In this document: piece after piece, positions 1 through 64,000 of the stretch
Position numbering within the stretch: the stretch's first letter is position 1
Layout of the letters: every line of letters starts with the position of its first letter
Assembly (NCBI GenBank): GCA_905178155.1
Contig: CAJINV010000006.1
Coordinates: forward strand, 4,285,760 to 4,349,759
Direction of reading: 5' to 3'
Length of the DNA: 64,000 nt
Source of the DNA: Amoebophrya sp. A120
Lineage: Eukaryota; Protista; Dinoflagellata
Made by a program: the position numbers and the translations under genes
The notes under the pieces: model-generated
Seen by the model: only the letters and a program-made list of their open reading frames with translations
What the model was told of the DNA's origin: nothing
Database searches by the model: none

Positions 1-51
1 ACTCTAAAAATATCTGGAGCACATATTAAGCCAATTTTCCCCTGCCGGATA

Positions 52-3000
52 CGCGACGGTGTGACGGCGCAGACGGGGTACCGGGAAAATTTGAAGCAAA
101 ATCTCCCGATTTTGTCTTTCGCGCTGGAGGATTTGGGCGAGGAGAGTTTTTATCAAATGCAAAAATGTCTGGGTCTGGAAGAATGCGAGTTTGTCATGCT
201 TGTCTGGCGTGACTCGACAATCTGTGTTGTATAGGGACGAAAAGGCCCCCTTACCTGTCATGCAAAAACGCAGTTTGCCATGCGGAATACGTAAGACATG
301 GCAGCCAACAAATTTGTCATGCATAGGTGCGCATCTTTGCAGTGCGTTTATCATTCACTTTTAGCATTAGACCCAGACATATTTGCAATCCATAGTTTTC
401 TCACCTCAACACCAGCCTCGGAGCAGCTGCAGCCGTCTTCTTCTGACGACGGAAGAAATATCGTCGGAGATGAAGTTGAGGTGGATCAACATCACCATGA
501 TGGCCATAATCAACATCTGCTAGATGAATATTACCAAACCCCCGCAACTAGAGGTACATCAGCTGCAACTTCTTCTACCCGATTGCAACTCCCGCTGGCT
601 CATTTGGTGCTCTGTGACGAAAGCAGTGCTAAAAGTGGAAGCGCTTCTCCTGCTCGTGCTATCTCTTGCTACCTCGCGCTCAGCTGCGCGGGTGGTTGTG
701 AAAGAAATAATGGGGATCATCTTGTTCACAGCGGAATAAATGACGGCTCTAGAAGAAGAAGTAATGGAGGTGACAGCAGCAGCGGTGCAGAAGCAGATAC
801 GCTCCAGGACAATGACAACGATGGGATTCCGCAGACCGGGTCTTTTCTCTCCGACGACGGCTCTGTATCAATTGCAAATGATATGTCTGGGTCTAGAAAG
901 CTGTGATGCTGTATTGCGCATGACTGCAACGCTTGCAGTTGCAGCCAAGCATGACAAACTTTCGGGCCGCTTTCTGCTGCCCGACGCGCATATACGAGTT
1001 GCGTTATTTTGCGTAACAAGGGAAGGAGCTGCTCACTTGCTGCTCATGCAACACAGGTTTCCCAGGAATGCAAGACACGCATTACAAGTTCCACCTTTAT
1101 TGCAGACCCAGACGTATTTGCAACGCACACTTCGACGACAGCATCGATTTGTCGGCGCAGCACATCTCCTTCGGCAGTCTCGCGGTGTCCGCATTTGAGA
1201 AGCTGGTTTTCAAGCAGAACTATCGAAAAGAAAAATCCCCCCTCCCCATATCAAAACGAAATTTCTGATGCTGGATTTGTGTACACAAATCCGAGCTGTC
1301 TTGCTGGAGAGCACTGCAGGCCCATACCAAGTGCGAGTAGAAGCGTTTTGGCTTAAGCACTTGACATGAAAAACGTCCGCGCTGTAGGCCCAACAGCATG
1401 ACAAACCGTCTGCACAGTGCGGCGGTTGTCTCCGCAGTTGCGTTCTTATGCAAGACAGACACGATTTGTGATCACAAATCAGCATCACAAATTTCCAAAA
1501 ATATACCTTTTCAGTATGGGAAGGGCGGATTTTTCCTTTCAATAAGAACCGGGTAGGGTTTATGCTCCTTACTCGACAAGACGAAGGAACTACATCGAGT
1601 TTCAACGACGAGAACGCGAAGACCAGTCAGTGGGGGCACACACGACCAGGCGCTGTAGTTTCAGTGGCCGAGGAGCACCACCAGGATCTTCCACGTGGTA
1701 CCAGTGGTAGTTCTCCAACCGCGTCTACCGTCGGTATTACCCCCTCATTCGACTTGCAGCAGGAGCAGCAGCCAACAGAAGGACCAAGAACTTTTCACAT
1801 CCCCATCGCGGCGACGCCTTTCGCCGATCCTCGTGGGGAACAGTCACGACCAAAAATGGCAGTCACTCGTCGTCCGTGGCAAGAACAGGTTCAAGGCACA
1901 GGGCAACCTCCTGCTCCTGCTAGTGCTCCGACTTCCACAGGCGGTATGCAAGAAAATAACCGTGTAAAAAGTGTAAGTATAGTGTATCATGATGCAGAAA
2001 GTGCAAAACTGGTACACTTTTCATGCCACGAAGTCCTCTTTTCCTGTAAGTTTTCACGTGCTAGCTGTGCATGACAACTTTCTTTTCTGTCACGCGGAGC
2101 AAGTTTGTTATGCTGTCCTTCCAAGACGCCTACACGGACACATTTTTTTTCTTGGATAAGCGGTGGTTCCAGTGGCCGCGAGGACACCGCCAGCGCGACC
2201 GTATCAAATGCAAAAATGTCTGGGTCTGGAGGATTTCTAAATTTGTCATGCATATTTTGCATGGCCCATGGTGTCTGTGATGCATGCCGTAGCATCACAG
2301 TTTTTTAGAGCGCTTTGTGATACCTCTACCGCATGAGAAATGCCCTCTCCGCGTAGCACAAACTGCAGTCCTCTTGCTGGTCATGCAATACAAATTTTTT
2401 TAGAATCCAGAGACAGCATCACAGGTGTAGAATGTTCCAGACCCAGACATATTTGCATTTGATAGGTCGAAGATCCCTACAAAAGCCTCTTCGATCGGCT
2501 GTTTGGAACGAGCGGGATTAGTAAAAGTTCCGCAGACCATGACCAGGCACCGAGCGACAGCTTCTCCTCCGGAAGGAGCCAAAATGCTGGCTTTAGAAGT
2601 AGTACCAATTACGCCAGCGACGGCGCTTTGGACGAGGAAGAGCCTGTACTAGGTATCAAACAAAAAAGTGTTAGCCTTAGCGGTTTGGGTTTTCACAAAT
2701 GGCAGTCATGCATAATAAAAATTTTGCCTTCCATGCATGCTACGCAATACAACTTTGGGCACCTTTTCTGATGCGTTACTGCATCACCAATTCCGTTAAC
2801 GTTAACACTTTTTCTTGTGATACTAGGACTCGGGCCGCAGCTCTCGTCGAACGTCAACACCCTTGGGCGGCGGAGAACGAATAGGAGGGACGAAGAGGGC
2901 CTGCATCAAACTTCTAGTAGACTAGCCACTGATGATCATATGCAATTACAGAAATCTTCCGTACATCTACATGTACAAAATGCATCACAAATTTCACCAA

Positions 3001-4981
3001 CTTAGAAGAAGCAACTTGTCACGCTGAAAGGGTTATTTCAATGAAAAGTTTGGGATGCAGGAGCTCGATTTGTACTTAGTTGTACGTGTACAGGAAATTT
3101 ACTGTGGATAGACCATACTACGGAAGAAGAAGATGCAAGAATACAACGCTCGCTGTCGCAGTTGCGCAACGATGATTTTGCAACGCTCTTTCCCAAACAC
3201 CTAAACGACTACGGGCTGAGCTCTTGGCGGGTGCTGGTGGTGCAGTATGCTGGCACTGAAAAAGACAGGCAAGAAGGGGGTTTTGTAAAATGCAAAAAGA
3301 AAGACCACTAAGACTACGCGACAGCAAATCAAAATCGATCTTGCGTATACTAAAAAATGGCATGCTGATGAGAGATTTTTCTGTTATATTGTTTTTGCAT
3401 TGCAAAAACTTCAATGTCCTGCCTGCTTTTTTCTGTGCGATACACAGAAGCTGTTCGGGTTTTTTCTCGAGAGAAGAAATAGCAGCCACCGGCGCCTGCA
3501 GCTCGGAGTGTCGGACCACCGGGTGCGACATTATGATCATGGGATGATCAACTTCGCAGACCGCGGCCGTAGAAGCGATCGCACTACTTCGTCTAGGGTT
3601 CCGTCCTTTATACCCCTCGCGGCCGGCCCCGAGATCGACTTCAGGAATCCTATGGAAAGCCTGCAGAAGATGCTGGCGCAGCTGAGTCGGCGGGGCGACG
3701 TCGAGCCGGAATCCACAATAAGTGCGGGGCAGGGCCAAGGCAATGCTAGTCCACCCTCGCCAGAGGTGGTGGACGGGGCTAGAACAACAGTGTTGCCGTC
3801 ACAGAAAGACGACGACGACGAGGATGATGCTGCGAGAGAAACAGAACTCGTCTCGTCCCACGACCCGCCTGTGCTCTACTACACGCGGGGGCACAAAATG
3901 ATCGTGCGAGAGAGCACGAAATTCTGCAGCGCGACGGTTCACTGTGCCGAGGCGCCAAACGGCGTATCAACTGCAAATGTCCCTGGACGTCTGGAAGAGT
4001 GTAAGCTTGTCACGCAGGTGTTCCATGACCCATGAGGTCTGGAATCATGCGGGACCTAGCATGACAGACTCTGATGTGAGGTCTCTGTCATGCCAATCCT
4101 GCATGGGAAACGCCCTCCCAACTTGGTCGAAAGTGGACAGCTTTTGGTACTTTTGCAACACAAATTGAAATTTTTGCATGATTCGGATTTAGCATAACAA
4201 GTTACAACCTTCCAGACCCGGACTACATATTTGCAATGCATACGGCGACGAAATCTACGACGCGACGTTAAATCGGTGCGTTCTATTGCAAGAAAAAAAC
4301 TGTGTAAGTGTAACTTTGTGTTGCAGACGATGCAAGACACTTAGACCTGTCATGCTGGAGATGCATCAGAGGCTCTCTTCGTACGTGTTTTCACGTGCTA
4401 GTTACGCATGACATGTCATGCAGAGCAAACTTGTGATGCTATTCCTCCAAGAAAGTACACACTTACACTGTTTTTTTCTTGCATACTTTCCAATGCCTAT
4501 GGATTGCAAATGTGTCTGGGTCCACCTCTGGAGTAAACTTGTGTTGCTCGCGCTTGCATTGCAGAGTAGCCACTTGTACGGCATACGAGCATGGGAAATC
4601 AGTATGCTGGGGCTCACGGCAGATTCATTCCTAACACGGATGGGAAACTGGCGCCCAGCAGCACAACAAAGATGTAGAAGAAGAACTTGCTCACTCGTAC
4701 TCAGGCACTACTACAGATCTTGTTGTCCATCTCTAGAATTGGAATTCGCATCAGAGCTCCAGACCCAAATATATTTGCAGTGCATGATGCCCTGCGCGCA
4801 GTTGTACTTCTTCGCGACATTCAACGGTGACACGAAGCGCTGCGAGGTACGGGGCAGTGTGTACGTGGTGCTCGGGGTGTCACTTTTTTTGCTCGTTGCG
4901 TTTGAGCTGTTTGGCTACTTCGGAATTTACCGAAAAAGGGTTCTGGGGCACAGGAGCATTGTGAATCAACATGGGAGATAA
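52..4981 (+). CDS. 5'-partial gene for a low-complexity protein with a small Cys-containing domain and a C-terminal transmembrane helix (single-pass membrane protein); 11 introner introns
   Basis: One open frame results after removing elements 151-394, 866-1129, 1221-1544, 1945-2158, 2202-2464, 2654-2822, 2939-3110, 3246-3442, 3965-4242, 4284-4485 and 4498-4786, each plus one 5-bp repeat. It ends ...YDATLNRCVPMPCAQLYFFATFNGDTKRCEVRGSVYVVLGVSLFLLVAFELFGYFGIYRKR...HGR* (TAA 4979-4981). Confidence 0.8.
151..394. mobile_element. Introner family A representative (about 250-290 bp; TIR TAT-N7-AAA(A/T)ATGTCTGGGTCTGG); the most abundant family, more than 30 copies in the window
   Basis: TSD GTTTT/GTTTT. 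Other copies include 2202, 3965, 11415, 11819, 13238, 13535, 15836, 22470, 27768, 32498, 34213, 45863, 53049, 58937 and 60826. Confidence 0.95.
1221..1544. mobile_element. Introner family B representative (about 305-330 bp; TIR TAT-N7-AAAA.TCCCCCCTCCCCATA)
   Basis: TSD AGAAC/AGAAC. Also 12137, 22874, 30652, 36120, 55727, 56513, 58179 and 63930. Confidence 0.9.
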
Positions 4982-7497
4982 GTTTACTAGGGAGGCGGCT
5001 TTTTTTCTTTGTGCTTTGTGAACACGACTGTAATATGCTCTTCTGATCATGAGGAACGAGAAAATCGCCTAGGTACCGAATTTTTCTTTCTTTGAATGTG
5101 CAACATCCTGTGAATCTGTATCTACTAAACTCAGGCTGGCTACTGTAGTTGCAACTGGTTATCTGGAAGAGACGCGACGGAAGTCGGAGCGAGAAGAAAC
5201 ACTCCTGAAAAACGATCGGATGTTTTTCGTTTTGCTGTTGTTCTCTTCAGACGTCTCGATCTCGTCCCAAGAATCGTTGCGCAGGTGATCATTCCAAGTA
5301 TCCTGCAGAGGATCTTTTAGGAACGTACGAGAAAGAGCAGATCTGATTCGCTTTATAACCCCGCGGAGCTGTTGATGAACGCAGTCGCGGAAAGGTAGAC
5401 AGTATGGATCGATGAGATCTTTTGTGCACCAGTAGAGAGCAAGATCAAACGAAAATCTTCACAGGAGCGACATCTTTGTTTCTCTTCTGGTGCAGGTCCT
5501 GAGTTCACGACGCACGGCAGTTCCGCACCGTTAGCAATACGAAAGAAGGTGATGACTTCCAGGACTTGTATAGATAGTAGATCCGAGCGGATTCATGTCC
5601 GCGCCGACGAACTACTCCAAATTTTAGTTTCAGCCTTGTCTGATAGGTAAAGCAATCAAGGAAGGATAGCATCACAAGTTTTGAATTTGCACGTAGTGAG
5701 TCGCTTCTTTTGCGAGCATGCAGGCAGATAACTACTTATCATGATGAAGGAATTTTTCACGTTCCTTTCGGAGATTTTTCGAAACAAGGACGAGAAACGA
5801 AAATTGGCAAGTATTAGTTTCTGATGAAGATGAGCATAATGTGCGGTAAAAATGGTCGCGTACAGTTGTAACGCGCACTGTACAAGAAGAAGAAGTGAGT
5901 TGCAGCTCTTTTTACTCAAATAGCATACGATATAAAAATTCACCATGATGACTCGTCCTCTTATATCGCAATGCTTTGTCATGATTCGTGTTTCTGACGG
6001 AGCTGATGCAAAATGGGATTCCCCTCCTGATGAAATAAGCGCTTTGCAGTTTTTGATGTGCAGGTCTGCATGCAGGATCAAGCCTAGCCGCGGCCGTACC
6101 CCGACTAGAGAAGATCAAAATTCAAGCGACCGCTTCACCGACGAATGCACCTGAATATTTAGTACAAAACAAGTCTAATGATGATTGTTCCAAACTGTCT
6201 TTTGTGCTGTGGTTTCGCCTAGTGCACTGAGCCCGCCGCCGGGCGGACGGTTTTTTCGCTCGGCAAGAAAAGGGCTCTACTGCCTGCGGAGACCTTGACA
6301 ATCTGAAGACTTGTGACGCAATCCAGGATAAAGCCCAGCCTTGTTCCTGCTGGTCTGGTGCGGGAGAGAGTACAAAACGTAAATACAGGATGAGCACATT
6401 TTAGGTTTGGTGAGCTTGGTCCTCTTCCGGAGGCACCATCACTGAGCAACGCAAACTCATGAGATTTCTGCCTGATAAAGCCTAGGAGGATCTTCATGTG
6501 CAGAAACAAACTTCAGCCATTTTTGTGAAAAGGGTAACACGAAGCGGCTACAGGTGTCGCATCGGAACTGCAAAATGTCATCTCCTGAGGATCGATAAGT
6601 AGCAATGTGTACTGTGATCATGTGACAAGGAACATCAGCGGCCATGGTACGTTGGTGGACTCAAAAATAAATATCGCCGCCATTCACTAGGGTGCACGGC
6701 AGAGCTAGTGTGAGCTGCTTTCCGCAACATTATTGCGTTGATGTTCTCAAGACGGCGGGACTGGCCCATCGCGCGCCAGCGTAGTAGTTTTTGACAAAAC
6801 ATTATAGAAAAAAGTCCTTCGTTTCGCTACAATATGTGAGGCATCGTATCGTGCAAAAAGAGGCAAGGGTAAGTATCACTCTACGCAGACTTTGTTCCAG
6901 CCTGAAAAAGAAAACTCGTCAATTATATCTTGCAACTGGTGTGGTCTCTTGTCCTTCATCGTGCGGGTGTCTATCTTCTTGCATCGTACTTCTGATCTCT
7001 CGCTCGTCGTCGAAGCACCTCGTTGCCCAGCAACCCCTAAACGAATGACCACTTTTTGAGCAGTCGTAAGTATTCATTTTTGATTGGATGTATCCTGAAG
7101 GCCACTCCTCGTGTTGGTCAGTTCTGCACGTGCACCACATCTTCGTTCTCGTTTACTGGTAAGGGAAGGCGATGTCCTTGTCTAAGTACTTATTTCTATC
7201 TCGACCTCCTCCCGTCTCGACCGGGTGACACGATTTTTCGAAATGTCGTTTACTTTATTCGAGTTTCAATTTCCTACTTCAGCCGAGAACGTGTTTTTGT
7301 TTCGAGTAATATATAAACTACAGGGTTGATAAGAAAGCAGACTACCTACACCCAGGTGGTCCAACATCATCACTACACAACTTGAAGTCGCGGCTTCTTT
7401 TCAAGCAGACGTTCTCCTAAGACAACAACCACTCCCTTTGTGGTTCGAAGTAAATTTGTAGCGGAAGTAGAACACGAGCGACCGCTGTGAACAAATC

Positions 7498-8435
7498 ATG
7501 CCGAAGAAGACTACCACCTTGCTCGCCGGCGCGCAGGTCGCGGCGGCTTTGAAGCAGGCCGGCGAAGAGGGCGACGGGCAGTTGAAGACGGCGAAGAAGT
7601 CCGTCGAGGGAGGGGCGGTCGGCGTCGTCCATTCCCCGCGCACTGCGAAGATGCTGGAGGACCGGGCAGGTACAAAGTTTTTTTGTTCGGATGACTTTCA
7701 TCATGGGCGCACGCTCTCGACGCGTATTGAAGACTTAAAAGTACTATATTGGGTACTTAAAATTATTGATGACCTTAGCGTTGTCGTGGTAGCTCTACTT
7801 GCCAACGTGGGCTTGGCCAGATCGTTTGCTTTTTTGTGTACGACCGTAGAGTTTATTTATTTCCTTCTTTTCCATGCTCAGGTAAACGCAAAACGGCGGG
7901 AGGCACGAAGACGCAGACGTTCAATGGCCTGGGAAGACCCGTGGCGACTGGCGCCGATGGAGGGTTCCTGCAGGTGGTCCAAGGAGAAAGCCGGACACGC
8001 TCCGGCAAGAGGAAGAAGAGGGACTGCAACTGGGGCCCTTGGACGCATGTCAACTGGTTGCGGGGGAGTTTCCTTGGAGAGGCGGAGCAGCTTCTAGACT
8101 GTGGTGAAGGTCAACCGCTTTATTGGAAACATGCCGACGATGGCCTGATGGTTGTCTGTCTCGAGTCTTGCGCTGCAGTCGATTGCGAGCCAACGGACCA
8201 GGACCTTGAGGACGCGCAAATCGATAGGAAAGGTTGGAAACCGTGGTGCGCAAACAAGCATTGGTTTGCGGAGGGTGGCAACCCCAGCAGTGGGATTGGT
8301 CGCAGCGAGCAGCAGTGTGTTTGGCAGGACGAAAAATGCCAGGCGTGCGACTGGCACGCCGCAGCGTGCACGGTTCCTGGTGACGACGGATTATCTGGCG
8401 ATGCAGAAGCAGCTGCTCAAGAAGCAGCTGTTTAG
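7498..8435 (+). CDS. Hypothetical Cys/Trp-rich protein, two exons, one canonical GT-AG intron (7670-7881)
   Basis: ORF 7498 joins ORF 7836..8435 in frame across CAG|GTAC...CTCAG|GTAA (EDRA-GKRKT). Both exons are GC-rich and the intron is AT-rich. No family recognised. Confidence 0.55.
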
Positions 8436-10819
8436 ATGGATGGACTTCTAGAGATGGTGCATTTTACGTATTTTACCGGAAGCGTTATATTTTCAAAGAG
8501 TTGTAATTACTTTCACACAGTCTCGAAATTGAAGATTTCCAGCTTTTCTTAAGAGTTCCATGATCAATTCATTTTTACAATTTCACAGTTTCCGCTTCGA
8601 AATAGAAGACTTCCAGCTTCTCACGTCAGGTTGGGTTCCGAATTGCCAACTTGCAGCCCTTAAAGTCTAAAAACAAATGTACAAGCCGCAGCATATTACA
8701 AGAGGAAACACCCAAAATGCAAAATGCCGAAGCGTTCACATTTTTGGCTATCGCCGGTCCCACCCAGACTGAGGGGTTTTGCCCTAAAGTCGCAGCCTAC
8801 CATCTTCTAGTCAAAAGCAGGCGCGCAAGCTATACAAGTATCACACCCGCCACCAAAGGAAAGATCCGGGCCTTTTTGTGATTGTGTCTTTCTTGCTGGT
8901 CTAGCGCACTGCGTGTTTTTTTACCACCCTGCTCGGATTGATTTCATTTCTATGTCAGCTTTAGTACGACCACACGATTTCCGTCTTTTCATCTTGCCAC
9001 CACTGCAGCTACGCTGATAACATTTTTTTTGTAGGCTACTAAATCATCAGGAAGAGAAAAGTAGCACACAACAAAAGCAAGCATCTTGGCAGCTACAGTG
9101 AGTATAGCCTGTGGAATGCACCAGAGGCTTAAGAGGATGGACGAGCCCGGTGTTTTACATGTTACCACCTTCAGATTTCTACAACTTTGATATAGTTTTT
9201 CTTTTTTGTCAATCTACGTCTAGCATGTTATGTAGGATGTTTCAGCCCCACCTGAGTCGGCTCGAAGAAAAGTCTACCCTTCTGACATTTGCGTACAAGA
9301 GCCTTGTAGAAACTTCTTTTCGTATTTTGCAACAAATTTACTTGCTACTACAGAATGAGGCGCGTTTCTAATCATGACACCGCCTCGCGCCTTAACCTGT
9401 AAGTGTGAAAGTACGAAAGGAAGAACATTTTTATTTATTGCTAGCGCCCCGCGGCACGGTCCGCGGCCTCCGCGCGCTGGCCAGAAGATTTTCATCTTCT
9501 CGGGATCTTGAGCTAAGTAAATTTCTACCCTTCAAGATATATTTTTGTCCGCGCAATATCCTTGCAGCAAGACGTTGATGCTTTTTTACTAGCCGTGCTT
9601 AGAAGACGAAGATGAAGCACAGGAAGTACTACTTTGCAAATCCTACTGACGCAGGTGCTGAAGAAACGCAAAAAAATTCCGTCGAGTCAATAAGTACTTC
9701 TGCACACCACCTTAAGCCAAGTGTTACTGTAGGCGAAGAACAAACTCAAACAGTATGAGGCTAGTAAAAAGATAAACTGTCACACCGGAACTGCAATGAA
9801 TTCATCGCGATTATTTTTGCATTGTGACCATGCTACTTCTACATCAGCATCTTGTTGGACTCGCGATTTTGAAAAACATTTTTTGTACTTACTTGGGAAT
9901 AGAACTAGAAGGTCTGTGGCATGGCAGTTCCACTGTGAGCTGTGTTGGTCAGCTGCACTTGTCCTGATTACACCAGGAGAAAAGTTGATGTTGTGTTCCG
10001 TTTGTTTCCCACCAGCGTGGTGGTGTGCTCGGTGGCGGGCAGCATGGCCGTAGATCATATTGTCGACGGTAGTTCTGCTATAAAAGGGGCGCTATTTTTT
10101 CGTTTGAGGCACGAGAGCATACAGCATGGTAATTGCAGGTGACTGAAGAATGACCTACTGGAAAGTGATCACTTTGGAAGTTGTTCTTTGGTGAGTTTGT
10201 CCGTGTACCGGATGCAGCATTGATCACCGCAAACTCGTGTTGAGATTTCTAGTACCTCGTTAAACTTTGATTGGCGCAGCTGCAACATCAAGAGCGAAAT
10301 CTGCGTCGGTTTCTGTTGGTTTATTGCGACTGAATAAAAGGGTTGGGTCCAACATCGAGTCGTCATCCACCTAGACGACGGAGCCGCAGCTCAAGTTGTA
10401 AGGATCCATTTCTTGTACCAACATCGCGCACTTTTTGTCGGTCACTGCAGTCTTAGTGTATGGCCCACCGCTACCACGAGATCCGAGACCCGTAGTGTAC
10501 TTAAATTGCCAAAGAAGAACGAAAAAATTTTGTTCGTTTCTTGACCCAGATCCGCAGCAAAAATCTTTGATGATCCCTCGACAGCAGTCGCATTTTTGTG
10601 GCCCACTGTCAGTGTGAAAGCTACGACTTTGTCTTCACCCTTGTTGTGCATCGCGATTTGCTCCATTAGCAGTGCTTCGCAGAATTGGTTTTGCCTCGCA
10701 CCGATTCACTTTATTTCTCTTCCTTGAGTACATAAAAGCTAGTTTGTAAGTATTCCAAGAGTGCTAGTGCTTCGCCCTACTCGGCGTGGTTTCTATCCAG
10801 TCAAAGTCAAACCAGGAAA

Positions 10820-13800
10820 AATGACGGCTCGGACAACCGTTTCCGTTTCTCCTCCTCGCGAAACCAAAGCGAACGAAGTTCGCGCTGCAGGAGAGAAAGC
10901 AACGCCCTTTCCGGCGGGTGGACCTCATGCTGTGGAAGAAAAAACCACCGTACTTGAGCCGAAAGTTTACGAATTGACACTACCTACAACTGCGTCCGCT
11001 TTCAGCAAGAAAAAATCCGGTGCGAGCTGCAACGACAGCACCAGCAGACCGTACCAAGCCATCCTCCGCGTGTCCAACGTTGGCGCACGGTATAACCTGC
11101 TCAGGTGTTACAATCTCAACCGTTGAAATAGAGTCTGAGACTTGTTTTGCACGATGAGCATGACAGACTCGCAGAGCGTTCCACTTTCTGCAATACAAAT
11201 CTCGCCGGATTGTAGTGGGGTTTGGGGCTCCCGCTGCGGAACTTGTCATGCGCATTTTATGAGAGTTGGCTAGATCATGCGCTCTTGCATTCTATTCGTA
11301 ACGTTTGAAATTGTAACACCTGAGCGAGTTATACACGGATTCTGGACCTTCTAGTGGAAGACAGAAACGGCGACCTGGTGGACGTGGCGGTGGGGCACGA
11401 AGATTTTTTGGAAATATCAAATGCAAATACGTCTGGGTCCTCTGGAAGAGGGCAAACTTCTCATGCAAATTTTCCATGCCCCATGAGGTTTGGAATGCAG
11501 GACCTAGCATGACAGGTTCATCTGCGACATCATCTCTATCATGCCTATCCTGCATGACAAACTGCCTCTAAACTTGTACAAAAGAGGACAGCTTTTGCTA
11601 GTCCTGCAACACAAATTTATGTACGGTCCAGACTTAGCATGACAAGTTCGCGCCATCCCAGACCCAGACATGGTTGCAATGCATAGGAAAAGGCGAAGAA
11701 CCATTTCAGAAGGACTCAGAACCCTCGTACCACGAGAACCGCAGAAGGAGCCACGGCTGGTGGTGCTAGTAGTGGCTCTTCTACAACTTCTACCTCTAAT
11801 TTCGACCTCCACTCCGACTACCAAATGCAAAAATGTCTGGGTCTGGAACTTGTCATGCTGTTTTTGATTCGAGAAAAATTTGTATTGCGTGACCAGCAAG
11901 GGGGTCCAGTTTGTGCTACGCAGACAGGGCATTTCTCATGCGGAAGGTGCATCAGGAAGCCCTCTAAAAGTCTCTGATGCTAGGTCATACATTACAGGCA
12001 CCATGGGCCATGAGAAATATGCATGACAAATCTTGCATCCTTCCAGACCCAGACATATTTGCAATCCATACCGATTACTTTGGCGCAACGTGCGGCCGCG
12101 TCGCGAACCGCATTTTTGAAGGGAAATACCTTGATGTATTGAAAGGAAAAATCCCCCCTCACCATACCGAAAAGGTACACTCTTGGGAAATTTGTGATGC
12201 TGATTTGTGGTCACAAATCGTGTCTGTCTTGCAAGAAGGCAACTCCAGAGACAACCGCCACACTGTGCAGACGATTTGTCATGCTGTTGGGCCTGCAGCG
12301 CGGACGTTTTTCATGCTAAGCGCCTAAGCCCGAACCCTTCTACTCGCCCTTGGTATGGGCCTGCAGTGCTCTCCAGCAAGACAGCGCGGATTTGTGTACA
12401 CAAATTCAATTGAGCATCAGAAGTCTCGTTTTGATTTGGGGAGGGGGGGCGTTTCTTTTGGATATGATGACAGTATGGATTGTCACCGGCCGGAGGTGGT
12501 GGAACTGACGAAGAACGAGGAGCGGGTAGACGAGCGAGCAACAGGGAACGACGAGAGGATGAAAAACCGCCCGCATTACTATTTCGGGCACCTGCACGGG
12601 GGAAAGCGTGGCTTTCACGCCGTGGTTTGGGAAGAAGTGGTGGACGATCACGATTCGCCGGAAACTCAAGAACAGAATGGTCCGTCCTCGTGCCGGACAA
12701 AAATTACCTTCAAGCGTCTGAGCGAGGACGGCGAGGAAGGGTACCCTGTGCAAAAGTATCGTACTCGTATTGCAATCATGCATTTTACAAATCGTTTTGT
12801 TAAGGCAAATCCGCATTATTCTCATGCTGAGGAACTTTGTATTGCATTTCTACGAGTGCGATACATTTGCAAGTCATCAAGGGTACCCGGGGGCGGTGTT
12901 GTGCTTCGTGACCTACGAGTTGGCGGCGGTTACTCATGGAAAGGCCGATGCAGAAGCTTGTCTGAGCGAGATCGAGAAGGATAAAAAGAGCCAGCAAGAA
13001 GAAGAAACAACGAGTAGCGTGGTCAGCGTCTCCATCTCCTACCATGCGGAGCTTGTGAACGACGGTAGAAGAGTATCAACATCTGCTGGCTCAGTGAATT
13101 ATAAGCGGAGAAAGAACAACAAGGAAATCAACCTAAAAACCCCGATCAACCTGACTAACCACATCTTCTTCAACTTGTCCAAAAGCCACGACGAAAGTGT
13201 GCTGGGTCACGAACTGCAGCTGTCGGCGGATACTTACTATCAAGTGCAAAAATGTCTGCGTCTGGAAAAGTGTAAACTTGTCATGCAGATTTTTTATGAT
13301 CCATGAGGTCTGGAATGCAGGACCTAGCGTGACAGACTCCGCGAGGTCTATGCCTATCCTGCATGAGAAAACTCCATCCTAACTTGGTCAAACGTGGACA
13401 GCTTTTGGTACTCATGCAACACAAATTTTTACATGATTCAGATTTACCATGACAAGTTGCCACCTTCCAGACCCAGACACTTCTGCATTTGATACTTACC
13501 TCCCTGTGAATCCGGTCTCCCTCGTGCCGACCGGTATCAAGTACAAATATGTCTGGGTCTGGAAGATCATTGCGAGGTTTGTCATGCTAGTCTGGTGGCA
13601 TAACTCGGGAGTCTGTGAAGATGCATAGACACGAAAAGATCCTCTTACCTGCCATGCGAAAAGAACGCAGTTTGCCATGCGGAAGACGAAACACATTAGC
13701 AGCTCAAAAAACTTGTCATGCGCGGCGGCGTATCTGCCTATAGTTGATTTTTAGCATAATTACATCCTTCCACACCCTCCAGACATATTTGCAATGCATA

Positions 13801-14851
13801 GCCGGGGAGAGAAAACCAGTTGCCGGCACGGACTTTGACTTTCGTAAATTGCGGAAAATCGAGAAGCCAGGCCTGTACGACCACTGTTTTTGCTTGAACA
13901 TGAGAAATGTGGCCGCTGTCGCTGGGTCCACTCTTGCACATGCGGACGGACAAGCGCCTGTGCCTCTTTCTGGTCCAGTTGCAGCCACTACTTCAAGAAT
14001 CTCAGTTACTCCGAAAATAGATACCCACACCGCGCAAGATGAACAAGCCCCTCGTGGAGCAGCTGATCCACCACCAAGTGCGGTTTTGAAAAACGGGAAA
14101 AGTGGGATAGAGTTGCAAGTTTTCACGGACCAGGAAGGGTTGCAGGTGTACACGGGAAATTTTCTGCAAGATTTCCGCGGGAAGAAGAACCAAATCAGCC
14201 AGCCGGGGTGTGCGGTGTGCTTGGAATGCCAGCGCTTTCCGAACTCTGTGAACCTGTTTCGTGAAATATCCTGAGCAAAAACGTCCCCACACCAGAGTCA
14301 AGATGGGAAATCCGCTACACAAATCAACTAGCTTTGGTTGTTTCACATGACAAGTTTGCCCGCGCAGTGTAATCCTGTTGAGCTAGTGCAGCAGCGTCAC
14401 AGATCTAGCGCATGACGCTGATTGGAGCATGACAAGTTCCAAAACGCGACTAGAAAATGCTTGCCATGGGACTCCGCATGAGCAATATCTTCAGCATGCA
14501 GAATTGCATGACAGCTCTGGGGTGGGGACTTTTTTACTCAGAATATGAAAATTTCGAATGCGAAGATCCGTTCCTGAAGGTGGGCGAAAAATTATTACAC
14601 TGCACAACTCCCCCTCCCCCTCATTTGTTATGCAAAATACCAGATCCAGGCTGTGCCTCTTGGCACTACTTGCATGGCAAACTCCGGAAGCCCGAACAGT
14701 ACTACACTCCTGGGCAAATTTGTCATGCAAAACCGGCATTCTTGCTGAAGCTTGTAGTGCCGTTCATGCTATACAAATGAGGGGGAGGGGGAGTTGTGCA
14801 CTGTGATAAAAGTACGAAAAGAGAATTGAGTTCCGCTTTTCGACGTTTTGA
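10820..14851 (+). CDS. GALM: Aldose 1-epimerase (galactose mutarotase); 9 introner introns
   Basis: Elements removed: 11091-11333, 11415-11685, 11819-12070, 12137-12464, 12742-12878, 13238-13494, 13535-13800, 14267-14545, 14593-14808, each plus one TSD. The protein then shows the GalM motifs in order: GARILDL, YFGATCGRVANRI, HLHGGKRGF, DGEEGYPG, TPINLTNH.FFNL, YLPV..SLVPTG, TDFDFR, YDHCF, LQVYTGNFL, CLECQRFPNSVN, GEKY...FRF*. Confidence 0.95.
11091..11333. mobile_element. Singleton introner (TIR TATAAC..GCTCAGGTGTTACAAT); other singleton or rare TIR types at 2654, 2939, 3246, 19062, 44149, 44739, 51528, 51811, 55590, 59663
   Basis: TSD CACGG/CACGG. Removal rebuilds GARILDL of GalM. Confidence 0.88.
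14267..14545. mobile_element. Introner family E representative (mostly about 280-300 bp; TIR TATCCTGAG.AAAAACGTCCCCAC)
   Basis: TSD TGAAA/TGAAA. Also 16180, 19967, 23231, 31802, 35787, 53629, 57471 and 61139. Confidence 0.9.
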
Positions 14852-15577
14852 TGCGAAGGAGATGAACTAGTTGTCTATCGCTACACAAAGACGCCAAAAA
14901 GTGAAGTAAAAGTAGCCTTGTTTTGGCGTTTTGAAGAAAATGAATGCTACGCACTCCGAAGAATAATGTGTGATTTGACGTTCAAATTCAACGTACTCCG
15001 CATTTGTTTTTCATCCCGCTTCGTGTTGAAGCCAAGTATTCAAAGCACTTCTTTTCAACGGCTGTTGCTGTTCCGCCACGTGTGGCACGACCAGCAAGGC
15101 GAAACCATGAAAGTGTTTTGTTGTGAGCTGTCGATCTCGATGAGTGATGTTGCATAATGTTTTTTTTTGCACACGGAGGTCTATCTTTGAAAAATACACC
15201 GGCTTTTTTTTTTTCCGGCCCCCCCGGGTGGTCATTTGATTCTGCGCAAGCAGCCCCTTCCCTCTCCCGATTCTGCCGCTTGGGTTTTTCTTCCTCTTTT
15301 ATTCAACAGCTCGACTTAGTTAGTTTTTTCTCACGAGAAGTTCTTGCAGTAGAGCAGAGTTTTTTTTTGCCCGCTTTATTGCGCAATGGGATCTCATGCT
15401 TTTCGTTTCGCTGTATTTATCTTCGCAAGCAGTTCGGCTCACCTTCAGTTTGTTTCTCGCTACAGGATAAGACATTAGCATCACAGTCGTCTGTTTTTGC
15501 TGCTCCTACGAAAACATGAGGTAATCAGATTGTAGGGAAGATATTCTCGTCCGAAGAATTTCGCAACAGGAAATATC

Positions 15578-16642
15578 ATGTACAATCACCGTAGCGCCCT
15601 TGGTACGCTGAATCAGCAGTCAAAGCTGGTGGACTTGACCCTGAAGCGCGCGGACCGCGGTCGGTACCTCGTGAAGATAAACGAAGACTTGGACGTCATT
15701 TGCAACACCAAATCCTACGCTTACGCCGCAATCGCAAACGCCTCCCCTGCTACTACTTCGCGCCACGGGCCCGCCGGCTACTCGTCCGGTACAGCGACCC
15801 AATCGCGGGCCGAAGCGGAGAGCCGACGAGTCCGGTATCAAGTGCAAAAATGTCTGGGTCTGGGAGAGCCAAACTTGTGATGCTGCATTTGGATGCTAAA
15901 AAAACCTGTAGTGCATGACCAGGAAGAGGATTCAAATTTGGCTACGTGGAGAGGGCATTTGTCATGCTGAATGCGCATAGATAAGCACTCAAAAAATCTG
16001 TGATGCTATGGCATACATCACAGACATCATGGATCATGGAAAATGTGCATGACAAAGTTGTGCTCTTCCAGACCCAGACATTTTTACATTTGATATCCGG
16101 CCCCACGGGGCGATCGCCCGGTGCGAACGGATGCTGGCCAAGTTGCGGAAGATGCACGGGGAAGTGACGCAGAGGATACTATCCTGAGAAGTAAAAGCGT
16201 CCCCATCCAATAATCAAGTTGGCAAATCTGCAACACAAATCTCCGAGTTTTGGCTGTCGAGCATCAAAAGTTTGGGCTCGTAGTCGTGTAGCAGTCCTGT
16301 CTAGCTAGTGCAGCCGCATGACAAATTGACTCTCTTATCCCGCTTCCAGCATGACAAACTCCCAGATAGCATTAGGAAATGACTGTTATGGGGCTCCGCA
16401 TGAGAAAAATTTTGAGCATGCAGATTTGCATTACAGCTATGGAGTGGGGGCGCTTTTACATGGGATAGATACTGCTGTTGGATTTAGACTCTTCATTCTC
16501 GGACCGGAGCCATGGCAGTAGTGGTCACAGCTCCTCTGCGGACCGAAACAAGATTCAGCTCGCGGAAAAGGAATTGCTCGCGAAAATTTATGAGAAAATC
16601 CAAATTGCCGAGAAAGAACTACTGTGCCTGGTGGCGGGGTAG
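15578..16642 (+). CDS. Hypothetical protein (about 170 aa); 2 introner introns
   Basis: The frame stays open after removing 15836-16095 (TSD TCCGG) and 16180-16467 (TSD GATAC). It ends ...KIQIAEKELLCLVAG* (TAG 16640-16642). Confidence 0.7.
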
Positions 16643-18658
16643 CCTGATGTGTGTTGAGGAGAAACGGAAGTACTACATCGACTACTACCCGCGGGCGCTA
16701 AACAATGTTTTTTTTTTTTTTTCAAAAGGCAGTGTTGCAAAGAACGTGTTCTATTAATTTGTTTCCTATTAATGAGACACGACCCAAAGCCATTTTATTG
16801 TACATTTCATTGTGCTCGACTTGAGCTTCTTGTCATCGTTTCTCAACAAATGTCGAAAATAAAGTTGGAATATTATCGCCTCGCAGCGTCTGAGCTTTGC
16901 TTCTGCAACGTCGATTTCCCAACAACACTGGCGTCTGTTCGTCCCATTGGATGATATAATCGTTGCGCCGTCCTGGTCCTCATAACTAAGTAGTTGTACC
17001 TCGAGGTGGTGATCAATCGCTCGCTCGCATCATGCTGTAATTTTCTGAAGATAACCGCAACAAGATGAATAATCAGTTACTGTTTCGAAACCTTCTGGTC
17101 GCTTGTGATTCAGAGCGATCGATGAGAGAGCGGGAGTCGTGGTGGTTTCATGAGCATATAATTGGTTCCGTCATTTGTTCGTGTTGTGAAATTATTATTC
17201 GCGGTCGTAAAAACGGCGGCGTCTTGGAGAGGAGAGGCATGAGGGCTCGCGTCGTACAACTTAGGATCTTTTTTCGGAGGCATCAGTTCTAGACTCTTAT
17301 TTCCAAGGTTGTTGTTTTCGTCGAGGATGTAGTACACTAGTAGAGAAGTAAGCCGCCCGGAAGCAGGTTTTTTCATTCTGAACCCGGAAGGGGCGACGAG
17401 AAACCACAACGAAGAAAATTCTCGCGAGCTAGCGTGCCGGAGTAGGAAGGAACAGCTTGTCTCCTAGCGCGGCGTGGATTTCTTGCGAAGAGGAGCTTTT
17501 GATTGGTAAATACTGGTACCACGCGGCCCAGAAGCATCTTCTATCTTCTTTCGGGGACGAGACAACAATTATTCCGTTATTGTGATACAGCTGCGACGCG
17601 AGCCACACTGCAGATAGTTTCTTCCCGACAAAAACCGCGTGAAGAACGATAGCAGACCGAAGCGACGTCGTCGACCCGTTGGTTCTCTTTGCAGTGGGAT
17701 GACTAAAAGAGGTCTCTAGCAGCAGCAGCAGCATCACTTCCGACTTCGTAACCAGAAGCACTAGTGTCCGCCGCGAAGGCCCTCAACAGAAGAAGGGAGT
17801 TATTTTCGAAAGACGGTGCATTTATTGCGGTTCGGAAGAGGAAAAGGTCGACGAGCTGCAGCACCCTCACGCAGCTGCGTACTAGGTCGACGAAGGTAGT
17901 ACTACGTCCACGACGCAGCTGCGTACTGGGTCGCTGGTGATAGAAGGAACGACCTCCTTGTGCGGCTGAAAGGACTTTCTGTGCTTGAAAAACGCTGGTC
18001 GCAGGACAAGAATAATTAAACCCGTCACAACGAAGGTCTTCACAAACGCCAGGAAAAACCACGACGTGGCCTAATTCCATCGGCAAATAAGCGGACGAAA
18101 CTTCTACCGGATCGACGTTGTCCGTCGTTTCCAGTCCCGGGGAACCAGCTGATTCTCGGTGCACTCCTGGTACTGCGCGAGTCGAGGAGTAGAGGGCCTG
18201 TTTGATTACCACCACACATCAGGAGCTACAGCAGTAAGTACAACCACGTACAACTCTCGAGTTGTTCATCACTACCGTTTTATTCCAACGCAGAACCAGC
18301 GACCGCCGGACACGCGGTCGGAGAGTCTGTCGGAAGAACAAGAAGCCGCAAACCTTCAACTAGGCGCAGCAAATATATCATAGGCGGCAACAGGGACAAG
18401 GAGTAGAGCAAGCTCCTGGACGAATTCCTCTTGTACGTGTGCTGTCGTTAACTGTCGTTGACTTCATCCTTCTTCGCCGGTGTAAGTAAGTAGACAACTA
18501 CAACGCGCCGGTCGTCGCATTCTACGAGCGGATCGAATCCGTCGAACTGCGAAGCGCGACCGAGCAGGAGTACGTCCGCGCCAGGAGCAGCCCGACAAGA
18601 ACCTCTACACGAGTGCTGGGCGGGAGAACAACCCTTCTGCCCTCCACGGCGCTCTTAA

Positions 18659-21600
18659 ATGTCGGAGTTTTTCGACCTTCGCAGAAGGAACCTTCTGGAG
18701 GACTACTTCTGGACCCTGCAACAGGCGAACGACCAGGAGCCAAAGGAGCGGGCAGCGGCCATAAAACTCCAGTCCTTCTACCGAGCGTCGAACGTCAGGG
18801 AAAGATGGCACGCGGTGCATTTTGCCGGGCTGTTTATCCAGCGAGTAGCAAGGGGAATGCTGGGGAGGCGTATAAAGATTTAGTCGATCTTGTTGATGCG
18901 GTCTTTCTTTTGCGTAGCTAGTCAATGTGTGTGAAACTGAATGAAAGTGAAACTATGGCAGGTGGTGTTAGTAGTTTTGCAGCGGGTTTGTGAAATGCAA
19001 AATCTGAACACGAAGAAAAATATCACATTGTACACTTCATCAGTGCGAGCGAAGGCGCAGATATGGAAAGAAAAAAGTTCGTCATGTTCACCACTTTGCA
19101 GGTTTTGCATACCAAATTATTCTTCTAGCTCTATTCTTGTATTGCACAAAGGACACAAGGGAAGATATAGTCGTGTAATTCGACGACTGTGATGGATGTC
19201 TACGCTTGACAAAACAGTTGTGTATTGCAAAAATGCGCAGGACGAACTTTTTTTTGTTTGATAGCAGATGATTAAACGAGTGCAGGAAATGAACATGAAC
19301 TACTTCAACCACTGCGCAGCAACGGTATAGGTTTTGTGTAGCAAGTGTTTGCATGACAAGTTTCTTTGTGTAGCAGGTTCTGCAGGACAAGTTTGGTCAT
19401 ATAGATTTTTCTTGTTTAGCAGGTGTTTGCATGACAAATTCAATTTCTTTCAAAGTCACCTTTGTTTGTGATGCGGCATTTTTCGAATTTACAATGTGGT
19501 AGCTGCTGTTATCTGAAAAATTTAAACCAATTTATCCCAGATACAAAAAGTTTTTCGAGGGTACTGGAGCAGACAATACACGCACTGCATGCTATGCTAC
19601 AGCAAAATCTACTTTGTGCCGCAAGTCTTCTTCAAGGCTGTTTCTGTCATGCTGCACTGGTATGAAAAAGATGATTGGATATTAGTGTCGTAGTGACGAT
19701 GGTAGTACGACACGTAGGAGGTACTAGCGGCAACCACGCCCATGTTGCTAGGTCGATTTCGACCTGGGTCGTGGACCTTCCAGGGGTGCCCGTTGACGGA
19801 CCTCCATGCCGAGGGTCGAACCGCCGTCGAGGTCCTCTTGCATGGCAGGTACTTACGCCGTAAACGCGTACTACTTACTCAAGAAATGATCACTGGCAAC
19901 ACAAATTTGCACCTTGGCGCGTGGTTTTTGCTGGGATAGACGCACAGCAGAAAAAAGTTTCTCTCCTATCCAAAGTAAAATAAACGTCCCCGCCCCATAG
20001 TCGATGAGTGGGATGTCTGCAACACAAATCCAGAAGGATTGGGAAGTACTAACTAAGTACGCATACCATGTGTTTTTCGCTGCGTTGTAGTGCAGGTTGG
20101 CAAGGAGGATACAGTCGCATCACAGAGCCATCCCTCTATCCTGAAGTTGCAGAAAAACATGATTTGAAGAGCCTCTCGTGGAGATGCACTTGCAGATTAA
20201 AAGCGTTCTTCGGGAGGTAATTGCAAATCTGCATGACAACTGTGGGATGGGGACGTTTTTGCTCAGGATATCTCCAACGTCCAAACGGTCGGGCAGAAGA
20301 CAAACAAGTATAAAGAACGTCTTGTTTTTCTTGCTTATTCTCGTTTTCGCATGAGAAATTCCCCCTACTAACTTCTTCCACGCTCGCTATTCCAAGGTCT
20401 GCATGAGAATAAACCTCCAATTTTTGAATTCGAAAATGCACCCACAGCTGGCTGCAAAGTTACGAGAACGAGAAGCAGGCGGAGCACCTATTACAATGAA
20501 AAATGCCCCCACCCCAGATCTTGGCAGCGTTTGTATTATTGCAAACCTTTCCAATGGTAACACTCCCCGTCTTGCATATCTCAGCATCGCAAATTGGCCA
20601 TGCTGAATAGCTAAAATTTGTGTTGCAAAGGAGCGCAACAGCAGCCGGATCTGTTATGCGCAAGACACCTTGCTCACCGAGACTCTGCATCAGAAAGGCT
20701 CGCAATCCTTCCATGCAGGACAGAAAGCTTTCATTTGGAAACTTTGCATGACAAACCTTGTTTGCAAATTCCGGGTTGGGGGCATTTTTCATTGTCATAG
20801 CACCAGAAGAAAATGGAGGAGGATAGAAAGACCACCTTCAATATCACAAGAAATATATCCTGTGCAAAAGTATCGTACTCGTATAAATGCAAGTCCTGCA
20901 CTACAAATCCTTTTCTCAAGGTAAATCCGCATTGCAAATTTTATTTCTCATGCTGAGGGAATTTGTAATGCATTTATACGAGTGCGATGCTTTTGCAATT
21001 CATAAAATAAGAGTGTCAAGAACTACGACCTCAACAGACGTTGTGATGCTCACCAACAAGCGCATCCAGAACCAAGCCCGCAACTGAACGAATTTGTATC
21101 CTCCATAGCATAGCATGCATGGTTATCATCATAAGCAAAATTTGTCCTGCCTGACTCGTCCGATGATGATGTGTGAAAACTCAAACTGTTGATCGTCAAA
21201 CACTTCTTCATTTCTGGTCGATATTCAACAAGCTGGCGAGTCAGTTGCACCACCTGGTCTCCACGCAGAAAATATGAGAGTGCACAATTCCCCCTCGTTC
21301 TCATAATTTCTGATGCAAAACAGGAATTCCATTCATTGCCTGTGGTCAGTACTATGCATCACAAGTTGTAGTTCCAGGACCGGAAAGGGAAACAGCGTTG
21401 AAAATAGCCGTCAATTTGTCCTCGCATCAAAAGCTGCATATGATTTGCCAGAGCTTGTGTTGCTGTGGATGCTATCCAAATGAGGGGGATGGGGAGAAGT
21501 TGTGCACTGTCATAGAAAATACCTGGCGTTTACAACCCGCCGTACTCAGAAGCGTTGCCGACCGCGTTCAATATACCGATAGAGGTAAGATAGCATTTTT

Positions 21601-23508
21601 GCATAGTATGCAGACCCACGATTTCGATTTCGCATGGCACTTACCGCATTTGAATTCATCATGAGAGACTCAGATTTCTTGTGTTTGTTATGCCGTGAGG
21701 ACAATAAACGTTGACAGACAGCATAATTATGTTGAAATGAATTACAATTAAAATTATCACTATCAGCAACACCTGCGACTACAATCCACCGCGCGGATGC
21801 CAGCGAGTCTGAGGAGACCGAACTTGAATAGATCGATTACCAGCACAGTTAGGCCGCTGAACCACACAGAGAAGGGAACCACAGATGCAGGTATAGGAAG
21901 TTTTTTGGAAGTAGTTCTACTTATGCGTGTTATATATACATTGCCCTGTCGTGTAATATCTGTAAAACAAAGCGTGCTGTCTTTACCTGTATGATTTTCA
22001 GTTTTGCCACAATGACCATCCATCCTGATCCTGCATGACAGTTTTCTGCATGGTACTTGCGTACTAGTTGTGCATGACAACAAAAACAGCGAAAATCCGT
22101 GGTGGCCCACCGCAGCCAGTGGCGAAAAGAGTGCCGCTGGTCAGTCGCACTGCAAACGCCGGGAGAATGCAGGCAATACAAGGGCCATTTAGGACAAAGG
22201 ACCAAATCGACGTCTCGAACGCAAAAGCCTACGACCAGTATCGATTGTTGATAATAATGTTGCATAGTAGTACAACTATCACGAAGTCGATGCTCCTGTC
22301 AGATTTATTTTATGGCTCGCATCGTGACAAAATTGAATTTTGTGGTAGTCGCATGCTTATTGCGATGAAGCAGTGTCGTGTGCATTGATTTTGTTTGCGA
22401 AATTGAAAATTTGAATTGCGCACTATCAGGAACCGTTCCGTCCAAGCATCCTCGTACTACCAAGTCGTGTATCAAATGTAAAAATGTCTGGTTCTGGGAA
22501 CTTGTGATGCTGGGTGGCGTCTCATGATGAGACTACAAATGCTGGCTCAGCATGACAAGTTTCTGGGCTCCTAGGTGTTGCCTATTCTGCATGACAAACT
22601 GCGCTTCTGCACCACAGAAAAACGGAGCTCTTGGGTAACGTGCATGACAGATTTAAGACTCATGCCAGACAAGCATGACAAACATGAATTCTTCCAGACC
22701 CAGACACTTTTACAGTTGATAGCGTGCAAGACACGAAGCGCATCGAGGGCCGGTTGTCAAAGATCACGAGGTTAGCGCCGGACGAGTTTGTCGCAAAGAG
22801 AAAGATCACATACGAGAAGATGAAGCCGACCGTGTCTGCAGAGTCGCGGTACCTCGACCGGCCGGTGGAGTTCTATTACAATGAAAAATGCCCCTTTCCC
22901 ATACTAAAACGGAAATCTGTGATGCGGGATTTGTGTACACAAATCCAATCTGTCCTGCAGTAGAGGACTGCAGGCAGATGCAGCGCCTGAGTGGGGGCGT
23001 TTTGCCGTAGGCGCCTAGCAAGGCAGGCATGTCCTCTGTAGGCGATAAGGCATTACAAAGCGCCTGCGAGACGCGGTCGATTCTCTGGCTTTGCCCTTTT
23101 GCAATACAGGGACGATGTGTGGCCACAAATCAGCATCACAAATTTTGGTATGGGGAGGGGGAATTTTTCCTCACAATAAGTTCCGACAGGACTACACGGA
23201 GCTGCCCAAGATAAAGGACAAGCCGCCGTTTATCCTCCTGGAAGAACGTCCCTGCTACTTGTGCCCCAGATTTGTCATGCAAATTTGCATGCCAACCAGA
23301 GTAGTCCGCCAAAAGTTCTTGTCATGCGCTGCAAGAAAGAGACAAAAGTGCAACTTCTCTGATGCGGCAATGCCGCCATCTTGGCTATGGCTATGGGGTC
23401 GTGGGGACGCTTTTTCCGAGGATACCTCTTTTCACCGCTGTGCCGGGGGGTAAGATGCTCGCGGACTACGACGACGAGAAGTACATTCTCGGGGCCTTGC
23501 CGGTGTAG
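18659..23508 (+). CDS. SPATA17: IQ-motif protein, SPATA17-like; 9 introner introns (one carrying a nested element) and 6 predicted GT-AG introns
   Basis: Three IQ-type motifs (AAIKLQSFYRA, LFIQRVARGMLGR, AATIQKVFRGYWSR), then HSRKKFL, LHHLVSTQKIPGVYNPPY and QGPFRT, a layout I recognise as SPATA17-like. Introners: 19062-19263, 19593-19938, 19967-20270, 20489-20799, 20842-21223, 21273-21514, 22470-22721, 22874-23178, 23231-23424. GT-AG introns: 18870-19043, 19325-19540, 20308-20447, 21585-21766, 21891-22089, 22238-22429. Confidence 0.8.
20489..20799. mobile_element. Introner family G representative (about 310 bp; TIR TAT..CA.TGAAAAATGCCCCCACCCC)
   Basis: TSD GCACC/GCACC. Also 57810 and 63485. 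Confidence 0.9.
20856..21004. mobile_element. Family C element nested in the left TIR of an older introner (20842-21223)
   Basis: Inner TSD AAATA/AAATA, outer TSD TTCAA/TTCAA. Only removal of the whole outer element restores RKTTFNKLASQLHHLVST. Confidence 0.85.
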
Positions 23509-25380
23509 CCGGGCGTAGGGTTTTGTCCCGAGAAAGAAAAGGACTTCGCAAAAGTAGTGGAAAAAAAATCTGAATAGCAGAAAGAATTCTCAAATTCAAA
23601 GCCATTTTAATATCACTAGAAATCACAAAATCTGAATAGCAAATCAACTTCTTATCACAATGTTAATCTGAATAGCAAACAAATTTTTGTCTGATTTAGT
23701 CTTCAAATTCTACTATGAGACAGCACGGGAGGTGGTGGTATTTACAACGGTAATTGGCAAAGAGATACAAGAACTTACGGCCAAGAACCACTCCAAATCC
23801 CCTATGTGTCTGATTTAAGTCTTCAAATTCTACGAGCTTTTTGAGCGTTCGTCGAAAAAGCTGTTGCGTAAGTGCGTTGTCAACATCGGTCTTGCGCGTG
23901 GCCTTTCGACGACATCTTCTGTATTGCGAGTTTAGAGTAAAAAATCGAGGTAGTCGCGACAGCGACATTGAGAGATGAAAATGCTTTGTATATTAAAGTG
24001 AAAATAAGAATGCCGGGACGAGTTGATCTAGGAAGAGAAGGAGTAGATGGTCGTGTGGTACGAAGGAGCTGGCACCCGCTTGTGTCAACAGGAATTTTCA
24101 TGCGACTGTCCCTTAACGGCAAAAGCAAATTTGTTATCAAAAATATACACTTGTACATACAGCTGACGATGTAGTTCTAGTTCGAAATTCTGCTGCTCGG
24201 CAGCACAAAAGAAAAATCGCACCGAGAAGAGGAAGATCATCAGTCATGGCTGTTGGAACCTTCACTGAGGTTTCTCACCACTACGTTGCAGCTGTTCTGC
24301 TTCCGGATCCGGGCACAAAGGGTTGATGTCGTGCTGATGAGAGGGGTGTAAGAGTAGCGAACTGTTGGGAACTTTTCCTTTGTAATGTTGCAGTTCTGTT
24401 GAAATAAGCAAGTAAGTACAAGTAGACTAGTAAAAAACACCTACAACCGCGCTCCTACCCGCCGTCGTCCGGCGCTCGTCACAACATGAAAGCTGCTTGT
24501 TGTCCGCGAGAGTGCATTTCCAGTCGAGAAAATAAAACTGTTGTCTTGGTGCAGTTGCTGGAGAGATGAAGTTTTGATTTGATTTATGCATAGATACAGT
24601 TGATGTTGAATACGTTTCATTTTCGAAGATCCAGTGAAGATCAGCATCCAGAGAGAACAGGGTCCACAAGAAAGCCTATGCCGGCAAGAGATGTTGTTGG
24701 TCTTGGTTTTGCTCGCACGAAGATGGGCGCCGGGTGGATCAGGTCTGGACTCCGTTTAGATCTTCTAGGACTCATAGAGGACAATCTCGTTTATAGAACT
24801 ACGCAATGATCTTTTTATCACAGGCACAGACAGTAATTCATAGTAAACCACAACGACAAAGTTTCGTTTCGTAGCGACATAGTTTTAATGTTTTCGATAA
24901 AGTTCCTTTTTTGCAGCTTTCAGCGCGATTGTAGGTTGATATTTTTACGCTTTTCTTATTTTTTCTTGCACACAGCGAGCAGCTTCCGAGCGACATCATG
25001 CGCGAGAAGTCTGGCCTGCTCCGCTGACCCTTTCGCGCGGTCGCGTTGCCTGGACGAAAATGTCGCGAGTGGAGGAAGCAGCTTCTTTCGGGAGACCACG
25101 ACGCGGAGTTGTCACATAATTCCCTCCGGGAAAGGGAATGCTAGCGATTGCGGCCAGCCTTGCAAGATAACGGGATCATGCCAGCTCGCGACCATGGAGA
25201 AGCATTTTTACTTTAGCCGTAGTTGTTTCCGAGAACATTACTGAAATTTCAGACAAGTTCCATATCCATTCCATTTGCACTTGATGGTCATCTTTCGCAG
25301 CACTGACTGTGGTCCCACTCGGTGTAAAGATGAATTGCAAAAAAGAGCGGTAAAAAAATCACTTGAAACATCGCAAAAGA

Positions 25381-28300
25381 ATGGCTTCGAGCAGAAGTTC
25401 GAGGATCACGCCGATGAACGCTGAGAGTATGGTCCAGGACGACCCGAACCCAGAAGTCGCGGCACCGCAGGGTGTGCCGTCGGAGGAACAGCAGCCCGTG
25501 CCGCAGAAGCCCGTGCCGCAGCAGCCGGTCCCGCAGCAGCCGGTCCCGCAGCAGCCGGTTTCGCAGTATAATCAAGTCAACGTGCTGCAAAACTCGAACA
25601 TAGAAGCCCTGGGCGGCAAAACCGACTGCTTCGGCGGCTTGCCGGGGGGACGACACCAAAGTAGCTTGCCGGGGGGACGACACCAAAGTAGCTTGCCGGG
25701 GGGACGACACCAAAGTAGCTTGCCGGGGGGACGACACCAAAGTAGCTTGCCGGGGAGACACCAAAATAGCTTGCCATCTGGTTCGAACCTTTTTCCACCA
25801 AATGGAATGGTACTCGACATCAACCAGCACGGTTTACTCCAGCCTGCCGGTGGACCGGGAGGTGCTCACACTGGTCCCCAAGTACCGGCACCCCTATTTT
25901 TCCCCGGAAATAACAATACCCTCCCACTGCAGCCGCCTCTTCCTGCTCCCGGGGGCGGGCCCCTTCTGTTTCCCCCGCCTGGCGGGCACAACATATTAGG
26001 GGGAGCGATGTTTGAATCCTCGTCTCAGCTGTTTCATCCTCCGAATCGCAAGATGAACTACCTCCGCAGCGACGAACATTATTCGCGAGGAAAAAATAAA
26101 CAGACCGCGGCGATGTCCTCGAGCAGTACTTCTTCTAAAGCCCACCCCCTCCAGTTTTCCGCCGCAAAACGGCGGATGGATGCGATCGTGGGCGAGACCG
26201 GCTATGCGTATGGGTCGGTTTTGACCGGAATCACGTCGACGTCGTTCACTTCTGACCTGGACTTGACGTATTGTATCGACTTCGATAGTAAAAATGGAAG
26301 TAACAGCACAAGCAACAAGAATAGCAACAGCAATAGCAATAGCAACACAAACACGACGTCTGACCAGCACCATCACGTTGACCCGACGAAGCAGCAGCGA
26401 CAGGGCGCTTTGGAGTGGTTGAAGCAGGTCGAGCAGAAACTACTCGATTTCAACCAGAAAACGGAGGAACAGTTCAAAAAAAAGCGATTTCAATACCCGA
26501 TCACGGAGTACCGAAACATCCAGTTTATCGCCGCCCGAGTGCCCTTATCCATTGCAAATATGTCTTGGTCTCCTGGAAGAATGCAAGTTTGTTATGCTTG
26601 TCTGGCATGACGCTGAGGTCTGTATTGCGTGGGCACAAAGGGCTCCTCTAGGCTGTCATGCAAAAACGCTGTTTCTCATGCGGAATACGAAACACAGAGC
26701 CGCTGAAAAATTTCTCATGCTTGGCGGTGCATATACACTGTGCTTGCTATAATTCACTGACTTGCATCACAAGTTTCCAGACCCAGACATATTTGCAATG
26801 CATCGCCCTTACTAAAGTGCGAGGAGGTGCTGCTGTGCCAGAGAAGTAGTAGTAGAGATTACCCAGCAGAAGATGATAATGATTCAGATTCATCATCCCC
26901 AGCAGAAGTAGAACATATTTTTGAAACAAGAAGTCCTCCGACTTCTAAACCTTCCGATAAAAAATGTTCCAAATTCGCGTTCACGGAGCTGAAAACCACG
27001 GAGATCGAGATCACAGTGAACAACAAGGACGCCGTGAAGAATTCCGTGCTGCTGCAGCAATACGCAACCAGTCCGTTCTGCAAGGCGCTGTGTCTGCGGG
27101 TGAAAAAGTGGGCGAAAGAGAACAAGTTGATTCGGGACATGACGAACGGGCTCTTGTCCTCCTACAGCTTCACACTGATTGCGATCGCGTTTATGCAACA
27201 GGAAAATTTTCTCCCCAACCTCCAAGAGGAAACTTACACCGAGTTAATTCACCAACTCGGCCACCCGAACTGGCACTGGGACACGGTTGGCCGGGAAAAA
27301 ATTTACCGGAGAAAGTGCGACGAGCTGCTGGCGCAGGGGAAAATTCTCGAAATGCAGAGGGTGTTGTTTCGCGAAAAGAAGCACGATGAGAAGTTCGCGG
27401 AGGAATGCGGGGAGGGCTTGATACATGGTTTGCACGGCGCCGATTACAACGAGCGTTTTGAAAATCAAAATGAAAATTACGCCGAGGACTTCGAATCGTT
27501 GAAAGATCCGGGTGCGAAAAGGTGTTTTTCCTACGCGATGCAGGAAATCGAGGAAAGATTCTTCCAGTTTCTGGACGACCGATTTGTCAAAATGGGGTTT
27601 GTGCCGAAAATGGTGGACGAGGGAGGTGGTTGTGCCACACTACCGGAGCCGGAGACAAAGGAGGAGCAGGAAATGTTGAAGCGGGAGGAAAATTATAAAG
27701 CTGATGATGACCACCTAATCCCGGAGGAGTTGAACGCCAGCACCAACAGTGGGCGAAGCTGCAAAACTATCAAATGCAAATATGTCTGGGTCTGGAAGAA
27801 TGCAGATTTTTGTCATGCTGTTTGTGCATGATACAGAAGGTCTGGCATGGAAGCCCTAGCATCACAGGTCTCGAGAAGGTTCCGCAATGCCTGACTCGCA
27901 TGAGAAATCCCCCATTTTGGTGACACGAAATGGGTATCCTTTGCTGCCTATGCATGACAGATTTGTGTGTGCTATGAAATGCGCATCACAAGTTCGAAAC
28001 CTTCCAGACCCAGACATATTTGCAGTGCATAGAAACACCCTCGCCCTCCAAACAGTCTACGTCGAAGAAATCTTTTCCCTCTGCTACTGAGATGGACCAA
28101 AGTGGTCGCGATCAGGAGCTTCCGGATAGTTCTTCATCTCGCTGTGACACGATTTTCAGTGTCCGGAAGGGGGGGTTGTTAAGCTTGACAGAAGAGGAAA
28201 CCATTCTGCACAGTTCTTTGGATGCCGTATGGGTCGCAAGTATGTCTGGGTCTGGAGGATTCCGAGACTTGTCATGCAGTTTTTCCAGGCTCCGCCAAGG

Positions 28301-31300
28301 CTGGAATGCAGGGCACAGCATCACAGGTTCTGCAGCCCCTTGGTGAAGATGCCTATTCTGCATGAGAAATGCCCAGGTATTGGCAGAGGCTAAATCTGTT
28401 CTAACGCCAACCCGCCAGGAGTCAAATGGTTACTACTGCTACTACAGCATGGCCAGAAGTGGGGACCTTCTGCAAGTCATGCAACACAGATTTTTGTATG
28501 ATCCGCAACACGCACGACAGGTTCGCAACATCCTTCCAGACCCAGACATTTTTGCAGTTGATATGCCGACACCCGGCACAAAATCGCCACCATCGCGGTC
28601 GAGGACCCGTATGCGTTTGAAGATCCCCACGGCCGTATGCATTGCAAATATGTCTGGGTCCTCTCTGGAAGATCTGAAATTTGTATTGCTGATTTCGCAT
28701 GTTGACCCTGAACTCTGTGATGCATGTTGTGGAAAATAAGCGCCAACCCTGTGTCATGCAGAAACGCGATTTCTAGTACGGGTGGCGCACAACACAACCG
28801 CTCAGAAATTTCTCATGCGTGGCTAAGTATTGGAATCAGTTTGTAATGCATGTATTAGCAGTACAAGTTTACTCCACTTCCAGACCCAGACAGAGTTCCA
28901 CTGGATAGGCCGGCCCGCCGAGCAAAACCCCTCGCCGCGGCGGCAACTGTCGCACAATTTGAAATATGGATTGCAAATATTTCTGGGTCTGGAAGGTTGG
29001 AACTTGTAATGCTAGCTTTCCATACCTAGATATCTGTATTGCATAGCCAACAAAACTCGCAGCCTCTTTTGTACATGCAAAAACGCAGTTTCTCATGCGA
29101 TTGCCTATGAGAGAGCGTTCTCGAAAGTTGTCATGCTGGGTTGCATTCGGAACTGGTTCCATCATCCACATTTTAGCATCACAAGTTTCCAGACCCAGAC
29201 ATTTTTGCATTTGATGTGAAACGGCGAGTGCTGCGGTGCGCGAAAATTTCTGGCGTGGAACTGATTGCGAAGGCGGTGCGGGTGAGGCTGATAGACCTGA
29301 AGTTGCAGCGGGAAAGCAGCGGTTGTCATTGGTTCTTGTCGAAGACGAAGAGTGGCGGGACAACTACCACGGATTTACTCAAAACAGACCTGCACGCGTT
29401 GGTGAAACACGCGGCGAGGGAGGAGCGGAGAAGGTTTAAGAACCTCCAATCGCTTTTGCTCATGCGGAGTCAACTACAGCTAGTAGAACAGGAGCCGAAC
29501 AACTTGAATAGTACGATGCTCTTGTCGCCGGCAGAGCAGTTACAGTTTGGCGGCTTGGGAGGATTTGGAGGTGGCCTGCTGGGTAGTACCAATTGTGTCG
29601 ATCCTAGTTCACTACTCCCGGGGCTGACCAACCTCAACTTGCTGCAAGATCATGGCGGGAGGTGGAGTACCAACAACAATAATGACGGTGACACGATAAG
29701 TGCGCCGCCAACATCAAATTCTCCAGCAAGACCATGGGATTTTTTGCTGCAGACGCATCAGACATCCAAGCCAGATGGTGTTCTTCACACGGCTGCACCA
29801 GTGCAGTTTCTTCCTGAGCAAGCCACGGAAGCAGGGGGGTCAACGAGTTGTAGTAGTATCAGTGCTGGGACAGGGACCTCCACAGCGCCCAAGAAAAACT
29901 ACGGCGCATGTGAAGAACAAAAACAACAACCGAAACTCGTCTCGCTGGAATCGACTCTGGGGCTCTTGTCGCCGCGTGGTGGTGTTCCTGCAAAAATAAA
30001 CGCGGAAAAAATGAAGAACAAGGCATCTTCTTCTTCGCAGGTGAGTACCAGCCGGTACGAACAGGATTTGGCTGTTGCGTCTTCTACTGGAGTTGTTTTC
30101 TCCTCTACGACTAGTAGGTCTGGTGCACAGGTTGGCGGCACGGAGGACCATAGTACCAGCGCGCAATCGATTATATCAGCAGGTGTTTTTAACAGGAGCT
30201 CGACTTCAATGGAGGTGCCACTGCCATGCGTTCAAATTCAAAATCAGAATCCGGCGAAGAAGATTCCATCGCAAGAACACAAATCTACTTCCGACGACCT
30301 GTTTCAGAACCTGCCCTCCGGACTGCGGTGCCAGGGGATGGGAAAATCGGAGCATATGAAATGCAAAAATGTCTGGGTCTGGAAGACTTGTCATGCACAT
30401 TTTGCATGACCCATGACGCCTGTAATGCATGACCCAGCATCAGAGATTTGGTGAGGGCTTTGTGATGCCTATACTGCATGAGGAATACCCCCTCCGCGTA
30501 GCAGAAACTGGAATCCGTTCGCTGCTTACGCAATACAGATCTTTTTTAGAACCCAAAGACAGCATGAGAAGTTGCATCCTTCCAGACCCAGACATTTTTG
30601 CATTGGATAGAGCAGAGGAAGTTGCAAAAGTACAACGCGATCTCGGCAAAGTATTACAATGAAAAATGCCTCCTCCCCATATCAAAACGGAAATCTGTGA
30701 TGCAGATTTGTGGTCACAAATCAGCTTTGTCATGCTAGAAGGCAAAAGATGCGGACTGTAGTGCTGTCTAGCGTAGGAATAAACCTATGCGTCTCCAGCA
30801 TGACAGGAGGCAACTAGACAAGTGGGAAACAGCATGACAGATTACCTGCAATTTAGGCCGCAGCTTCGTCGCTTGGCCTTCTAGCAATACAAGTCGATTT
30901 GTGTACTCAAATACAGCATCACAAATTTGCGCATCTTCCGTTTCCGATATGGGGTGGGGGCTTTTTTCACTTTGATACAAAGTGCAGTACTTTGCAGGAG
31001 GACCGGGAACTGCTGAAGCGGCAGTTAAGTCGGGATCTGGCGGAGCTGAAGAGCCGGGCAAGTTCGAATAATAATAATGCCACTACAACAACAGCTGCAA
31101 CTGTAGTACTCCCCGTCCTTGCAGAAGAAGAAACTTCTACGAGGGGAGTAGAAGAAGCAGAACGACCAAGAAAGGCTTGCACAACTTTTTCCACTATACT
31201 GGATGCCAGTTGCGCAACATCTGCCGGTACTACTTCAGCCTTCTTTGCGGAAACGACGAACACCACTGCAGCAGACTTTGCTGCCTCTGCTGGTCTGATG

Positions 31301-34300
31301 CCACCTCCAGGCACCACTTCAAGTTCAACCGATGAACGCGATGGGCCGCCGCGAGAAGTACTAGAGCAGGCGACAGTAGAAAGCTCTTCTTCTGGTCTAG
31401 AAGCAGCTTCAACACCAAGCACGGAAGTTGTTGTAGATGTGGACATTATGTGCAAAGTCAGGGAGAATAATTACGCGCTCATGACTTGTTCCGGAGTTGC
31501 AGGTTCTGCAACACAAACAGGCGGCAGTTCTTCCTCCTCCTCTGCCGACGTTTCCGTGGTGCTGCAGCCTGAAGGGGGGCAAAAAACTTGTGAGAAAAAG
31601 AAGGAACAACACCAGCAAGAACCTGGGACGGCGGAGGAACAAGAGCGCGTGGGAAAACAACTAAACGAGCAGTCAAGTACTTCAAATAAACTCCAGCCCT
31701 CGCAGTCTGTCCCAGGTCGTTGTTCCACTAGCAAGGTCGAGAAAACAGGAACAACTTGCTCCGAGCAGAATCTACTGTATAAAAGTTCATCATCCGGTCC
31801 CTATCCTGAGTAAAAACGTCCCCACACCTGAGTCAAGATGGGGATTTTGCAACACAAACCTAGGAGTTTTGGGAGTTACGCATGACAAATTGCACTCCGC
31901 AGTGTAGTGCAGGTTAGCAAGGGCAGCCGCATCACAAATTCGTCTGCTCATCCTGTTCACAGCATCACAAATTCCAAAACACGATTGGAAATGGCTCTCA
32001 TGGGGATGCGCATTACAAGTCTTCCTGTCTTTGCAAATCTGCATTACAACTCTGGCGTGGGTACGTTTTTGCACAGGATGCTCCCCTTGTCCCAATCTAC
32101 CCCGGGCAGGAGCAACTGCAGGAGAAGTTCCTCTATCCATTGCAAAAGTATCGCACTCGTCGTAATCGCAGATATGCATTACAAAGCTCTCTCTCAAGGC
32201 AAATCCGCATTACAAATTCCATTTCTAATGCTGAGCAAATTTGTGATGCGATTTCTATCAATACGATGTTTTTGCAGTTCATATCCTCAACCTGAAAGCA
32301 ACGATCGAAGCTTTGCAAGAAGAAACGGGAAGTTATTGGCAGAGGAAGCTCGCGGGCAGTAAAATAGGAGCGGATGCTCAAAAAGATGAAGAAATACTAC
32401 ACCTAAACGACCTGCGTGAAAACAGTCCGGGATACAAGGATTACCGGGCAAAAATGAAGGAGCTGAACAGGAAACAAGCAGAGTACCAAACTTGGGTTAT
32501 CAAATGCAAAAGTGCCTGGGTCTGGAAGATTCTAAACTTGTGATGCTGTCTCTGGATTCGAAAAAAAATTGTATTGCATGACCAGTAGGAGGAGTAGATT
32601 TTGTGCTCCGCGGAGATGGCGTTTGTCATGGGGAATAGGCATGAGGAGGCGCTCTAAACATCTGTGATGCTAGGCCATGCATCACAGGCATTATGGATCA
32701 TGCAAAATATGCATGACAAATCTTGCAATCTCCCAGACCCAGACATTTTTGCATTTGATATGGGTTCAGTACAAGCAAAAGCTCGATAATTTGCGTCTCG
32801 TAGGGAAAACAAGCCGTGATGACGCTACTGGTAATGCTGCATTACAAGAACCGCCTCAACAAATTCAAGAAGGAGCAACTCAAGAACCGCAAGCGCATTT
32901 ACTCCGGACCACCAGCGCCGAGAGTTCTTCGTGCACGAGTACGATTTCCGCTGGCAGATTCCACCTTGGTCAACAGGTTTCTGGTGCCCAACAGAACTTG
33001 CAGCAGCAACAGCAGCAGAACGTATCAACTGCAAAAATGTCTGGGTCTGGAAAAGTGTAAACTTGTCATGCAGATTTTCCATGACCCATGAGGCCTGGAA
33101 TGCGGGACTTAGCATGACAGACTCTGCGAAGTCTCTGCCATGCCTCTTCTGCATGAGAAACTCCCTTCCAACTTGGTCAAAAGTGGACAGCTTTTGGCAC
33201 TCATGCAACACAGATTTTTGCATGCTTCAGATTTACCATGACAAGTTGCCGCCTTCCAGACCCAGACATATTTGCAACTGATAGAACGCGGCTCTGTACC
33301 AGTTGCTGCAGCAGCAGTACCAGCAACATATCCTGTGCAAAAGTATCGTACTCGTATTGCAATCATGCATTACAAATCTGTCTCTTAAGGTAAATCAGCA
33401 TTACAAATTTTATCTCTCATGCTGAGGAAATTTGTAATGCATTTATACGAGTGCGATACTTTTGCAATGTATACAACAGCAACAGCAGCAAATGGTGTTT
33501 AATCAGCAGCGGATCCAGCTGCAACAGCAGCAGCAGCAGTACCACCAGGCAGAGGTCAGTTTGAATTGGAAACACCAGCAATTTTTGGAGCAACAGAAGG
33601 TCTTATCCCACGAAAAAACTGTTTGACTGTGATGACTTTGCAAGATCTGCATCACAAGTTTCTTACACATAACGCAGAAAATTTGGCATGCGCGCTTGCA
33701 AAGGGAAAACGCCCTTAAAGAGTCAAGCTCTTGCAGGTGTAGCAAGACAAATAGTTCTGTGTTCCATTCTATGCATCACAAGTTCACAGTGAAGCAGTTT
33801 TTTCTTGCGATAGGTCTTACTGCAGCAAGAACGGGAGGAGTTGGAAAAGCAAAAGGAGAAGGAGCGGGAGCTACTGGAGGAAAAACTGAAAAGAGAATTC
33901 CAGTATCAAATGCACATATGTCTCGGTCTGGAAAGTTGCAATGCTGGGATGTGAAGAACAGTCAATACCCTGCACTGCACAGCAGAGCATGAGAAATATG
34001 TGCGCGGCTGTAGTGTTGCGCTTTCCGCATGAGAAGCTGCGTTTTTGCATGACAAGCAACAGAGTCTCTTCTTGGACACGCATCACAAGTTTTTCTGTCA
34101 TGCCAGACAAGCATGGCACACCTTGCGTCCTTCCAGACCCAGACATATTTGCAATCCATATCCAGGAGGAAAAGACAAAGCTGATGTCCTCCTTTAGCTC
34201 CATGCTAAAGGCTATCAAATGCAAAAATGTCTGGGTCTGGAAGAATGCATGTTTGTCATGCTTGTCTGGCATGACTCGAGAATCTGTGTTGCATAGGCAC

Positions 34301-37166
34301 GAAAGAGCCCTGCTAACTGTCATGCGAAAAGGCAGTTTGCCATGCGGAATACGTAAGACATGGCAGCCACTAAATTTGTCATGCATAGCTGCGTACTGCG
34401 GCGCGTCTATCATTCACTTTTAGCATTACAAGTGTCCAGACCCAGACATTTTTGCATTTGATAAAGGCAAACGCAGAGAAAAAAAGGAAAGAAAAGAGGA
34501 AGAAGGAACAAGAAAATAATTATTCGGTCGTGGATCAAGGACAGCCACAGCCGGGAGAAGTCGTGGGCGACAAGGCGATAGAGACGGTGGTATCCACTCT
34601 TGCAAATATGTCTGGGTCTGGATGATTGCGAGGTTTGTCATGCAGTTTTTCCGAGCTCCACAGGGTCGGGAATGCGGGGCTTGGCAATACAGGTTCTAGA
34701 GCCCCTCGATGATGCTTATTCTGCATGAGAAATTCCCCACCAGCAGGGCAAGAAGTTGGCAATTTTTGCAAGTCATGCAACACAGATTTATTTCGTGTGA
34801 GCCACAAGAGGCATGACAAGTTCACTCTTTCCCAGAGGACCCAGACGTATTTGCAGTTGATAGGTGGGAGTAGAAAGCAAATCGCAGTGCTCTTCAGGTG
34901 GAAGTAGGAATGGTCTGGATAACAGTAGCATGCTCGCAGATTCCTCCAATATAATTCGGTCGCCAACCGAAACGGCGACGGCTGCGGATAATTTTACAGG
35001 GCTGAATTACAGTTATGTGGAGCAAGAGAGCACTAATTTCCTGAACCTATCTGTCCCGAGCGTGAAACCCGATGCGCTTCTTGACGATTCGTTTTCGTCC
35101 ACTCGAGGTGAGTTATTTGCTGGTGTTGTTTCTCCTCCACTAGTGCATCACCACGACTACACGAATTTTTACCCTAGAAGTTGTACAACCGCCACCCCGC
35201 CGCCGATCGGGGGAAGTAATATCCCGACGAACGACGCCAGCGGTAGTTCCTCGAGTAAGACCAGCGCGACCACTGTTGAAGACCAGGGTGCTACTAGTAG
35301 TGCCTCGACATCATCTGCGTGTCCTGCAACCACCACCACCAAACTGCCTCTGCAACAAGGTAGTGAAGCCGTCCGGAATTATCCACCCTACCCGGAGTTT
35401 GGGCACGAGGATTTTTCGGTGAGCTACGACACCATCGGGGACTACAGCTACATATGGATTGCAAAAATCTCTGGGTCTGGAAGAATGCAGGAGTTTGTCA
35501 TGCAGATTTTGCATAACCCATGAGGCCTGTGATGCATGCCCCAGCATCAGAGATTTTGCGAGGGCTTTCTGATGCTCATACCGCATGAGAAATGCCCTCT
35601 CCGCGTGGCACAAATTACACCTCTTTTGCTGTTCATGCAATACAGATTTTATGTAGAGTCCAAAGGTAGCATCACAAGTTGCATCCTTCCAGACCCAGAC
35701 ATTTTTGCAGTTGATACTACATGGAGAAGTACCACTACTACGATGCGCGGTACGGGTACGAAACGAGTGAGCAGCAAGAAAAGCGGTATTCTGAACAAAA
35801 ACGTCGCCACCCTAGAGTCAAGTTGGGAACCCGGCAATACAAGTCCAGGAGTTTTTGGAGTCGCGCATGACAAGTTTTTGTCTGTATTATAGCGCAAGTG
35901 ACTAGCAAGGACAAGCGCATCATAAATCCATCTGCTCACTCTTTTCACAGCAGTATAAATGCCAAAAAATCAAGACTAGAAATTTATGCCTCTCATGGGG
36001 AAGATGCGCAATGCAAGCGTTTTCCTGTAATTGCAAATCCGCATGACAACTTCGGGGTGGGGACGGTTTTCCTCAGGATAAGCGGTCGCAGCAGATCCGG
36101 GAGAGTTTGCGGAGGGAGATATCGGAAGGAAAAATCCCCCCTCCCCATAAGAAAGGGAAACTTGCGATGCTGGATTTGTGTACACAAATCAGCCTTGTAT
36201 TGCAGGAAGGCATTGCGTCCAGATCCCCAGTCTAGGTAGGGGCGTTTGGGTCTAGGTGTTCAGCATTACAAGCGGCTGCCCTGTAGGCCCAACAACATGA
36301 CAAATCGCTTCAATAATGGGACGCAAGCATCTGCCCTTGTCTTCTTGCAAGACAAATGTGATTTGTGACTACAAATCAGCAACAGAAATTTTCGGAAATA
36401 TGGGGAGGGGGGATTTTTCCTCACAATAGGAGAAGATGCAGGAGATGGAATCCGCGTCGGGACAAGGGGGTGTTGGTGCAGCTATTTTTATGCATTGCAA
36501 ATATCCCTGGATGTCTACGAACTTGTGATGCTGAGTGGCGATGAGTGAGCATACTCGTGAGTGGAGCGCAGCATGCCAAATTCTGAGGACGCTTTCTGAC
36601 GCATAATGCGCATTAGAAACTATGCTTTTGCGTGACAAAACGGGGCTTGTTTTTGTTAGTTATGCAATACAGATTTTAGTTTTACAGGAATCTACGACAC
36701 ACAATAGATACAGGTTCCACTTTTATTCCAGACCCAGACATGTTTGCAATGCATAGCCATGATGCCGAAACAAGATCGAGATGATCCTCACGGTGCGCCT
36801 GGATACTTCTACGACTTTTACGCTCAAGAAATTAGCGCGCCGCAGCCTTTGGATGACGAGGATGAATTTGGAAAAGACCACGGTATTAGAAGAAAAACTA
36901 CGACGAGTTCTTGTTCTTCAGGCGCTTGTGAAGATGATGTTGTTCGTCCGGATATTAATTTTTACCTGCAACACGAATATGAGCGTTTTTATAGAAGTAC
37001 AACACCTCGTGACCACGACGAGCCATCTTCATCACGCGGGGCGGGCAAAAACAGTGGAGACCACACTACCACACCTAGTACGAAGATATCTTCTGGACGA
37101 ACATCAGCCGCGCTGGTGTCTAAGAAGGAGAAAAAGGCTGCAAAGGAGAAGAAAAGCAAGAAATGA
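25381..37166 (+). CDS. Cid1/TUT-family non-canonical poly(A)/terminal uridylyl transferase with long Q/S/T-rich and coiled-coil extensions; 20 introner introns
   Basis: Motifs YGS...SDLDL, ARVPLLKC, EITVNN..AVKNS.LL..Y, VKKWAK, LSSYSFTLIAIAFMQ and IAVEDPY. The frame is continuous to TGA 37164-37166 after removing 26546-26804, 27768-28031, 28228-28563, 28636-28907, 28965-29216, 30355-30609, 30652-30977, 31802-32080, 32134-32283, 32498-32760, 33023-33283, 33329-33473, 33604-33812, 33904-34160, 34213-34463, 34591-34862, 35453-35716, 35787-36080, 36120-36428, 36486-36755. Confidence 0.85.
25489..25560 (+). repeat. Coding 15-bp tandem repeat (QQPVP) x about 4.5
   Basis: Repeated CAGCAGCC(C/G)GT(G/C)CCG units are visible in the sequence. 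Confidence 0.85.
25637..25776 (+). repeat. Coding 27-bp tandem repeat (LPGGRHQSS) x about 5
   Basis: GCTTGCCGGGGGGACGACACCAAAGTA occurs in four exact copies plus one degenerate copy. Confidence 0.9.
33329..33473. mobile_element. Introner family C representative (about 135-165 bp; TIR TAT-N7-AAAAG(T/C)ATCG(T/C)ACTCGTA)
   Basis: TSD CAACA/CAACA. Also 12742, 20856 (nested), 32134, 46185, 56902, 57205 and 58711. Confidence 0.9.
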
Positions 37167-39275
37167 GAGAACCTCGAGTACCTCCACGCAGCGGTTTCCG
37201 GTTTTAGTTTTGACGCTGCTTACTTGTTACAAAGGTTCTTTATGCGAACTTGATGTCTGCCGCACAGGGCCGCAGAAGTGCTGTGCGGGCGGTGTTGCAG
37301 ATAAATGGCTACGCTGATACGACTTCGCGGGTCCGCGATGGTCGTGCGCAAAGACGGGCTGCCGTGTCGTGGATACACAGGACGACAGTTGTCCGTGGAC
37401 GAGGACGGAGAAAAGATGTAAGTCTCAACTTTTCTGCGCCGCGCCAGCCATCGGCCTTCTTTCGATTTCTGCAACAGATAAACAGGTGGAAAACCAAGGC
37501 GAAACTTTACGTTTGCACCTTATATATAAACGAAGAGTCTACATCTTCTGACATTGCATTCTCATTTCCAAAAAATATCTATACCTGGCGGCAGTGCTAC
37601 ATACCGATGGGCAATTCGCATTTTTTCACTCTGTGCCTTTACTCACATTGTTTCACCTGCATATCATGATGTCGAGACCTTAGTATTACAAGAACTCCAC
37701 TTTCTCTTCCTGGCGTGCATGTTGTACTCTCCTGCCGCACTTCTTCAAACGTGGTTGCTATATATGTAGCTGATTTTTTTGTAACACTTACTGTTAGTTG
37801 TACTGCCTCATCTTCGTGTAAAAATATTCATTGCAAGAATTTTCTGTTTCAAGTGTAGAAGAAGTTCCAACAGAGCTGCTGCTGATAGAGAACAAAATGT
37901 AGTTGCGACGTCTATCAGTGGTCCGTCGCGTCAATCGATCCTGCATCTGCTTCACGGTAAGTAGATGGGAAAAAGGAATCACCTTTCTATGCACGCCTAA
38001 AGCGACATGGAATTATGATTTTTCCCCTCTGCCATAATTATAGTGCATCTATTAGTTGGCCGCCGCGCATGATGTCGCATTCTTTGTCGAGGAAGTGTCA
38101 ACATTAAACGGAACTTATCTGTATTATGCATCGATGATCCGCTCTACTCCATGGCTCTCGTTTCGCTTTTGATAGTGCACGATCCGCGGCATGATTATAG
38201 AGAGCTTTTTCACAAGGTAGAAGTGCACGACGGGCGGCGGTTAATGGCAACCAAATTTTCGTGTTCTTAAGCTTCACTGTATTTTTGTTCGGTGACGTAA
38301 TAATTCTTGACCAGCATGTTGGAAAAGCGACGGTCTGCAGCCGACAAAAGGCAATGCCTAGTTCACTTCTTGATCAGAATATTACAGAAAGGCTCACAGG
38401 TCAATCATTGAAGACGAAGTGCACCTGTGAGTGGATCATGATGCTCCCAGAATTCAAACAAAAATGACCAAGATCGAAAAGAACGCAACTCAGAAAATTG
38501 TCGGTAATTGAAAACCAAAAATGCGGGGGCTGGTGTAAGTACAAGACGAGCAGCTATTCGGTCGTATGTTGTGTACATGTACATGACAATCTCAAATCAA
38601 TCTGACACTAGTCCTCACGCACGATCGCCTTTATTGTTGACTCAAGTTTCTTGCTGCCGCTGGGCCGTCACATAAATCTCGATCCGACAAATCTAGGTCT
38701 GATTGTGTAAAAGTAAAAGGAGAAGGTATGATCACTCCATTCATTTCTCGGGTATTTGTGTAGTTGATGTTGTACCTATGCCTACTAGTATTAACTCGAC
38801 ACAGGAAATAAAATCCGCTTGGATTTATTTTGGTATGATTTTATTCGCTTTTACAACGCAGAACAGATAGGTTACAACGCAGAACAGACTTCACTTTTCA
38901 GAAACAACAGCTCCTACGTTGAAGCAACTTTTACTTTTTCAACAAACAAGTTGTACTTTTTGGACTCTGAAAACTTCGACGTCTTAGTAACTTTCGAAAA
39001 TAAACCTTTCTCTGGTGACGAAAAATAGCTCTCCTGTATCTTTACTTTTTCTTTTTCTCAGGCTTACGAGGCCAAAGCTGCTGTAGCCACCTAGTACTGT
39101 ATTTTTTTTGAACTAGCAGTAGCATCGTGAGAGGAAGGTAAACCCTTCACACGGAACAAGCCACGACTCCATCCCTAACAAACAAACAAAGCTTGGACGC
39201 ATATTTTTCCGTGCTGGCTTATTTCGGCTACGAAATAACTGCCCCTCAACATATCACACCAACAGCAAGGTGAAG

Positions 39276-40787
39276 ATGTGGAAGATGAATCTCCTTTACA
39301 ACAAATCGCCTCGCATCTTCGTCGCCGGCGTCGTATTATTATTTCTTCACACTGCAGCTCTTCTACAACACCACTCCCACTCCGTGAAGATTTTTGCGGA
39401 TGGGGCCTTGTTGCGCCCGCGGGGGACCAGTGCACCACCTCCCGCGAGGTCTGGAGTTCTTCCACCCCTTCTCGTCGCACCACTTGACGGCGGCCGTCGA
39501 CGCTCTTCACGGAGCGCGGGGCCCACGACCCGTTATTCTCGCATCGAAAAGGACCACGTAGAAATTTCTGCGAAAAAGAATGTCGCAGACAGCAAGGATC
39601 TTCCCCGCCTACAGTTTTTTTCCATGGGCGGAGAAAATGTGGTGAACGCGGTACCTTTCTGGAAATGGCAAAACTGGACGGTGGAAGAACTTTACACCCA
39701 CGTGGAACGAGAGATCAAGCAAGAAGACAACGGGAGGCGTAGGGAACTTCCCTGTAGAAAGGTGGATCTGGTTCCCCAGGTGCTACATCTTGGCGGGGAA
39801 ATCCACCTTATCACGGAGCCCTTAGACCGCCGTTCGGTGGGGTCGGAAAATCGCGGAGAGCGGCGCTTGTCGACAGTTCTGCAAGTAGATGAACTGGTGC
39901 TCAAGAAGGATAATTCTGTGTCTGTCGTGGCAGGAGAAGCGAGTGCAAGTCGAACTTCTGCGACGCAGCGGGAAGGAGCAGACCACGTCGACGCTGCTTT
40001 TAAATCTGACGTGATGTTCCAGGTTCTGTTCCACGCTGCAGGTCGCAAAAAGTCGTTCCCGAACAAATCACGGCTCCGCGAGGCGATTGCGCTCTGGCGG
40101 GAAGACGAGGACTTCGAAGCCAACGGAGCGGCGCGGGAGTGGATTGTGAACGAGTTTGGGCCGGTGGCGGAGTGGAACCTCTGTGACGTCAAGAACCTAT
40201 CCAATTTGTTTAATCCGGCTCTGGTGGGGACCGGGTTCCACTCCTCCTTTCAGATCACGGACTGGTACACCCGGGGCGTCAAGAACATGCACGCTCTCTT
40301 CAGTGGCTGGACCGAGTTCGACCAGGACATTAGGCGGTGGGATGTCCGTGACGTGACCAACATGAGCTTCGTGTTTTCGGGCGCGGCGAATTTTAACCAA
40401 AACCTTGGCAGCTGGGATGTGAGTGCTGTAACGCTTATGAGGAATATGTTTGAGGGGGCGCGTAGGTTCAACCAAGATCTGAGTGGATGGGATGTCAGCG
40501 GGGTAAAAGACTTCTGCTCGATGTTTTACAAAGCCGTGGCTTTCAATCAACCGCTCGACAGCTGGGGGAGCAAGCTGGATAAGATGCCTCAGTCGGTCAA
40601 CATGCAATACATGCTGGCGGAAGCGACGGCGTTCAACCAAAGCTTGAAAAGCTTCGAACCCCGTATGCTCCGCGATCTGAACCAGGTCGCGCACATGCTC
40701 CTTCGCGCAGACAGTTTTCGCTATGGCGTCCTCGACAATTTGAGTTTGCAGCACCTGGACACTTTGGGGCCGATACTCTTACTCTAA
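39276..40787 (+). CDS. Intronless secreted/surface protein with DUF285 (BspA-like, Mycoplasma-type) repeats
   Basis: Hydrophobic N-terminal segment, followed by about 25-aa repeats such as WDVRDVTNMSFVFSGAANFNQNLGSWDVSAVTLMRNMFEGARRFNQDLSGWDVS. Confidence 0.9.
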   Translation: MWKMNLLYNKSPRIFVAGVVLLFLHTAALLQHHSHSVKIFADGALLRPRGTSAPPPARSGVLPPLLVAPLDGGRRRSSRSAGPTTRYSRIEKDHVEISAKKNVADSKDLPRLQFFSMGGENVVNAVPFWKWQNWTVEELYTHVEREIKQEDNGRRRELPCRKVDLVPQVLHLGGEIHLITEPLDRRSVGSENRGERRLSTVLQVDELVLKKDNSVSVVAGEASASRTSATQREGADHVDAAFKSDVMFQVLFHAAGRKKSFPNKSRLREAIALWREDEDFEANGAAREWIVNEFGPVAEWNLCDVKNLSNLFNPALVGTGFHSSFQITDWYTRGVKNMHALFSGWTEFDQDIRRWDVRDVTNMSFVFSGAANFNQNLGSWDVSAVTLMRNMFEGARRFNQDLSGWDVSGVKDFCSMFYKAVAFNQPLDSWGSKLDKMPQSVNMQYMLAEATAFNQSLKSFEPRMLRDLNQVAHMLLRADSFRYGVLDNLSLQHLDTLGPILLL

Positions 40788-42313
40788 AGCACCGGTTGTA
40801 AAAATGAGCGATTGAATTTGAAATAAACCGGTAGTACGACAATGACATGGGTAGTAAATCTTTTCGAAGATTCTTTCTGGACCGATGGACTCAATTAACT
40901 TGTGCGAAGACGAGATCTTCATGTAGTCAGCTTAAGATTTATTTTTAGATAATGCCTGCTGCATATGCATAAGCAATTCGTAATTAATATAGTACTGTAC
41001 AACTGCAATACCTAGACTTGCGCCCGTTCGTGAGCCCGGCCGCCTGCACCGCAGCTGCCTGTCTTTTATTCTACAATAATATGCCCGAACAACCCGAAGG
41101 CGAACAGCATAGATCTTCGCTGTGGCACGGCTACTGAATAGTGTTGGACTAATTCATTTGATAAAGAACTTTTTACTATGTTTTTGGATCGTACATTCTT
41201 GCAACTTCCTTGCGAGTAATCAGATAAGCGGAGAAATTGAAATTCTTTGCAGAAATCAGTATTTTGTGCATGCTTTTATTTTACTCAGCCCCTTTCCGTA
41301 TTTTTCGGAATTGATTTGATTTTAGTCATTTTGAAATTTAGACATCAAGCAAAGCTGATGTGTATCCAAAGCTGAAGAGAACAAGCAGCGCGACCACGTA
41401 GTAAGTCGAAGTTAGAACTTTGAAAAGGAAAAAGCAAGAAGCAAATCCTTGCAAGAAGCATTCTACTCGTGATCATTCCGTGCGAAATGAAAGAGTAGAG
41501 GCATAATTCCTCGTACAACCTATTTGTTCTTCTACAAGATTCGACTACAGCTGCACAGCGGAATAGTACAGCCGGTGTTCTAGTACTCTGAAGACGAGAG
41601 ACGACGCAACAAGTGAAGAGGAATTATGCGACGAGCAGGCTATAGGTGAAAGAACTGAGAGCAGTTGGTGGTCTCCTTTTGCTTGTTCCACGTGGTCAGC
41701 GTTAGTTTTTCACAGCGTTGTGCAGCTTCTGGCTTTCAACGACCACACAAGGAGTCTTCAGTTTGGCACGTATAGGACCTTGACTTCTTTGTGGAGGCAG
41801 CAGATCTCGTTGTACTGCTCGTGGTGCACTGCTCTTTTATAGTTGTTGGCGCTACAACCGCTTCTTACTGTCACTGTCGGTCCGCGACGTGGCAATATCT
41901 GCGCTTCGGCATGAGAAATAAACTGAAGTTCGATTGTTAGATGTAAAGGCTCAACCCTAGTCTGCCACTGTAGCTCTCCTCTACATCTTCAAACGTGTAC
42001 AACAGAAGTCGATAATCCCTATAATTACCGTCAAGTACTATAGATTAGCTGCGTTCTTTCGGAATACGGTGGAAGACCATCTATATTTTATAGCTAAGAC
42101 GACGCGTGTTTAGGTTTACTACAGGCTGCTGGTCACTATGATCACCTAAGAAGCACCGGCGTCAACATTGTTCTGAAAACCCCAAGCAGAGCAGCTGCGG
42201 AGTCACGAGGCGGCGACTCGCAGGACGGCCTGTGCAGCAGCACCGTTGGACAAATAAACGCCGGGAGCTGGTGCTGCGCGCGAAGAGGACTCCGCGTTGA
42301 GGTTTACCAAACG

Positions 42314-45300
42314 ATGGCATCATCGAGGAGCAAGCTTGTCTACTTCCTGTCCGCCGCTTCTGCGGTGGAAGGCTTGTCTGTGTTGCACAAGATCAAGGGG
42401 AAGCACGGTGGGCAGAAAACCCACCTGAAAAATAAAGTCGCAGCACATGAGGATTCATCATCTGCGACGGCAAGTAGAAGTGCGCATGAGCATCACATTG
42501 GTGTCGGTCACAAGAAGAAAAAACACCAGCACCAAAAGAAAAGCGCGAAAAAACCCGTGGACTTGTCAATAACAAAGAACTATCAAATGCAAAAAATGTC
42601 TGGGTCTGGAAGAATGGCAGGCTTGTCATGCAGGTTTTCCATGGTCCATAATGTGTGTAATGCATGAGCTAGCGTCACAGATTTTTCGAGGGCTTTGCGA
42701 TGCCTCTACCGCCTGAGAAATGCCCTCTCCGCGTAGCGCAAACTGGAGCCCTCTTGCTGGTCTTGCAATACAAATTTTTTATAGAATCCAGACACAGCAT
42801 CAAAAGTGTAGAACCTTCCAGACCCAGACATAGTTGCATTTGATAAGAGCCGTCCGGCGGTAGATATTGACCCACGACTGAAGCCCTTGCGACCTCCGCA
42901 GGGTGACAGAACAGCCGATGCTGGCGTGGTCCCGGGAACAAAAGGGATGGAAGGCGGAAAAGTCGTCGGTAAAACCATAAGTTGTTTTTGTTGCAGATGA
43001 CAAATAAAGGATCATAAACTTGTAATGCGATGAAGCAGACAGCAGATATTTTTTTTTTCAGTTCCAACCAATGAGCCCGAACTTTGTCGTGGACCAATAA
43101 AACAAATGAAAATCATTAAGGAAATCAAAAGCAAAAATACGCTACAACAGCCCACTTTCCGCACGCCTACCACCCCGAAGCGCATTCGCACAACGGGATT
43201 CTGCCGGACAGCAGTGCGCCCAAATACACCGGTATCGCACGAAAAAACTGTCTCAGTCTCAAACCCTTGCGGAGTCAGCGTTGCAAATTTGCGAAGCGAG
43301 AAACAACAAGGACAAATCTCTGATGCGTTCAAACAGCAAGAGAAAACACGTACGAGAGACGACTTTCTTGGATCTCCAGCATGAAAAAAAACTTTCTCAA
43401 GGAAGTTGCGCATTACAAGTTGAGACTGAGACAGTTTTTTCTCACGATAACCGCTGACCAGGAGGAGCTAGAGTACGGTGATCCGCAACTGAGTCTATGC
43501 ATTGCAAATGTGTCCTCTGGGCGGTCAGTCTGGAAAGTTGTGATGCTACTGCGCGGATGATGCGTAACCCCCCTTACGGGGCCGACCATGACAAATTTCT
43601 GAGCGAGGACTACGTTTAGCGTAAATCGCATGGCAACTCGCATTTCTGCATGAGAACTACAATATGGTGCTATAGCGCAACACGCATGACAGACTTCTCT
43701 CTCTTTTGTTAGACAAGCATGACAAAGATCATCCAGACCCAGACAGATTTGCATTTGATAGAGTCACAAGCACCGCAATGGCAAGCATAATAGCAAGCAC
43801 GCAAAGCACAAGTCGCAAATCCAGCGGCGGTACACAATCAACAGCAAAACCGGACTAGAGACACACGAGCCAGACCAGTGTGCGGATATCAAGAAGTATG
43901 CAAAGAAAAAAGTTCTACAGTTGCACGTTGCGTTGCAAAACATGCAAGACAAACAACCTCTGTCATGCGCAAGATGCTTGTGAGCCTCGTTTCATGCGTG
44001 TTTTGCCTTCTGATCTCTGCATTTACAAGCTTTCTCTGTGGTCATGCAAGGCAGATTTGTCATGCTGAATCCGCTTGCAACGTGTAAGTATAGCACTTTT
44101 TTCCTTGGATAAGAAGGAGTTCCCAACCGATGAGGAAAAGCACACGACTATCCTGAGTAAAAGAACCGGCGTTATTTCTCATGAGAAGCATTGTCTATAT
44201 TGTAATTACGTTTATCGATTTCTTGCCATGCAGCCCTTGGTAAAAATCCGGGTCAGACAGGAACTACAGCGCTGTAGAAGGTACTGTCATGAGCAACTAC
44301 GACCCTGGCCGCCCCATGACTTGTCTACTACACTTTCCTTCCTGAGGACTCTGGCGTGTGAGCAACAAGAGAGTTCCCGTAGTTTTTTTTACACAGGATA
44401 GCGCCCTGCTGTCTGGAGCATGCGAACCCACTTCTGGCGCATCAGAAAACATTATCAGAGTGCACAACTCCCCCTCTCCCTCATTTGCGTAGCATGAACT
44501 ACGGCAATGTAAGCATCAGCAAGAGTGCCGGTTTTGCATGACAAATTTGCGCTGGAGTGTAGTGCTATTTGGGCTACCAGAACTTGTCATGCATAATAGT
44601 GACAAGAGGGAAGGCGTGGAGTTAATATTTTGCATGAGAAATGAGAACGAGGGGGAGTTGTACACTCTCATAAACATACACGGTCGAGTTGAAGAATTTT
44701 CAGAACGTGCAGTACTTCGGGGACATCGGGATTGGTAGTATGATGTAAAGAACACGCCCCCGGTGGCCCGTATCTCCGAGTGGAGGATAGAAAAGGTCAA
44801 GAAATGAGAAAGAGTTTATTTCGGGTTGCATTTTTGTTGCGTGGTTCTGGGCCCTGTGATGATCCACCACGTGATCATGATGGTTATTTGGTCTCGAAAT
44901 CAGCACCGACGTGGCCATGGAAAAGAATTTCTTAACGCGACCCGCTAGAGGCAATGCATGGCTGTGTGCTACTACTTTATTTTCACCTCTACAGCTGCAC
45001 TCCTCCCACCAGGGTCGTGTTTTTTCCCTCGGATACCCGGCAAAGGCGCGGCTGGCGCTGCGTTTGCCCTGGCTGACCAAACTGGAACTGGCGAGAGTGT
45101 AGCGGAAGGTGACCAAGATGCTGGAATGAGCGCATTACAAGTTTCCTCTTCTTCCAAACAAGAACCAGGAGCGGACAGCACGGCTTTAGCGTCCGCCGGT
45201 GGGGAGATGGCGTACTTTCCGGCGATTTACGACACCGGATCGTTTGAGATCCTGGTTTTGTCTGCGGAGTGCGAACAGTGCAAGGGGCCGGGGTACAATC

Positions 45301-48300
45301 CGCAAGACACACCGCTGTACGACTCGAAAAGCTCGAACACCTTCGCTCTCTTCGCCACAGAGGAGGAAAACAAAGATATCGTACGAAAAAATTGTTTCAC
45401 TGTGGACCTGTGATGCAGAAAATGGAACACAGAAACATTTGTCTTGCTAGACCTGCAAGAAAGTGGATTTTCAAGCGTGTTTTCCCTTGGGAAGCGCGCA
45501 TGACAAATTTTCTGTGTCATGTGTAACAAACTTGTGATGCAGATCTTGCAAAATCATCACAGTGAAACAGTTTTTTCGTGGGATAAAAGAAGCAGAAGAT
45601 GCGATGAAGGCCTGCGAAAAGGAAAAATCCGGGGATGAAGTGTGTGAGTACAGGGTATAAAAGTTGGTTTATGTTCTTGTTCGGAAATTTGTGATGCAGA
45701 AATTATCCACTTGATAGAAGAAGTTTGTCATGCCGTGAGTACCTACCTGAAAAAGCGAAGAAGTCTTTGGAAATAATCCAAATGCGACGAGATAAATCCA
45801 CCTGCAAACATAAGTAACATTATACACAGCGCGTGTCCGCGCAGCACATGTTCGGATCCGGGTATCAAATGTAAAAATGTCTGGGTCTGGAAGAATGCAA
45901 CTTGTGATGCTGCATTTGGATTCCAGAAAAATCTGTATTGCATGAGCATCAAAAGGAATGTAATTTTTGCTACGCGGAGAGGGCATTTGTCATGCGGAAT
46001 AGGCATCAAGAAGCTCTCAAAAAATCTGTGATGCTAGGGCATGCATCACAGACATCAGGGCTCATGCAAAACGTGCATGACAAGTGTCAGAATCTTCCAG
46101 ACCCAGACATTTTTGCAGTTCATACTGGGCCGACGCAGTCCATTCGCGGGTACGAAAACGTGAAAATGGGTCGGGATGAAGATTTATGCTGTGCAAAAGT
46201 ATCGTACTCGTATAAATGCATTACAAATTTCCTCAGCATGAGAACTGGATTTTGTCATGCTGTTTTACCTTAAGGACAAGATTTGTCATGCATAAACGCA
46301 ATTGGTACGAGAACGAGTGCGATACTCTTGCAATTCATAAGATTCGCCGGTTTTGGAATACTTTCCCTTTTGGCAGGTGGTGCAGCATCAGATCGCCGCC
46401 TGGGAATCCGGGGCGAAATTTTCCGCGATTGTCGGTCTGGGACCCCGGGACCACGTGCCGGGAATGAGCGACACTAGTATTGATTTGTTTCTGTTAGTAG
46501 TTTGTCATGCGTTTGCAAATGCAATCATAGTACTCACTTGAATTATGCCGACAGTAGTTCTTGTGAACAACAGTTGCAGTCCTCTACTCTGGTTTTTATG
46601 GAGCGCAAGTTAGTCCCTGTGATGAGTAAAAAGTTAAAAGCGATCCAAAACCGACGTTTCGGAAGCTGCATTGTGCAGAAGGAATGAGTATGGTCTACTA
46701 TGGTTTATGCAGTATGATTAAGAAAGAAGTAGTCTATTCGGGGACTACCTTGCGCTTTATATCTTTCGGAACTTTTGCAATCCACAGATGAAGACTCTAT
46801 GCGAGTGTGAGACAAATCCAGACAAAGCGCGCGCGCTTGCTCGAGGCAATCACTCAGAGGCTTTTTTCTGGAACTGCGGGCCGCCAAGCTGCAGACGCAG
46901 GTCTCTTGTCATTTTCCCGGGCGCTTCGTGCTCTCGCCCATGCCGGCCAACCCCCGCCATGACTCTGCGAACGGAACCCAGCAGGAGCCGCCAGAGTCTC
47001 TGTGAGGGTGGGGGCGCCGGCCTTGGGTACTTTCTGCAGCAAAGCATACGCCGCGGCCTTTTTTTTCAACTCGGAGTCGCCAAAGTACAGGGAAAAGCCT
47101 TTTTTGTTGTTCAAAAAAGCAGAATGTGGCGCAAAAGAGACAGCCGAGCTCGGGAATAGAGGGAGCGGGATGATGGCGGCGCGCTGTTGGCGCGCCTCTT
47201 TCTCGTCGCCCTGAGTCTGCGCGCGCCTTGTTACACGTCCCTTGTGCTTGCCCAAGGCGGTACGGTGCCGCGCGCAGCCGCAGGCAGTTCGTGTGCCCCC
47301 CTTCTTACCTTCTTCTCTCTCCGTTGTCCAGTTCGAACCCCTCCAGGGGAAAGAAGCTTACTTTTCTCGTCAGTTCGAACCCCGCCAGGGGAAAGAAGCT
47401 TACTTTTCTCGTCAGTTCGAACCCCTCCAGGGGAAAGAAGCTTAGTTTCCCACTCAGTTCGTTCTCTCTTTATTCATCTTCTCTGTTTTCAGTTCGTTGT
47501 TCGTTTACTAAAGTTGTAAAACTCGAAAACTAGAACCACATATCTTTCGGAACTTTTGCAATCCACAGATGAAGACTCTATGCGAGTGTGAAGATGGCTT
47601 GGTGGGAAGATGGCTGATGCGCGGCTCTTACAGTGCAAAGAGTTCGCGTGCTTCAGCTGTTTTTCAGGCTATCTTCGGGTGGTGGTTTGAAGAAGTGGAT
47701 TTGCCTTTTTACATTTGGAGCGCCAATGCTGGCGTCTCAGACAGGTCGCAGCGCGATGTGCTGCGTCCGCTAGATCACGACATACCCGCGGGAACTTCCC
47801 GGAACTTAGTCACGATTGGGAGCAAGACCCCGCAGCGCCGCCCGGGTTCCGGGCTCCACCGCGGGGCCCTACCCCGGCGCGTTTCCCACGTGCTCGCTAC
47901 CTAGCTACAACACAGCCCCGCGCGCCTGGATCTCTGCACCGACAGAGCCAGGCTGCCCCGTTGAGTCACATTTGGGGAAGATGTTCGGCGGGCCATGTCG
48001 TGTTCCACGGCTTGGCCCACCTTCACGTCCGGGGCGTGGCTCTGTGGGGTTTGAGAGCTTGGCTTGCGCGGCTTGCTACTTGTAGCTTGCTGTGCCGGCC
48101 GGGTTCTCTTCTTGCTGGCCAGTGTGACCGTCGCAGGGCGTCCCGCGACGAGGACTGCAGCGCGCGTCAGCACTGCCTTCGATTATCATCGTTTCCGCGC
48201 GCTTTCGCTCGTTGGGTGAATTGCGCTAGGAATGTGAATTTATATGTCGTGCGTAGCAGTTATATCAATTTACATGATCAAGCAAGAGGGTTGCACACTC

Positions 48301-51300
48301 CGACATCGGGCTGGCTGCCCGATGTCGACCAGCTTCCGCTGGTTCTCTGTCCTCTATCTAGAATCTCCGCTTCGTCTGGGCTTGCCTGGACTCGGCGTTT
48401 TTTCCCCGCCCTCCCACCCAGCTGCTGCATCTTCATTGCGAGAGACTCCACATTTTTTCACTTTTGCAATCCACAGATGAAGACTCTATGCGAGTGTGAA
48501 AGCGAGTTGTAGGCTGTCTTTTTAGTTTTACGCCTACTGGCATTGATGGAACGAATCGCGACGCAAAGTTATTCTGTTGTCATGCTTACATACAATGCCA
48601 CCTATCTATGTCGTGGCGGCAAGAAAGCGGTATGTCGTTATTTCTCGTTGACGGAAAAACTATGCGATGCCAGCAAAACTAGAAAAGGACAGCATACCAT
48701 ATCGTTCGCTCCCATACCTCGTGGGTGCGACAGCAATCCGCACAGGACGATAGACTACAATCTGATATGGCTTGCTCAGATGTTACAATCTCAAACGTGA
48801 GGACGATGAAGTCTGGAATTTGTGTTGCATGAACAGCATGGGCACCATACAGAGACTTGCGCTTTTCGCATTACAAATAAAGAAGTAGTCTATTCGGGGA
48901 CTACCTTGCGCTTCATACCTTTCGGAACTTTTGCAATCCACAGATGAAGACTCTATGCGAGTGTGAAGATGGCTTGGTGGGAAGATGGCTGATGCGCGGC
49001 TCTTACAGTGCAAAGAGTTCGCGTGCTTCAGCTGTTTTTCAGGCTATCTTCGGGTGGTGGTTTGAAGAAGTGGATTTGCCTTTTTACATTTGGAGCGCCA
49101 ATGCTGGCGTCTCAGACAGGTCGCAGCGCGATGTGCTGCGTCCGCTAGATCACGACATACCCGCGGGAACTTCCCGGAACTTAGTCACGATTGGGAGCAA
49201 GACCCCGCAGCGCCGCCCGGGTTCCGGGCTCCACCGCGGGGCCCTACCCCGGCGCGTTTCCCACGTGCTCGCTACCTAGCTACAACACAGCCCCGCGCGC
49301 CTGGATCTCTGCACCGACAGAGCCAGGCTGCCCCGTTGAGTCACATTTGGGGAAGATGTTCGGCGGGCCATGTCGTGTTCCACGGCTTGGCCCACCTTCA
49401 CGTCCGGGGCGTGGCTCTGTGGGGTTTGAGAGCTTGGCTTGCGCGGCTTGCTACTTGTAGCTTGCTGTGCCGGCCGGGTTCTCTTCTTGCTGGCCAGTGT
49501 GACCGTCGCAGGGCGTCCCGCGACGAGGACTGCAGCGCGCGTCAGCACTGCCTTCGATTATCATCGTTTCCGCGCGCTTTCGCTCGTTGGGTGAATTGCG
49601 CTAGGAATGTGAATTTATATGTCGTGCGTAGCAGTTATATCAATTTACATGATCAAGCAAGAGGGTTGCACACTCCGACTTCGGGCTGGCTGCCCGATGT
49701 CGACCAGCTTCCGCTGGTTCTCTGTCCTCTATCTAGAATCTCCGCTTCGTCTGGGCTTGCCTGGACTCGGCGTTTTTTCCCCGCCCTCCCACCCAGCTGC
49801 TGCATCTTCATTGCGAGAGACTCCACATTTTTTCACTTTTGCAATCCACAGATGAAGACTCTATGCGAGTGTGAAAGCGAGTTGTAGGGTGTCTTTTTAC
49901 AATTACTGGCATAGAAGTAGGAAACCGGACGACGGAGGATTCATTTTTGCACACTGTTGCCATGCATGTTGCCGTGCTCAGTATGCCGCAATTATCCCCT
50001 GTCTCAGTCTCGTTGGCAGAAAAATAAACATTGCTTTATGCCAGTAAAAGACAAAGCACAGCATACCACATCGTTCGCTCCCATACCTCGTGGGTGCGAC
50101 AGCAATCCGCACAGGACGATAGACTACAATCTGAAAGTTCGCTTTTTTTTCCTGGCCTACAAAAATGGGAAAAGACCTCCAGGTGAGCACCCCAGTGAGC
50201 AGAACAACACGGAAACGCTGCTGGAACGCGGAGACGTGAACAAATTTTCCATCTGTTATGCAAGAAAAAAACTGTGTAAGTGTAAGTCTGTGATGCAGGA
50301 AATGCTAAACTGTTACACTTGTCATGCTAGAGGTGCGTCATAGGCCACTTTCATGGGTGTTTCCACGTACTAGCTGCGCACGACAGGTTTTCCCTGTAAT
50401 GCAAAGCGAATTATTGTGATGCTGATCTTCCTACAAAGTATACACTTACACAGTTTTTTTCCTGGATATCTGTCTCAGTCGGGGCAACACGGCGGACCAG
50501 GCAATTGCAGAGTCGCAACAGGAGCAGCAGGCGCAAAACTGGCCGCCGGGCTACCTCACCTTCAACGCGAACTCTGATCAGGGCGAAACGCAGGTCGAGG
50601 TCGTCGGAAAGGTGCACTGGGCGGTCCACATGACAAAGTTCGGCATCAAGCACGGAAACGACTATGAGAGTGCACAACTCGTCGTCTCCCTCCCTCTCAT
50701 GCAAAACACCAACGCCACCCTTTGCCCTTTGCCACTACTATGCATGACAGATTCCGAAAGGTGCCGAAACAGCACTAGAATCTTCGATCACCAGGCTCCT
50801 GTCATGCAAAAACTGCATCTTTGCCAAAGCTTGTCTTGCTGTCGATGCTATCCAAATTATGGGGGAAATAAGTTGTGCACGCGCATAAAGGCACCAGTAC
50901 TTTCATCAACTTCTGCGACAACGAATTTTCGGAGGGTGCTGGCTGCGCTGCCATTATCGACTCCGGCACTTCCCTGCTCGCCGCCCCGTCCGCCGTCATC
51001 GACGCGCTCCAACAGAAATTGCAGATCAAGGAGGACTGCTCGAATTTGGACACCTTACCCGATTTGGAGTTCACGTTTGGCAAGGGGACGCAGTTTGTCG
51101 AGCAGTTTAAACTGCCGCCGAGTGCGTACTATGCATTGCAAATATCTACTCTGGACGACGTCTGGAAGGATGCAAACCTGTGATGCGCGTTTCGGATCAC
51201 ACAAAAATCTGTGATGCGTGGACAACATAAGCAAAAGCGGGCCAATTCTTGTCATCGAAATGATCGGGGATTTGTCATGCGCATAATAGGCATTGGGAAC

Positions 51301-53461
51301 CTTGTAAAAACTTGTGATGCTATTGCTAGCGCTAGAGGTTCTCGCATGCCAGACCATCTCAGCCATGCAAAAACAGCATGACAATAAACATCTGCCCGCA
51401 TGATCCAGAGGACCACCCGGGGATATTTGCAGGGGATACGTACGTGATGAAGATTCAGCACTCCGAAGACACGACCTCCGTGCAGGACTGGTTTTTCGGG
51501 CAAAGGAAGTCCACGCAGTCGGTCGCCTATCCTGCTGTAAAAGTTGTATTATCCGATCGCACTTCAATGTCCACCTAATTGCAAGAATACTACCTAGCAT
51601 GACAGATCTGTTCTCTACAGGGAAAATAGCATGGCAAATTCTTGTTCTATTTTTCATTGCCGAAACAAAAATTTTGCAATGCAATTTCAGTACATCACTA
51701 CTGATGCGATCGCGATGCTTTTCTGCACCTGCATAGTGCCTGCATCCCGGCCTTCATGCCCATGGACAAGCAGGACGCCAGGCTGGGGAACGTGTTCATC
51801 ATGGGCATGCTATACAAAGAAAAAAGTGTTACAACAGCGACACGTTGTATTATTGCGTATTAAGCAAGACAGACGCGATCTCTTATGCCGGATGTGCATA
51901 GGAGAATGGTTCCCATATGTGTTTTTCCTTCTGATCTCTGCATCGCAGGTTTATTTTTCTGTCATGCGGAGATGACAATTTGTGTTGCTAAATGGAGACC
52001 ACAGGAGGTGTTGTCACTGAAACGCTTTTTCCTGTGATACATGTCGTTCCTCCGCCACTACCGCACCACCTACGTCCGCGCGGTGGGCTCGTGTCTATGA
52101 GGGTGCACAACTCCCCCTCCCCCTCATTTGTATGGCATGAACAGCATCACAAACACCAACACAAGTGGAGCCTGTGCATGACAAGTTTACGCACCGAATG
52201 TAGAAGTCGTGTTTTGGCTTCCGGAATTTGTCATGCAAACACTGCCACAATACATCAACGGCATTTATTGGGGTTTTGCATTACAAATGAGGGGGAGGGG
52301 GGGTTGTGCACTCTCATAGTGTCCACCGAAGATGTACTTCGACGAGGTGGATAACAACTGCAACAAGTATCGCAAGAAAAAACTGTTTCACTGTAAACTT
52401 GTGATGCATAAAATGGAACACAGAAGCATTTGTCTTGCTAAACATGCGAGAAAGTGGATTTTTAGCTGTGTTTTAGATCTCTTGGTGCTTCGGCACTTCG
52501 AGGTTTAGGGTCGGAACGTTCTCAGCACTGCTGAAGCTTAAGAAGAAAGGGGCGTGCACGCCCTGGCCTTCAGTTTGCTCCGCCATTATCTTTTTGACGA
52601 TCGCTTTACAAATCCTCCTTTTTTGCTCTGCCTCTTGTTCCCCGGGCCCAACTGGCACCAAGCAGTTTTTTTCCGGGCTTTTTTTCCGGTCTAGGTTTAG
52701 GTAGGGCCCCACCGCCGCCGGCACGGGATGGCTGTCGTCGCGACCGTCTCACCTACGATCTACGCCTTCTCCTGCTGCACAAGTTCGATCCGGAAAGGGT
52801 TTAGGTTAGGTTTCAGGGTTTAGGATATCCACTTTTAGCTGTGTTTTCCCTTAGGAAGCTCGCATGGTAAATTTTCTCTGTCATGCGGAACAAACTTGTG
52901 ATGCAAAAGTTGCAAAATCCTTACAGTGAAACACTTTTTTCCTGTGATAACAAGGTCGGGGGGAGTGGTAGCGGTGCCGCGGGTGAAAATAAAAGTGAGA
53001 CTACGGGACTCAACAGCGAAGACACCGACATGGCGTTGCTCCACTCGTTATGGATTGCAAATATGTCTGGGTCTGGAAGGTTGCAACTTGTGACGCTGTT
53101 TTTGGATTCTAAAAAGATGTGTATTGCATGAGCAGCAAGAGGAGCCCAGTTTGTGCGACACGGAGAGGACATTTCTCATGCGGAATAGGCATGAGAAAGC
53201 CCTCGGAAAATCTGTGATGCTGAGTCATGCATCAGAGGCATCAGGGGTCATTCAAAATATGCATGGCAAGCCTAGCAATCTTCCAGACCCAGATATATTG
53301 GCATTCGATACTCGTCATCAGAAGTGGAGTCCCGCAGTGACCAGGCAAACAGTGCGGAGCTGCGGCTGAAGAAGATCCAGCGGGAAGTGGTGCACATCGA
53401 TCCGAAGAAAATCCGGATTCCGAATTGGGCGAAAGGGGACGCGAAGGGGATTGTGCTGTGA
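42314..53461 (+). CDS. Secreted pepsin-family (A1) aspartic protease; 18 introner introns and 3 GT-AG introns, one of 3.7 kb
   Basis: Signal peptide, then LKNFQNVQYFGDIGIG, catalytic IYDTGS and IIDSGTS, flap HMFGSG, AIVGLG, FSICL, HWAV and FIMGMPFLRHY. Introners: 42581-42845, 43233-43449, 43496-43760, 43897-44111, 44149-44400, 44453-44672, 44739-45035, 45377-45585, 45863-46124, 46185-46339, 50257-50468, 50663-50887, 51130-51438, 51528-51735, 51811-52039, 52096-52318, 52368-52949, 53049-53310. GT-AG introns: 42969-43150, 45655-45829, 46477-50182. Confidence 0.92.
45377..45585. mobile_element. Introner family H representative (about 205-215 bp; TIR TATCG...GAAAAAACTGTTTCACTGTG)
   Basis: TSD AAAGA/AAAGA. 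Also 33604, 43233, 52368, 60037 and 60350. Confidence 0.9.
46811..47539. mobile_element. Cassette A (729 bp) flanked by a 52-bp direct repeat
   Basis: 46759-46810 is identical to 47540-47591. Contains three 42-bp tandem repeats. Confidence 0.6.
47329..47460 (+). repeat. 42-bp tandem repeat x3 inside cassette A
   Basis: CAGTTCGAACCCC(T/G)CCAGGGGAAAGAAGCTTACTTTTCTCGT at 47329 and 47371, with a diverging third copy at 47413. Confidence 0.9.
47593..48459. mobile_element. Cassette B copy 1 (867 bp) flanked by a 41-bp direct repeat
   Basis: 47552-47592 is identical to 48460-48500. Virtually identical to 48968-49834. Confidence 0.65.
48879..50134 (+). ncRNA. Putative structured ~350-nt module, copy 2, interrupted by cassette B
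   Basis: Same X-R-hairpin-Y order as copy 1 (X 48879, Y 50058-50134). Confidence 0.45.
48968..49834. mobile_element. Cassette B copy 2 (867 bp) flanked by a 41-bp direct repeat
   Basis: Only one difference from copy 1 was noticed (A48305 vs T49680). Confidence 0.65.
50257..50468. mobile_element. Introner family D representative (about 200-215 bp; TIR TAT..AAGAAAAAAACTGTGTAAGTGTA)
   Basis: TSD TCTGT/TCTGT. Also 1945, 4284, 43897 and 56151. Confidence 0.9.
52096..52318. mobile_element. Introner family F representative (about 215-240 bp; TIR TATGAGAGTGCACAACTCCCCCTCCCCCTCATTTG)
   Basis: TSD GTGTC/GTGTC. Also 14593, 21273, 44453 and 50663. Confidence 0.9.
52475..52832. other. 358-bp foreign insert with degenerate TTTAGGG-like repeats inside family H introner 52368-52949
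   Basis: Flanked by the 15-bp duplication TTTTAGCTGTGTTTT (52460-52474 and 52833-52847). GGTTTAGG(G) motifs at about 52502, 52693 and 52797-52824. Confidence 0.75.
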
Positions 53462-53628
53462 TGAACCACACGATTGTTCGGAACAGAAATTTGTGTTGCG
53501 TTTCCTGAACTACAGGCGAGGACAGCAGGCGTAACTACGATTTTTACTGGTTAAATTGAATGAGGAGGTGGCGCTGGCGACACGGAATGGCGCGCTCCAC
53601 TTCCCAGAATTACCGGTACCTACAGCGG

Positions 53629-53907
53629 TATCCTGAGCAAAAATGTACCCACCCCAGAGTTGTCATGCAGATTTGCAGCTACAGGGAGATTTGTAATGCG
53701 CATCCACATGAGAGGCGTTTCCAATCGCGTTTTGCGCTTTGTAATGCTGTCGACAGGATGAGAAGATGGATTTGTGTTGCGGCTGTACTTGCTAAACTGC
53801 ACTACAATACAGAGACGAACTTGTCATGCTGGACCCCCAAAACTTCTCGATTTGTGTTGCGAGATCCCCAGCTTGACTCTGGTGTGGGGACGTTTTTACA
53901 TAGAATA
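53629..53907. mobile_element. Family E element about 170 bp downstream of the protease stop codon (probable 3' UTR)
   Basis: TSD AGCGG/AGCGG and family E TIRs. Confidence 0.85.
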
Positions 53908-55091
53908 AGCGGCGGGAGAATTTTGTGTCAACGACACGTGTCCCGTCGAATGAATGACAAACTCAAAGTAAGTTGAAGAAGTGCCTGCAAGTTTCCTCGT
54001 CTTGCAGGCAGGAGCACCACAGCTTTTTGAATGATTTGAATTCCTCAACGATAGAGAACTTTTTTGACGACCCGAATGATAGCGAGTTAGTAGCGAAACT
54101 TCTAATCTTGCTGGTATAAAAATTGAAAAGTTGGTACGGATTCAGAATTGCTCTTTCAGAATGGACTTTTTTTTCCTAGCGTTAAAATGTTTTTTCAAAA
54201 TAATCTTTTTTCGACATGCAGTTTTGTTTTTTCAACAAACCACAGCCAATGCCGATTCGGAAGTCTATCCCTACTGGTAGCAAAGAGTTGTGCCCCCGCG
54301 GATAATATTTCCTTCGGTGCAGTAGAAGTCGGCTGTGTGGTAGTCAAGACAAAAATGCTCCACCCTTACGTTTCTTGAATGCATTTGTTTCAAAAGAATT
54401 TCAAAAATCACTCATGAATGTCACTGTATCTATCTTTCTTCTATTGATGAGGTCCTGTTTTGAAGGAAGTAAAATGAACTCTTCAATCAGCACTAGTTAG
54501 GTACGATCCATCGTTCTTTCTCGACGACTCAGAGATCGTAATCGTCTAGAAGAGCGGGAGGTTTTATTTGATGAAGCCTCGTCTGCAGTTCGTCTTTGTT
54601 TCCAACACTTTCCTCGATTTGTGTAAAGAAATTCGCTCCATTCGTTCTTATGATCGTCCTGATTATAGAGGGTCGGTATCAGTTGCAGATAAGTGCTTCG
54701 ATTTTCTGCCAGCGCCAGTGCCTCTTTCCAGGAGGTGGTGAGATGGATTCTCCACTTCTCGAGAGATCGAGCGCGCAGCGGAGACGGACAGAACGCGAGG
54801 GAGTTTAGAAGTTTCCGAGCGATTTATTGTCGTGGAATTAGAATTAACTTCCCAGGTTGATTCGCTCATGCCGTGCGTATCGTCCGTGCCACCACGAGTG
54901 GTGGGGCGTAGCATTGATTCTTCAGGAGCATTGTGTTGTACTACGGCGAACAAGACTGAGGGAAAAGGACTCAGGAGCGGGTGGTCATTATTTAATGGGA
55001 TCTATGATTAGATGAAGTTGATGTTGAAGATGTAAATAAGCTTGAGGGGAGGACGGAGAAGAACGAATAGCACGAAAAACTTGGAAAAAAA

Positions 55092-58000
55092 ATGTCGTCC
55101 TTCTTCATCACCGAGCAAGAGCCTAATTCCGCCGACGAGGCGCACACCGCCGGCGGACACGAAGGCGGCAATTCTACTCCAGAAGACTACGAAGACCATG
55201 CACGGCAAGACCTCTCCACGCCAGAAGAAATAAATCCGAGAAATAACCAGAACAACAAGCAGCTCGCGACCATAAATCAACCGACCAAACCGAAGACCAA
55301 CAAGAACAAGCTCCCCGCCGAGCACGCCAATGTGAAACAGGGCACTTCGTTCTGGGTCGCCGAGCCGTCGCTGATTTGCCGCGCCGGGCCGGAGTTGGAA
55401 ACCCCCGAAACCTCGGATCCATGTGGGCGAAACCGGATCGTGTACTGCGCGGGGAAGTTGGTGCAACTCCCGAACGGCATCGTCCGAATGCCGATCACGA
55501 AAACGGACGACAGGCTCCACGAGAAGTTGTCGAATTTGCAGCGGCAGAAGTTGGTCCACTGGGTGACGTTGGACGCTTCGTCTGTCGACTATGAACAGGA
55601 AGAACCCATTCCCATCCATTTTTTGCATGACAAACAAAGGATTTTGATACGTGTTTTGCATGACAAATTGGATGGGGACGGGTTTTTTTCTGTGGATATC
55701 GATTGGCGGAAAAAGCACATGCTGGTTATCAAAGTGAAAAAAGCCCCCACCCCATATCGGAAACGGAAGATGCGCGAATTTGTGATGCTGTATTTGAGTA
55801 CTTACACAAATCGACTTGTATTGCTAGAAGGCCAAGAGCCAAAGCTGTAGCCTAAATTGCAGGTAATCTTCTGTCATGCTGTTTCCCACTTCCAGTTGCC
55901 TCCTGTCATCCTGGAGCTGCAAGGCTTTCCCACGCTAGACAGCGCTACAGTCTGCATCTTTTGCCTTCTAGCATTACAGAGCTGATTTGTGACCACAAAT
56001 CTGCATCACAGATTTCCGTTTTGATATGGGGAGGGGGCATTTTTAATTGTAATACTGGTCGAAGTGGGAGACGAGTTGCTGTTCTTCAAGGTCTTTCTCA
56101 TGCAGAAGTACGCAGCAAAAGATACAGCAGCTTCCAACGCGGGCACACCTTATCCAAGGAAAAAAGTGTGTAAGTGTAACTTTTTTGCAGGAACAGCATC
56201 ACAGATTTGTTTTGCATGACAGAGAAAACCTGCCATGCGTAGCTAGTACGCGAAAACACGTATGAAAATAGCCTGTGATGCACATCCAGCATGACAAGTG
56301 TAGCTGTATTGCAACATCTGCAACACAAAGTTACACTTACACAGTTTTTTTCTTGCATACACCTGCGGGCGGGTTCAGTGCGGACGGGGGAGCTGAGCAG
56401 GATCTAGATCTGTTGAAGCAGTCCTCTTTGTCCACCTCTGCATGGTACGCGTTTTATCGGGATATGGACCGGAATAACAACAACCTCGTCTCCATGATCG
56501 AATTCGAAGCGGTATTGTGAGGAAAAATCTTTCCTCCCCATATTGAAAGCGCATCCATCTTCTGGAAACTTGTGATGCAGATTTGTGAACACAAGTCGCG
56601 TCTGTCTTGCAAGAGGGCAAGTGCAGGCTGTCCGGCACGTTATGCAGGCGATTTGTAATGCTGCAAGCCCTACAGGGCAGCCGTCTGCCATGCTAGGCGC
56701 CTACACCAAAAGGCCCCGCCCTAGGGTTGCGATCTGACTGCGTGCAGTGCTCTACTGCAACACGGATTTGATTTGTGTACTCAAATACAGCATCACAAAT
56801 TTCTTTGTCGATATGGGGAGGGGGGATCTTTCCTTCTGATAAGCGGGGTTGCTTTCTTTAAAATACCCCGACGAATCCACGGACGCGTCGAGTCGGAAGA
56901 ATATCCTGTGCAAAAGTACCGTACGCGTAGTAATTGCAAGCATGGATGACAGGGTAAATCCGCGCTACAAATTGTTCCATGTGTCATGCTGAGCCAAGTT
57001 GTATATGCAATTTCTAGTATTATTACCTAGGTAGTGCGATGCTTTTGCAATGCATAAAGAGAAGGAAGAAGCTACTCCAGTTGTTAGATAAGGACGGCTC
57101 CGGCGAGCTGACATTTGAGGAATTCGGGCAGGTCCTCGGGTTCAGCGAAAAGGAAATCTACAAGGCAAAGGATGACTACCAGAAGAAAAACCTCGGGAAA
57201 GACGTATGCAATGTAAAAGCATCGTACTAGTATGAATTGCATTACAAATTAGCCCAGCATTACAAATTGAATTTGTAATGCTGATTCACCTTGAGAAAGA
57301 AATTTGTAATGCATGCATGCAATTACTACGAATACGATGTTGCTTTTGCTCAGGATAAGACGGGGTGAATCGCAATATCCGGTGGAGCGCGACGGAAGAA
57401 TTTGATTTCCACGCGAGAATCAAAGAGTACGGCAGGAGGTCCCGGAGCACCACGCCGTCGCAGCGGCACTTATCCTGAGTAAAAGCCCCACACCCCATAG
57501 TCAAGTTGGGAAACCTGCAATACAAATCAACAAGCTTTGGCTGTTGCCCATCACAGGTTTTGGCTTGCAATGTGATCGCGTTTAGCTAGCGCAGCTGCGT
57601 CACAAATCTAGCATCTTATGCTGATACGAGCATCACAAATTTCAAAACAGCACTAGAGATGAATGCGTCCTCTCATGGGGCTCCTCCGCATGAGAAACAT
57701 TTTAAGCATGCAGATTTGCATGACAAGAACTAAGTAAGTATGGGGTGTGACGTTTTTCCTCAGGATAGCACTCGAAGAAGATCTACACGGACGAATCCGT
57801 GCGGAAAAATATTACAGTGAAAAATGCCCCCACACGTCCGAAAGTTGCAATAATTTGTGATGCGAAGTTTCCAAATGAAAACTTTTTGTCATGCGTGAAA
57901 GAACTATGAGTCTTACCTTTCTGATGCAGAGTCTAGTCGTATACAGCATCGCTTGCACCATCACAAGAGCTGCTCTTGCTGGGATCTTTTGCAATGCAAA

Positions 58001-61000
58001 TCTTTGCTATTCACGATTGAAGATCTGTGATGCTGATACATGCAAGAGAGCGAGTGTTTCCTTTGGAAAGGTTTGCAATACAAATGCTTGAAGTTCATCT
58101 GGGGTGGGGGCATCTTTCATTGTCATAAAAAAGCACATGCGCATGATCTCTGCCAGCGACATGTCGCCGGTGCCGCTGTATTGTGAGGAAAAATCCCCCC
58201 TCCCCACAGTGCTCAAAACGGAAATCTGTATTGCTGATTTGTGACCACAGATCGTCTCTCTCTTGCAAGAAGGCAACTACGTCAGAGGTGTCCGTCGCAC
58301 TGCGCGGCGGATTTCTGATGCTGTTGGACCTTCATGGCAGCCGTCTAGCATGCGAAACAGAGACTATACGCAAACAGCCCCAGCACAACTCAGGCTTGCA
58401 ACCTGCCTGCGATTCCATCCTGCAAGACAAAGCGAATTCGTGGACACCAATCCAGCAACAGAAATTTCCGTTTCAAGATGGGGACGAGGGATTTTTCATT
58501 TTCATAGGCTCCTGCCGGGTGGTCGGGTGTCGAAATCAGCTTCTTCAAGTAGGTCGAGAACGAATTTGAGCTCCGCGGGAACGGGAACAAACAAGTCCAT
58601 GACGAACCAGTCCTTGACAGACGAATCAACGCAGCAGGGCGGTGGAACGACGTTGCAAGACCACGCTTTTCCCGAAATGGAGCAGCAAGACGGGCGGGGA
58701 ACGAACTATATATGCAATGCAAAAGCATCGTGCTCGTATAAATGCATTACAAATTTCCTCTGCGTGGTGAGAAATAAAATCTGTAATGCGGATTTACCTT
58801 GCCAAAGAAATTTGTAACGCATGATTGCAATTACTACGACTACGAGTACGAGTACGATAGTTTTGCACAGCATACTACAATCGGTTTAGCAACGACAACA
58901 TGCAACAGGGGCAGCAAAGTGCTGGACAGCATAGTCTATCAAATGTAAAAATGTCTGGGTCTGGAAGAATGCATGTTTGTCATGCTTGTCTGGCATGACT
59001 CTTGAATCTGTCATGCAAGTTACCCAAGAGCCCCATTTTTCTGTGATGCAGAAGCGCACTTTGTCATGCAGAATAGGCAACACCTGGAAGCTCAGAAACT
59101 TGTGATGCTGAGCCAGCATTTCTGGCCTCATCATGAGACGCCACCCAGCATCACAAGTTTCCAGACCCAGACATTTTTACATTTGATATAGTCAACATAT
59201 GAAGAAATCCAGCTCTGCAGGGACCACAAATTCAGCTCCTATCAAACGCAAAAATGTCTGGGTCTGGAAGGATGCGAACTTGTGATGCATACTTGGATCA
59301 CACAAAAATCTGTCATGCTTAGACAGCAAAGGGAGCTTGCTCCTTTTCCTGTCGCCGAAAGAAGATGCTTGTCATGCGGATTAAGCATTGCGAAACTGTC
59401 TCAAAACCTGCGATGCTAGGCCTTGCATGGCACACCTTCTGTGTCAAGCAGACACAGCATCACAAACCTCAGCAACCTTCCAGACCCGGATATTTTTGCA
59501 ATGTATAGCTCCTTCGACGAGACAACAACAGCTGAGTTCCGCTGGCGGCGGAGCGAACAGTGCAACTACCGGGAATAATGCGATGGAGCTCATTCCCTTG
59601 CAGGAAGACCAGCAGATGACAATGATCTCCGAGACAACGACAATTATCAACCGGTCCGCAACTATGGAACTGTCAGGATCGAAATCAACAAAATCGAAAT
59701 AATTTGTGATGCATAAAATAGATACCAGTTGGAGCCTCAGTTTCCAAGTGGCGCATGACAAATTTCAGGAGCTGCACCAAAATCCAGTCTGTCATGCTGT
59801 TTGGGCAAAGAAGGCTGCTCCTGTCGTGCTACTCTGGCAGCACATCGCCTTCCCCTAAACAGGCTTGCATCGGTCTCATTTGCCTGCTCCCCAACACAGG
59901 CCTTACTTGCCCAACATTTTATGCATTACAAAACTTTTCGAATTTATCGCTTTCGATCCTGACACATCCATAGCAACCGCACCGACCAAAACTACTGCCG
60001 AAGAGCCGCCAAAGGAATTCGACTACGCCGCTTTTGTATCGCAAGAAAAAACTGTTCCACTGTGAACTTGTGATGCATAAAATGGAAGATTGAACTATTT
60101 GTCTTGCTACTTCTGCAAGGCATCGGATTTTTAAGCGTGTTTTCCCTATGGGAAATGCGCGCACGGCATGTGTAACAAACTTGTGATGCAGATCTTGCAA
60201 AATGAAAATTATCACAGTGAAGCAGTTTTTTCGTGGGATAGTTTAAGAAGAAGCAGCAAGCACCAAGCACTGCGCCAACAACGCTAACCGACACGAAAAA
60301 CCAGAACAATCCAGGGTTCAGTCGGAAGTCCCACATTGTTGACCACCCATATCGTACGAAAAAAGTGTTTCACTGAAAGGATTTTGCAAGTTTTGCATCA
60401 CAAGTTTGTTCTGCATGACAGAGAAAATTTGCCCTGCGAGATTTCCAAGGGAAAGCACCGCTAAAGATCCATTGTCTTGCATGTGTGGCAAGACAAACAC
60501 TTCTGAGATACATTTTCTGCATTACAAGTTCACAGTGAAACAGTTTTTTCTTGCGATAACCCGAAACGGTGGACCAATCGGTACGGGCACGTGGATCCGA
60601 AAACGCCGAAGCAGTTTCGCGACTCGTTTGACGGATTCGGGTTGTTTTCTACGGAGCATTTGATCATGCAACAGGAGTGGAAGATCCCGCCCGGTACGGG
60701 GGAGGACGACTTTTCCCAATCGAAATGGCGATCGTCCGGTGCACCGCCCAATTGGGTCGACCCGAAGAAGGCGCTGCAGAAGAAGAAGGACAACATGATC
60801 ATCGAAATGAAACTGTTCCGGGATTTATCAACTTCAAATATGTCTGGGTCTGGAAACTTGTAATGCTGAGCTGTGAGAAGCAAGTAGTGAATTCTCTGTA
60901 ATGCACAGCCAAGCATGAGAAATCTTTGCGCTGCTTAGTGTTACGCTTTCCGCATGACAAAGTGCGTTTTGCATGACAAGCAAGAAGGTCTCTTCTTGGA

Positions 61001-64000
61001 CACGCATCACAAACTCTTCCGTCATGCCAAGCAAGCATGACAAACCTTGCATCCATCCCGACCCAGACATATTTGCAATGCATAGGATTTTCTGGAGTCC
61101 AAATACGGGGCGTACGGCTATGAAGGGATGGAGCGGATTATCCTGAGGCAAAACGATCCCACCCCATAGTCAAGATGGGAAATCTGCTACACAAATCCCT
61201 AAGCTTTGGCTGTCGCGCATGACAAATTTGGGCTTGCAATGTACTTTCGTGTTTAGCTTGTGCAGCAGCGTACCAGATCCAGTTTGTCATGCTGATTCGA
61301 GCATGACAAATCTCACAGCACCACCGGGAAACGCCTCTCATCCTCATGGGTCTCCGCAAGAGAAACACTTCAAGCATGCAGATTTGCATTACAACTCTGG
61401 GGTGGGGACGTTTTCGCACAGGATACGGATCTTCAAAATGATGGACACGAACAGCTCTGTATCAAATGCAAATATGTCTGGGTCTGGAAGGATGCAACTT
61501 GTGATGCTGCCTTTGGACTCTACATAAAATCTGTATTGCGTGAACAGCACAAGAGGTGTAATTTGTGCTACGCGTATGGCGGACGCAGAAACTTTTCTTC
61601 AAGAAACTTTTTTTTTTTACCCATGACCTCGGCCTGTGCATGATAGGCCTTGCAACTTTATATAACGGGTTTACGAAGGGAGTAGCAAGCCCTGCCACGG
61701 CTCATGCCAAGCCAATCGCGTAAGCACTTGCGAAGACGCTTCAGCAGCAACAGGTGCTGCGGGCTTTTGGTGTTCCGCTAGTCTTGGTCCCGTGTCCCTT
61801 TCATTCCCGCACGCCAGCGCCCGTCTTAATCGGGCTTGATGCTACCGGGGCACGCGCCTTCTTGCGCAGCACACGCTGTGCGGAGGCCACCTTCTGTGTT
61901 TCACCGAAGGAGCTGACAAGTGCGCCGCCTGAGGTCGCCATCCCCCTTCGAACGTATTCTGGCGACCCTTAGGGAGGGTAAAATACGGCCCAAATAGCGT
62001 TCTCAAGTGCGGGAAGGCTTCTGCGCCGTTTCCGGAAGCAACGTCGCGGAGAAGGGCGCTGCCGGCCCTTGGCCAATCTGCCAGAACCCAGCGCGACGCC
62101 GGCGACCGTGCGCATAGACAAACCAACCCGCACGAACGGCGCCTCTTGCGCAGAGTTGCCTCGTAGCTCGAAGATGTCCGACCTCGTCTTGAGGAGACAC
62201 GCCGAAAACACCAGAGGGGGGCCCCTCGGAGGGGGGTTGGGGGGGTGGGTTGCGCGACCCCCCCTGCGTCCATCATACCATGCGGGCTAGCAAAAAAAGG
62301 GGGTCCCGAAGGGGGGGGGGTTTACTCCCCCCCTCCGGGGCCCCTCGAGCCGGCATTTTTGCGCTGCCCAAAAGGATTTCCCGTTGTCTGCGTTGCCGCC
62401 AGGCCGGGCGAAAGACCTGGGGGCTTAGGGCAGTGTGGGGAAGCCCGGCGGAAGAAAGCCCACTGCGCGCGGGGCTCTGCGAGGTTTTTCTCGTTCTAAG
62501 CTAGAGCGCCTCCACGCCGCTAAACCTCGGCGGGGCCCCGCAGAACAGCAGCAGAGAAGATTCAAAGCAACGCCCGTCCTTTCCTCTGTTTCGGGGGTAG
62601 TGAGGTGATGCGCCCAAGCCATGACAGCCCGTCGGCACCTCTCACACTGCTAACGCGTAGCTTTGGTGGCACGAGGAGCCGGCGATAGTGCCTGCTCTCA
62701 CAGTAGCCATCACCCCCTGCGGCAGGACCCTCGCCGCACGCACAGACCCTGAGAGGCCGCTTTCCAATTGGTCGCCGAATGCCTGAGCGGCTCAGACTGT
62801 TCGTCCTGGGTTCTCTTTCTAAGCCGGAGTCAAGGAATGGCTGCGCTAGCGGTTAAGCCGTCCTATCAAGAGGGGGCCGGCGGCAGGCGAGCAAAAATCG
62901 ACGGTAGGGCCCGCGCTTGGTATTAGGATGCACAGCTATGGGCAAAAAAAAAAGTTTTTTGAAAAAAAGTTTCTGCGTCCGCCATAACGTGGAGAGGAGA
63001 TTTCTCAAGCGTTATGAGCATCAGAAAGCCCTCGCAAAATCTCTGATGCTGGGGCATGCATCACAGACCTCATGGGTCATGCAAAATCTGCATGACAAAC
63101 AACTGCACTCGCCCAGACCCAGACATTTTTGCAATCCATAGTCCGACCGGTTGGGCGTTTCCGCGTTTACCGCGGCCTTGCAATCGACTCTGAAGTACCC
63201 CGACGATGGCTCGATTTCCTTCAACGCACAGAGAAGACGGGTGAATCTGTTTCTCATCATGGATTTGGACGGAATGGGGAGCTTGGATCGGTACAGAGTT
63301 GTACTACAGTTTTGTTTCAGTATCTTGTTGTGATCATGTAGTTGTCATTCTGCAACGCAAATCGCTTTTCGTTTGCGTTTCCCGCATGACAAATTCATCT
63401 AGCCTCGATGATTAAAAAAAAGGTACGAATTCTGCCGTGGTTTGACCCAGCAGCTGGACGCCGGAGTGAATCTGGACGAGAAATTATTGCAATGAAAAAT
63501 GCCCCCACCCCGGAACTTGGGAGCATTTGTATTGCAAACCTTTCCAAAGGAAACACTCGCCCTCTTGCATGTATCAGCGTCGCAGATTTTCAATCGTGAA
63601 TAGCAAAAATTTGTATTGCAAAAGATCCCAGCAAGAGCGGCGCTTGTCATGCAAGCGGCGCTTTATACGACAAGACTCTGCATCATGAGAAAGATTCATA
63701 GTGCTTTCATGCATGGCAAAAAGTTTTCATTTGGAAACTTCGCGTCACAAACTACTGCAAAATTCGGGGTGGGGGCATTTTTCACTGTGATAGAAATTCA
63801 CCCGCCGCCTCCAGCGGTGGGGTAACGAGAAATCGAAGTGGGTTTTGCTGGCGAAGGGGGCGAAAAATTTGAAAAAACCACCGCGGAAAACGTGGCACGA
63901 TTCTTTGTCCATCGTGAAGCCCGAGAACCTATTGAGAGGAAAAATCCCCCTTCCCCATATTGAAGAGGCATCTTTTCGAAAATTGATGTTGCTGATTTGA
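55092..64000 (+). CDS. 3'-partial EF-hand calcium-binding protein (two EF-hand pairs); 20 introner introns and 1 GT-AG intron within the window
   Basis: EF loops DRNNNNLVSMIEF, DKDGSGELTFEEF, DTNSSDRLGVSAF (degenerate) and DLDGMGSLDRYEF appear after splicing. Elements removed: 55590-55698, 55727-56054, 56151-56359, 56513-56841, 56902-57056, 57205-57357, 57471-57767, 57810-58127, 58179-58506, 58711-58874, 58937-59188, 59240-59507, 59663-59972, 60037-60240, 60350-60558, 60826-61084, 61139-61425, 61460-63140, 63485-63792. GT-AG intron 63291-63422. A further element starts at 63930. Confidence 0.85.
61575..62986. mobile_element. 1.4-kb non-autonomous TIR DNA element nested inside family A introner 61460-63140
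   Basis: About 50-bp TIRs TATGGCGGACGCAGAAACTTTT...CCCAT and TSD ACGCG/ACGTG. It splits the family A internal sequence CTACGCGGAGAGG. The interior is GC-rich with no credible ORF. Confidence 0.9.

What the first reader, a model, noticed from the sequence alone, without database searches (positions are those of the whole stretch)
151..63792. About 90 TAT...ATA elements whose removal with one 5-bp repeat precisely restores genes
Seen: at least 8 multi-copy and about 10 rare TIR families share TAT/ATA termini, usually an A-run at positions 11-14, and a 5-bp flanking direct repeat of free sequence. Removing the element plus one repeat rebuilds conserved motifs exactly (e.g. GAR|ILDL, SD|YFGATCGR, EEG|YPG, GM|PFLRHY). 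Most junctions offer no GT-AG. Established: TIR- and direct-repeat-bounded non-canonical introners are described in Amoebophrya, but I know of no resolved excision mechanism. Inference: one shared end rule implies a single mobilising or excising machinery serving many families.
Basis: partly seen in the sequence, partly recalled or inferred. Interest (0 to 1): 0.75.

Follow-up and report, generated by a model that had tools for sequence, protein, structure and literature searches.

The report
Transposon-born introns with a fixed cut
About 88 small transposon copies interrupt the genes here and, where transcript-type data could be checked, are cut out precisely although they lack the usual GT-AG signals; they match the published Amoebophrya A120 introners, but the data add that the cut likely always falls 1 base before and 4 bases after the element, probably made by a relaxed spliceosome.

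Summary
I count 83 curated TAT…ATA elements (35% of the window) plus 5 degenerate, nested or cut-off ones, in 8 multi-copy families; 59 of 83 have an exact 5-bp flanking repeat. RNA-like contigs remove element+5 nt at 29 elements (14 single joints, 15 by summed length), in both element orientations for 7 of 8 families. The end rule is already in print: Farhat 2021 gives 'TAT, seven variable nt, at least 3 A' for Amoebophrya A120 introners, and Gozashti 2025 lists one A120 family as Ginger with 5-bp TSD and TA/TA termini.

What those papers left open is the splice position. Nine elements with imperfect repeats bound it; the only register that fits all nine is intron = N-TAT…ATA-NNNN (1 nt before the element, 4 nt after). 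In that register 1 of 83 is GT-AG. Across 223 elements, +2 T and -7 A are almost invariant while their mirror positions vary (Fisher p=0.001). This points to a direction-reading machine, most likely a spliceosome with a branch A at -7 (inferred; no lariat data). No transposase was found. Known system, new and testable splice rule.

The parts
151..2822 (+). Six elements in an unlabelled gene running off the window start: 151-394, 866-1129 (degenerate 3' end ACA, repeat 3/5), 1221-1544, 1945-2158, 2202-2464, 2654-2822 (the only GT-AG in the 1/4 register, repeat CTAGG)
   Evidence: Removal gives 498 aa without a stop over 1-3002; ends and repeats
3965..4786 (+). Three elements: 3965-4242, 4284-4485, 4498-4786 (3' end ATG)
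   Evidence: 302-aa frame 3289-4978 across all three
11091..14808 (+). Nine elements in an aldose 1-epimerase gene (frame 10743-14848): 11091-11333, 11415-11685, 11819-12070 (5' TAC), 12137-12464, 12742-12878 (5' TAC, 3' ATC), 13238-13494, 13535-13800, 14267-14545, 14593-14808
   Evidence: 604 aa without a stop; PF01263 on one exon; no RNA laid here
15836..16467 (+). Two elements: 15836-16095, 16180-16467
   Evidence: 182-aa frame 15536-16639
19062..21514 (.). Five elements with exact 5-bp repeats, gene model not resolved: 19062-19263, 19967-20270, 20489-20799, 20856-21004, 21273-21514
22470..23424 (+). Three elements: 22470-22721, 22874-23178, 23231-23424 (repeat 3/5)
   Evidence: Open frame after removal
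26546..36755 (+). Twenty elements in a 2175-aa frame (25354-37163): 26546-26804, 27768-28031, 28228-28563, 28636-28907, 28965-29216, 30355-30609, 30652-30977, 31802-32080, 32134-32283, 32498-32760, 33023-33283, 33329-33473, 33604-33812, 33904-34160, 34213-34463, 34591-34862, 35453-35716, 35787-36080, 36120-36428, 36489-36755
   Evidence: last four removed with 20 extra nt in contigs of X3 and X4 (158 letters expected, 158 seen)
36488..36759 (+). Informative intron: repeat ATTTT/GCCAT; the transcript keeps positions 1-4 of the first copy (0-1 nt of the first copy inside the intron)
   Evidence: Piece starts at 36760 in X3 and X4, analysed
42581..46339 (+). Nine elements in the 5' part of an aspartic protease gene: 42581-42845, 43233-43449, 43496-43760, 43897-44111, 44149-44400, 44453-44672, 45377-45585, 45863-46124, 46185-46339; plus degenerate 44771-45035 inside a predicted GT-AG intron 44735-45045
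   Evidence: one contig of DNA-like run X1 spans 43420-44486 with three elements intact
50257..53907 (+). Nine elements in the 3' part of the aspartic protease gene, each removed with 5 extra nt: 50257-50468, 50663-50887, 51130-51438, 51528-51735, 51811-52039, 52096-52318, 52368-52949, 53049-53310, 53629-53907
   Evidence: Nine joints, eight in 4 of 4 runs and one in 3 of 4; PF00026
50662..50891 (+). Informative intron CT..GG: repeat ACGAC/AAGGC, 0-1 nt of the first copy inside the intron
   Evidence: Joint 50661-50892, 1 ambiguous letter
51810..52043 (+). Informative intron CT..TG: repeat CATGC/CATGT, last letter in the transcript comes from the second copy (at least 1 nt of the first copy inside the intron)
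   Evidence: Joint 51805-52040, 4 ambiguous letters
55590..64000 (+). Twenty elements in a gene with EF-hand-like motifs (label by eye, recalled, no call): 55590-55698, 55727-56054, 56151-56359, 56513-56841, 56902-57056, 57205-57357, 57471-57767, 57810-58127, 58179-58506, 58711-58874, 58937-59188, 59240-59507, 59663-59972, 60037-60240, 60350-60558, 60826-61084, 61139-61425, 61460-63140, 63485-63792, and 63930- (cut by the window edge)
   Evidence: 756 aa without a stop to 63289; five single joints, and summed lengths 652/652 and 412/412 in X8 contig 12
61575..62986 (.). Nested 1412-bp TAT…ATA element with 43-bp TIR (95%), repeat ACGCG/ACGTG, inside 61460-63140; no coding hit
   Evidence: 0 Pfam hits in 11 ORFs tested of 15 listed
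63291..63422 (+). Ordinary GT-AG intron in the same transcript; shows that the laid contigs are spliced products
   Evidence: Joint 63289-63422 in 3 of 4 runs

Best explanation
These are short non-coding transposon copies, with the ends published for Amoebophrya A120 introners, that are removed from transcript-type sequences with exactly one 5-bp repeat's worth of extra sequence, likely at a fixed position and likely by a relaxed spliceosome. Step 1, insertion (inferred): a DDE transposase, probably integrase-like, recognises TAT-N7-AAA ends and inserts copies in either orientation at nearly any site, duplicating 5 bp (shown: ends, 5-bp repeat of free sequence, both orientations; enzyme not found). 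Step 2, removal (shown for 29 elements in contigs of one sample): element plus 5 nt leaves the transcript, so the protein is unchanged. Step 3, register (bounded by 9 elements; single register inferred): the intron starts 1 nt before TAT and ends 4 nt after ATA. Step 4, chemistry (inferred): the left end N-U-A-U serves as a GUA-like donor with a free first base, the first A of the terminal AUA (-7) serves as branch point, and the 3' cut is measured 6 nt downstream of it with no AG needed. Because both ends carry the same motif, either orientation supplies both signals.
For: Joints: 14 of the 15 listed skip element+5, the other is a GT-AG intron. Summed lengths match for 15 more elements (158/158, 652/652, 412/412). 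Register: three elements allow only 0-1 nt of the first copy in the intron (50663, 58711, 36489), four need at least 1 (51811, 55590, 58179, 60350), two allow up to 3 or 4 (51528, 31802); only 1 fits all. Farhat Table S4: all nine commonest A120 non-canonical classes have T second (GT, CT, AT, TT), as this register predicts; here the 5' pairs are GT 27, CT 25, TT 16, AT 15 of 83. Strand asymmetry with a detector blind to TAT: TIR position 1 varies at 1 5' end and 9 3' ends, position 3 at 8 5' ends and 1 3' end, n=223; same direction in the window (0/5, 2/0 of 61) and in the loci (1/4, 6/1 of 162); Fisher p=0.001. So +2 U and -7 A are kept and their mirrors are not. The one +2 exception reads GCAT and the one +3 exception GTGT, both with G at +1. 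Fixed short branch-to-3' distances exist: 2 nt in Yarrowia, 3 in C. guilliermondii, 4 in Trichomonas and Giardia (PMC2483917); -7 equals the 3-nt class. A120 has U2, U4, U5, U6 and 83 of 89 spliceosomal proteins, U1 undetected. No excess of G-U over A-C mismatches in the TIRs (245 vs 221 over positions 4-30, n=189), so no sign of selection on RNA pairing.
Against: No lariat, branch point or protein was tested. No single element pins the register; it rests on assuming one register. All four RNA-like runs are one sample, are contigs, and 'RNA' is the tool's guess; 15 joints were not shown. Only the A-U at -7/-6 is constant; upstream letters fit a U2 branch consensus poorly (G 44, C 30 of 83 at -8), and the last two intron bases are free (16 of 16 pairs seen). 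The asymmetry rests on 19 variant ends, 150 of 312 locus elements had no strand call, and both exceptions sit in L002, whose strand I confirmed as called. TIR ends pair in 78 of 81 predicted folds, which would hide the -7 A. No transposase: 0 hits in 123 locus ORFs and in the window's long elements; Farhat argues against general transposase mobilisation in A120. A bias seen in the window (intronic -4 letter is G in 9 of 11 mismatches) did not repeat in the loci (2 of 7; 3 of 6). The organism is inferred from the motif and family lengths, not from a marker gene.
Confidence: 0.6

Rival explanations
1. Same elements and register, but removal is by a spliceosome-independent nuclease and ligase guided by the TIR hairpin (1-nt 5' and 4-nt 3' overhang), as proposed for euglenid nonconventional introns.
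For: Ends pair in 78 of 81 predicted folds; works in both orientations; first and last two intron bases are nearly free; U1 undetected in A120. Euglenid introns have a similar offset stem (CA at +4/+5 with TG at -7/-6; PMC3935182) and leave as circles (review PMC11282704).
Against: No G-U over A-C excess in the TIRs. Position 3 tolerates a C-A mismatch at the 5' end (7 TAC ends) but almost never a change of the -7 A, so base identity matters more than pairing. TIR positions 4 and 7 pair in only 45% and 42%. The kept +2 U, +3 A match spliceosomal donors (recalled).
Confidence: 0.25
2. The spliceosome removes them, but with a branch point further inside and a variable register within the 5-bp repeat; the 1/4 rule is an average, not a ruler.
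For: Published annotation calls the positions variable or unknown (Farhat Fig. 3 legend) and gives mixed calls per family (Gozashti supplement 8). Each informative element here allows 2-5 registers.
Against: Three of three elements with a mismatch at position 4 give 0-1 and four of four informative ones with a mismatch at position 5 give at least 1. Every listed joint removes exactly 5, never 2 or 8, even where ATAG offers an AG three bases earlier (51528). Published variability is expected from aligner ambiguity in perfect repeats.
Confidence: 0.12
3. The elements are excised from DNA (like ciliate internal eliminated sequences or by precise transposase excision) and the joined contigs come from rearranged DNA.
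For: TA-type ends and direct repeats recall eliminated sequences (recalled); the runs' RNA status is a guess; X1's joint table was cut (1092 rows not shown).
Against: The same contigs also skip a GT-AG intron. DNA-like run X1 has an unbroken contig over three elements with no differences. End conservation depends on gene direction, which a DNA enzyme acting on a symmetric element would not need.
Confidence: 0.03

Closest known systems
Amoebophrya sp. A120 introner elements (Farhat et al. 2021, PMC7789003)
   Same: IR motif 'TAT, seven less-conserved nt, at least three A'; 3-5-nt direct repeats; mean non-canonical intron 240 nt; many families; no internal transposase; top splice classes all N-T.
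   Different: The paper leaves the border 'unknown' or 'variable' and the repeat length 3-5 nt. Here the repeat is uniformly 5, the register 1/4, both orientations are removed, and ends show strand-dependent conservation. Its Figs 3 and S19-S25 could not be seen.
A120 introner families of Gozashti et al. 2025 (PMC12130899), fam38 in particular
   Same: TIR elements of about 106, 149, 209, 252-260 and 305 bp, matching family sizes here (109, 145-164, 202-212, 244-272, 305-329); fam38 (about 810 bp) labelled Ginger, 5-bp TSD, TA/TA termini.
   Different: Automated TSD calls range 2-6 bp and splice calls differ by family (41 of 58 rows seen). No sequence comparison was possible; no integrase-like ORF found here.
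Ginger DNA transposons (integrase-type DDE transposase; PMC2836005, search listing only)
   Same: Cut-and-paste TIR elements; a 5-bp duplication is typical of Copia/Gypsy-type integrases (recalled).
   Different: Ginger ends are TGT..ACA (recalled); Gozashti's text says fam38 lacks the expected Ginger termini and TSDs. No transposase seen here.
Fritillaria borealis non-canonical MITE-derived introns
   Same: TIR/TSD-derived, mostly non-GT-AG, removed by a modified U2 spliceosome (review; preprint 10.1101/2025.08.15.670264).
   Different: Mainly AG-AC and AG-AT ends, U1 present, duplicated U2AF; here +1 and the last four bases are free.
Euglenid nonconventional introns
   Same: TIR stem offset from both splice sites, longer on the 3' side; direct repeats blur the junction; MITE origin proposed.
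   Different: CAG/CTG at +4..+6, purine/pyrimidine junction rule, circular products; here TAT at +2..+4 and ATA at -7..-5.
Fixed branch-to-3' distance introns (Yarrowia, C. guilliermondii, Trichomonas, Giardia; PMC2483917)
   Same: A ruler from branch A to the 3' cut, no pyrimidine tract; -7 equals the 3-nt class.
   Different: They keep a strong ACTAAC and a terminal AG; these elements have neither.

Membership tests
Amoebophrya A120-type introner elements | IR starting TAT, seven variable nt, then at least three A | tested here: met
   End profile, against the text
Amoebophrya A120-type introner elements | 3-5-nt direct repeat at the borders | tested here: met
   5 bp exact in 59 of 83; 266 of 353 in loci
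Amoebophrya A120-type introner elements | Repeated families, no internal transposase | tested here: met
   8 multi-copy families, 61-93% identical inside; no Pfam hit in the longest element
Amoebophrya A120-type introner elements | Removed from transcripts at non-canonical sites | tested here: met
   29 elements in RNA-like contigs of one sample; 1 of 83 GT-AG
Amoebophrya A120-type introner elements | Host is Amoebophrya; sequence identity to published families | not tested
   No marker gene or published consensus compared; no Rfam hit in the window. Inferred from motif, family lengths, GC 44-55% per 2 kb and one-strand gene order
MITE (non-autonomous class II element) | Short, TIR-bounded, fixed TSD, either orientation, high copy | tested here: met
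   summed depth in X1 up to about 200,000 in element-rich bins against about 30 in element-free bins, a rough sign only
MITE (non-autonomous class II element) | Empty site with a single copy of the 5-mer in a relative | not testable with these tools
   No orthologous locus among the printed hits; run X10 laid only 7 reads
Ginger superfamily | Integrase-type DDE transposase in an autonomous partner | tested here: inconclusive
   0 of 123 ORFs of at least 230 aa in 148 loci; no genome held
Ginger superfamily | TGT..ACA termini (recalled) | tested here: not met
   TAT..ATA; TGT at 1 of 223 5' ends and ACA at 866-1129
Spliceosomal intron | GT/GC-AG or AT-AC termini | tested here: not met
   1 of 83 GT-AG in the window, 3 of 116 in loci
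Spliceosomal intron | Invariant +2 U and an invariant candidate branch A | tested here: met
   +2 T in 222 of 223, -7 A in 222 of 223; branch role untested
Spliceosomal intron | Lariat intermediate, snRNP dependence | not testable with these tools
   Contigs cannot show lariats
Euglenid-type nonconventional intron | Removal depends on a terminal RNA stem | tested here: inconclusive
   Stem predicted in 78 of 81; no G-U over A-C excess

The most novel reading that the evidence does not exclude
The splicing machinery of this lineage has been rebuilt around a transposon end. It reads only N-U-A at the 5' side and an A-U seven bases from the 3' cut, with no G+1, no AG and apparently no U1. Any insertion of any TAT..ATA element, at any site and in either orientation, is then born as a perfect intron, and the 1+4 offsets sum exactly to the transposase's 5-bp duplication. 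Strain A25 (TTA ends, TT-NN sites in Table S4) would be the same rule with a different offset.
Probability: 0.5. Interest if true: 0.8.

Novelty: already known. Interest (0 to 1): 0.5.

Why it matters
The elements are known, but how they are removed has been open since 2021, partly because the repeat hides the splice sites. A fixed 1/4 register gives exact intron ends for some 30,000 A120 introns, would correct their annotation, and names one base (-7 A) and one dinucleotide (+2 U, +3 A) to test. If the spliceosome is responsible, it shows the G+1 and AG rules can both be dropped when a ruler sets the 3' cut, and explains how one transposon group filled coding exons at no cost to the proteins.

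Tried and rejected
1) No genome is held, so no genome-wide logo or search for an autonomous element.
2) ORF length as a test of how much is removed: fixes it only modulo 3.
3) Laying DNA-like run X1 with RNA-like runs swamped the joint table with false TIR-to-TIR joints; only the piece table was usable.
4) Raw RNA run X10 (same species label) laid 7 reads, with the one listed loose end at an element start: nothing on splicing. No listed holder is on record as RNA.
5) G bias at intron position -4: 9 of 11 in the window, not repeated in loci; dropped.
6) Use of the AG in ATAG as acceptor (removal of 2 extra nt): rejected at 51528, and by summed lengths at 36489, 58179, 60037.
7) G-U wobble test for RNA pairing: no signal.
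8) Transposase search: none in 123 locus ORFs, the nested 1.4-kb element or the 3.7-kb intron; five longer locus elements (457-972 bp) have no frame over 137 aa.
9) Rfam: 0 matches in the window.
10) One length check (51125-53309, 609 vs 342) was mis-windowed, leaving out an element ending at 53310; the six joints there are listed singly, so it was not used.
11) Earlier findings of this scan: none.
12) Roy et al. 2023 (Curr Biol) is not held.
Full report
Observation. A scan for TAT..ATA pairs showed a clear excess with strong TIRs and an exact 5-bp flanking repeat: 50 pairs with TIR match of at least 11/16 against 0 in each of 5 shuffles, and none extends to 6 bp. Hand pairing of end hits, gap searches and one RNA joint gave 83 elements (22.5 kb, 35% of the window), plus 866-1129, 23231-23424, 44771-45035, nested 61575-62986 and 63930-. 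Repeats are exact in 59, 4/5 in 16 and weaker in 8. The curated list was partly chosen on the repeat; a detector that ignores it for pairs under 450 bp finds 48 of 66 exact. The end profile is TAT, seven variable bases, AAA(A). Clustering on interiors gives 8 multi-copy families (65 elements) and 18 singletons, and every multi-copy family occurs in both orientations with no inconsistent edge.

Genes. All long frames after removal are on the + strand: 2175 aa over 20 elements, 756 aa over 18, 604 aa over 9, 498 aa over 6. Intron phases are even (7/7/6 and 8/6/4 in the two longest genes). In locus L069 removal of a 972-bp element rebuilds the RPB1 stretch GTIA|AQSVGEPATQMTLNTFH (motif recognised from memory).

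Transcript test. One search listed 12 runs. In one search two RNA-like contigs bridge four elements with 158 letters, the number expected if each loses 5 extra nt, while a contig of DNA-like run X1 spans three elements intact. In one search (four RNA-like runs, one sample) 14 of 15 listed joints skip element+5 and one is a GT-AG intron; 15 further joints were not shown. Summed lengths add 11 elements (652/652, 412/412). In all 29 elements are supported, 14 singly. Seven of 8 families have removed copies in both orientations.

Register. A perfect repeat hides the cut; an imperfect one bounds it. Counting k as the number of first-copy letters inside the intron: 50663, 58711 and 36489 allow k=0-1; 51811, 55590 and 60350 need k of 1-5; 58179 needs 1-4; 51528 allows 0-3; 31802 allows 0-4. 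Four of these are read from joints and five from piece ends, assuming the tool's leftmost placement seen at perfect repeats. Only k=1 fits all. The intron is therefore N-TAT…ATA-NNNN if there is one register. Its 5' pair is GT 27, CT 25, TT 16, AT 15; its 3' pair takes all 16 values; 1 of 83 is GT-AG.

Second data set. A TIR pattern scan of metagenome contigs returned 148 loci (498 kb with overlaps, GC 49%); the 78 listed all come from one assembly. 77 of 83 window elements have a relative there (67-96% identity), and 266 of 353 detected elements have an exact 5-bp repeat. With a detector blind to the first three bases and strands called from frames (162 called, 150 not), TIR position 1 varies at 1 5' end and 9 3' ends, position 3 at 8 and 1, pooled with the window (n=223; Fisher p=0.001). 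Since elements insert both ways, this asymmetry must arise after insertion and follows gene direction: +2 U and -7 A are kept. Against: counts are small, both exceptions are in L002 whose strand holds, and a G bias at -4 seen in the window failed to repeat. G-U does not exceed A-C among TIR mismatches.

Mechanism. Insertion by a DDE transposase is inferred; none was found. For removal I favour the spliceosome (0.6): a GUA-like donor with free +1, a branch A at -7, and a ruler to the 3' cut. Fixed branch distances of this size are known, a tunicate spliceosome handles comparable MITE introns, and A120 keeps U2, U4, U5, U6 but apparently not U1. A hairpin-guided nuclease/ligase as in euglenids stays possible (0.25). 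Variable register (0.12) and DNA excision (0.03) are less likely.

What is known, and what I saw of it. Farhat 2021 (PMC7789003): passages, sections 10, 11, 12, 16, part 1 of 2 of section 13, and supplement parts 2-3 of 5; figures not visible. It gives the same end motif for A120, 29,850 repeated introns, and calls the border unknown; Table S4's nine top A120 classes all have T second. Gozashti 2025 (PMC12130899): passages and 41 of 58 A120 rows of supplement 8; files 13-14 not searched. Review PMC11282704: passages and section 6. PMC12005148, PMC11453091, PMC2483917, PMC3935182: passages. Preprint 10.1101/2025.08.15.670264: abstract and section 14. PMC2836005: listing only. Five searches found no statement of a fixed 1/4 register, removal in both orientations or a branch point for these introns. 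Unseen figures (Farhat Figs 3, S19-S25), the remaining supplement rows and Roy 2023 (not held) may already show part of it.

Verdict. The feature is real and already described; the organism is inferred, not shown. The added value is a precise, testable splice rule. Interest 0.5.

Noticed in passing
window 46477-50182: A 3.7-kb GT-AG intron in the aspartic protease gene (loose end at 50183 in X6 and X8 matches the exon before 46477). It holds a 1237-bp stretch twice (93%) and a 41-91-bp motif five times; no Pfam hit in the ORFs tested. Could be a tandem retro-element remnant or an assembly duplication.
   Followed up: partly
window 61575-62986: A 1412-bp TAT..ATA element with 43-bp TIRs nested in another; the host element (1681 bp) still appears to be removed, since contigs carry joints on both sides at the same depth. 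GC-rich interior, no relative in the 148 loci.
   Followed up: partly
window 52368-52949: A 209-bp-family element enlarged to 582 bp by an insert with GGGTTTAGG and TTTAGGG telomere-like words; still removed exactly.
   Followed up: partly
window 44735-45045: Predicted GT-AG intron that contains a decayed element (44771-45035, shifted 4-bp repeat); ends seem to decay when the element need not serve as an intron. No RNA joint seen.
   Followed up: partly
window 63291-63422 and 46477-50182: The two ordinary introns end in A-rich stretches (GATTAAAAAAAAG, AAAAGACCTCCAG) with no pyrimidine tract.
   Followed up: no
window 39123-40784 (+): A 554-aa DUF285 (PF03382) frame with no element, beside genes with one element per 0.3-0.6 kb.
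   Followed up: no
window element interiors, e.g. 4285-4485: Many families carry repeated internal GCATGACA / GCATCACA words, possibly transposase-binding sites.
   Followed up: no
run X10 on window 45863: An RNA run with the same species label lays only 7 reads here, yet has this element's end beside other flanks, so a divergent strain likely carries the same family.
   Followed up: no
L002 1359-1507 and L017 3263-3529: The only 5' ends that change +2 or +3 read GCAT and GTGT, both with G at +1, as if a canonical G compensates.
   Followed up: no

Follow-up and report, generated by a model that had tools for sequence, protein, structure and literature searches.

Introners of Amoebophrya sp. 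A120 lying in both orientations, and a candidate splice code following the direction of transcription

Host genes and elements in the window

Amoebophrya is a parasitic marine dinoflagellate. The window, that is, the whole stretch of 64,000 nucleotides analysed, belongs to Amoebophrya sp. A120, three exon queries being 98–100% identical to annotated A120 proteins. The initial annotation placed all host genes on the + strand, and after removal of the element and one repeat copy, 84 of the 85 elements were indeed located in + strand ORFs of at least 90 aa; in ORFs of at least 150 aa, 78 elements were counted on the + strand versus 28 on the − strand. Element 53629 lies 3′ of a stop, the ORF ending at 53458. 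Three annotated A120 proteins (P0001, P0002, and P0058) map on the + strand and fit removal of element plus 5 nt at 19, 9, and 8 elements, respectively, including 22470, 55727, and 58937, and exon pieces match the aldose epimerase, aspartyl protease, and EF-hand families. The host genes are as follows.

10821..14848, + strand: aldose 1-epimerase gene, P0002, with 9 elements
18659..23505, + strand: host gene of element 22470, P0058, 389 aa, IQ-motif Pfam entry, six GT-AG introns plus elements
25354..37163, + strand: ORF of 2175 aa that becomes open once 20 elements, some in each orientation, are removed
45818..53458, + strand: aspartyl protease ORF, with 10 elements and one 3.7-kb GT-AG intron
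55092..63997, + strand, continuing past the window: EF-hand protein gene, P0001, with 19 elements

Removal of element plus 5 nt opened long + strand frames, one of 2175 aa across 20 elements; with removals off by one or two letters, the longest frame was at most 554 aa. Removal lengths of element plus 2 or plus 8 keep the frame equally but misfit the contigs and the annotated proteins, and were rejected. The scanned pieces of the 2175-aa ORF had no Pfam match, and Rfam and tRNA scans of the window gave no match.

Several other features were observed among the host genes. The 3.7-kb GT-AG intron 46477-50182 (from a loose end at 50183) holds a near-identical tandem pair of about 1.3 kb, in which a 273-aa frame matches no Pfam family. 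The stretch 39123-40784, which is without elements, is an uninterrupted 554-aa ORF with DUF285 repeats. P0059, an unnamed 103-aa protein and the only fragment found for the protein of the first gene, is 82% like the exon 3661-3900; at a point without an element in the window, it departs from the frame and runs into residues resembling a translated element end, a hint, from sequence comparison, that there may be a strain-specific insertion.

The 85 elements, together with two nested ones, make up 36% of the window bases, have a median length of about 260 bp, and carry inverted TAT...ATA ends flanked by a 5-bp target-site repeat. When elements were called by inverted ends alone, an exact 5-bp repeat flanked 44 of 67 in the window and 261 of 362 in outside loci, and a 6-bp repeat flanked none (0/67 and 0/362, respectively). 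The same calling yielded 0–2 elements in shuffled windows versus 67 in the real one, and the element set is thus not due to chance. The wider set comprises 193 further elements from 132 metagenome loci with the same end motif, whose best matches are 67–96% alike and whose host strand was deduced from ORFs and codon use. The end consensus of 277 elements is TAT at 97–100% and A at 86–92% at positions 11–13, in a calling that itself required TAT-like ends. The end motif was not found in viral contigs.

Farhat et al. (2021; PMC7789003) described 29,850 introner copies in A120, with ends of TAT, 7 nt, and AAA and with direct repeats of 3–5 nt. The elements of the window lie in the A120 genome, end in TAT, 7 nt, and at least three A, and are flanked by a short direct repeat; furthermore, they are repeated, occupy non-GT-AG sites, and are absent from transcript-like contigs. 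Organism, ends, direct repeats, repeated families, non-GT-AG sites, and RNA support are thus the same as in the parts of that report compared here, and the window elements are these already described transposon-like introners, a known class.

Orientation and transposon nature of the elements

The elements compared for orientation are listed below; X4, X5, and X7 are transcript-like runs.

22465..22469, + strand: left target-site repeat of element 22470, with 4 of 5 letters equal to the right copy, 22722-22726
22470..22721: element of 252 bp with TAT...ATA ends; inferred intron 22469-22725
58937..59188: partner of 22470 in opposite orientation, repeat 5/5 alike; X5 and X7 contigs skip 257 nt (252 + 5)
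30652..30977: element within the 2175-aa ORF
55727..56054: partner of 30652 in opposite orientation, in the P0001 gene
2202..2464: family A copy, opposite to 15836 and 45863
15836..16095: family A copy
35453..35716: family A copy; missing from an X4 contig, as are 35787, 36120, and 36489
42581..42845: family A copy
45863..46124: family A copy, towards the 5′ end of the aspartyl protease ORF
61460..63140: family A element into which a 1412-bp TAT...ATA element, 61575-62986, is nested; removal of 61460..63140 fits P0001

The orientations read in the initial annotation were reproduced. Element 22470-22721 is the near reverse complement of 58937-59188, with 233 of 252 columns matching, and 30652-30977 is that of 55727-56054, with 303 of 333. 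Both pairs are reverse-complementary over their whole length, interiors included: without the inverted ends, the interiors of 22470 and 58937 match at 168 of 182 columns as reverse complements versus 96 of 197 on the same strand. According to the positions of the motif quoted for family A, the copies 15836 and 45863 run the other way from 2202, 35453, and 42581. This motif is exact on the + strand only at 45970, within element 45863, and with up to three mismatches it is found at 11916, 15942, 32606, and 53156 on the + strand and at 2338, 30483, 35590, and 42718 on the − strand. All eight multi-member groups in the window hold both orientations with no inconsistent edge. Relative to the host, orientations in the largest families of the window and the 132 loci were 40:33, 17:23, 17:20, 15:7, and 9:7, and 2 of 13 families were nominally skewed (p = 0.03–0.04), which does not go beyond multiple testing. 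The families thus occur either way round without overall orientation bias and, with 84 of 85 elements in + strand ORFs, sit in coding sequence in both orientations, as initially noted.

Having inverted ends, a fixed-length duplication, either orientation, and no coding capacity, the elements are non-autonomous terminal-inverted-repeat (TIR) transposons of the MITE type; 70 of 85 have stops in each of the three frames. An inward-facing 9-mer lies near both ends, mostly 33–34 or 41–45 nt in, and is about 18 times denser inside elements than outside. Its spacing by one helical turn suggests a candidate DNA-binding site of a transposase. No transposase family was detected in the 61 long ORFs scanned out of 231 from outside loci. 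Long end-pairs in outside loci were considered as larger elements and set aside, since they resemble short elements that happen to lie on both sides of host exons. The 9-mer is also present in the GT-AG introns 19325-19540 and 21891-22089 of the P0058 gene, which may be decayed elements.

Three elements carry insertions. The nested element 61575-62986 is GC-rich, with ends 22/22 alike and a repeat 4/5 alike, and is uncovered in the transcript-like runs; its two ORFs have no Pfam match and encode no recognisable transposase. In element 20842-21223, another element, 20856-21004, breaks into the left end behind its first 14 nt, and the whole is removed in P0058. Element 52368-52949 is enlarged by about 370 bp of inserted sequence, which contains telomere-like repeats and has a 15-bp direct repeat on either side; this element is removed exactly in all four transcript-like runs.

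Removal from transcripts and its register

The transcript-like runs X4, X5, X7, and X8, from one sample and presumed to be RNA, skip a GT-AG intron and leave the silent 1.4-kb stretch 61615-62991 uncovered, and thus behave as processed mRNA. Fourteen of the 15 joints listed are elements, each skipped by its length plus 5 nt, and with 14 more joints beyond those listed the number of element joints is at least 14. Exact length arithmetic on contig records (158, 652, and 412 nt) accounts for the removal of 15 further elements, and two other record-length checks match after one boundary element is subtracted. For example, 35453, 35787, 36120, and 36489 are removed jointly in the X4 contig (1312 − 1154 = 158 nt, as observed), and the 652 nt of X7 record 9 are matched exactly when nine elements, 55727 among them, are removed together. 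Element 53629..53907, in a likely 3′ UTR, is removed exactly, as a 284-nt skip in all four runs. For 30652, an X4 contig piece that starts at 30978 with 8 further letters partially supports removal, and for 22470 the annotated protein P0058 is the one source. Raw RNA of the same species label (X9) covers only element ends, not exons. Overall, the removals checked in transcript-like contigs equalled element plus 5 nt in 29 of 29 cases, so that one repeat's worth of sequence is left behind, and only 6 of 82 elements have any GY-AG register; the initial annotation was right on both points. Both orientations are removed in nine families; a single contig shows both in three cases (50663/52096, 56902/57205, and 60037/60350).

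Junctions at which the two 5-bp repeat copies differ show which copy's letters are kept. A register in which letters 1–4 come from the left repeat and letter 5 from the right (k = 4) fits all 14 informative junctions, of which eight come from contigs (four listed joints and four contig-piece boundaries) and six from annotated proteins, whereas the other registers fit at most 10 of 14 (k = 1, 9; k = 5, 8; k = 0, 5). Informative elements include the following.

23231..23424: left letters 3–4 kept, in P0058
36489..36755: repeats 1/5 alike; left letters 1–4 kept, contig piece beginning at 36760
50663..50887: left letters 1–4 kept, joint 50661-50892
51528..51735: left letters 1–2 kept, joint 51524-51738
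51811..52039: letter 5 from the right copy, joint 51805-52040, 4 letters fitting both sides
58711..58874: left letter 4 kept, joint 58709-58879

At 22470, P0058 keeps letter 1 of the left repeat copy. Five junctions, from different families and with no family represented in both orientations, can tell k = 4 from the mirror-image register k = 1; every one of them agrees with k = 4, for which the chance probability is 1 in 32. It is thus very likely that the intron is N-TAT...ATA-NNNN in the direction of the transcript, at one fixed register. The TIR-like intron 19593-19938, left out of the 14 informative junctions, fits no register: its annotated removal is 345 nt instead of 351, 6 nt shorter, which is either a result against the element-plus-5 rule or an annotation slip. 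The literature searched, which reached few subscription journals, yielded no report of a fixed register or of polar ends in Amoebophrya.

The end letters also differ with the direction of transcription. Under strand-symmetric calling, letters 1–2 of TAT were changed in 0 of 246 elements at the transcript-5′ end versus 10 of 246 at the 3′ end, counts that are small and for which the host strand outside the window was deduced from ORFs. For letter 1, there were no changes at the 5′ end versus seven at the 3′ end (p = 0.016), and for letter 2, three changes at the 3′ end, each breaking pairing. Changes of letter 3 (five at the 5′ end versus one at the 3′ end) and of the A at −7 (one versus five mirrored) were not significantly different. 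Under the k = 4 register, the invariant TA falls at +2/+3, the same place as in the host donors, as the host GT-AG introns begin with GTA in 8 of 8 and with GTAT in 6 of 8. The initial annotation took the occurrence of both orientations as an argument against polar splice signals. Because the register and the conserved letters follow the transcript and either-orientation introners are known elsewhere, this argument does not hold, and both orientations do not speak against a spliceosome.

The letters contributed by the target site looked free. G at +1 was found in 82 of 277 elements, no preference compared with 27.5% G in exons; a 3′-terminal AG in 20 of 277, as in the exon background; and neither a preferred pair of first and last letters (p = 0.49) nor a letter bias at any repeat position was detected among the 277 elements. 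The target sequence therefore contributes nothing, and co-option of GT-AG from the target-site repeat was not seen. The ends are predicted in silico to pair in 77 of 82 and 75 of 82 elements on the two strands, and the folding z-scores of the pair 22470 and 58937 are −4.4 and −8.2. Within the ends, G-U mismatches (201) are about as numerous as A-C mismatches (209), so that nothing points to selection on an RNA stem. The idea that removal is guided by a symmetric TIR stem or by a motif array thus stood in part: guidance by the symmetric end is supported, selection for wobble pairs in an RNA stem was not seen, and a transposase site is the likelier role of the motif array.

Routes of removal and known systems

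Ciliate internal eliminated sequences (IESs) are removed precisely, leaving one direct-repeat copy. Excision of the elements from DNA before transcription, as initially suggested by analogy with IESs, would account for the transposon-like ends, the single repeat copy left behind, and both orientations. However, X1 contigs, which are DNA-like with a flank depth of 42–51, continue for 22–66 nt inside elements and span 23231 completely, at single-copy depth, rather than ending at boundaries, and two of the X1 contig ends listed stop in exon sequence away from an element boundary. These contigs come from one sample, and contigs drop rare variants, so stage-specific empty sites could be missed. The transcript-like runs, moreover, hold element ends joined to other flanks and leave the silent stretch uncovered, and the cut register and conserved end letters follow transcription, to which a symmetric DNA enzyme would be blind. 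In the absence of a separate germline nucleus, excision from DNA would deprive a cell of the elements permanently, yet diverged copies persist. With DNA contigs that keep the elements, repeats of any 5-mer, and transcript-polar removal, the A120 elements differ from IESs; excision from DNA is most improbable, and the elements are very probably removed at the RNA level. An imprecise or template-switch-like removal, in which the single register would be an accident of few junctions, aligner choices, and annotation, is also highly improbable. Template switching is favoured by direct repeats at junctions. Such repeats are present here, and there is one exception, 19593-19938; the splice position relative to the hairpin is, moreover, called variable in the part of Farhat et al. 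(2021) compared. Against this, the frame of one ORF needs exact removal of 20 elements, all 29 checked removals equal element plus 5 nt, and a template switch would not change template between letters 4 and 5 every time.

For removal at the RNA level, a spliceosome or another enzyme may be considered. The missing +1 G, AG, and terminal pair count against an ordinary spliceosome, which uses all three. A non-spliceosomal enzyme might bind the paired ends, cut 1 nt before and 4 nt after the stem, and ligate the exons; pairing of the ends is predicted in silico for both strands, the splice sites show neither a dinucleotide nor a terminal-pair rule, Euglena uses short terminal pairing with spacers of 3 and 5–6 nt (PMC12501133), and U1 snRNA is given as not found in A120 (PMC7789003), in the portions of these papers compared. 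Nevertheless, G-U mismatches are no commoner than A-C, stem positions 4–7 are only 40–75% Watson–Crick, three pair-breaking changes of letter 2 are tolerated at the 3′ end while the 5′ TA is invariant, and this TA coincides with host donor +2/+3, so we regard such a stem-reading enzyme as possible but doubtful. A polar, sequence-reading non-spliceosomal enzyme could give the same pattern. Considering the invariant 5′ TA matching the host donor, the lack of any sign of RNA-stem selection, and the precedent of Fritillaria, a divergent spliceosome is favoured over a Euglena-like stem-and-ruler enzyme, and a spliceosome rather than another enzyme appears the fairly probable agent. We thus consider it somewhat probable that the introners are removed from pre-mRNA at a fixed register by a divergent spliceosome that reads the 5′ end as a donor.

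Each known system resembles the A120 elements in part. The passages of PMC7789003 compared pose the removal mechanism of A120's tens of thousands of non-GT-AG introns as an open question, and give a repeat of 3–5 nt with a variable splice position, whereas the present elements show 5 bp, one register, and transcript-polar conservation. Its orientation passages concern genes, not elements, and the text and supplement legends compared do not state element orientation. Gozashti (2022, 2025), in the parts compared, treats A120 introners without a register. In Polarella glacialis and Aureococcus anophagefferens, TIR-transposon introners occur in either orientation, as seen in part of Roy et al. (10.1101/2020.10.14.339549). 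As in A120, these transposons create introns either way round and leave one target-site copy; their GT/GC/GA and AG sites come from the element or the duplication and their orientation is often biased, whereas the A120 elements show no selection of such letters and are balanced. The either-orientation result for Aureococcus, reportedly that of Huff et al. (2016), is taken here from Roy et al.

Euglenid nonconventional introns likewise lack GT-AG, have terminal pairing at fixed spacer distances from the splice sites, and have a MITE-like origin (Nomura et al. 2025, PMC12501133; review PMC11282704, each in part). The spacers are 3 and 5–6 in euglenids versus 1 and 4 in A120, where pairing is predicted, and the motif differs: the A120 elements do not follow the N3-CDG/CH′G-N5-6 code with a purine at the exon start, the first letter of the next exon being a purine in 57% of cases versus a background of 55%. 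In Fritillaria borealis, a modified U2-type spliceosome handles MITE-derived non-GT-AG introns (PMC13326754, in part). Fritillaria keeps preferred end letters and U1, whereas in A120 the positions +1, −1, and −2 look free and U1 was given as not found. Compared with U2 spliceosomal introns, the A120 elements lack the +1 G and the 3′ AG, while U at +2 is conserved under the inferred register. IS3EU/GingerRoot DNA transposons share TA..TA termini, though their duplication is usually 6 bp in the part of PMC10045372 compared, and that of the A120 elements is 5 bp, with 6 bp absent from both sets counted above. In a related Amoebophrya strain, introns are canonical and U1 is present, according to the material compared, and the A120 system is thus lineage-restricted.

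Considering these comparisons, we propose the following scenario for removal by a divergent spliceosome. A transposase would insert the element, making the 5-bp duplication. In the transcript, the spliceosome would take as its donor the symmetric end that lies on the transcript-5′ side, the TA of the end occupying +2/+3 as in host GTA donors, and the 3′ copy would set the acceptor by distance, with the A at −7 as the candidate branch point; pairing of the ends would perhaps help removal. The 5′ cut would leave one letter ahead of TAT inside the intron, and the 3′ cut would take four letters beyond ATA; the copy kept in the mRNA would then have letters 1–4 from the left repeat and letter 5 from the right one. 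Since each symmetric end would carry both donor and acceptor signals, the orientation of the element would not matter.

The elements themselves and either-orientation introners elsewhere were known already; what is added here is the candidate splice code N-TAT...ATA-NNNN with a transcript-polar, donor-like TA. Together, the fixed register and this TA turn the open question of removal into concrete tests. Tentatively, the A120 splicing route may need no +1 G, AG, or terminal pair, one motif serving as donor and acceptor ruler. If so, any copy, anywhere and in either orientation, would be an instantly perfect intron, and the transposon, with no target-sequence need and no orientation cost, could colonise a third of coding regions harmlessly. 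If removal further proved to involve no lariat, nuclear mRNA would have a second splicing chemistry, one that evolved separately from that of euglenids.

Follow-up and report, generated by a model that had tools for sequence, protein, structure and literature searches.

Cassettes A and B, which lie in an intron of an aspartic-protease gene within the 64,000-nucleotide stretch of Amoebophrya sp. A120 DNA analyzed here (the window), are probably truncated pieces of ordinary dispersed transposons that were copied into one point, p, of a two-copy intronic sequence with duplication of the target, a reading to which we give a probability of about 0.6. The direct repeat R that flanks the cassettes is 41 nt (for B) or 53 nt (for A) of target, copied twice per insertion, and not an attachment site borne by an element. 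Moreover, truncated or mosaic transposon copies with target duplications of roughly 40 to 60 bp are also found at unrelated loci of the genome; the process is a general one and no property of R.

The intron and its two modules

The whole structure lies inside a 3,706-nt GT..AG intron, whose donor (GTATTG) and acceptor (ending in AG) were read directly from the letters, and the exon downstream of it matches the Pfam domain Asp (PF00026). The order that an earlier note on this DNA had claimed for a 3.7-kb protease intron, X-R-[A]-R-[B]-R-h1-Y, spacer, X-R-[B]-R-h2-Y, was confirmed by the coordinates, and the intron by an RNA contig. Its parts are as follows.

46477..50182, + strand: intron of the aspartic-protease gene, holding the whole structure; 46476 is joined to 50183 by the RNA contig
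46724..46770, + strand: X1, conserved 5' part of host module 1
46771..46811, + strand: R1, left copy of the target duplication; together with 46759-46770 it forms the 53-nt left copy for A
46812..47539, + strand: cassette A; 12 nt repeating the end of X come after it (47540-47551)
47540..47592, + strand: right copy of the 53-nt target duplication of A (12 nt of the end of X1 plus R2)
47552..47592, + strand: R2, also the left copy of the 41-nt duplication of B
47593..48459, + strand: cassette B1, E/Emini TAT...ATA mosaic
48460..48500, + strand: R3, right copy of the target duplication of B1, continuing into h1
48501..48683, + strand: h1, central variable hairpin-forming part (folding z-score of -2.2, given for h1 plus Y1)
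48684..48765, + strand: Y1, conserved 3' part of module 1
48766..48877, + strand: spacer, half MITE, exactly at the joint of both modules
48880..48926, + strand: X2 of host module 2
48927..48967, + strand: R4 of host module 2
48968..49834, + strand: cassette B2, with sequence, junctions, and filler as in B1; one base differs (49680)
49835..49875, + strand: R5 of host module 2
49876..50052, + strand: h2 (folding z-score of -1.2, given for R5 plus h2 plus Y2)
50053..50134, + strand: Y2

As had been claimed, X, R, and Y are nearly invariant and h is diverged. Modules 1 and 2 differ at 2 of 47 positions in X and at 2 of 82 in Y, and the middle of h is 54% identical between them versus 50% (sd, 2.2%) for shuffled sequence, which is near saturation. 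The difference of about one base between the B copies likewise held, with 1 of 949 bases (48305, A/T) distinguishing R2-B1-R3 from R4-B2-R5. BLAST-type searches of the 115.5-Mb genome found two tandem copies each of X, h, and Y and five of R, at this locus only, and a covariance model of the Y region again retrieved only the two modules. No empty X-R-h-Y copy, expected earlier to exist with a single R, was found in the 115.5-Mb genome, where both modules are occupied and no R was found outside this locus. Rfam searches gave no match to the host module at gathering thresholds across the whole window and only chance-level matches at E values up to 10 in 48440-48990; a tRNA search found none. Overall, the host is a unique sequence of ~365 bp (X-R-h-Y) present as two old head-to-tail copies in the protease intron. 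Of the older multicopy host proposed before, the relative age stands, A and B being younger than the duplicated sequence, and the multicopy character falls, there being two tandem copies only.

Transposon origin of the cassettes

Cassette A corresponds to the 3' part of a TIR transposon of ~2,017 bp, from about position 1240 to 2015, and is thus 5' truncated and without the final 2 nt of the TIR. The parent is a ~2-kb element with TIRs of 18 to 20 bp, and A, which is 90 to 92% identical to its closest relatives, contains 42-bp tandem repeats at 47329-47461. With one incomplete TIR and a 53-nt duplication, A is unlike a canonical insertion of a TIR DNA transposon. The contrast within this one transposon family is clean: all four two-ended copies have flanking duplications of 7 to 9 bp, whereas the four one-ended, 5'-truncated copies examined, which keep the 3' TIR end, all have duplications of 47 to 60 bp (53 nt in the window, 60 nt at L070 [98%], 47 nt at L048 [98%], and 58 nt at L047 [93%]). 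The 3' end of the family, ...GAACCACTA, is common to at least seven copies, the 5' truncation points fall at 217, 1045, 1240, and 1599 of 2,017, and the junctions at the TIR end are imprecise (-2, +4, and +5 nt). At L033, one repeat pair of ~47 nt encloses a mosaic of one B-family fragment with two oppositely oriented A-family fragments.

Cassette B is a mosaic, a rearranged piece from the interior of E/Emini family elements (TAT...ATA), and is 97 to 99% identical to its closest relatives. Positions 1 to 108 of B correspond to E462-569 and positions 106 to 653 to E1733-2280, with 1,163 bp skipped relative to E at a 3-nt GAT microhomology; positions 650 to 812 correspond to E1-163, crossing the end-to-start junction of a TAT...ATA element, and Emini sequence comes next. 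B1 ends in a 13-nt filler (48447-48459) that matches neither parent nor target, and there is neither a terminal TIR nor a transposon terminus at either end of B. Full copies of E, with TAT...ATA ends and without R, lie at six other sites. Because of the TAT...ATA junction in B and the near-complete TIR end of A, which stops 2 nt short, both cassettes are related to other elements here, and the view that they differ from every one of them was mistaken.

The ORFs of A, B, and the parent element E yielded no Pfam domain, and direct reading of the sequence found neither a poly(A) nor a simple-repeat 3' tail on A or B. An R-flanked element encoding an enzyme, which had been expected, does not exist, and neither a reverse transcriptase nor a recombinase domain was found in the ORFs of the cassettes or parent elements. 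Copies of the A and B families lie at dozens of unrelated sites and never adjoin R, contrary to the expectation that they would always abut it.

B1 and B2 have their truncation point, internal deletion, and 13-nt filler in common, and the nearest flank differences between the two copies lie 9 nt to the left of R and 14 nt to the right of R. Since B2 carries the junctions, deletion, and filler of B1, it is a homology-driven copy of B1. It may have arisen by homologous repair or gene conversion between the modules, with homology supplied by the R copies, which are identical, and by the initial 13 nt of h. A near-identical B beside a diverged h had been read as the sign of a separate site-specific entry, which this copying renders unneeded.

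The spacer is one half (terminus to middle) of an introner-type MITE of ~258 bp with TIRs of ~60 bp. It has 422 candidate matches at 85 to 90% identity, and a full element lies at L058. A one-ended half MITE at the joint of the modules has the same layout of duplication plus insert. Eight solo TIRs of the small introner family occur in the window, none with long flanking repeats; therefore, not all one-ended copies follow this process.

Duplication of the target and possible routes of insertion

At point p, R (ending in ...GTGTGAA) meets h (beginning with AGCGAG...), and A and B have this right-hand insertion point in common, within one base. The flanking duplication of B spans 41 nt and that of A 53 nt (52/53 identical), and the right copy of the latter carries X1-type and not X2-type bases. 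Microhomology of 2 to 4 nt is found at p (GAAA and GA); the left junction of A lies in the 4-nt GAAA, and its right junction is blunt. Of the earlier claim that the cassettes entered at a fixed site and duplicated or carried R, the common right point and the duplication of R as target held, whereas relatives elsewhere are without R. The contrast in duplication length and the stacking at a single base position may point to a distinct break-repair or target-primed copying route.

Judged only from the anatomy of the junctions, the likely mechanism is a break at p, copying of a transposon template by microhomology, and re-joining 41 to 53 nt upstream. The 3' end at a DNA break or nick at p would anneal inside a transposon template, which might be excised linear transposon DNA or RNA, through the 2 to 4 nt of microhomology. 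Extension would then proceed with occasional template jumps, and A-type cargo would run off at the terminus of the transposon; B has no transposon terminus, and this run-off part is therefore limited to A-type cargo. Re-joining to the chromosome 41 to 53 nt upstream of p would copy that stretch again, and a renewed break at p would stack another cargo on the right-hand side and so produce R-A-R-B-R, all with a common right boundary. A is more diverged from its relatives than B and could be the older of the two, which would favor sequential events at a hot spot.

Some of these features might also be expected if transposon RNAs, for example, excised introner RNAs with exact ends, were reverse transcribed at a nick by a resident non-LTR retrotransposon enzyme. 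Such LINE-type TPRT in trans would duplicate a long stretch of target and would leave copies with a defined 3' end that are truncated variably, with microhomology, at the 5' end, and the A family does combine a common 3' end with variable 5' truncation points and flanking duplications, with microhomology at the truncated end. Over 100 ORFs for reverse transcriptase, with long open frames, are also present in the genome, as is an intact APE+RT LINE (L072). Nevertheless, poly(A) and a 3' microsatellite are absent, B has no defined end, and what defines the end of the A family is a DNA-transposon TIR, unexpected as the 3' end of an RNA. The LINE of L072, the one copy measured, has a 16-bp duplication and not one of 40 to 60 bp, and the fixed boundary p adjoins the cargo at its truncated end, opposite to canonical TPRT, in which the specific first nick lies beside the defined 3' end. 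We regard this origin as rather unlikely. Independent insertions one after another at a nick site that is programmed or set by sequence, each cut at p capturing a different fragment, appear distinctly improbable. The cut might be made, for example, by an introner transposase binding a TIR-like motif at the start of R, the first 15 nt of which agree at 14 positions with the outer end of a 3' TIR copy of an introner (score of 25 versus a shuffled mean of 18.7; sd, 2.2). The right boundary common to A and B within 1 nt and the apparently greater age of A, as judged by divergence from relatives, agree with recurrent cutting, and a break at p would also fit the repair in module 2. However, the match is only about 3 sd above chance, with one shuffle scoring higher, and the predicted transposase cut lies 24 nt away from p.

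Cassettes separated by long direct repeats, with their right boundary in common and with B identical in two diverged modules, are what led to the proposal that A and B are mobile non-coding cassettes served by a trans-acting retroelement enzyme or by an att-type circle carrying R. This proposal is now extremely improbable: R, X, and Y occur nowhere else and no empty copies exist, the A and B families have members at unrelated sites that lack R, neither cassette is a unit with its own ends, each being a truncated fragment, no enzyme domain is found in the cassette ORFs, and the same architecture is seen on other target sequences (L033, L047, L048, and L070). As there is no intronic cassette system with a dedicated attachment site, this high-priority lead can be retired. 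A mis-assembled duplicate, whether of the second B or of the entire second module, is very unlikely. B1 and B2 are nearly identical, and short-read unitigs break at the repeats, with no read-level bridge seen. Against this, in DNA short reads from one run, h1-Y1 and h2-Y2 are distinct sequences that each form a unitig of their own at about single-copy depth (53 and 31 versus 24 to 35 for flanking unique DNA), X1 and X2 differ at two bases with the A-side copy carrying the X1 type, and the repeat unit of 1.4 kb is far below long-read length.

Returning to the copying of truncated transposon pieces into p, the locus might, tentatively, be an instance of an undescribed genome-wide pathway in which a broken end repeatedly copies excised transposon DNA or RNA, stacking truncated or mosaic cargo with right-anchored duplications of ~40 to 70 bp; we hold this to be possible but somewhat doubtful. 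If true, such a pathway would be a second, non-canonical route for the spread of DNA transposons and a route for the growth of introns and genes. This genome is already known for runaway intron gain, and the pathway, if general, would explain part of the build-up of transposon sequence in its introns and exons. It would also have a sequence signature (cargo type, junction microhomology, and anchored side), by which instances could be counted across the genome and strains compared.

Comparison with known systems

Published Amoebophrya introners are whole elements with direct repeats of 3 to 5 nt (PMC7789003; PMC12130899). The spacer and the E/Emini family resemble them in having TAT...ATA ends and TIRs. 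In the papers covered here, we found no description of truncated copies with duplications of 40 to 60 bp. One transposon end is kept and the other is variable in the one-ended events of bacterial Tn3/IS91 and in the alternative transposition of Ac/Ds, as is also the case here. Direct strand transfer is nevertheless a poor fit, since the junctions at the TIR end are imprecise, and long duplications are not known as an outcome of one-ended or alternative transposition of DNA transposons.

SLACS, CRE1, and CZAR, site-specific non-LTR elements of trypanosomatid spliced-leader genes, duplicate a very long stretch of their target, about 49 bp in the case of SLACS/CRE. R9, a site-specific non-LTR element of rotifer rDNA, also has a very long target duplication, according to a citation within PMC3636483. 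The locus described here is similar to these in having a long target duplication within a short, tandemly repeated non-coding unit. They are, however, autonomous elements with a reverse transcriptase and an endonuclease and always use one multicopy target, whereas here there is no enzyme gene, the target has two copies, and the cargo families also occur elsewhere. As in 5'-truncated LINE retrocopies, one end is defined, the other is variably truncated with microhomology, and the target is duplicated; unlike in those, poly(A) is lacking, the parent element belongs to the TIR DNA transposons and makes 7- to 9-bp duplications when intact, and the duplication is 41 to 60 bp, in contrast to the 16 bp of the one resident LINE measured.

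Templated insertions flanked by a duplication are also produced by microhomology-mediated template switching or staggered-break repair of the MMBIR/FoSTeS type. Junction microhomology of 2 to 4 nt, filler nucleotides, mosaic cargo from several templates, and a break-adjacent duplication are all found in common with such events, and the stacking could be explained by multiple switches in one event. Unlike in MMBIR/FoSTeS, nearly all of the cargo at hand is transposon sequence, cargo of the A family stops at the transposon terminus, and the duplications fall within the narrow range of 41 to 60 bp.

Layout of the structure within the protease intron

An earlier note had described the order X-R-[A]-R-[B]-R-h1-Y, a spacer and X-R-[B]-R-h2-Y, where X, h and Y are parts of a host module present twice, R is a direct repeat, and A and B are inserted cassettes. 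This layout was recovered in place by repeat search and sequence reading, with two copies each of X, Y and the 867-bp B cassette.

Elements of the structure (forward strand)
46771, 47552, 48460, 48927 and 49835: starts of the five copies of the 41-nt repeat R
46812-47539: cassette A
47593-48459: first B cassette (B1)
48968-49834: second B cassette (B2)

Direct comparison of R2-B1-R3 with R4-B2-R5 gave 1 mismatch in 949 positions, so the two B cassettes do differ by about one base. Between modules 1 and 2, X and Y are nearly invariant, as had been claimed (mismatches, 2/47 and 2/82), and the first 13 nt of h carry no mismatch. The strong divergence of h1 and h2 also held, the 120-nt middle being 54% identical versus 50% (standard deviation, 2.2%) in shuffles. 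The duplicated target is 53 nt around A (R and the last 12 nt of X1; 52/53 identical) and 41 nt around B.

An RNA contig from sequencing run X3 (depth, 204) joins 46476 to 50183 across 3,706 nt that have GT..AG ends, and the exon after this intron has a Pfam Asp match, which confirms its description as a protease intron. The protease mRNA contig also removes several noncanonical introns of 160 to 267 nt (window 45371-46339 and 50250-50892), with ends AA..TA, GG..CT, AA..AT, AT..AT, and CT..GG; at least two of them coincide with terminal inverted repeat (TIR) introner copies (45862-46125 and 50257-50468). The genome of Amoebophrya sp. A120 is known for introner elements (PMC7789003). Elsewhere in the window, positions 39270-40787 hold a 505-aa open reading frame (ORF) with four DUF285 (PF03382) repeats (E value, 2e-85).

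Cassettes A and B as pieces of transposons

Cassette A matches dispersed copies elsewhere in the genome. Comparison of these loci gave a parent element of approximately 2,017 bp with 18- to 20-bp TIRs, starting with TAGGTTCTGGTTTTCGAG and ending with CTCGAAAACTAGAACCACTA. A corresponds to approximately positions 1240 to 2015 of this parent; it is 5' truncated and is without the final TA of the TIR. No Pfam domains were found in the ORFs of A. Four family copies with both TIRs (loci L071, L039, L053, and L054) are flanked by repeats of 7 to 9 bp. A-like sequence (75% identity to A 4-345) also lies inside a larger, multi-kilobase repeat with at least nine near-identical copies (L040 to L046, L049, and L050).

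The genome holds pieces of B at more than 60 places. Its parents are E and Emini. E is 2,280 bp long, has TAT...ATA ends, and is present in six near-identical copies, of which none (0/6) adjoins R; Emini is a 503-bp derivative of E that forms precise head-to-tail multimers with a 495-bp period. B is composed of E462-569, E1733-2280, and E1-163 continued by Emini sequence, with 13 unmatched nucleotides at the end. At a GAT microhomology, B passes from E569 to E1733 and leaves out 1,163 bp, and the step from E2280 to E1 is an end-to-start junction. Since both of its ends are internal to the parents, B is a fragment and not a unit with ends of its own. The end-to-start junction raised a Helitron, DIRS, or circular-element reading, which is not needed, because the genomic head-to-tail multimers of Emini carry the same junction and no circle is required for B. 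At L014 (G000:C1:8716382-8719849), L017, and L021, Emini is present as a monomer and as precise tetramers of the same period; its units overlap in a TATA-type joint identical to that inside cassette B. The tetramers may reflect rolling-circle or concatemer formation in the Emini family.

Junctions of the cassettes
A, left: target to ...GTGTGA; the parent resumes in a 4-nt microhomology, GAAA, with one base changed
A, right: blunt
B, left: target to ...GTGTGAA; microhomology of approximately 2 nt
B, right: 13-nt filler

From the left-junction sequences, A and B leave the chromosome, within one base, at a single point, p, the joint between the end of R (...GTGTGAA) and the start of h (AGCGAG...). 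Their re-entry points are 12 nt apart. B1 and B2 share an identical truncation point, internal jump, and filler, a combination not reproducible by independent insertions, and B2 is thus a homology-driven copy, made by gene conversion or when one module, once broken, was repaired on the template of the other. The module differences closest to R lie 9 nt to the left and 14 nt to the right, so the copied tract ends within shared homology.

Long duplications and a proposed mechanism

All four of the 5'-truncated, one-ended A-family copies examined have a long flanking repeat, in each case of sequence local to its own site.

Repeats flanking truncated A-family copies
Window, cassette A: 53 nt
Locus L070: 60 nt, 98% identical
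Locus L048: 47 nt, 98% identical
Locus L047: 58 nt, 93% identical

The TIR-side joints of the truncated copies are imprecise (-2, +4, and +5 nt). At another locus, L033:1456-2308 (G000:C2:~11269351-11270203), a mosaic insert lies inside a direct repeat pair of approximately 47 nt (79% identity); in it, B439-624, a B-family piece on the minus strand, directly adjoins two plus-strand fragments of the A family, together with part of a larger repeat. For the small introner family, eight solo TIRs in the window were checked, and none has long flanking repeats. Judged from these sequence comparisons, long duplications appear to be a general feature, not confined to the window locus. In the literature searched, we found no description of 40- to 60-bp duplications flanking truncated transposon copies in Amoebophrya; the papers that the search returned all treat canonical introners.

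Truncated or mosaic transposon sequence makes up the cargo, R is a duplication of the target, and the joints carry microhomology or filler, with the boundary p common to A and B. We propose that a 3' end at p would serve as primer on a transposon template, starting from a microhomology inside it, and that the copying end may then switch templates. For A-type cargo, copying would run off the template end, which would fit excised linear transposon DNA. The end would re-join 41 to 60 nt upstream of p, so that this stretch would be copied twice, and a renewed arrest at p could stack the next cargo with a shared right boundary. Stacking that is frequent and found at unrelated sites would be accounted for more easily by one event with several switches than by separate hits.

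A reverse-transcription route of the LINE type remains as an alternative to such template switching, given that the genome holds more than 100 reverse transcriptase ORFs and an intact LINE with APE and reverse transcriptase domains at locus L072. However, the target duplication of that LINE, in the one copy measured, is 16 bp, poly(A) is absent, and canonical target-primed reverse transcription would place the fixed boundary on the other side. The L072 element itself (L072:2518-5643; G000:C1:~9930017-9933142, minus strand) is a non-LTR retrotransposon of 3.1 kb whose single ORF, of 1,020 aa, has an APE-type endonuclease and RVT_1; it is flanked by the duplication AGTATGTAAGTACTTT, its 3' end recurs in at least 15 relatives that are 5' truncated, and it adjoins another aspartic-protease gene. 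A sequence-determined nick at p likewise remains, and the resemblance of the R start to the outer end of an introner TIR (14/15 positions, approximately 3 standard deviations above shuffles) speaks for it. This stretch reads TTTTGCAATCCACAG (46771-46787, and in each R) against TTTTGCAATCCATAG, the outer end of one copy of the window's main introner 3' TIR, and Y (48732-48746) has a similar GCAATCCGCACAG; the TIR-like stretch in R and Y may be a relic TIR or due to chance. An assembly artefact is unlikely, since h1-Y1 and h2-Y2 are separate unitigs at single-copy depth in a DNA run.

The host module and comparison with known systems

The whole assembly (115,520,608 bases) was searched with R-h1-Y1, X1-R1, and a covariance model of the Y region, and only the two modules and five R copies of this locus were matched. 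Contrary to what had been supposed, the host is thus not multicopy, and the assembly has no empty X-R-h-Y copies. Two exact-pattern metagenome scans, for R and Y, gave no match and so yielded neither orthologues nor empty alleles. Between Y1 and X2, the spacer is a member of a family with about 400 candidate matches and amounts to precisely half of an approximately 258-bp MITE with TIRs of about 60 bp and TAT...ATA ends, running from its terminus to its middle. Once the spacer is taken out, Y1 adjoins X2, which makes the host a simple duplication, head to tail, of a unit of approximately 365 bp that carries a one-ended MITE fragment at its joint. That X, R, and Y are near-invariant while the middle of h is saturated suggests that the ends of the unit are under constraint. 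A short-read DNA unitig of the upstream intron ends at 46757 (boundary 46757/46758), just before two X1/X2 difference positions and earlier than expected for a unique k-mer path; polymorphism or ongoing conversion between the modules may account for this stop.

Regarding the nature of the module, Rfam searches at gathering and permissive thresholds gave no match, and a tRNA scan found nothing in it. R-h-Y folds only slightly better than shuffles (z scores, -2.2 and -1.2); given these weak scores, a structured RNA is not claimed. A coding reading of X, R, and Y was ruled out, the frames being short or stopped and both Y differences nonsynonymous. In the RNA contigs, module depth is 4 to 7 versus 204 for the mRNA and is not above that of other intron parts, and raw RNA runs X14 and X15 placed only 3 to 4 reads; these thin data thus support neither a stable module RNA nor the splicing-out of A or B. 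By folding, the intronic h-Y part (48501-48765 and 49876-50134), left intact by the insertions at p, is a candidate with a layout reminiscent of H/ACA RNA, in which a long hairpin with the closing pair CUGGCAU/AUGCCAG precedes an ANANNA-like AGAAAA or AGACAA; after this come a conserved hairpin on the 3' side and, at the conserved end, ACA and then AUCUGA.

Overall, the window structure is a member of neither family that the earlier note had proposed. A CRE/SLACS-type site-specific retroelement is not borne out, because an enzyme gene, a common target, and a multicopy host are all lacking, and att-type cassette integration fails since no free copy carries R. The likeness to 5'-truncated, LINE-mediated retrocopies is partial only, and the closest likeness is to the templated insertions of microhomology-mediated template switching.

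Follow-up and report, generated by a model that had tools for sequence, protein, structure and literature searches.

A conserved internal motif at preferred distances from the ends of A120-type introners in Amoebophrya

In passages of Farhat et al. (2021; PMC7789003), the introners of Amoebophrya A120 have ends that consist of TAT, seven variable bases and a run of A. The same passages divide them into 1,954 families, for which a tie to a transposase was not achieved. Putative transposases are placed there only in A25, a general mobilisation by transposases is argued against, gain by copy-paste is favoured, and U1 is given as undetected in A25 or A120. A passage of PMC12130899 classes one A120 introner family, which has integrase-like homology, as Ginger ('5-bp TSD, TA/TA Termini'), and in the account of PMC12005148 such elements are restricted to part of the genus. 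Phased subterminal transposase sites are an architecture well known from other transposons; for CAST elements, for example, a 10-bp period of activity is described for the spacing of transposase sites (in passages of PMC10201428).

We define "the window" as the whole 64-kb stretch of DNA analysed here. It carries eukaryotic genes that are interrupted every few hundred bases by elements of 110-330 bp with inverted ends, and these elements are Amoebophrya A120-type introners, a class already published. Their ends start with TAT and carry at least three A, direct repeats border them, their removal is non-canonical and the host is an Amoebophrya. For the exon at 45039-45371, the best hits are to Amoebophrya (65% to A25), and both of the named matches among the five protein matches are Amoebophrya aspartyl proteases.

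Statistics were computed on the window together with 131 loci (499 kb) from one metagenome-collection record set. The scan of the collection used the end pattern of family 0 as query and recovered 132 stretches, kept as 131 loci, whose copies reach 95% identity to those in the window. This choice of query over-represents family 0 (180 copies), and tests were therefore collapsed by family or lineage. A detector based on end pairing, duplication and A-tract yielded 458 distinct elements, of which 69 lie inside the window and make up 28% of it; it gave no false positives in 128 kb of Markov-simulated sequence. Clustering of the interiors of elements up to 360 bp, longer ones having been dropped beforehand, produced 44 families, 13 of them with at least three copies. 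Among the 13 consensuses, those of families 4 and 6 and of families 5, 8 and 12 are clearly homologous (z 8-23), and the rest show weak spacer similarity (z up to 7) or none.

The element ends are inverted (TAT...ATA), with TAT followed by seven variable bases and an A run. A stands at positions 11-14 of the end profile in 82-94% of elements (n = 458), a profile partly set by detection, which required TAT or TAC and rewarded an A-tract. The target duplication of 5 bp is perfect in 351 of the 458 elements (77%) and other lengths (2-4 and 6-9 bp) are found in at most 10%, with 6 bp in 0.0%, under a detection score that favoured 5-bp duplications. The duplications display no base preference across the 458 elements. 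Element length has no periodicity (R at most 0.18, 48 subfamilies).

The motif, which the earlier note had reported from the window as TGT[ACG][AT]TGC, is a real cis-feature of this known element class. In the form TGTN[AT]TGC it occurs 331 times in 64 kb, compared with 19-45 times in 15 Markov simulations of order 1-3, and 233 of 317 strict matches fall inside the 69 catalogued window elements. That it is present in all main families is borne out by the 13 families with at least three copies, all of which carry it. The two central bases, said to vary freely, are in fact biased: counts at position 4 are 140, 103, 74 and 14 for C, G, A and T, and at position 5 they are 237, 80, 20 and 17 for A, T, C and G. 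The motif is also longer than first stated, extending to approximately AAAYYTGTVWTGCW. The outermost copies, described as generally reading inward, do so in the consensus at 18 of 26 family ends and point outward at the other eight, among them the right end of the elements labelled D (50257) and H (45377). Of the quoted offsets (0-based), those of 58937 (41, 72, 105, 125 and 164), 45863 (40, 71, 125 and 164) and 50257/45377 (32 and 63) were reproduced; element 151 has strict copies only at 41, 105 and 164, its positions 72 and 125 being degenerate. The description of these elements as unrelated families does not survive alignment. D and H align almost without gaps (142 of 213 columns, 67% colinear), and 58937, 151 and 45863 belong to a single family, so the evidence first quoted comes from two lineages. 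Coordinates are collected in Table 1.

Two features of the spacers may be recorded here. At either end of elements in families 4 and 6 (e.g. 55727-56054), the spacer between the paired motifs (32-33 bp) is occupied by a small palindrome, GATTTGTG..CACAAATC. Some motif pairs enclose a degenerate inverted copy, at +15/16, which is only weakly general (3-5% of sites).

Table 1. Coordinates of the introner at 58937, its motif copies and other elements of the window
Feature	Position	Strand	Remark
Introner element, family 0, 252 bp, TAT...ATA, 30-bp perfect inverted ends	58937..59188	.	contig gap 98 observed, 98 predicted
Left copy of 5-bp target duplication (TAGTC)	58932..58936	+	
Right copy of 5-bp target duplication (TAGTC)	59189..59193	+	
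Left terminal inverted repeat: TAT, 7 variable bases, A-tract, family-specific core	58937..58966	+	
Right terminal inverted repeat of the 58937 element	59159..59188	-	
Motif, first inward site, offset 41 (~4 turns)	58978..58985	+	
Motif, partner at +31 bp, offset 72	59009..59016	+	
Motif, offset 105, only in part of family 0	59042..59049	+	
Motif, offset 125	59062..59069	+	
Motif, offset 164	59101..59108	+	
Motif, first inward site of right end, offset 33 (~3 turns)	59148..59155	-	
Family 0 copy	151..394	.	71% identity to 58937
Family 0 copy, skipped in likely RNA contig	45863..46124	.	267 = 262 + 5
Family 3 copy (H), skipped in likely RNA contigs	45377..45585	.	214 = 209 + 5
Family 3 copy (D), homologous to H	50257..50468	.	
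Family 2 copy, six sites, all on transcribed sense strand, skipped	53629..53907	+	
Family 2 copy, five sites, all antisense to transcript	57471..57767	-	skipped by gap arithmetic
Family 10, smallest element (109 bp): two ends and one 32-33 bp motif pair	55590..55698	-	
Non-canonical intron, decayed-element look, no motif match, skipped	44734..45038	+	
Decayed element, no strict motif, one weak matrix match, skipped	44149..44400	.	257 = 252 + 5

The first inward site lies 32-33, 41-44 or 52-55 bp from the element end, approximately three, four or five helical turns. Collapsed by lineage (n = 12), the offsets are 32, 32, 33, 33, 33, 41, 42, 43, 44, 44, 52 and 54. These values have a best period of 10.4 with R = 0.85 and a scan-corrected p of 0.0007 (p = 0.0001-0.0007 across four nulls and the period scan); the period interval, 9.65-11.1, takes in the pitch of an RNA helix. 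Families of one or two copies, some of which are decayed relatives of larger families, supply 25 further first-site values with R = 0.54 (p = 0.0006-0.024). For comparison, the seven numbers first quoted give a period of 10.3 with R = 0.84 and p = 0.003, the period having been picked afterwards. Within lineages, four shifts of the first site measure 8.8, 10.7, 9.9 and 9.3 bp (p about 0.01-0.03). Offsets shared by a subfamily occur only at 32-33, 40-45 and 54 (35 of 35), though partly as states that are merely inherited, and single-copy offsets fall outside these positions in 12 of 25 cases. The families may share a deep ancestor, which could reduce the independent events to three classes and four shifts.

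The recurrent step of 31 bp noted earlier, about three turns, is confirmed: in 10 representative families, distances of 31-33 bp account for 15 of the 34 spacings between same-strand sites, where the maximum of 20,000 null draws is 10. Spacings of 18, 28, 39, 49 and 74 bp, off a 10.5 grid, occur as well. After collapse by family, helical phasing holds for the first inward site and its partner at +31-33, but not for the deeper sites across families, 25 of which have no significant common phase (R 0.20-0.31, p = 0.09-0.39). Eight outward-pointing first sites likewise have no significant common phase (p = 0.10). Families 0 and 2 keep phase at 10.3 throughout; families 4 and 6 deviate by roughly a third of a turn. 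The phasing is local, from tip to first site and from site to partner. To place the whole array on a single face of the helix was an overstatement, given deeper sites that share no phase.

An alternative is that the spacing was inherited from an ancestral internal duplication in one founder element, such that the motif is selected and its phasing is a historical accident. The homology within families 4/6 and 5/8/12, the weak links among the others, the tip pattern common to all families and the lack of phase in deep sites are in keeping with such an origin, and a lone spacing of 31-33 is one value rather than a period. The pair spaced by 31-33 bp is nonetheless found repeatedly, at several positions and on either strand, and its spacers are dissimilar; the four within-lineage shifts are all of 9-11 bp, and private offsets scatter where shared ones do not. 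We consider a purely historical spacing decidedly unlikely.

Substitution rates in motif and spacer, a comparison that the earlier note had proposed, separate the two clearly. Private changes, scored in 381 elements against three agreeing close neighbours over the six core bases, amount to 2.7% per site in cores and 7.2% in spacers, a ratio of 0.37 (95% 0.33-0.42). The two copies of the target duplication mismatch at 5.2% of sites, or approximately 2.6% per copy if both copies drift. Relative to half the duplication mismatch, the core rate comes to 1.02 (95% 0.79-1.36), which fits neutral decay after insertion. Over four bins of divergence the core rate follows the duplication mismatch, and the spacer rate climbs from 2.4% to 13.6%. 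We infer that the motif is selected during copying and little after insertion. The duplication clock is rough, as the detector preferred intact duplications and coding constraint acts on one of the copies, and it leaves room for a modest constraint after insertion.

This timing bears on the proposal of a host DNA-binding or chromatin protein that would recognise the sites and act after insertion, in packaging, in transcription or in marking introns at the DNA level. Independence of strand and helical spacing would suit any protein that binds a duplex, the motif is found about five times per kb in the window, and a Pfam scan of the 126 longest open reading frames (of 168 of at least 230 aa in ~560 kb) detected no transposase or integrase domain. 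A chromatin role after insertion is not favoured because the cores decay at about the estimated neutral rate. Moreover, the positions of the sites are set relative to the tip of the element, a distance that a chromatin factor would have no reason to measure, and no 10-bp period of A/T dinucleotides was detected in the family consensuses. Such a host protein is, in our assessment, unlikely.

Evidence on intron removal comes from contigs of three sets. X3 and X5 contigs, which are RNA by guess only, omit elements together with one copy of the duplication; of the 15 joints shown (87 in all), nine equal the element plus 5 bases. Two canonical GT-AG introns are skipped there as well. Two raw-read RNA runs, X9 and X10, have next to no coverage of this DNA and were left out. 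Across 55032-60820, seven gaps in one X5 contig all match the loss of 15 elements with one duplication copy each, including 58937-59188, although for most of the 15 the removal is read from gap arithmetic and not from a displayed joint. Removal of the elements in this interval opens a frame of 680 codons on the + strand. X1 contigs read through the elements, as DNA would. Their summed depth over 54900-62100 is ~200,000 in element bins and ~45 for unique pieces, which is in line with very many copies and is not a copy number.

At three elements with imperfect duplications (44149-44400, 45863-46124 and 50663-50887) the joints retain the first bases of the left copy. In two of them the cut falls 0-1 base ahead of TAT and 4-5 bases past ATA, a position with which the third is compatible. 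Other introns of the window depart from the common form. The intron at 45654-45828 is canonical (GT-AG), starts with GTATAAAAG and contains two copies of the motif at a distance of 36 bp; its appearance is that of a decayed introner whose splice sites are now canonical. A 3.7-kb GT-AG intron at 46477-50182 contains a direct duplication of ~1,375 bp (identical open reading frames 47569/48944 and 47715/49090) and, at 46597-46761, a small TAT...ATA element. The 582-bp family-3-like element at 52368-52949, which likely has an internal insertion, is skipped as a single intron of 587 bases.

The 28 skipped introns lie in two genes, both on the + strand, and the orientation of the motif within them does not affect their removal. 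In 53624 and 60037 every site is sense, and in 55590, 57471 and 60350 every site is antisense; intron 44734 has no motif site and 44148 no strict copy. Since introns are skipped with sites sense, antisense or absent, we do not regard the motif as a splicing signal. A role as an RNA signal for unusual splicing, read by a protein or a small RNA in place of the missing U1, would have suited elements that are non-canonical introns, precisely skipped, and the description of U1 as undetected in A25 or A120. Three antisense introns and 44734 speak against it, as do the folds of two introns, in which a terminal stem forms and the motif copies show no systematic pairing. We judge this role very improbable.

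The terminal hairpin is strong (z -8.6), and it raises another possibility, namely that movement of the elements involves an RNA or single-strand hairpin as intermediate, in which case the spacing would correspond to an 11-bp RNA helix to which the copying machinery binds. A value of 11 lies inside the period interval, and the copy-paste gain favoured in the passages of Farhat et al. would agree. The sites at the two ends, however, are often not mirror images (55 versus 44; one-way families 2, 3, 5 and 10) and would thus not lie within the hairpin duplex, and the fixed TA...TA ends with a 5-bp duplication suggest a DNA reaction of the integrase type. A hairpin intermediate of this kind is highly unlikely.

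We regard it as likely that the motif is a subterminal binding site, on double-stranded DNA, for a putative transposase (or a helper) that would copy these non-autonomous introners. The motif is repeated near both ends and conserved over its spacers, as in a subterminal transposase-binding array. The idea that one protein binds the duplex while spacers turn over is upheld by the conservation of the cores, by three first-site classes about 10.4 bp apart and by indifference to strand, but it does not extend to phasing of the whole array on one face. Among the three proteins offered for the array, the transposase fits best; an excision or splicing factor that reads RNA is unlikely, and a chromatin factor acting after insertion is not favoured. 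For the transposase, one protein at the tip (TAT, seven free bases and the A-tract) and others at the internal sites would share one face of the helix to pair the ends. Variants that move the first site by a whole turn would still jump, and others would fail to spread. The enzyme may be of the integrase-like DDE kind, related to IS3EU, GingerRoot or Ginger, a suggestion drawn from the TA...TA ends and the 5-bp duplication. After insertion the motif would be dispensable and decay, and splicing would depend on the paired ends.

No autonomous element was found by a search for long inverted-end pairs or by Pfam in ~560 kb, a small part of the genome. Used as the query of a protein search, 26827-27828 returned no match. 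The end pattern was also looked for in viral contigs, where its two matches are at chance level and lack the structure of an element. An unbroken open reading frame at 39123-40784 carries three DUF285 stretches (E 1e-82), a bacterial-type family, in a region nearly free of elements and motif.

A broader proposal, which we put forward tentatively, is that a single integrase-like transposase is behind the entire invasion by A120-type introns and reads a two-part code, a TAT/A-tract tip and a motif whole turns away, with the core of the inverted repeat largely ignored. If so, that core would be free to diversify into the ~2,000 published families while the ends still pair for splicing. Each element would then carry two separable codes, a DNA code that serves jumping and an RNA hairpin that serves removal, and the 109-bp unit with one motif pair would represent a minimal mobile intron. 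For the spread of tens of thousands of non-canonical introns in a parasite, a shared motif with a spacing rule provides one handle: it offers a bait for the mobilising protein and a pattern for finding autonomous copies, and it could separate the requirements of jumping from those of splicing.

Tn7 makes a 5-bp target duplication. The ends of Tn7 and CAST elements, with their TnsB sites (in passages of PMC9308760 and PMC10201428), resemble those of the window elements in having arrays of weakly conserved transposase sites, unequal at the two ends, with spacing by the helical pitch, a likeness that in the window elements is confined to the first inward site and the 31-33 bp pair. They differ in being bacterial, in their TG ends and in a first site ~8 bp from the tip. 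In the window elements, which are introns, a family-specific inverted repeat precedes the first site, at 32-55 bp from the tip. The eukaryotic cut-and-paste transposons piggyBat, Tol2, Ac and Tag1 likewise have short internal transposase sites repeated near their ends (in passages of PMC11707139), but theirs belong to single elements, while the motif described here spans many families with different inverted-repeat cores.

Among eukaryotic elements with similar termini, IS3EU and GingerRoot share TA...TA ends, inverted repeats and the lack of target preference (in passages of PMC10045372 and PMC6839031). The duplication described for them is usually 6 bp, in contrast to 5 bp here, and we do not class the window elements as members. 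Ginger2 has a duplication of 4-5 bp but ends in TG...CA, unlike the TA...TA ends with 5 bp of the window elements. The IESs of Paramecium, as treated in passages of PMC3408717, are also transposon-derived inserts in genes with a signature of helical phase (a 10-bp period in size). IESs are cut from DNA and their period is in length; the window elements appear to be removed from RNA and have no length period.

The closest relatives remain the A120 introners themselves, with which, in passages of PMC7789003 and PMC12130899, the window elements share the end pattern of TAT, seven variable bases and an A run, the direct repeats at their borders and the non-canonical splicing; the supplement rows list similar family lengths (149, 209, 305, ~260 and ~320 bp). 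An internal motif or spacing rule in these introners is apparently undescribed, at least in the literature searched and in the text of the supplements of the two main papers. In those portions the published descriptions deal with the ends and contain neither a motif common to several families nor a rule for its spacing; the window elements carry such a motif with local helical spacing, together with a target duplication that measures a fixed 5 bp.
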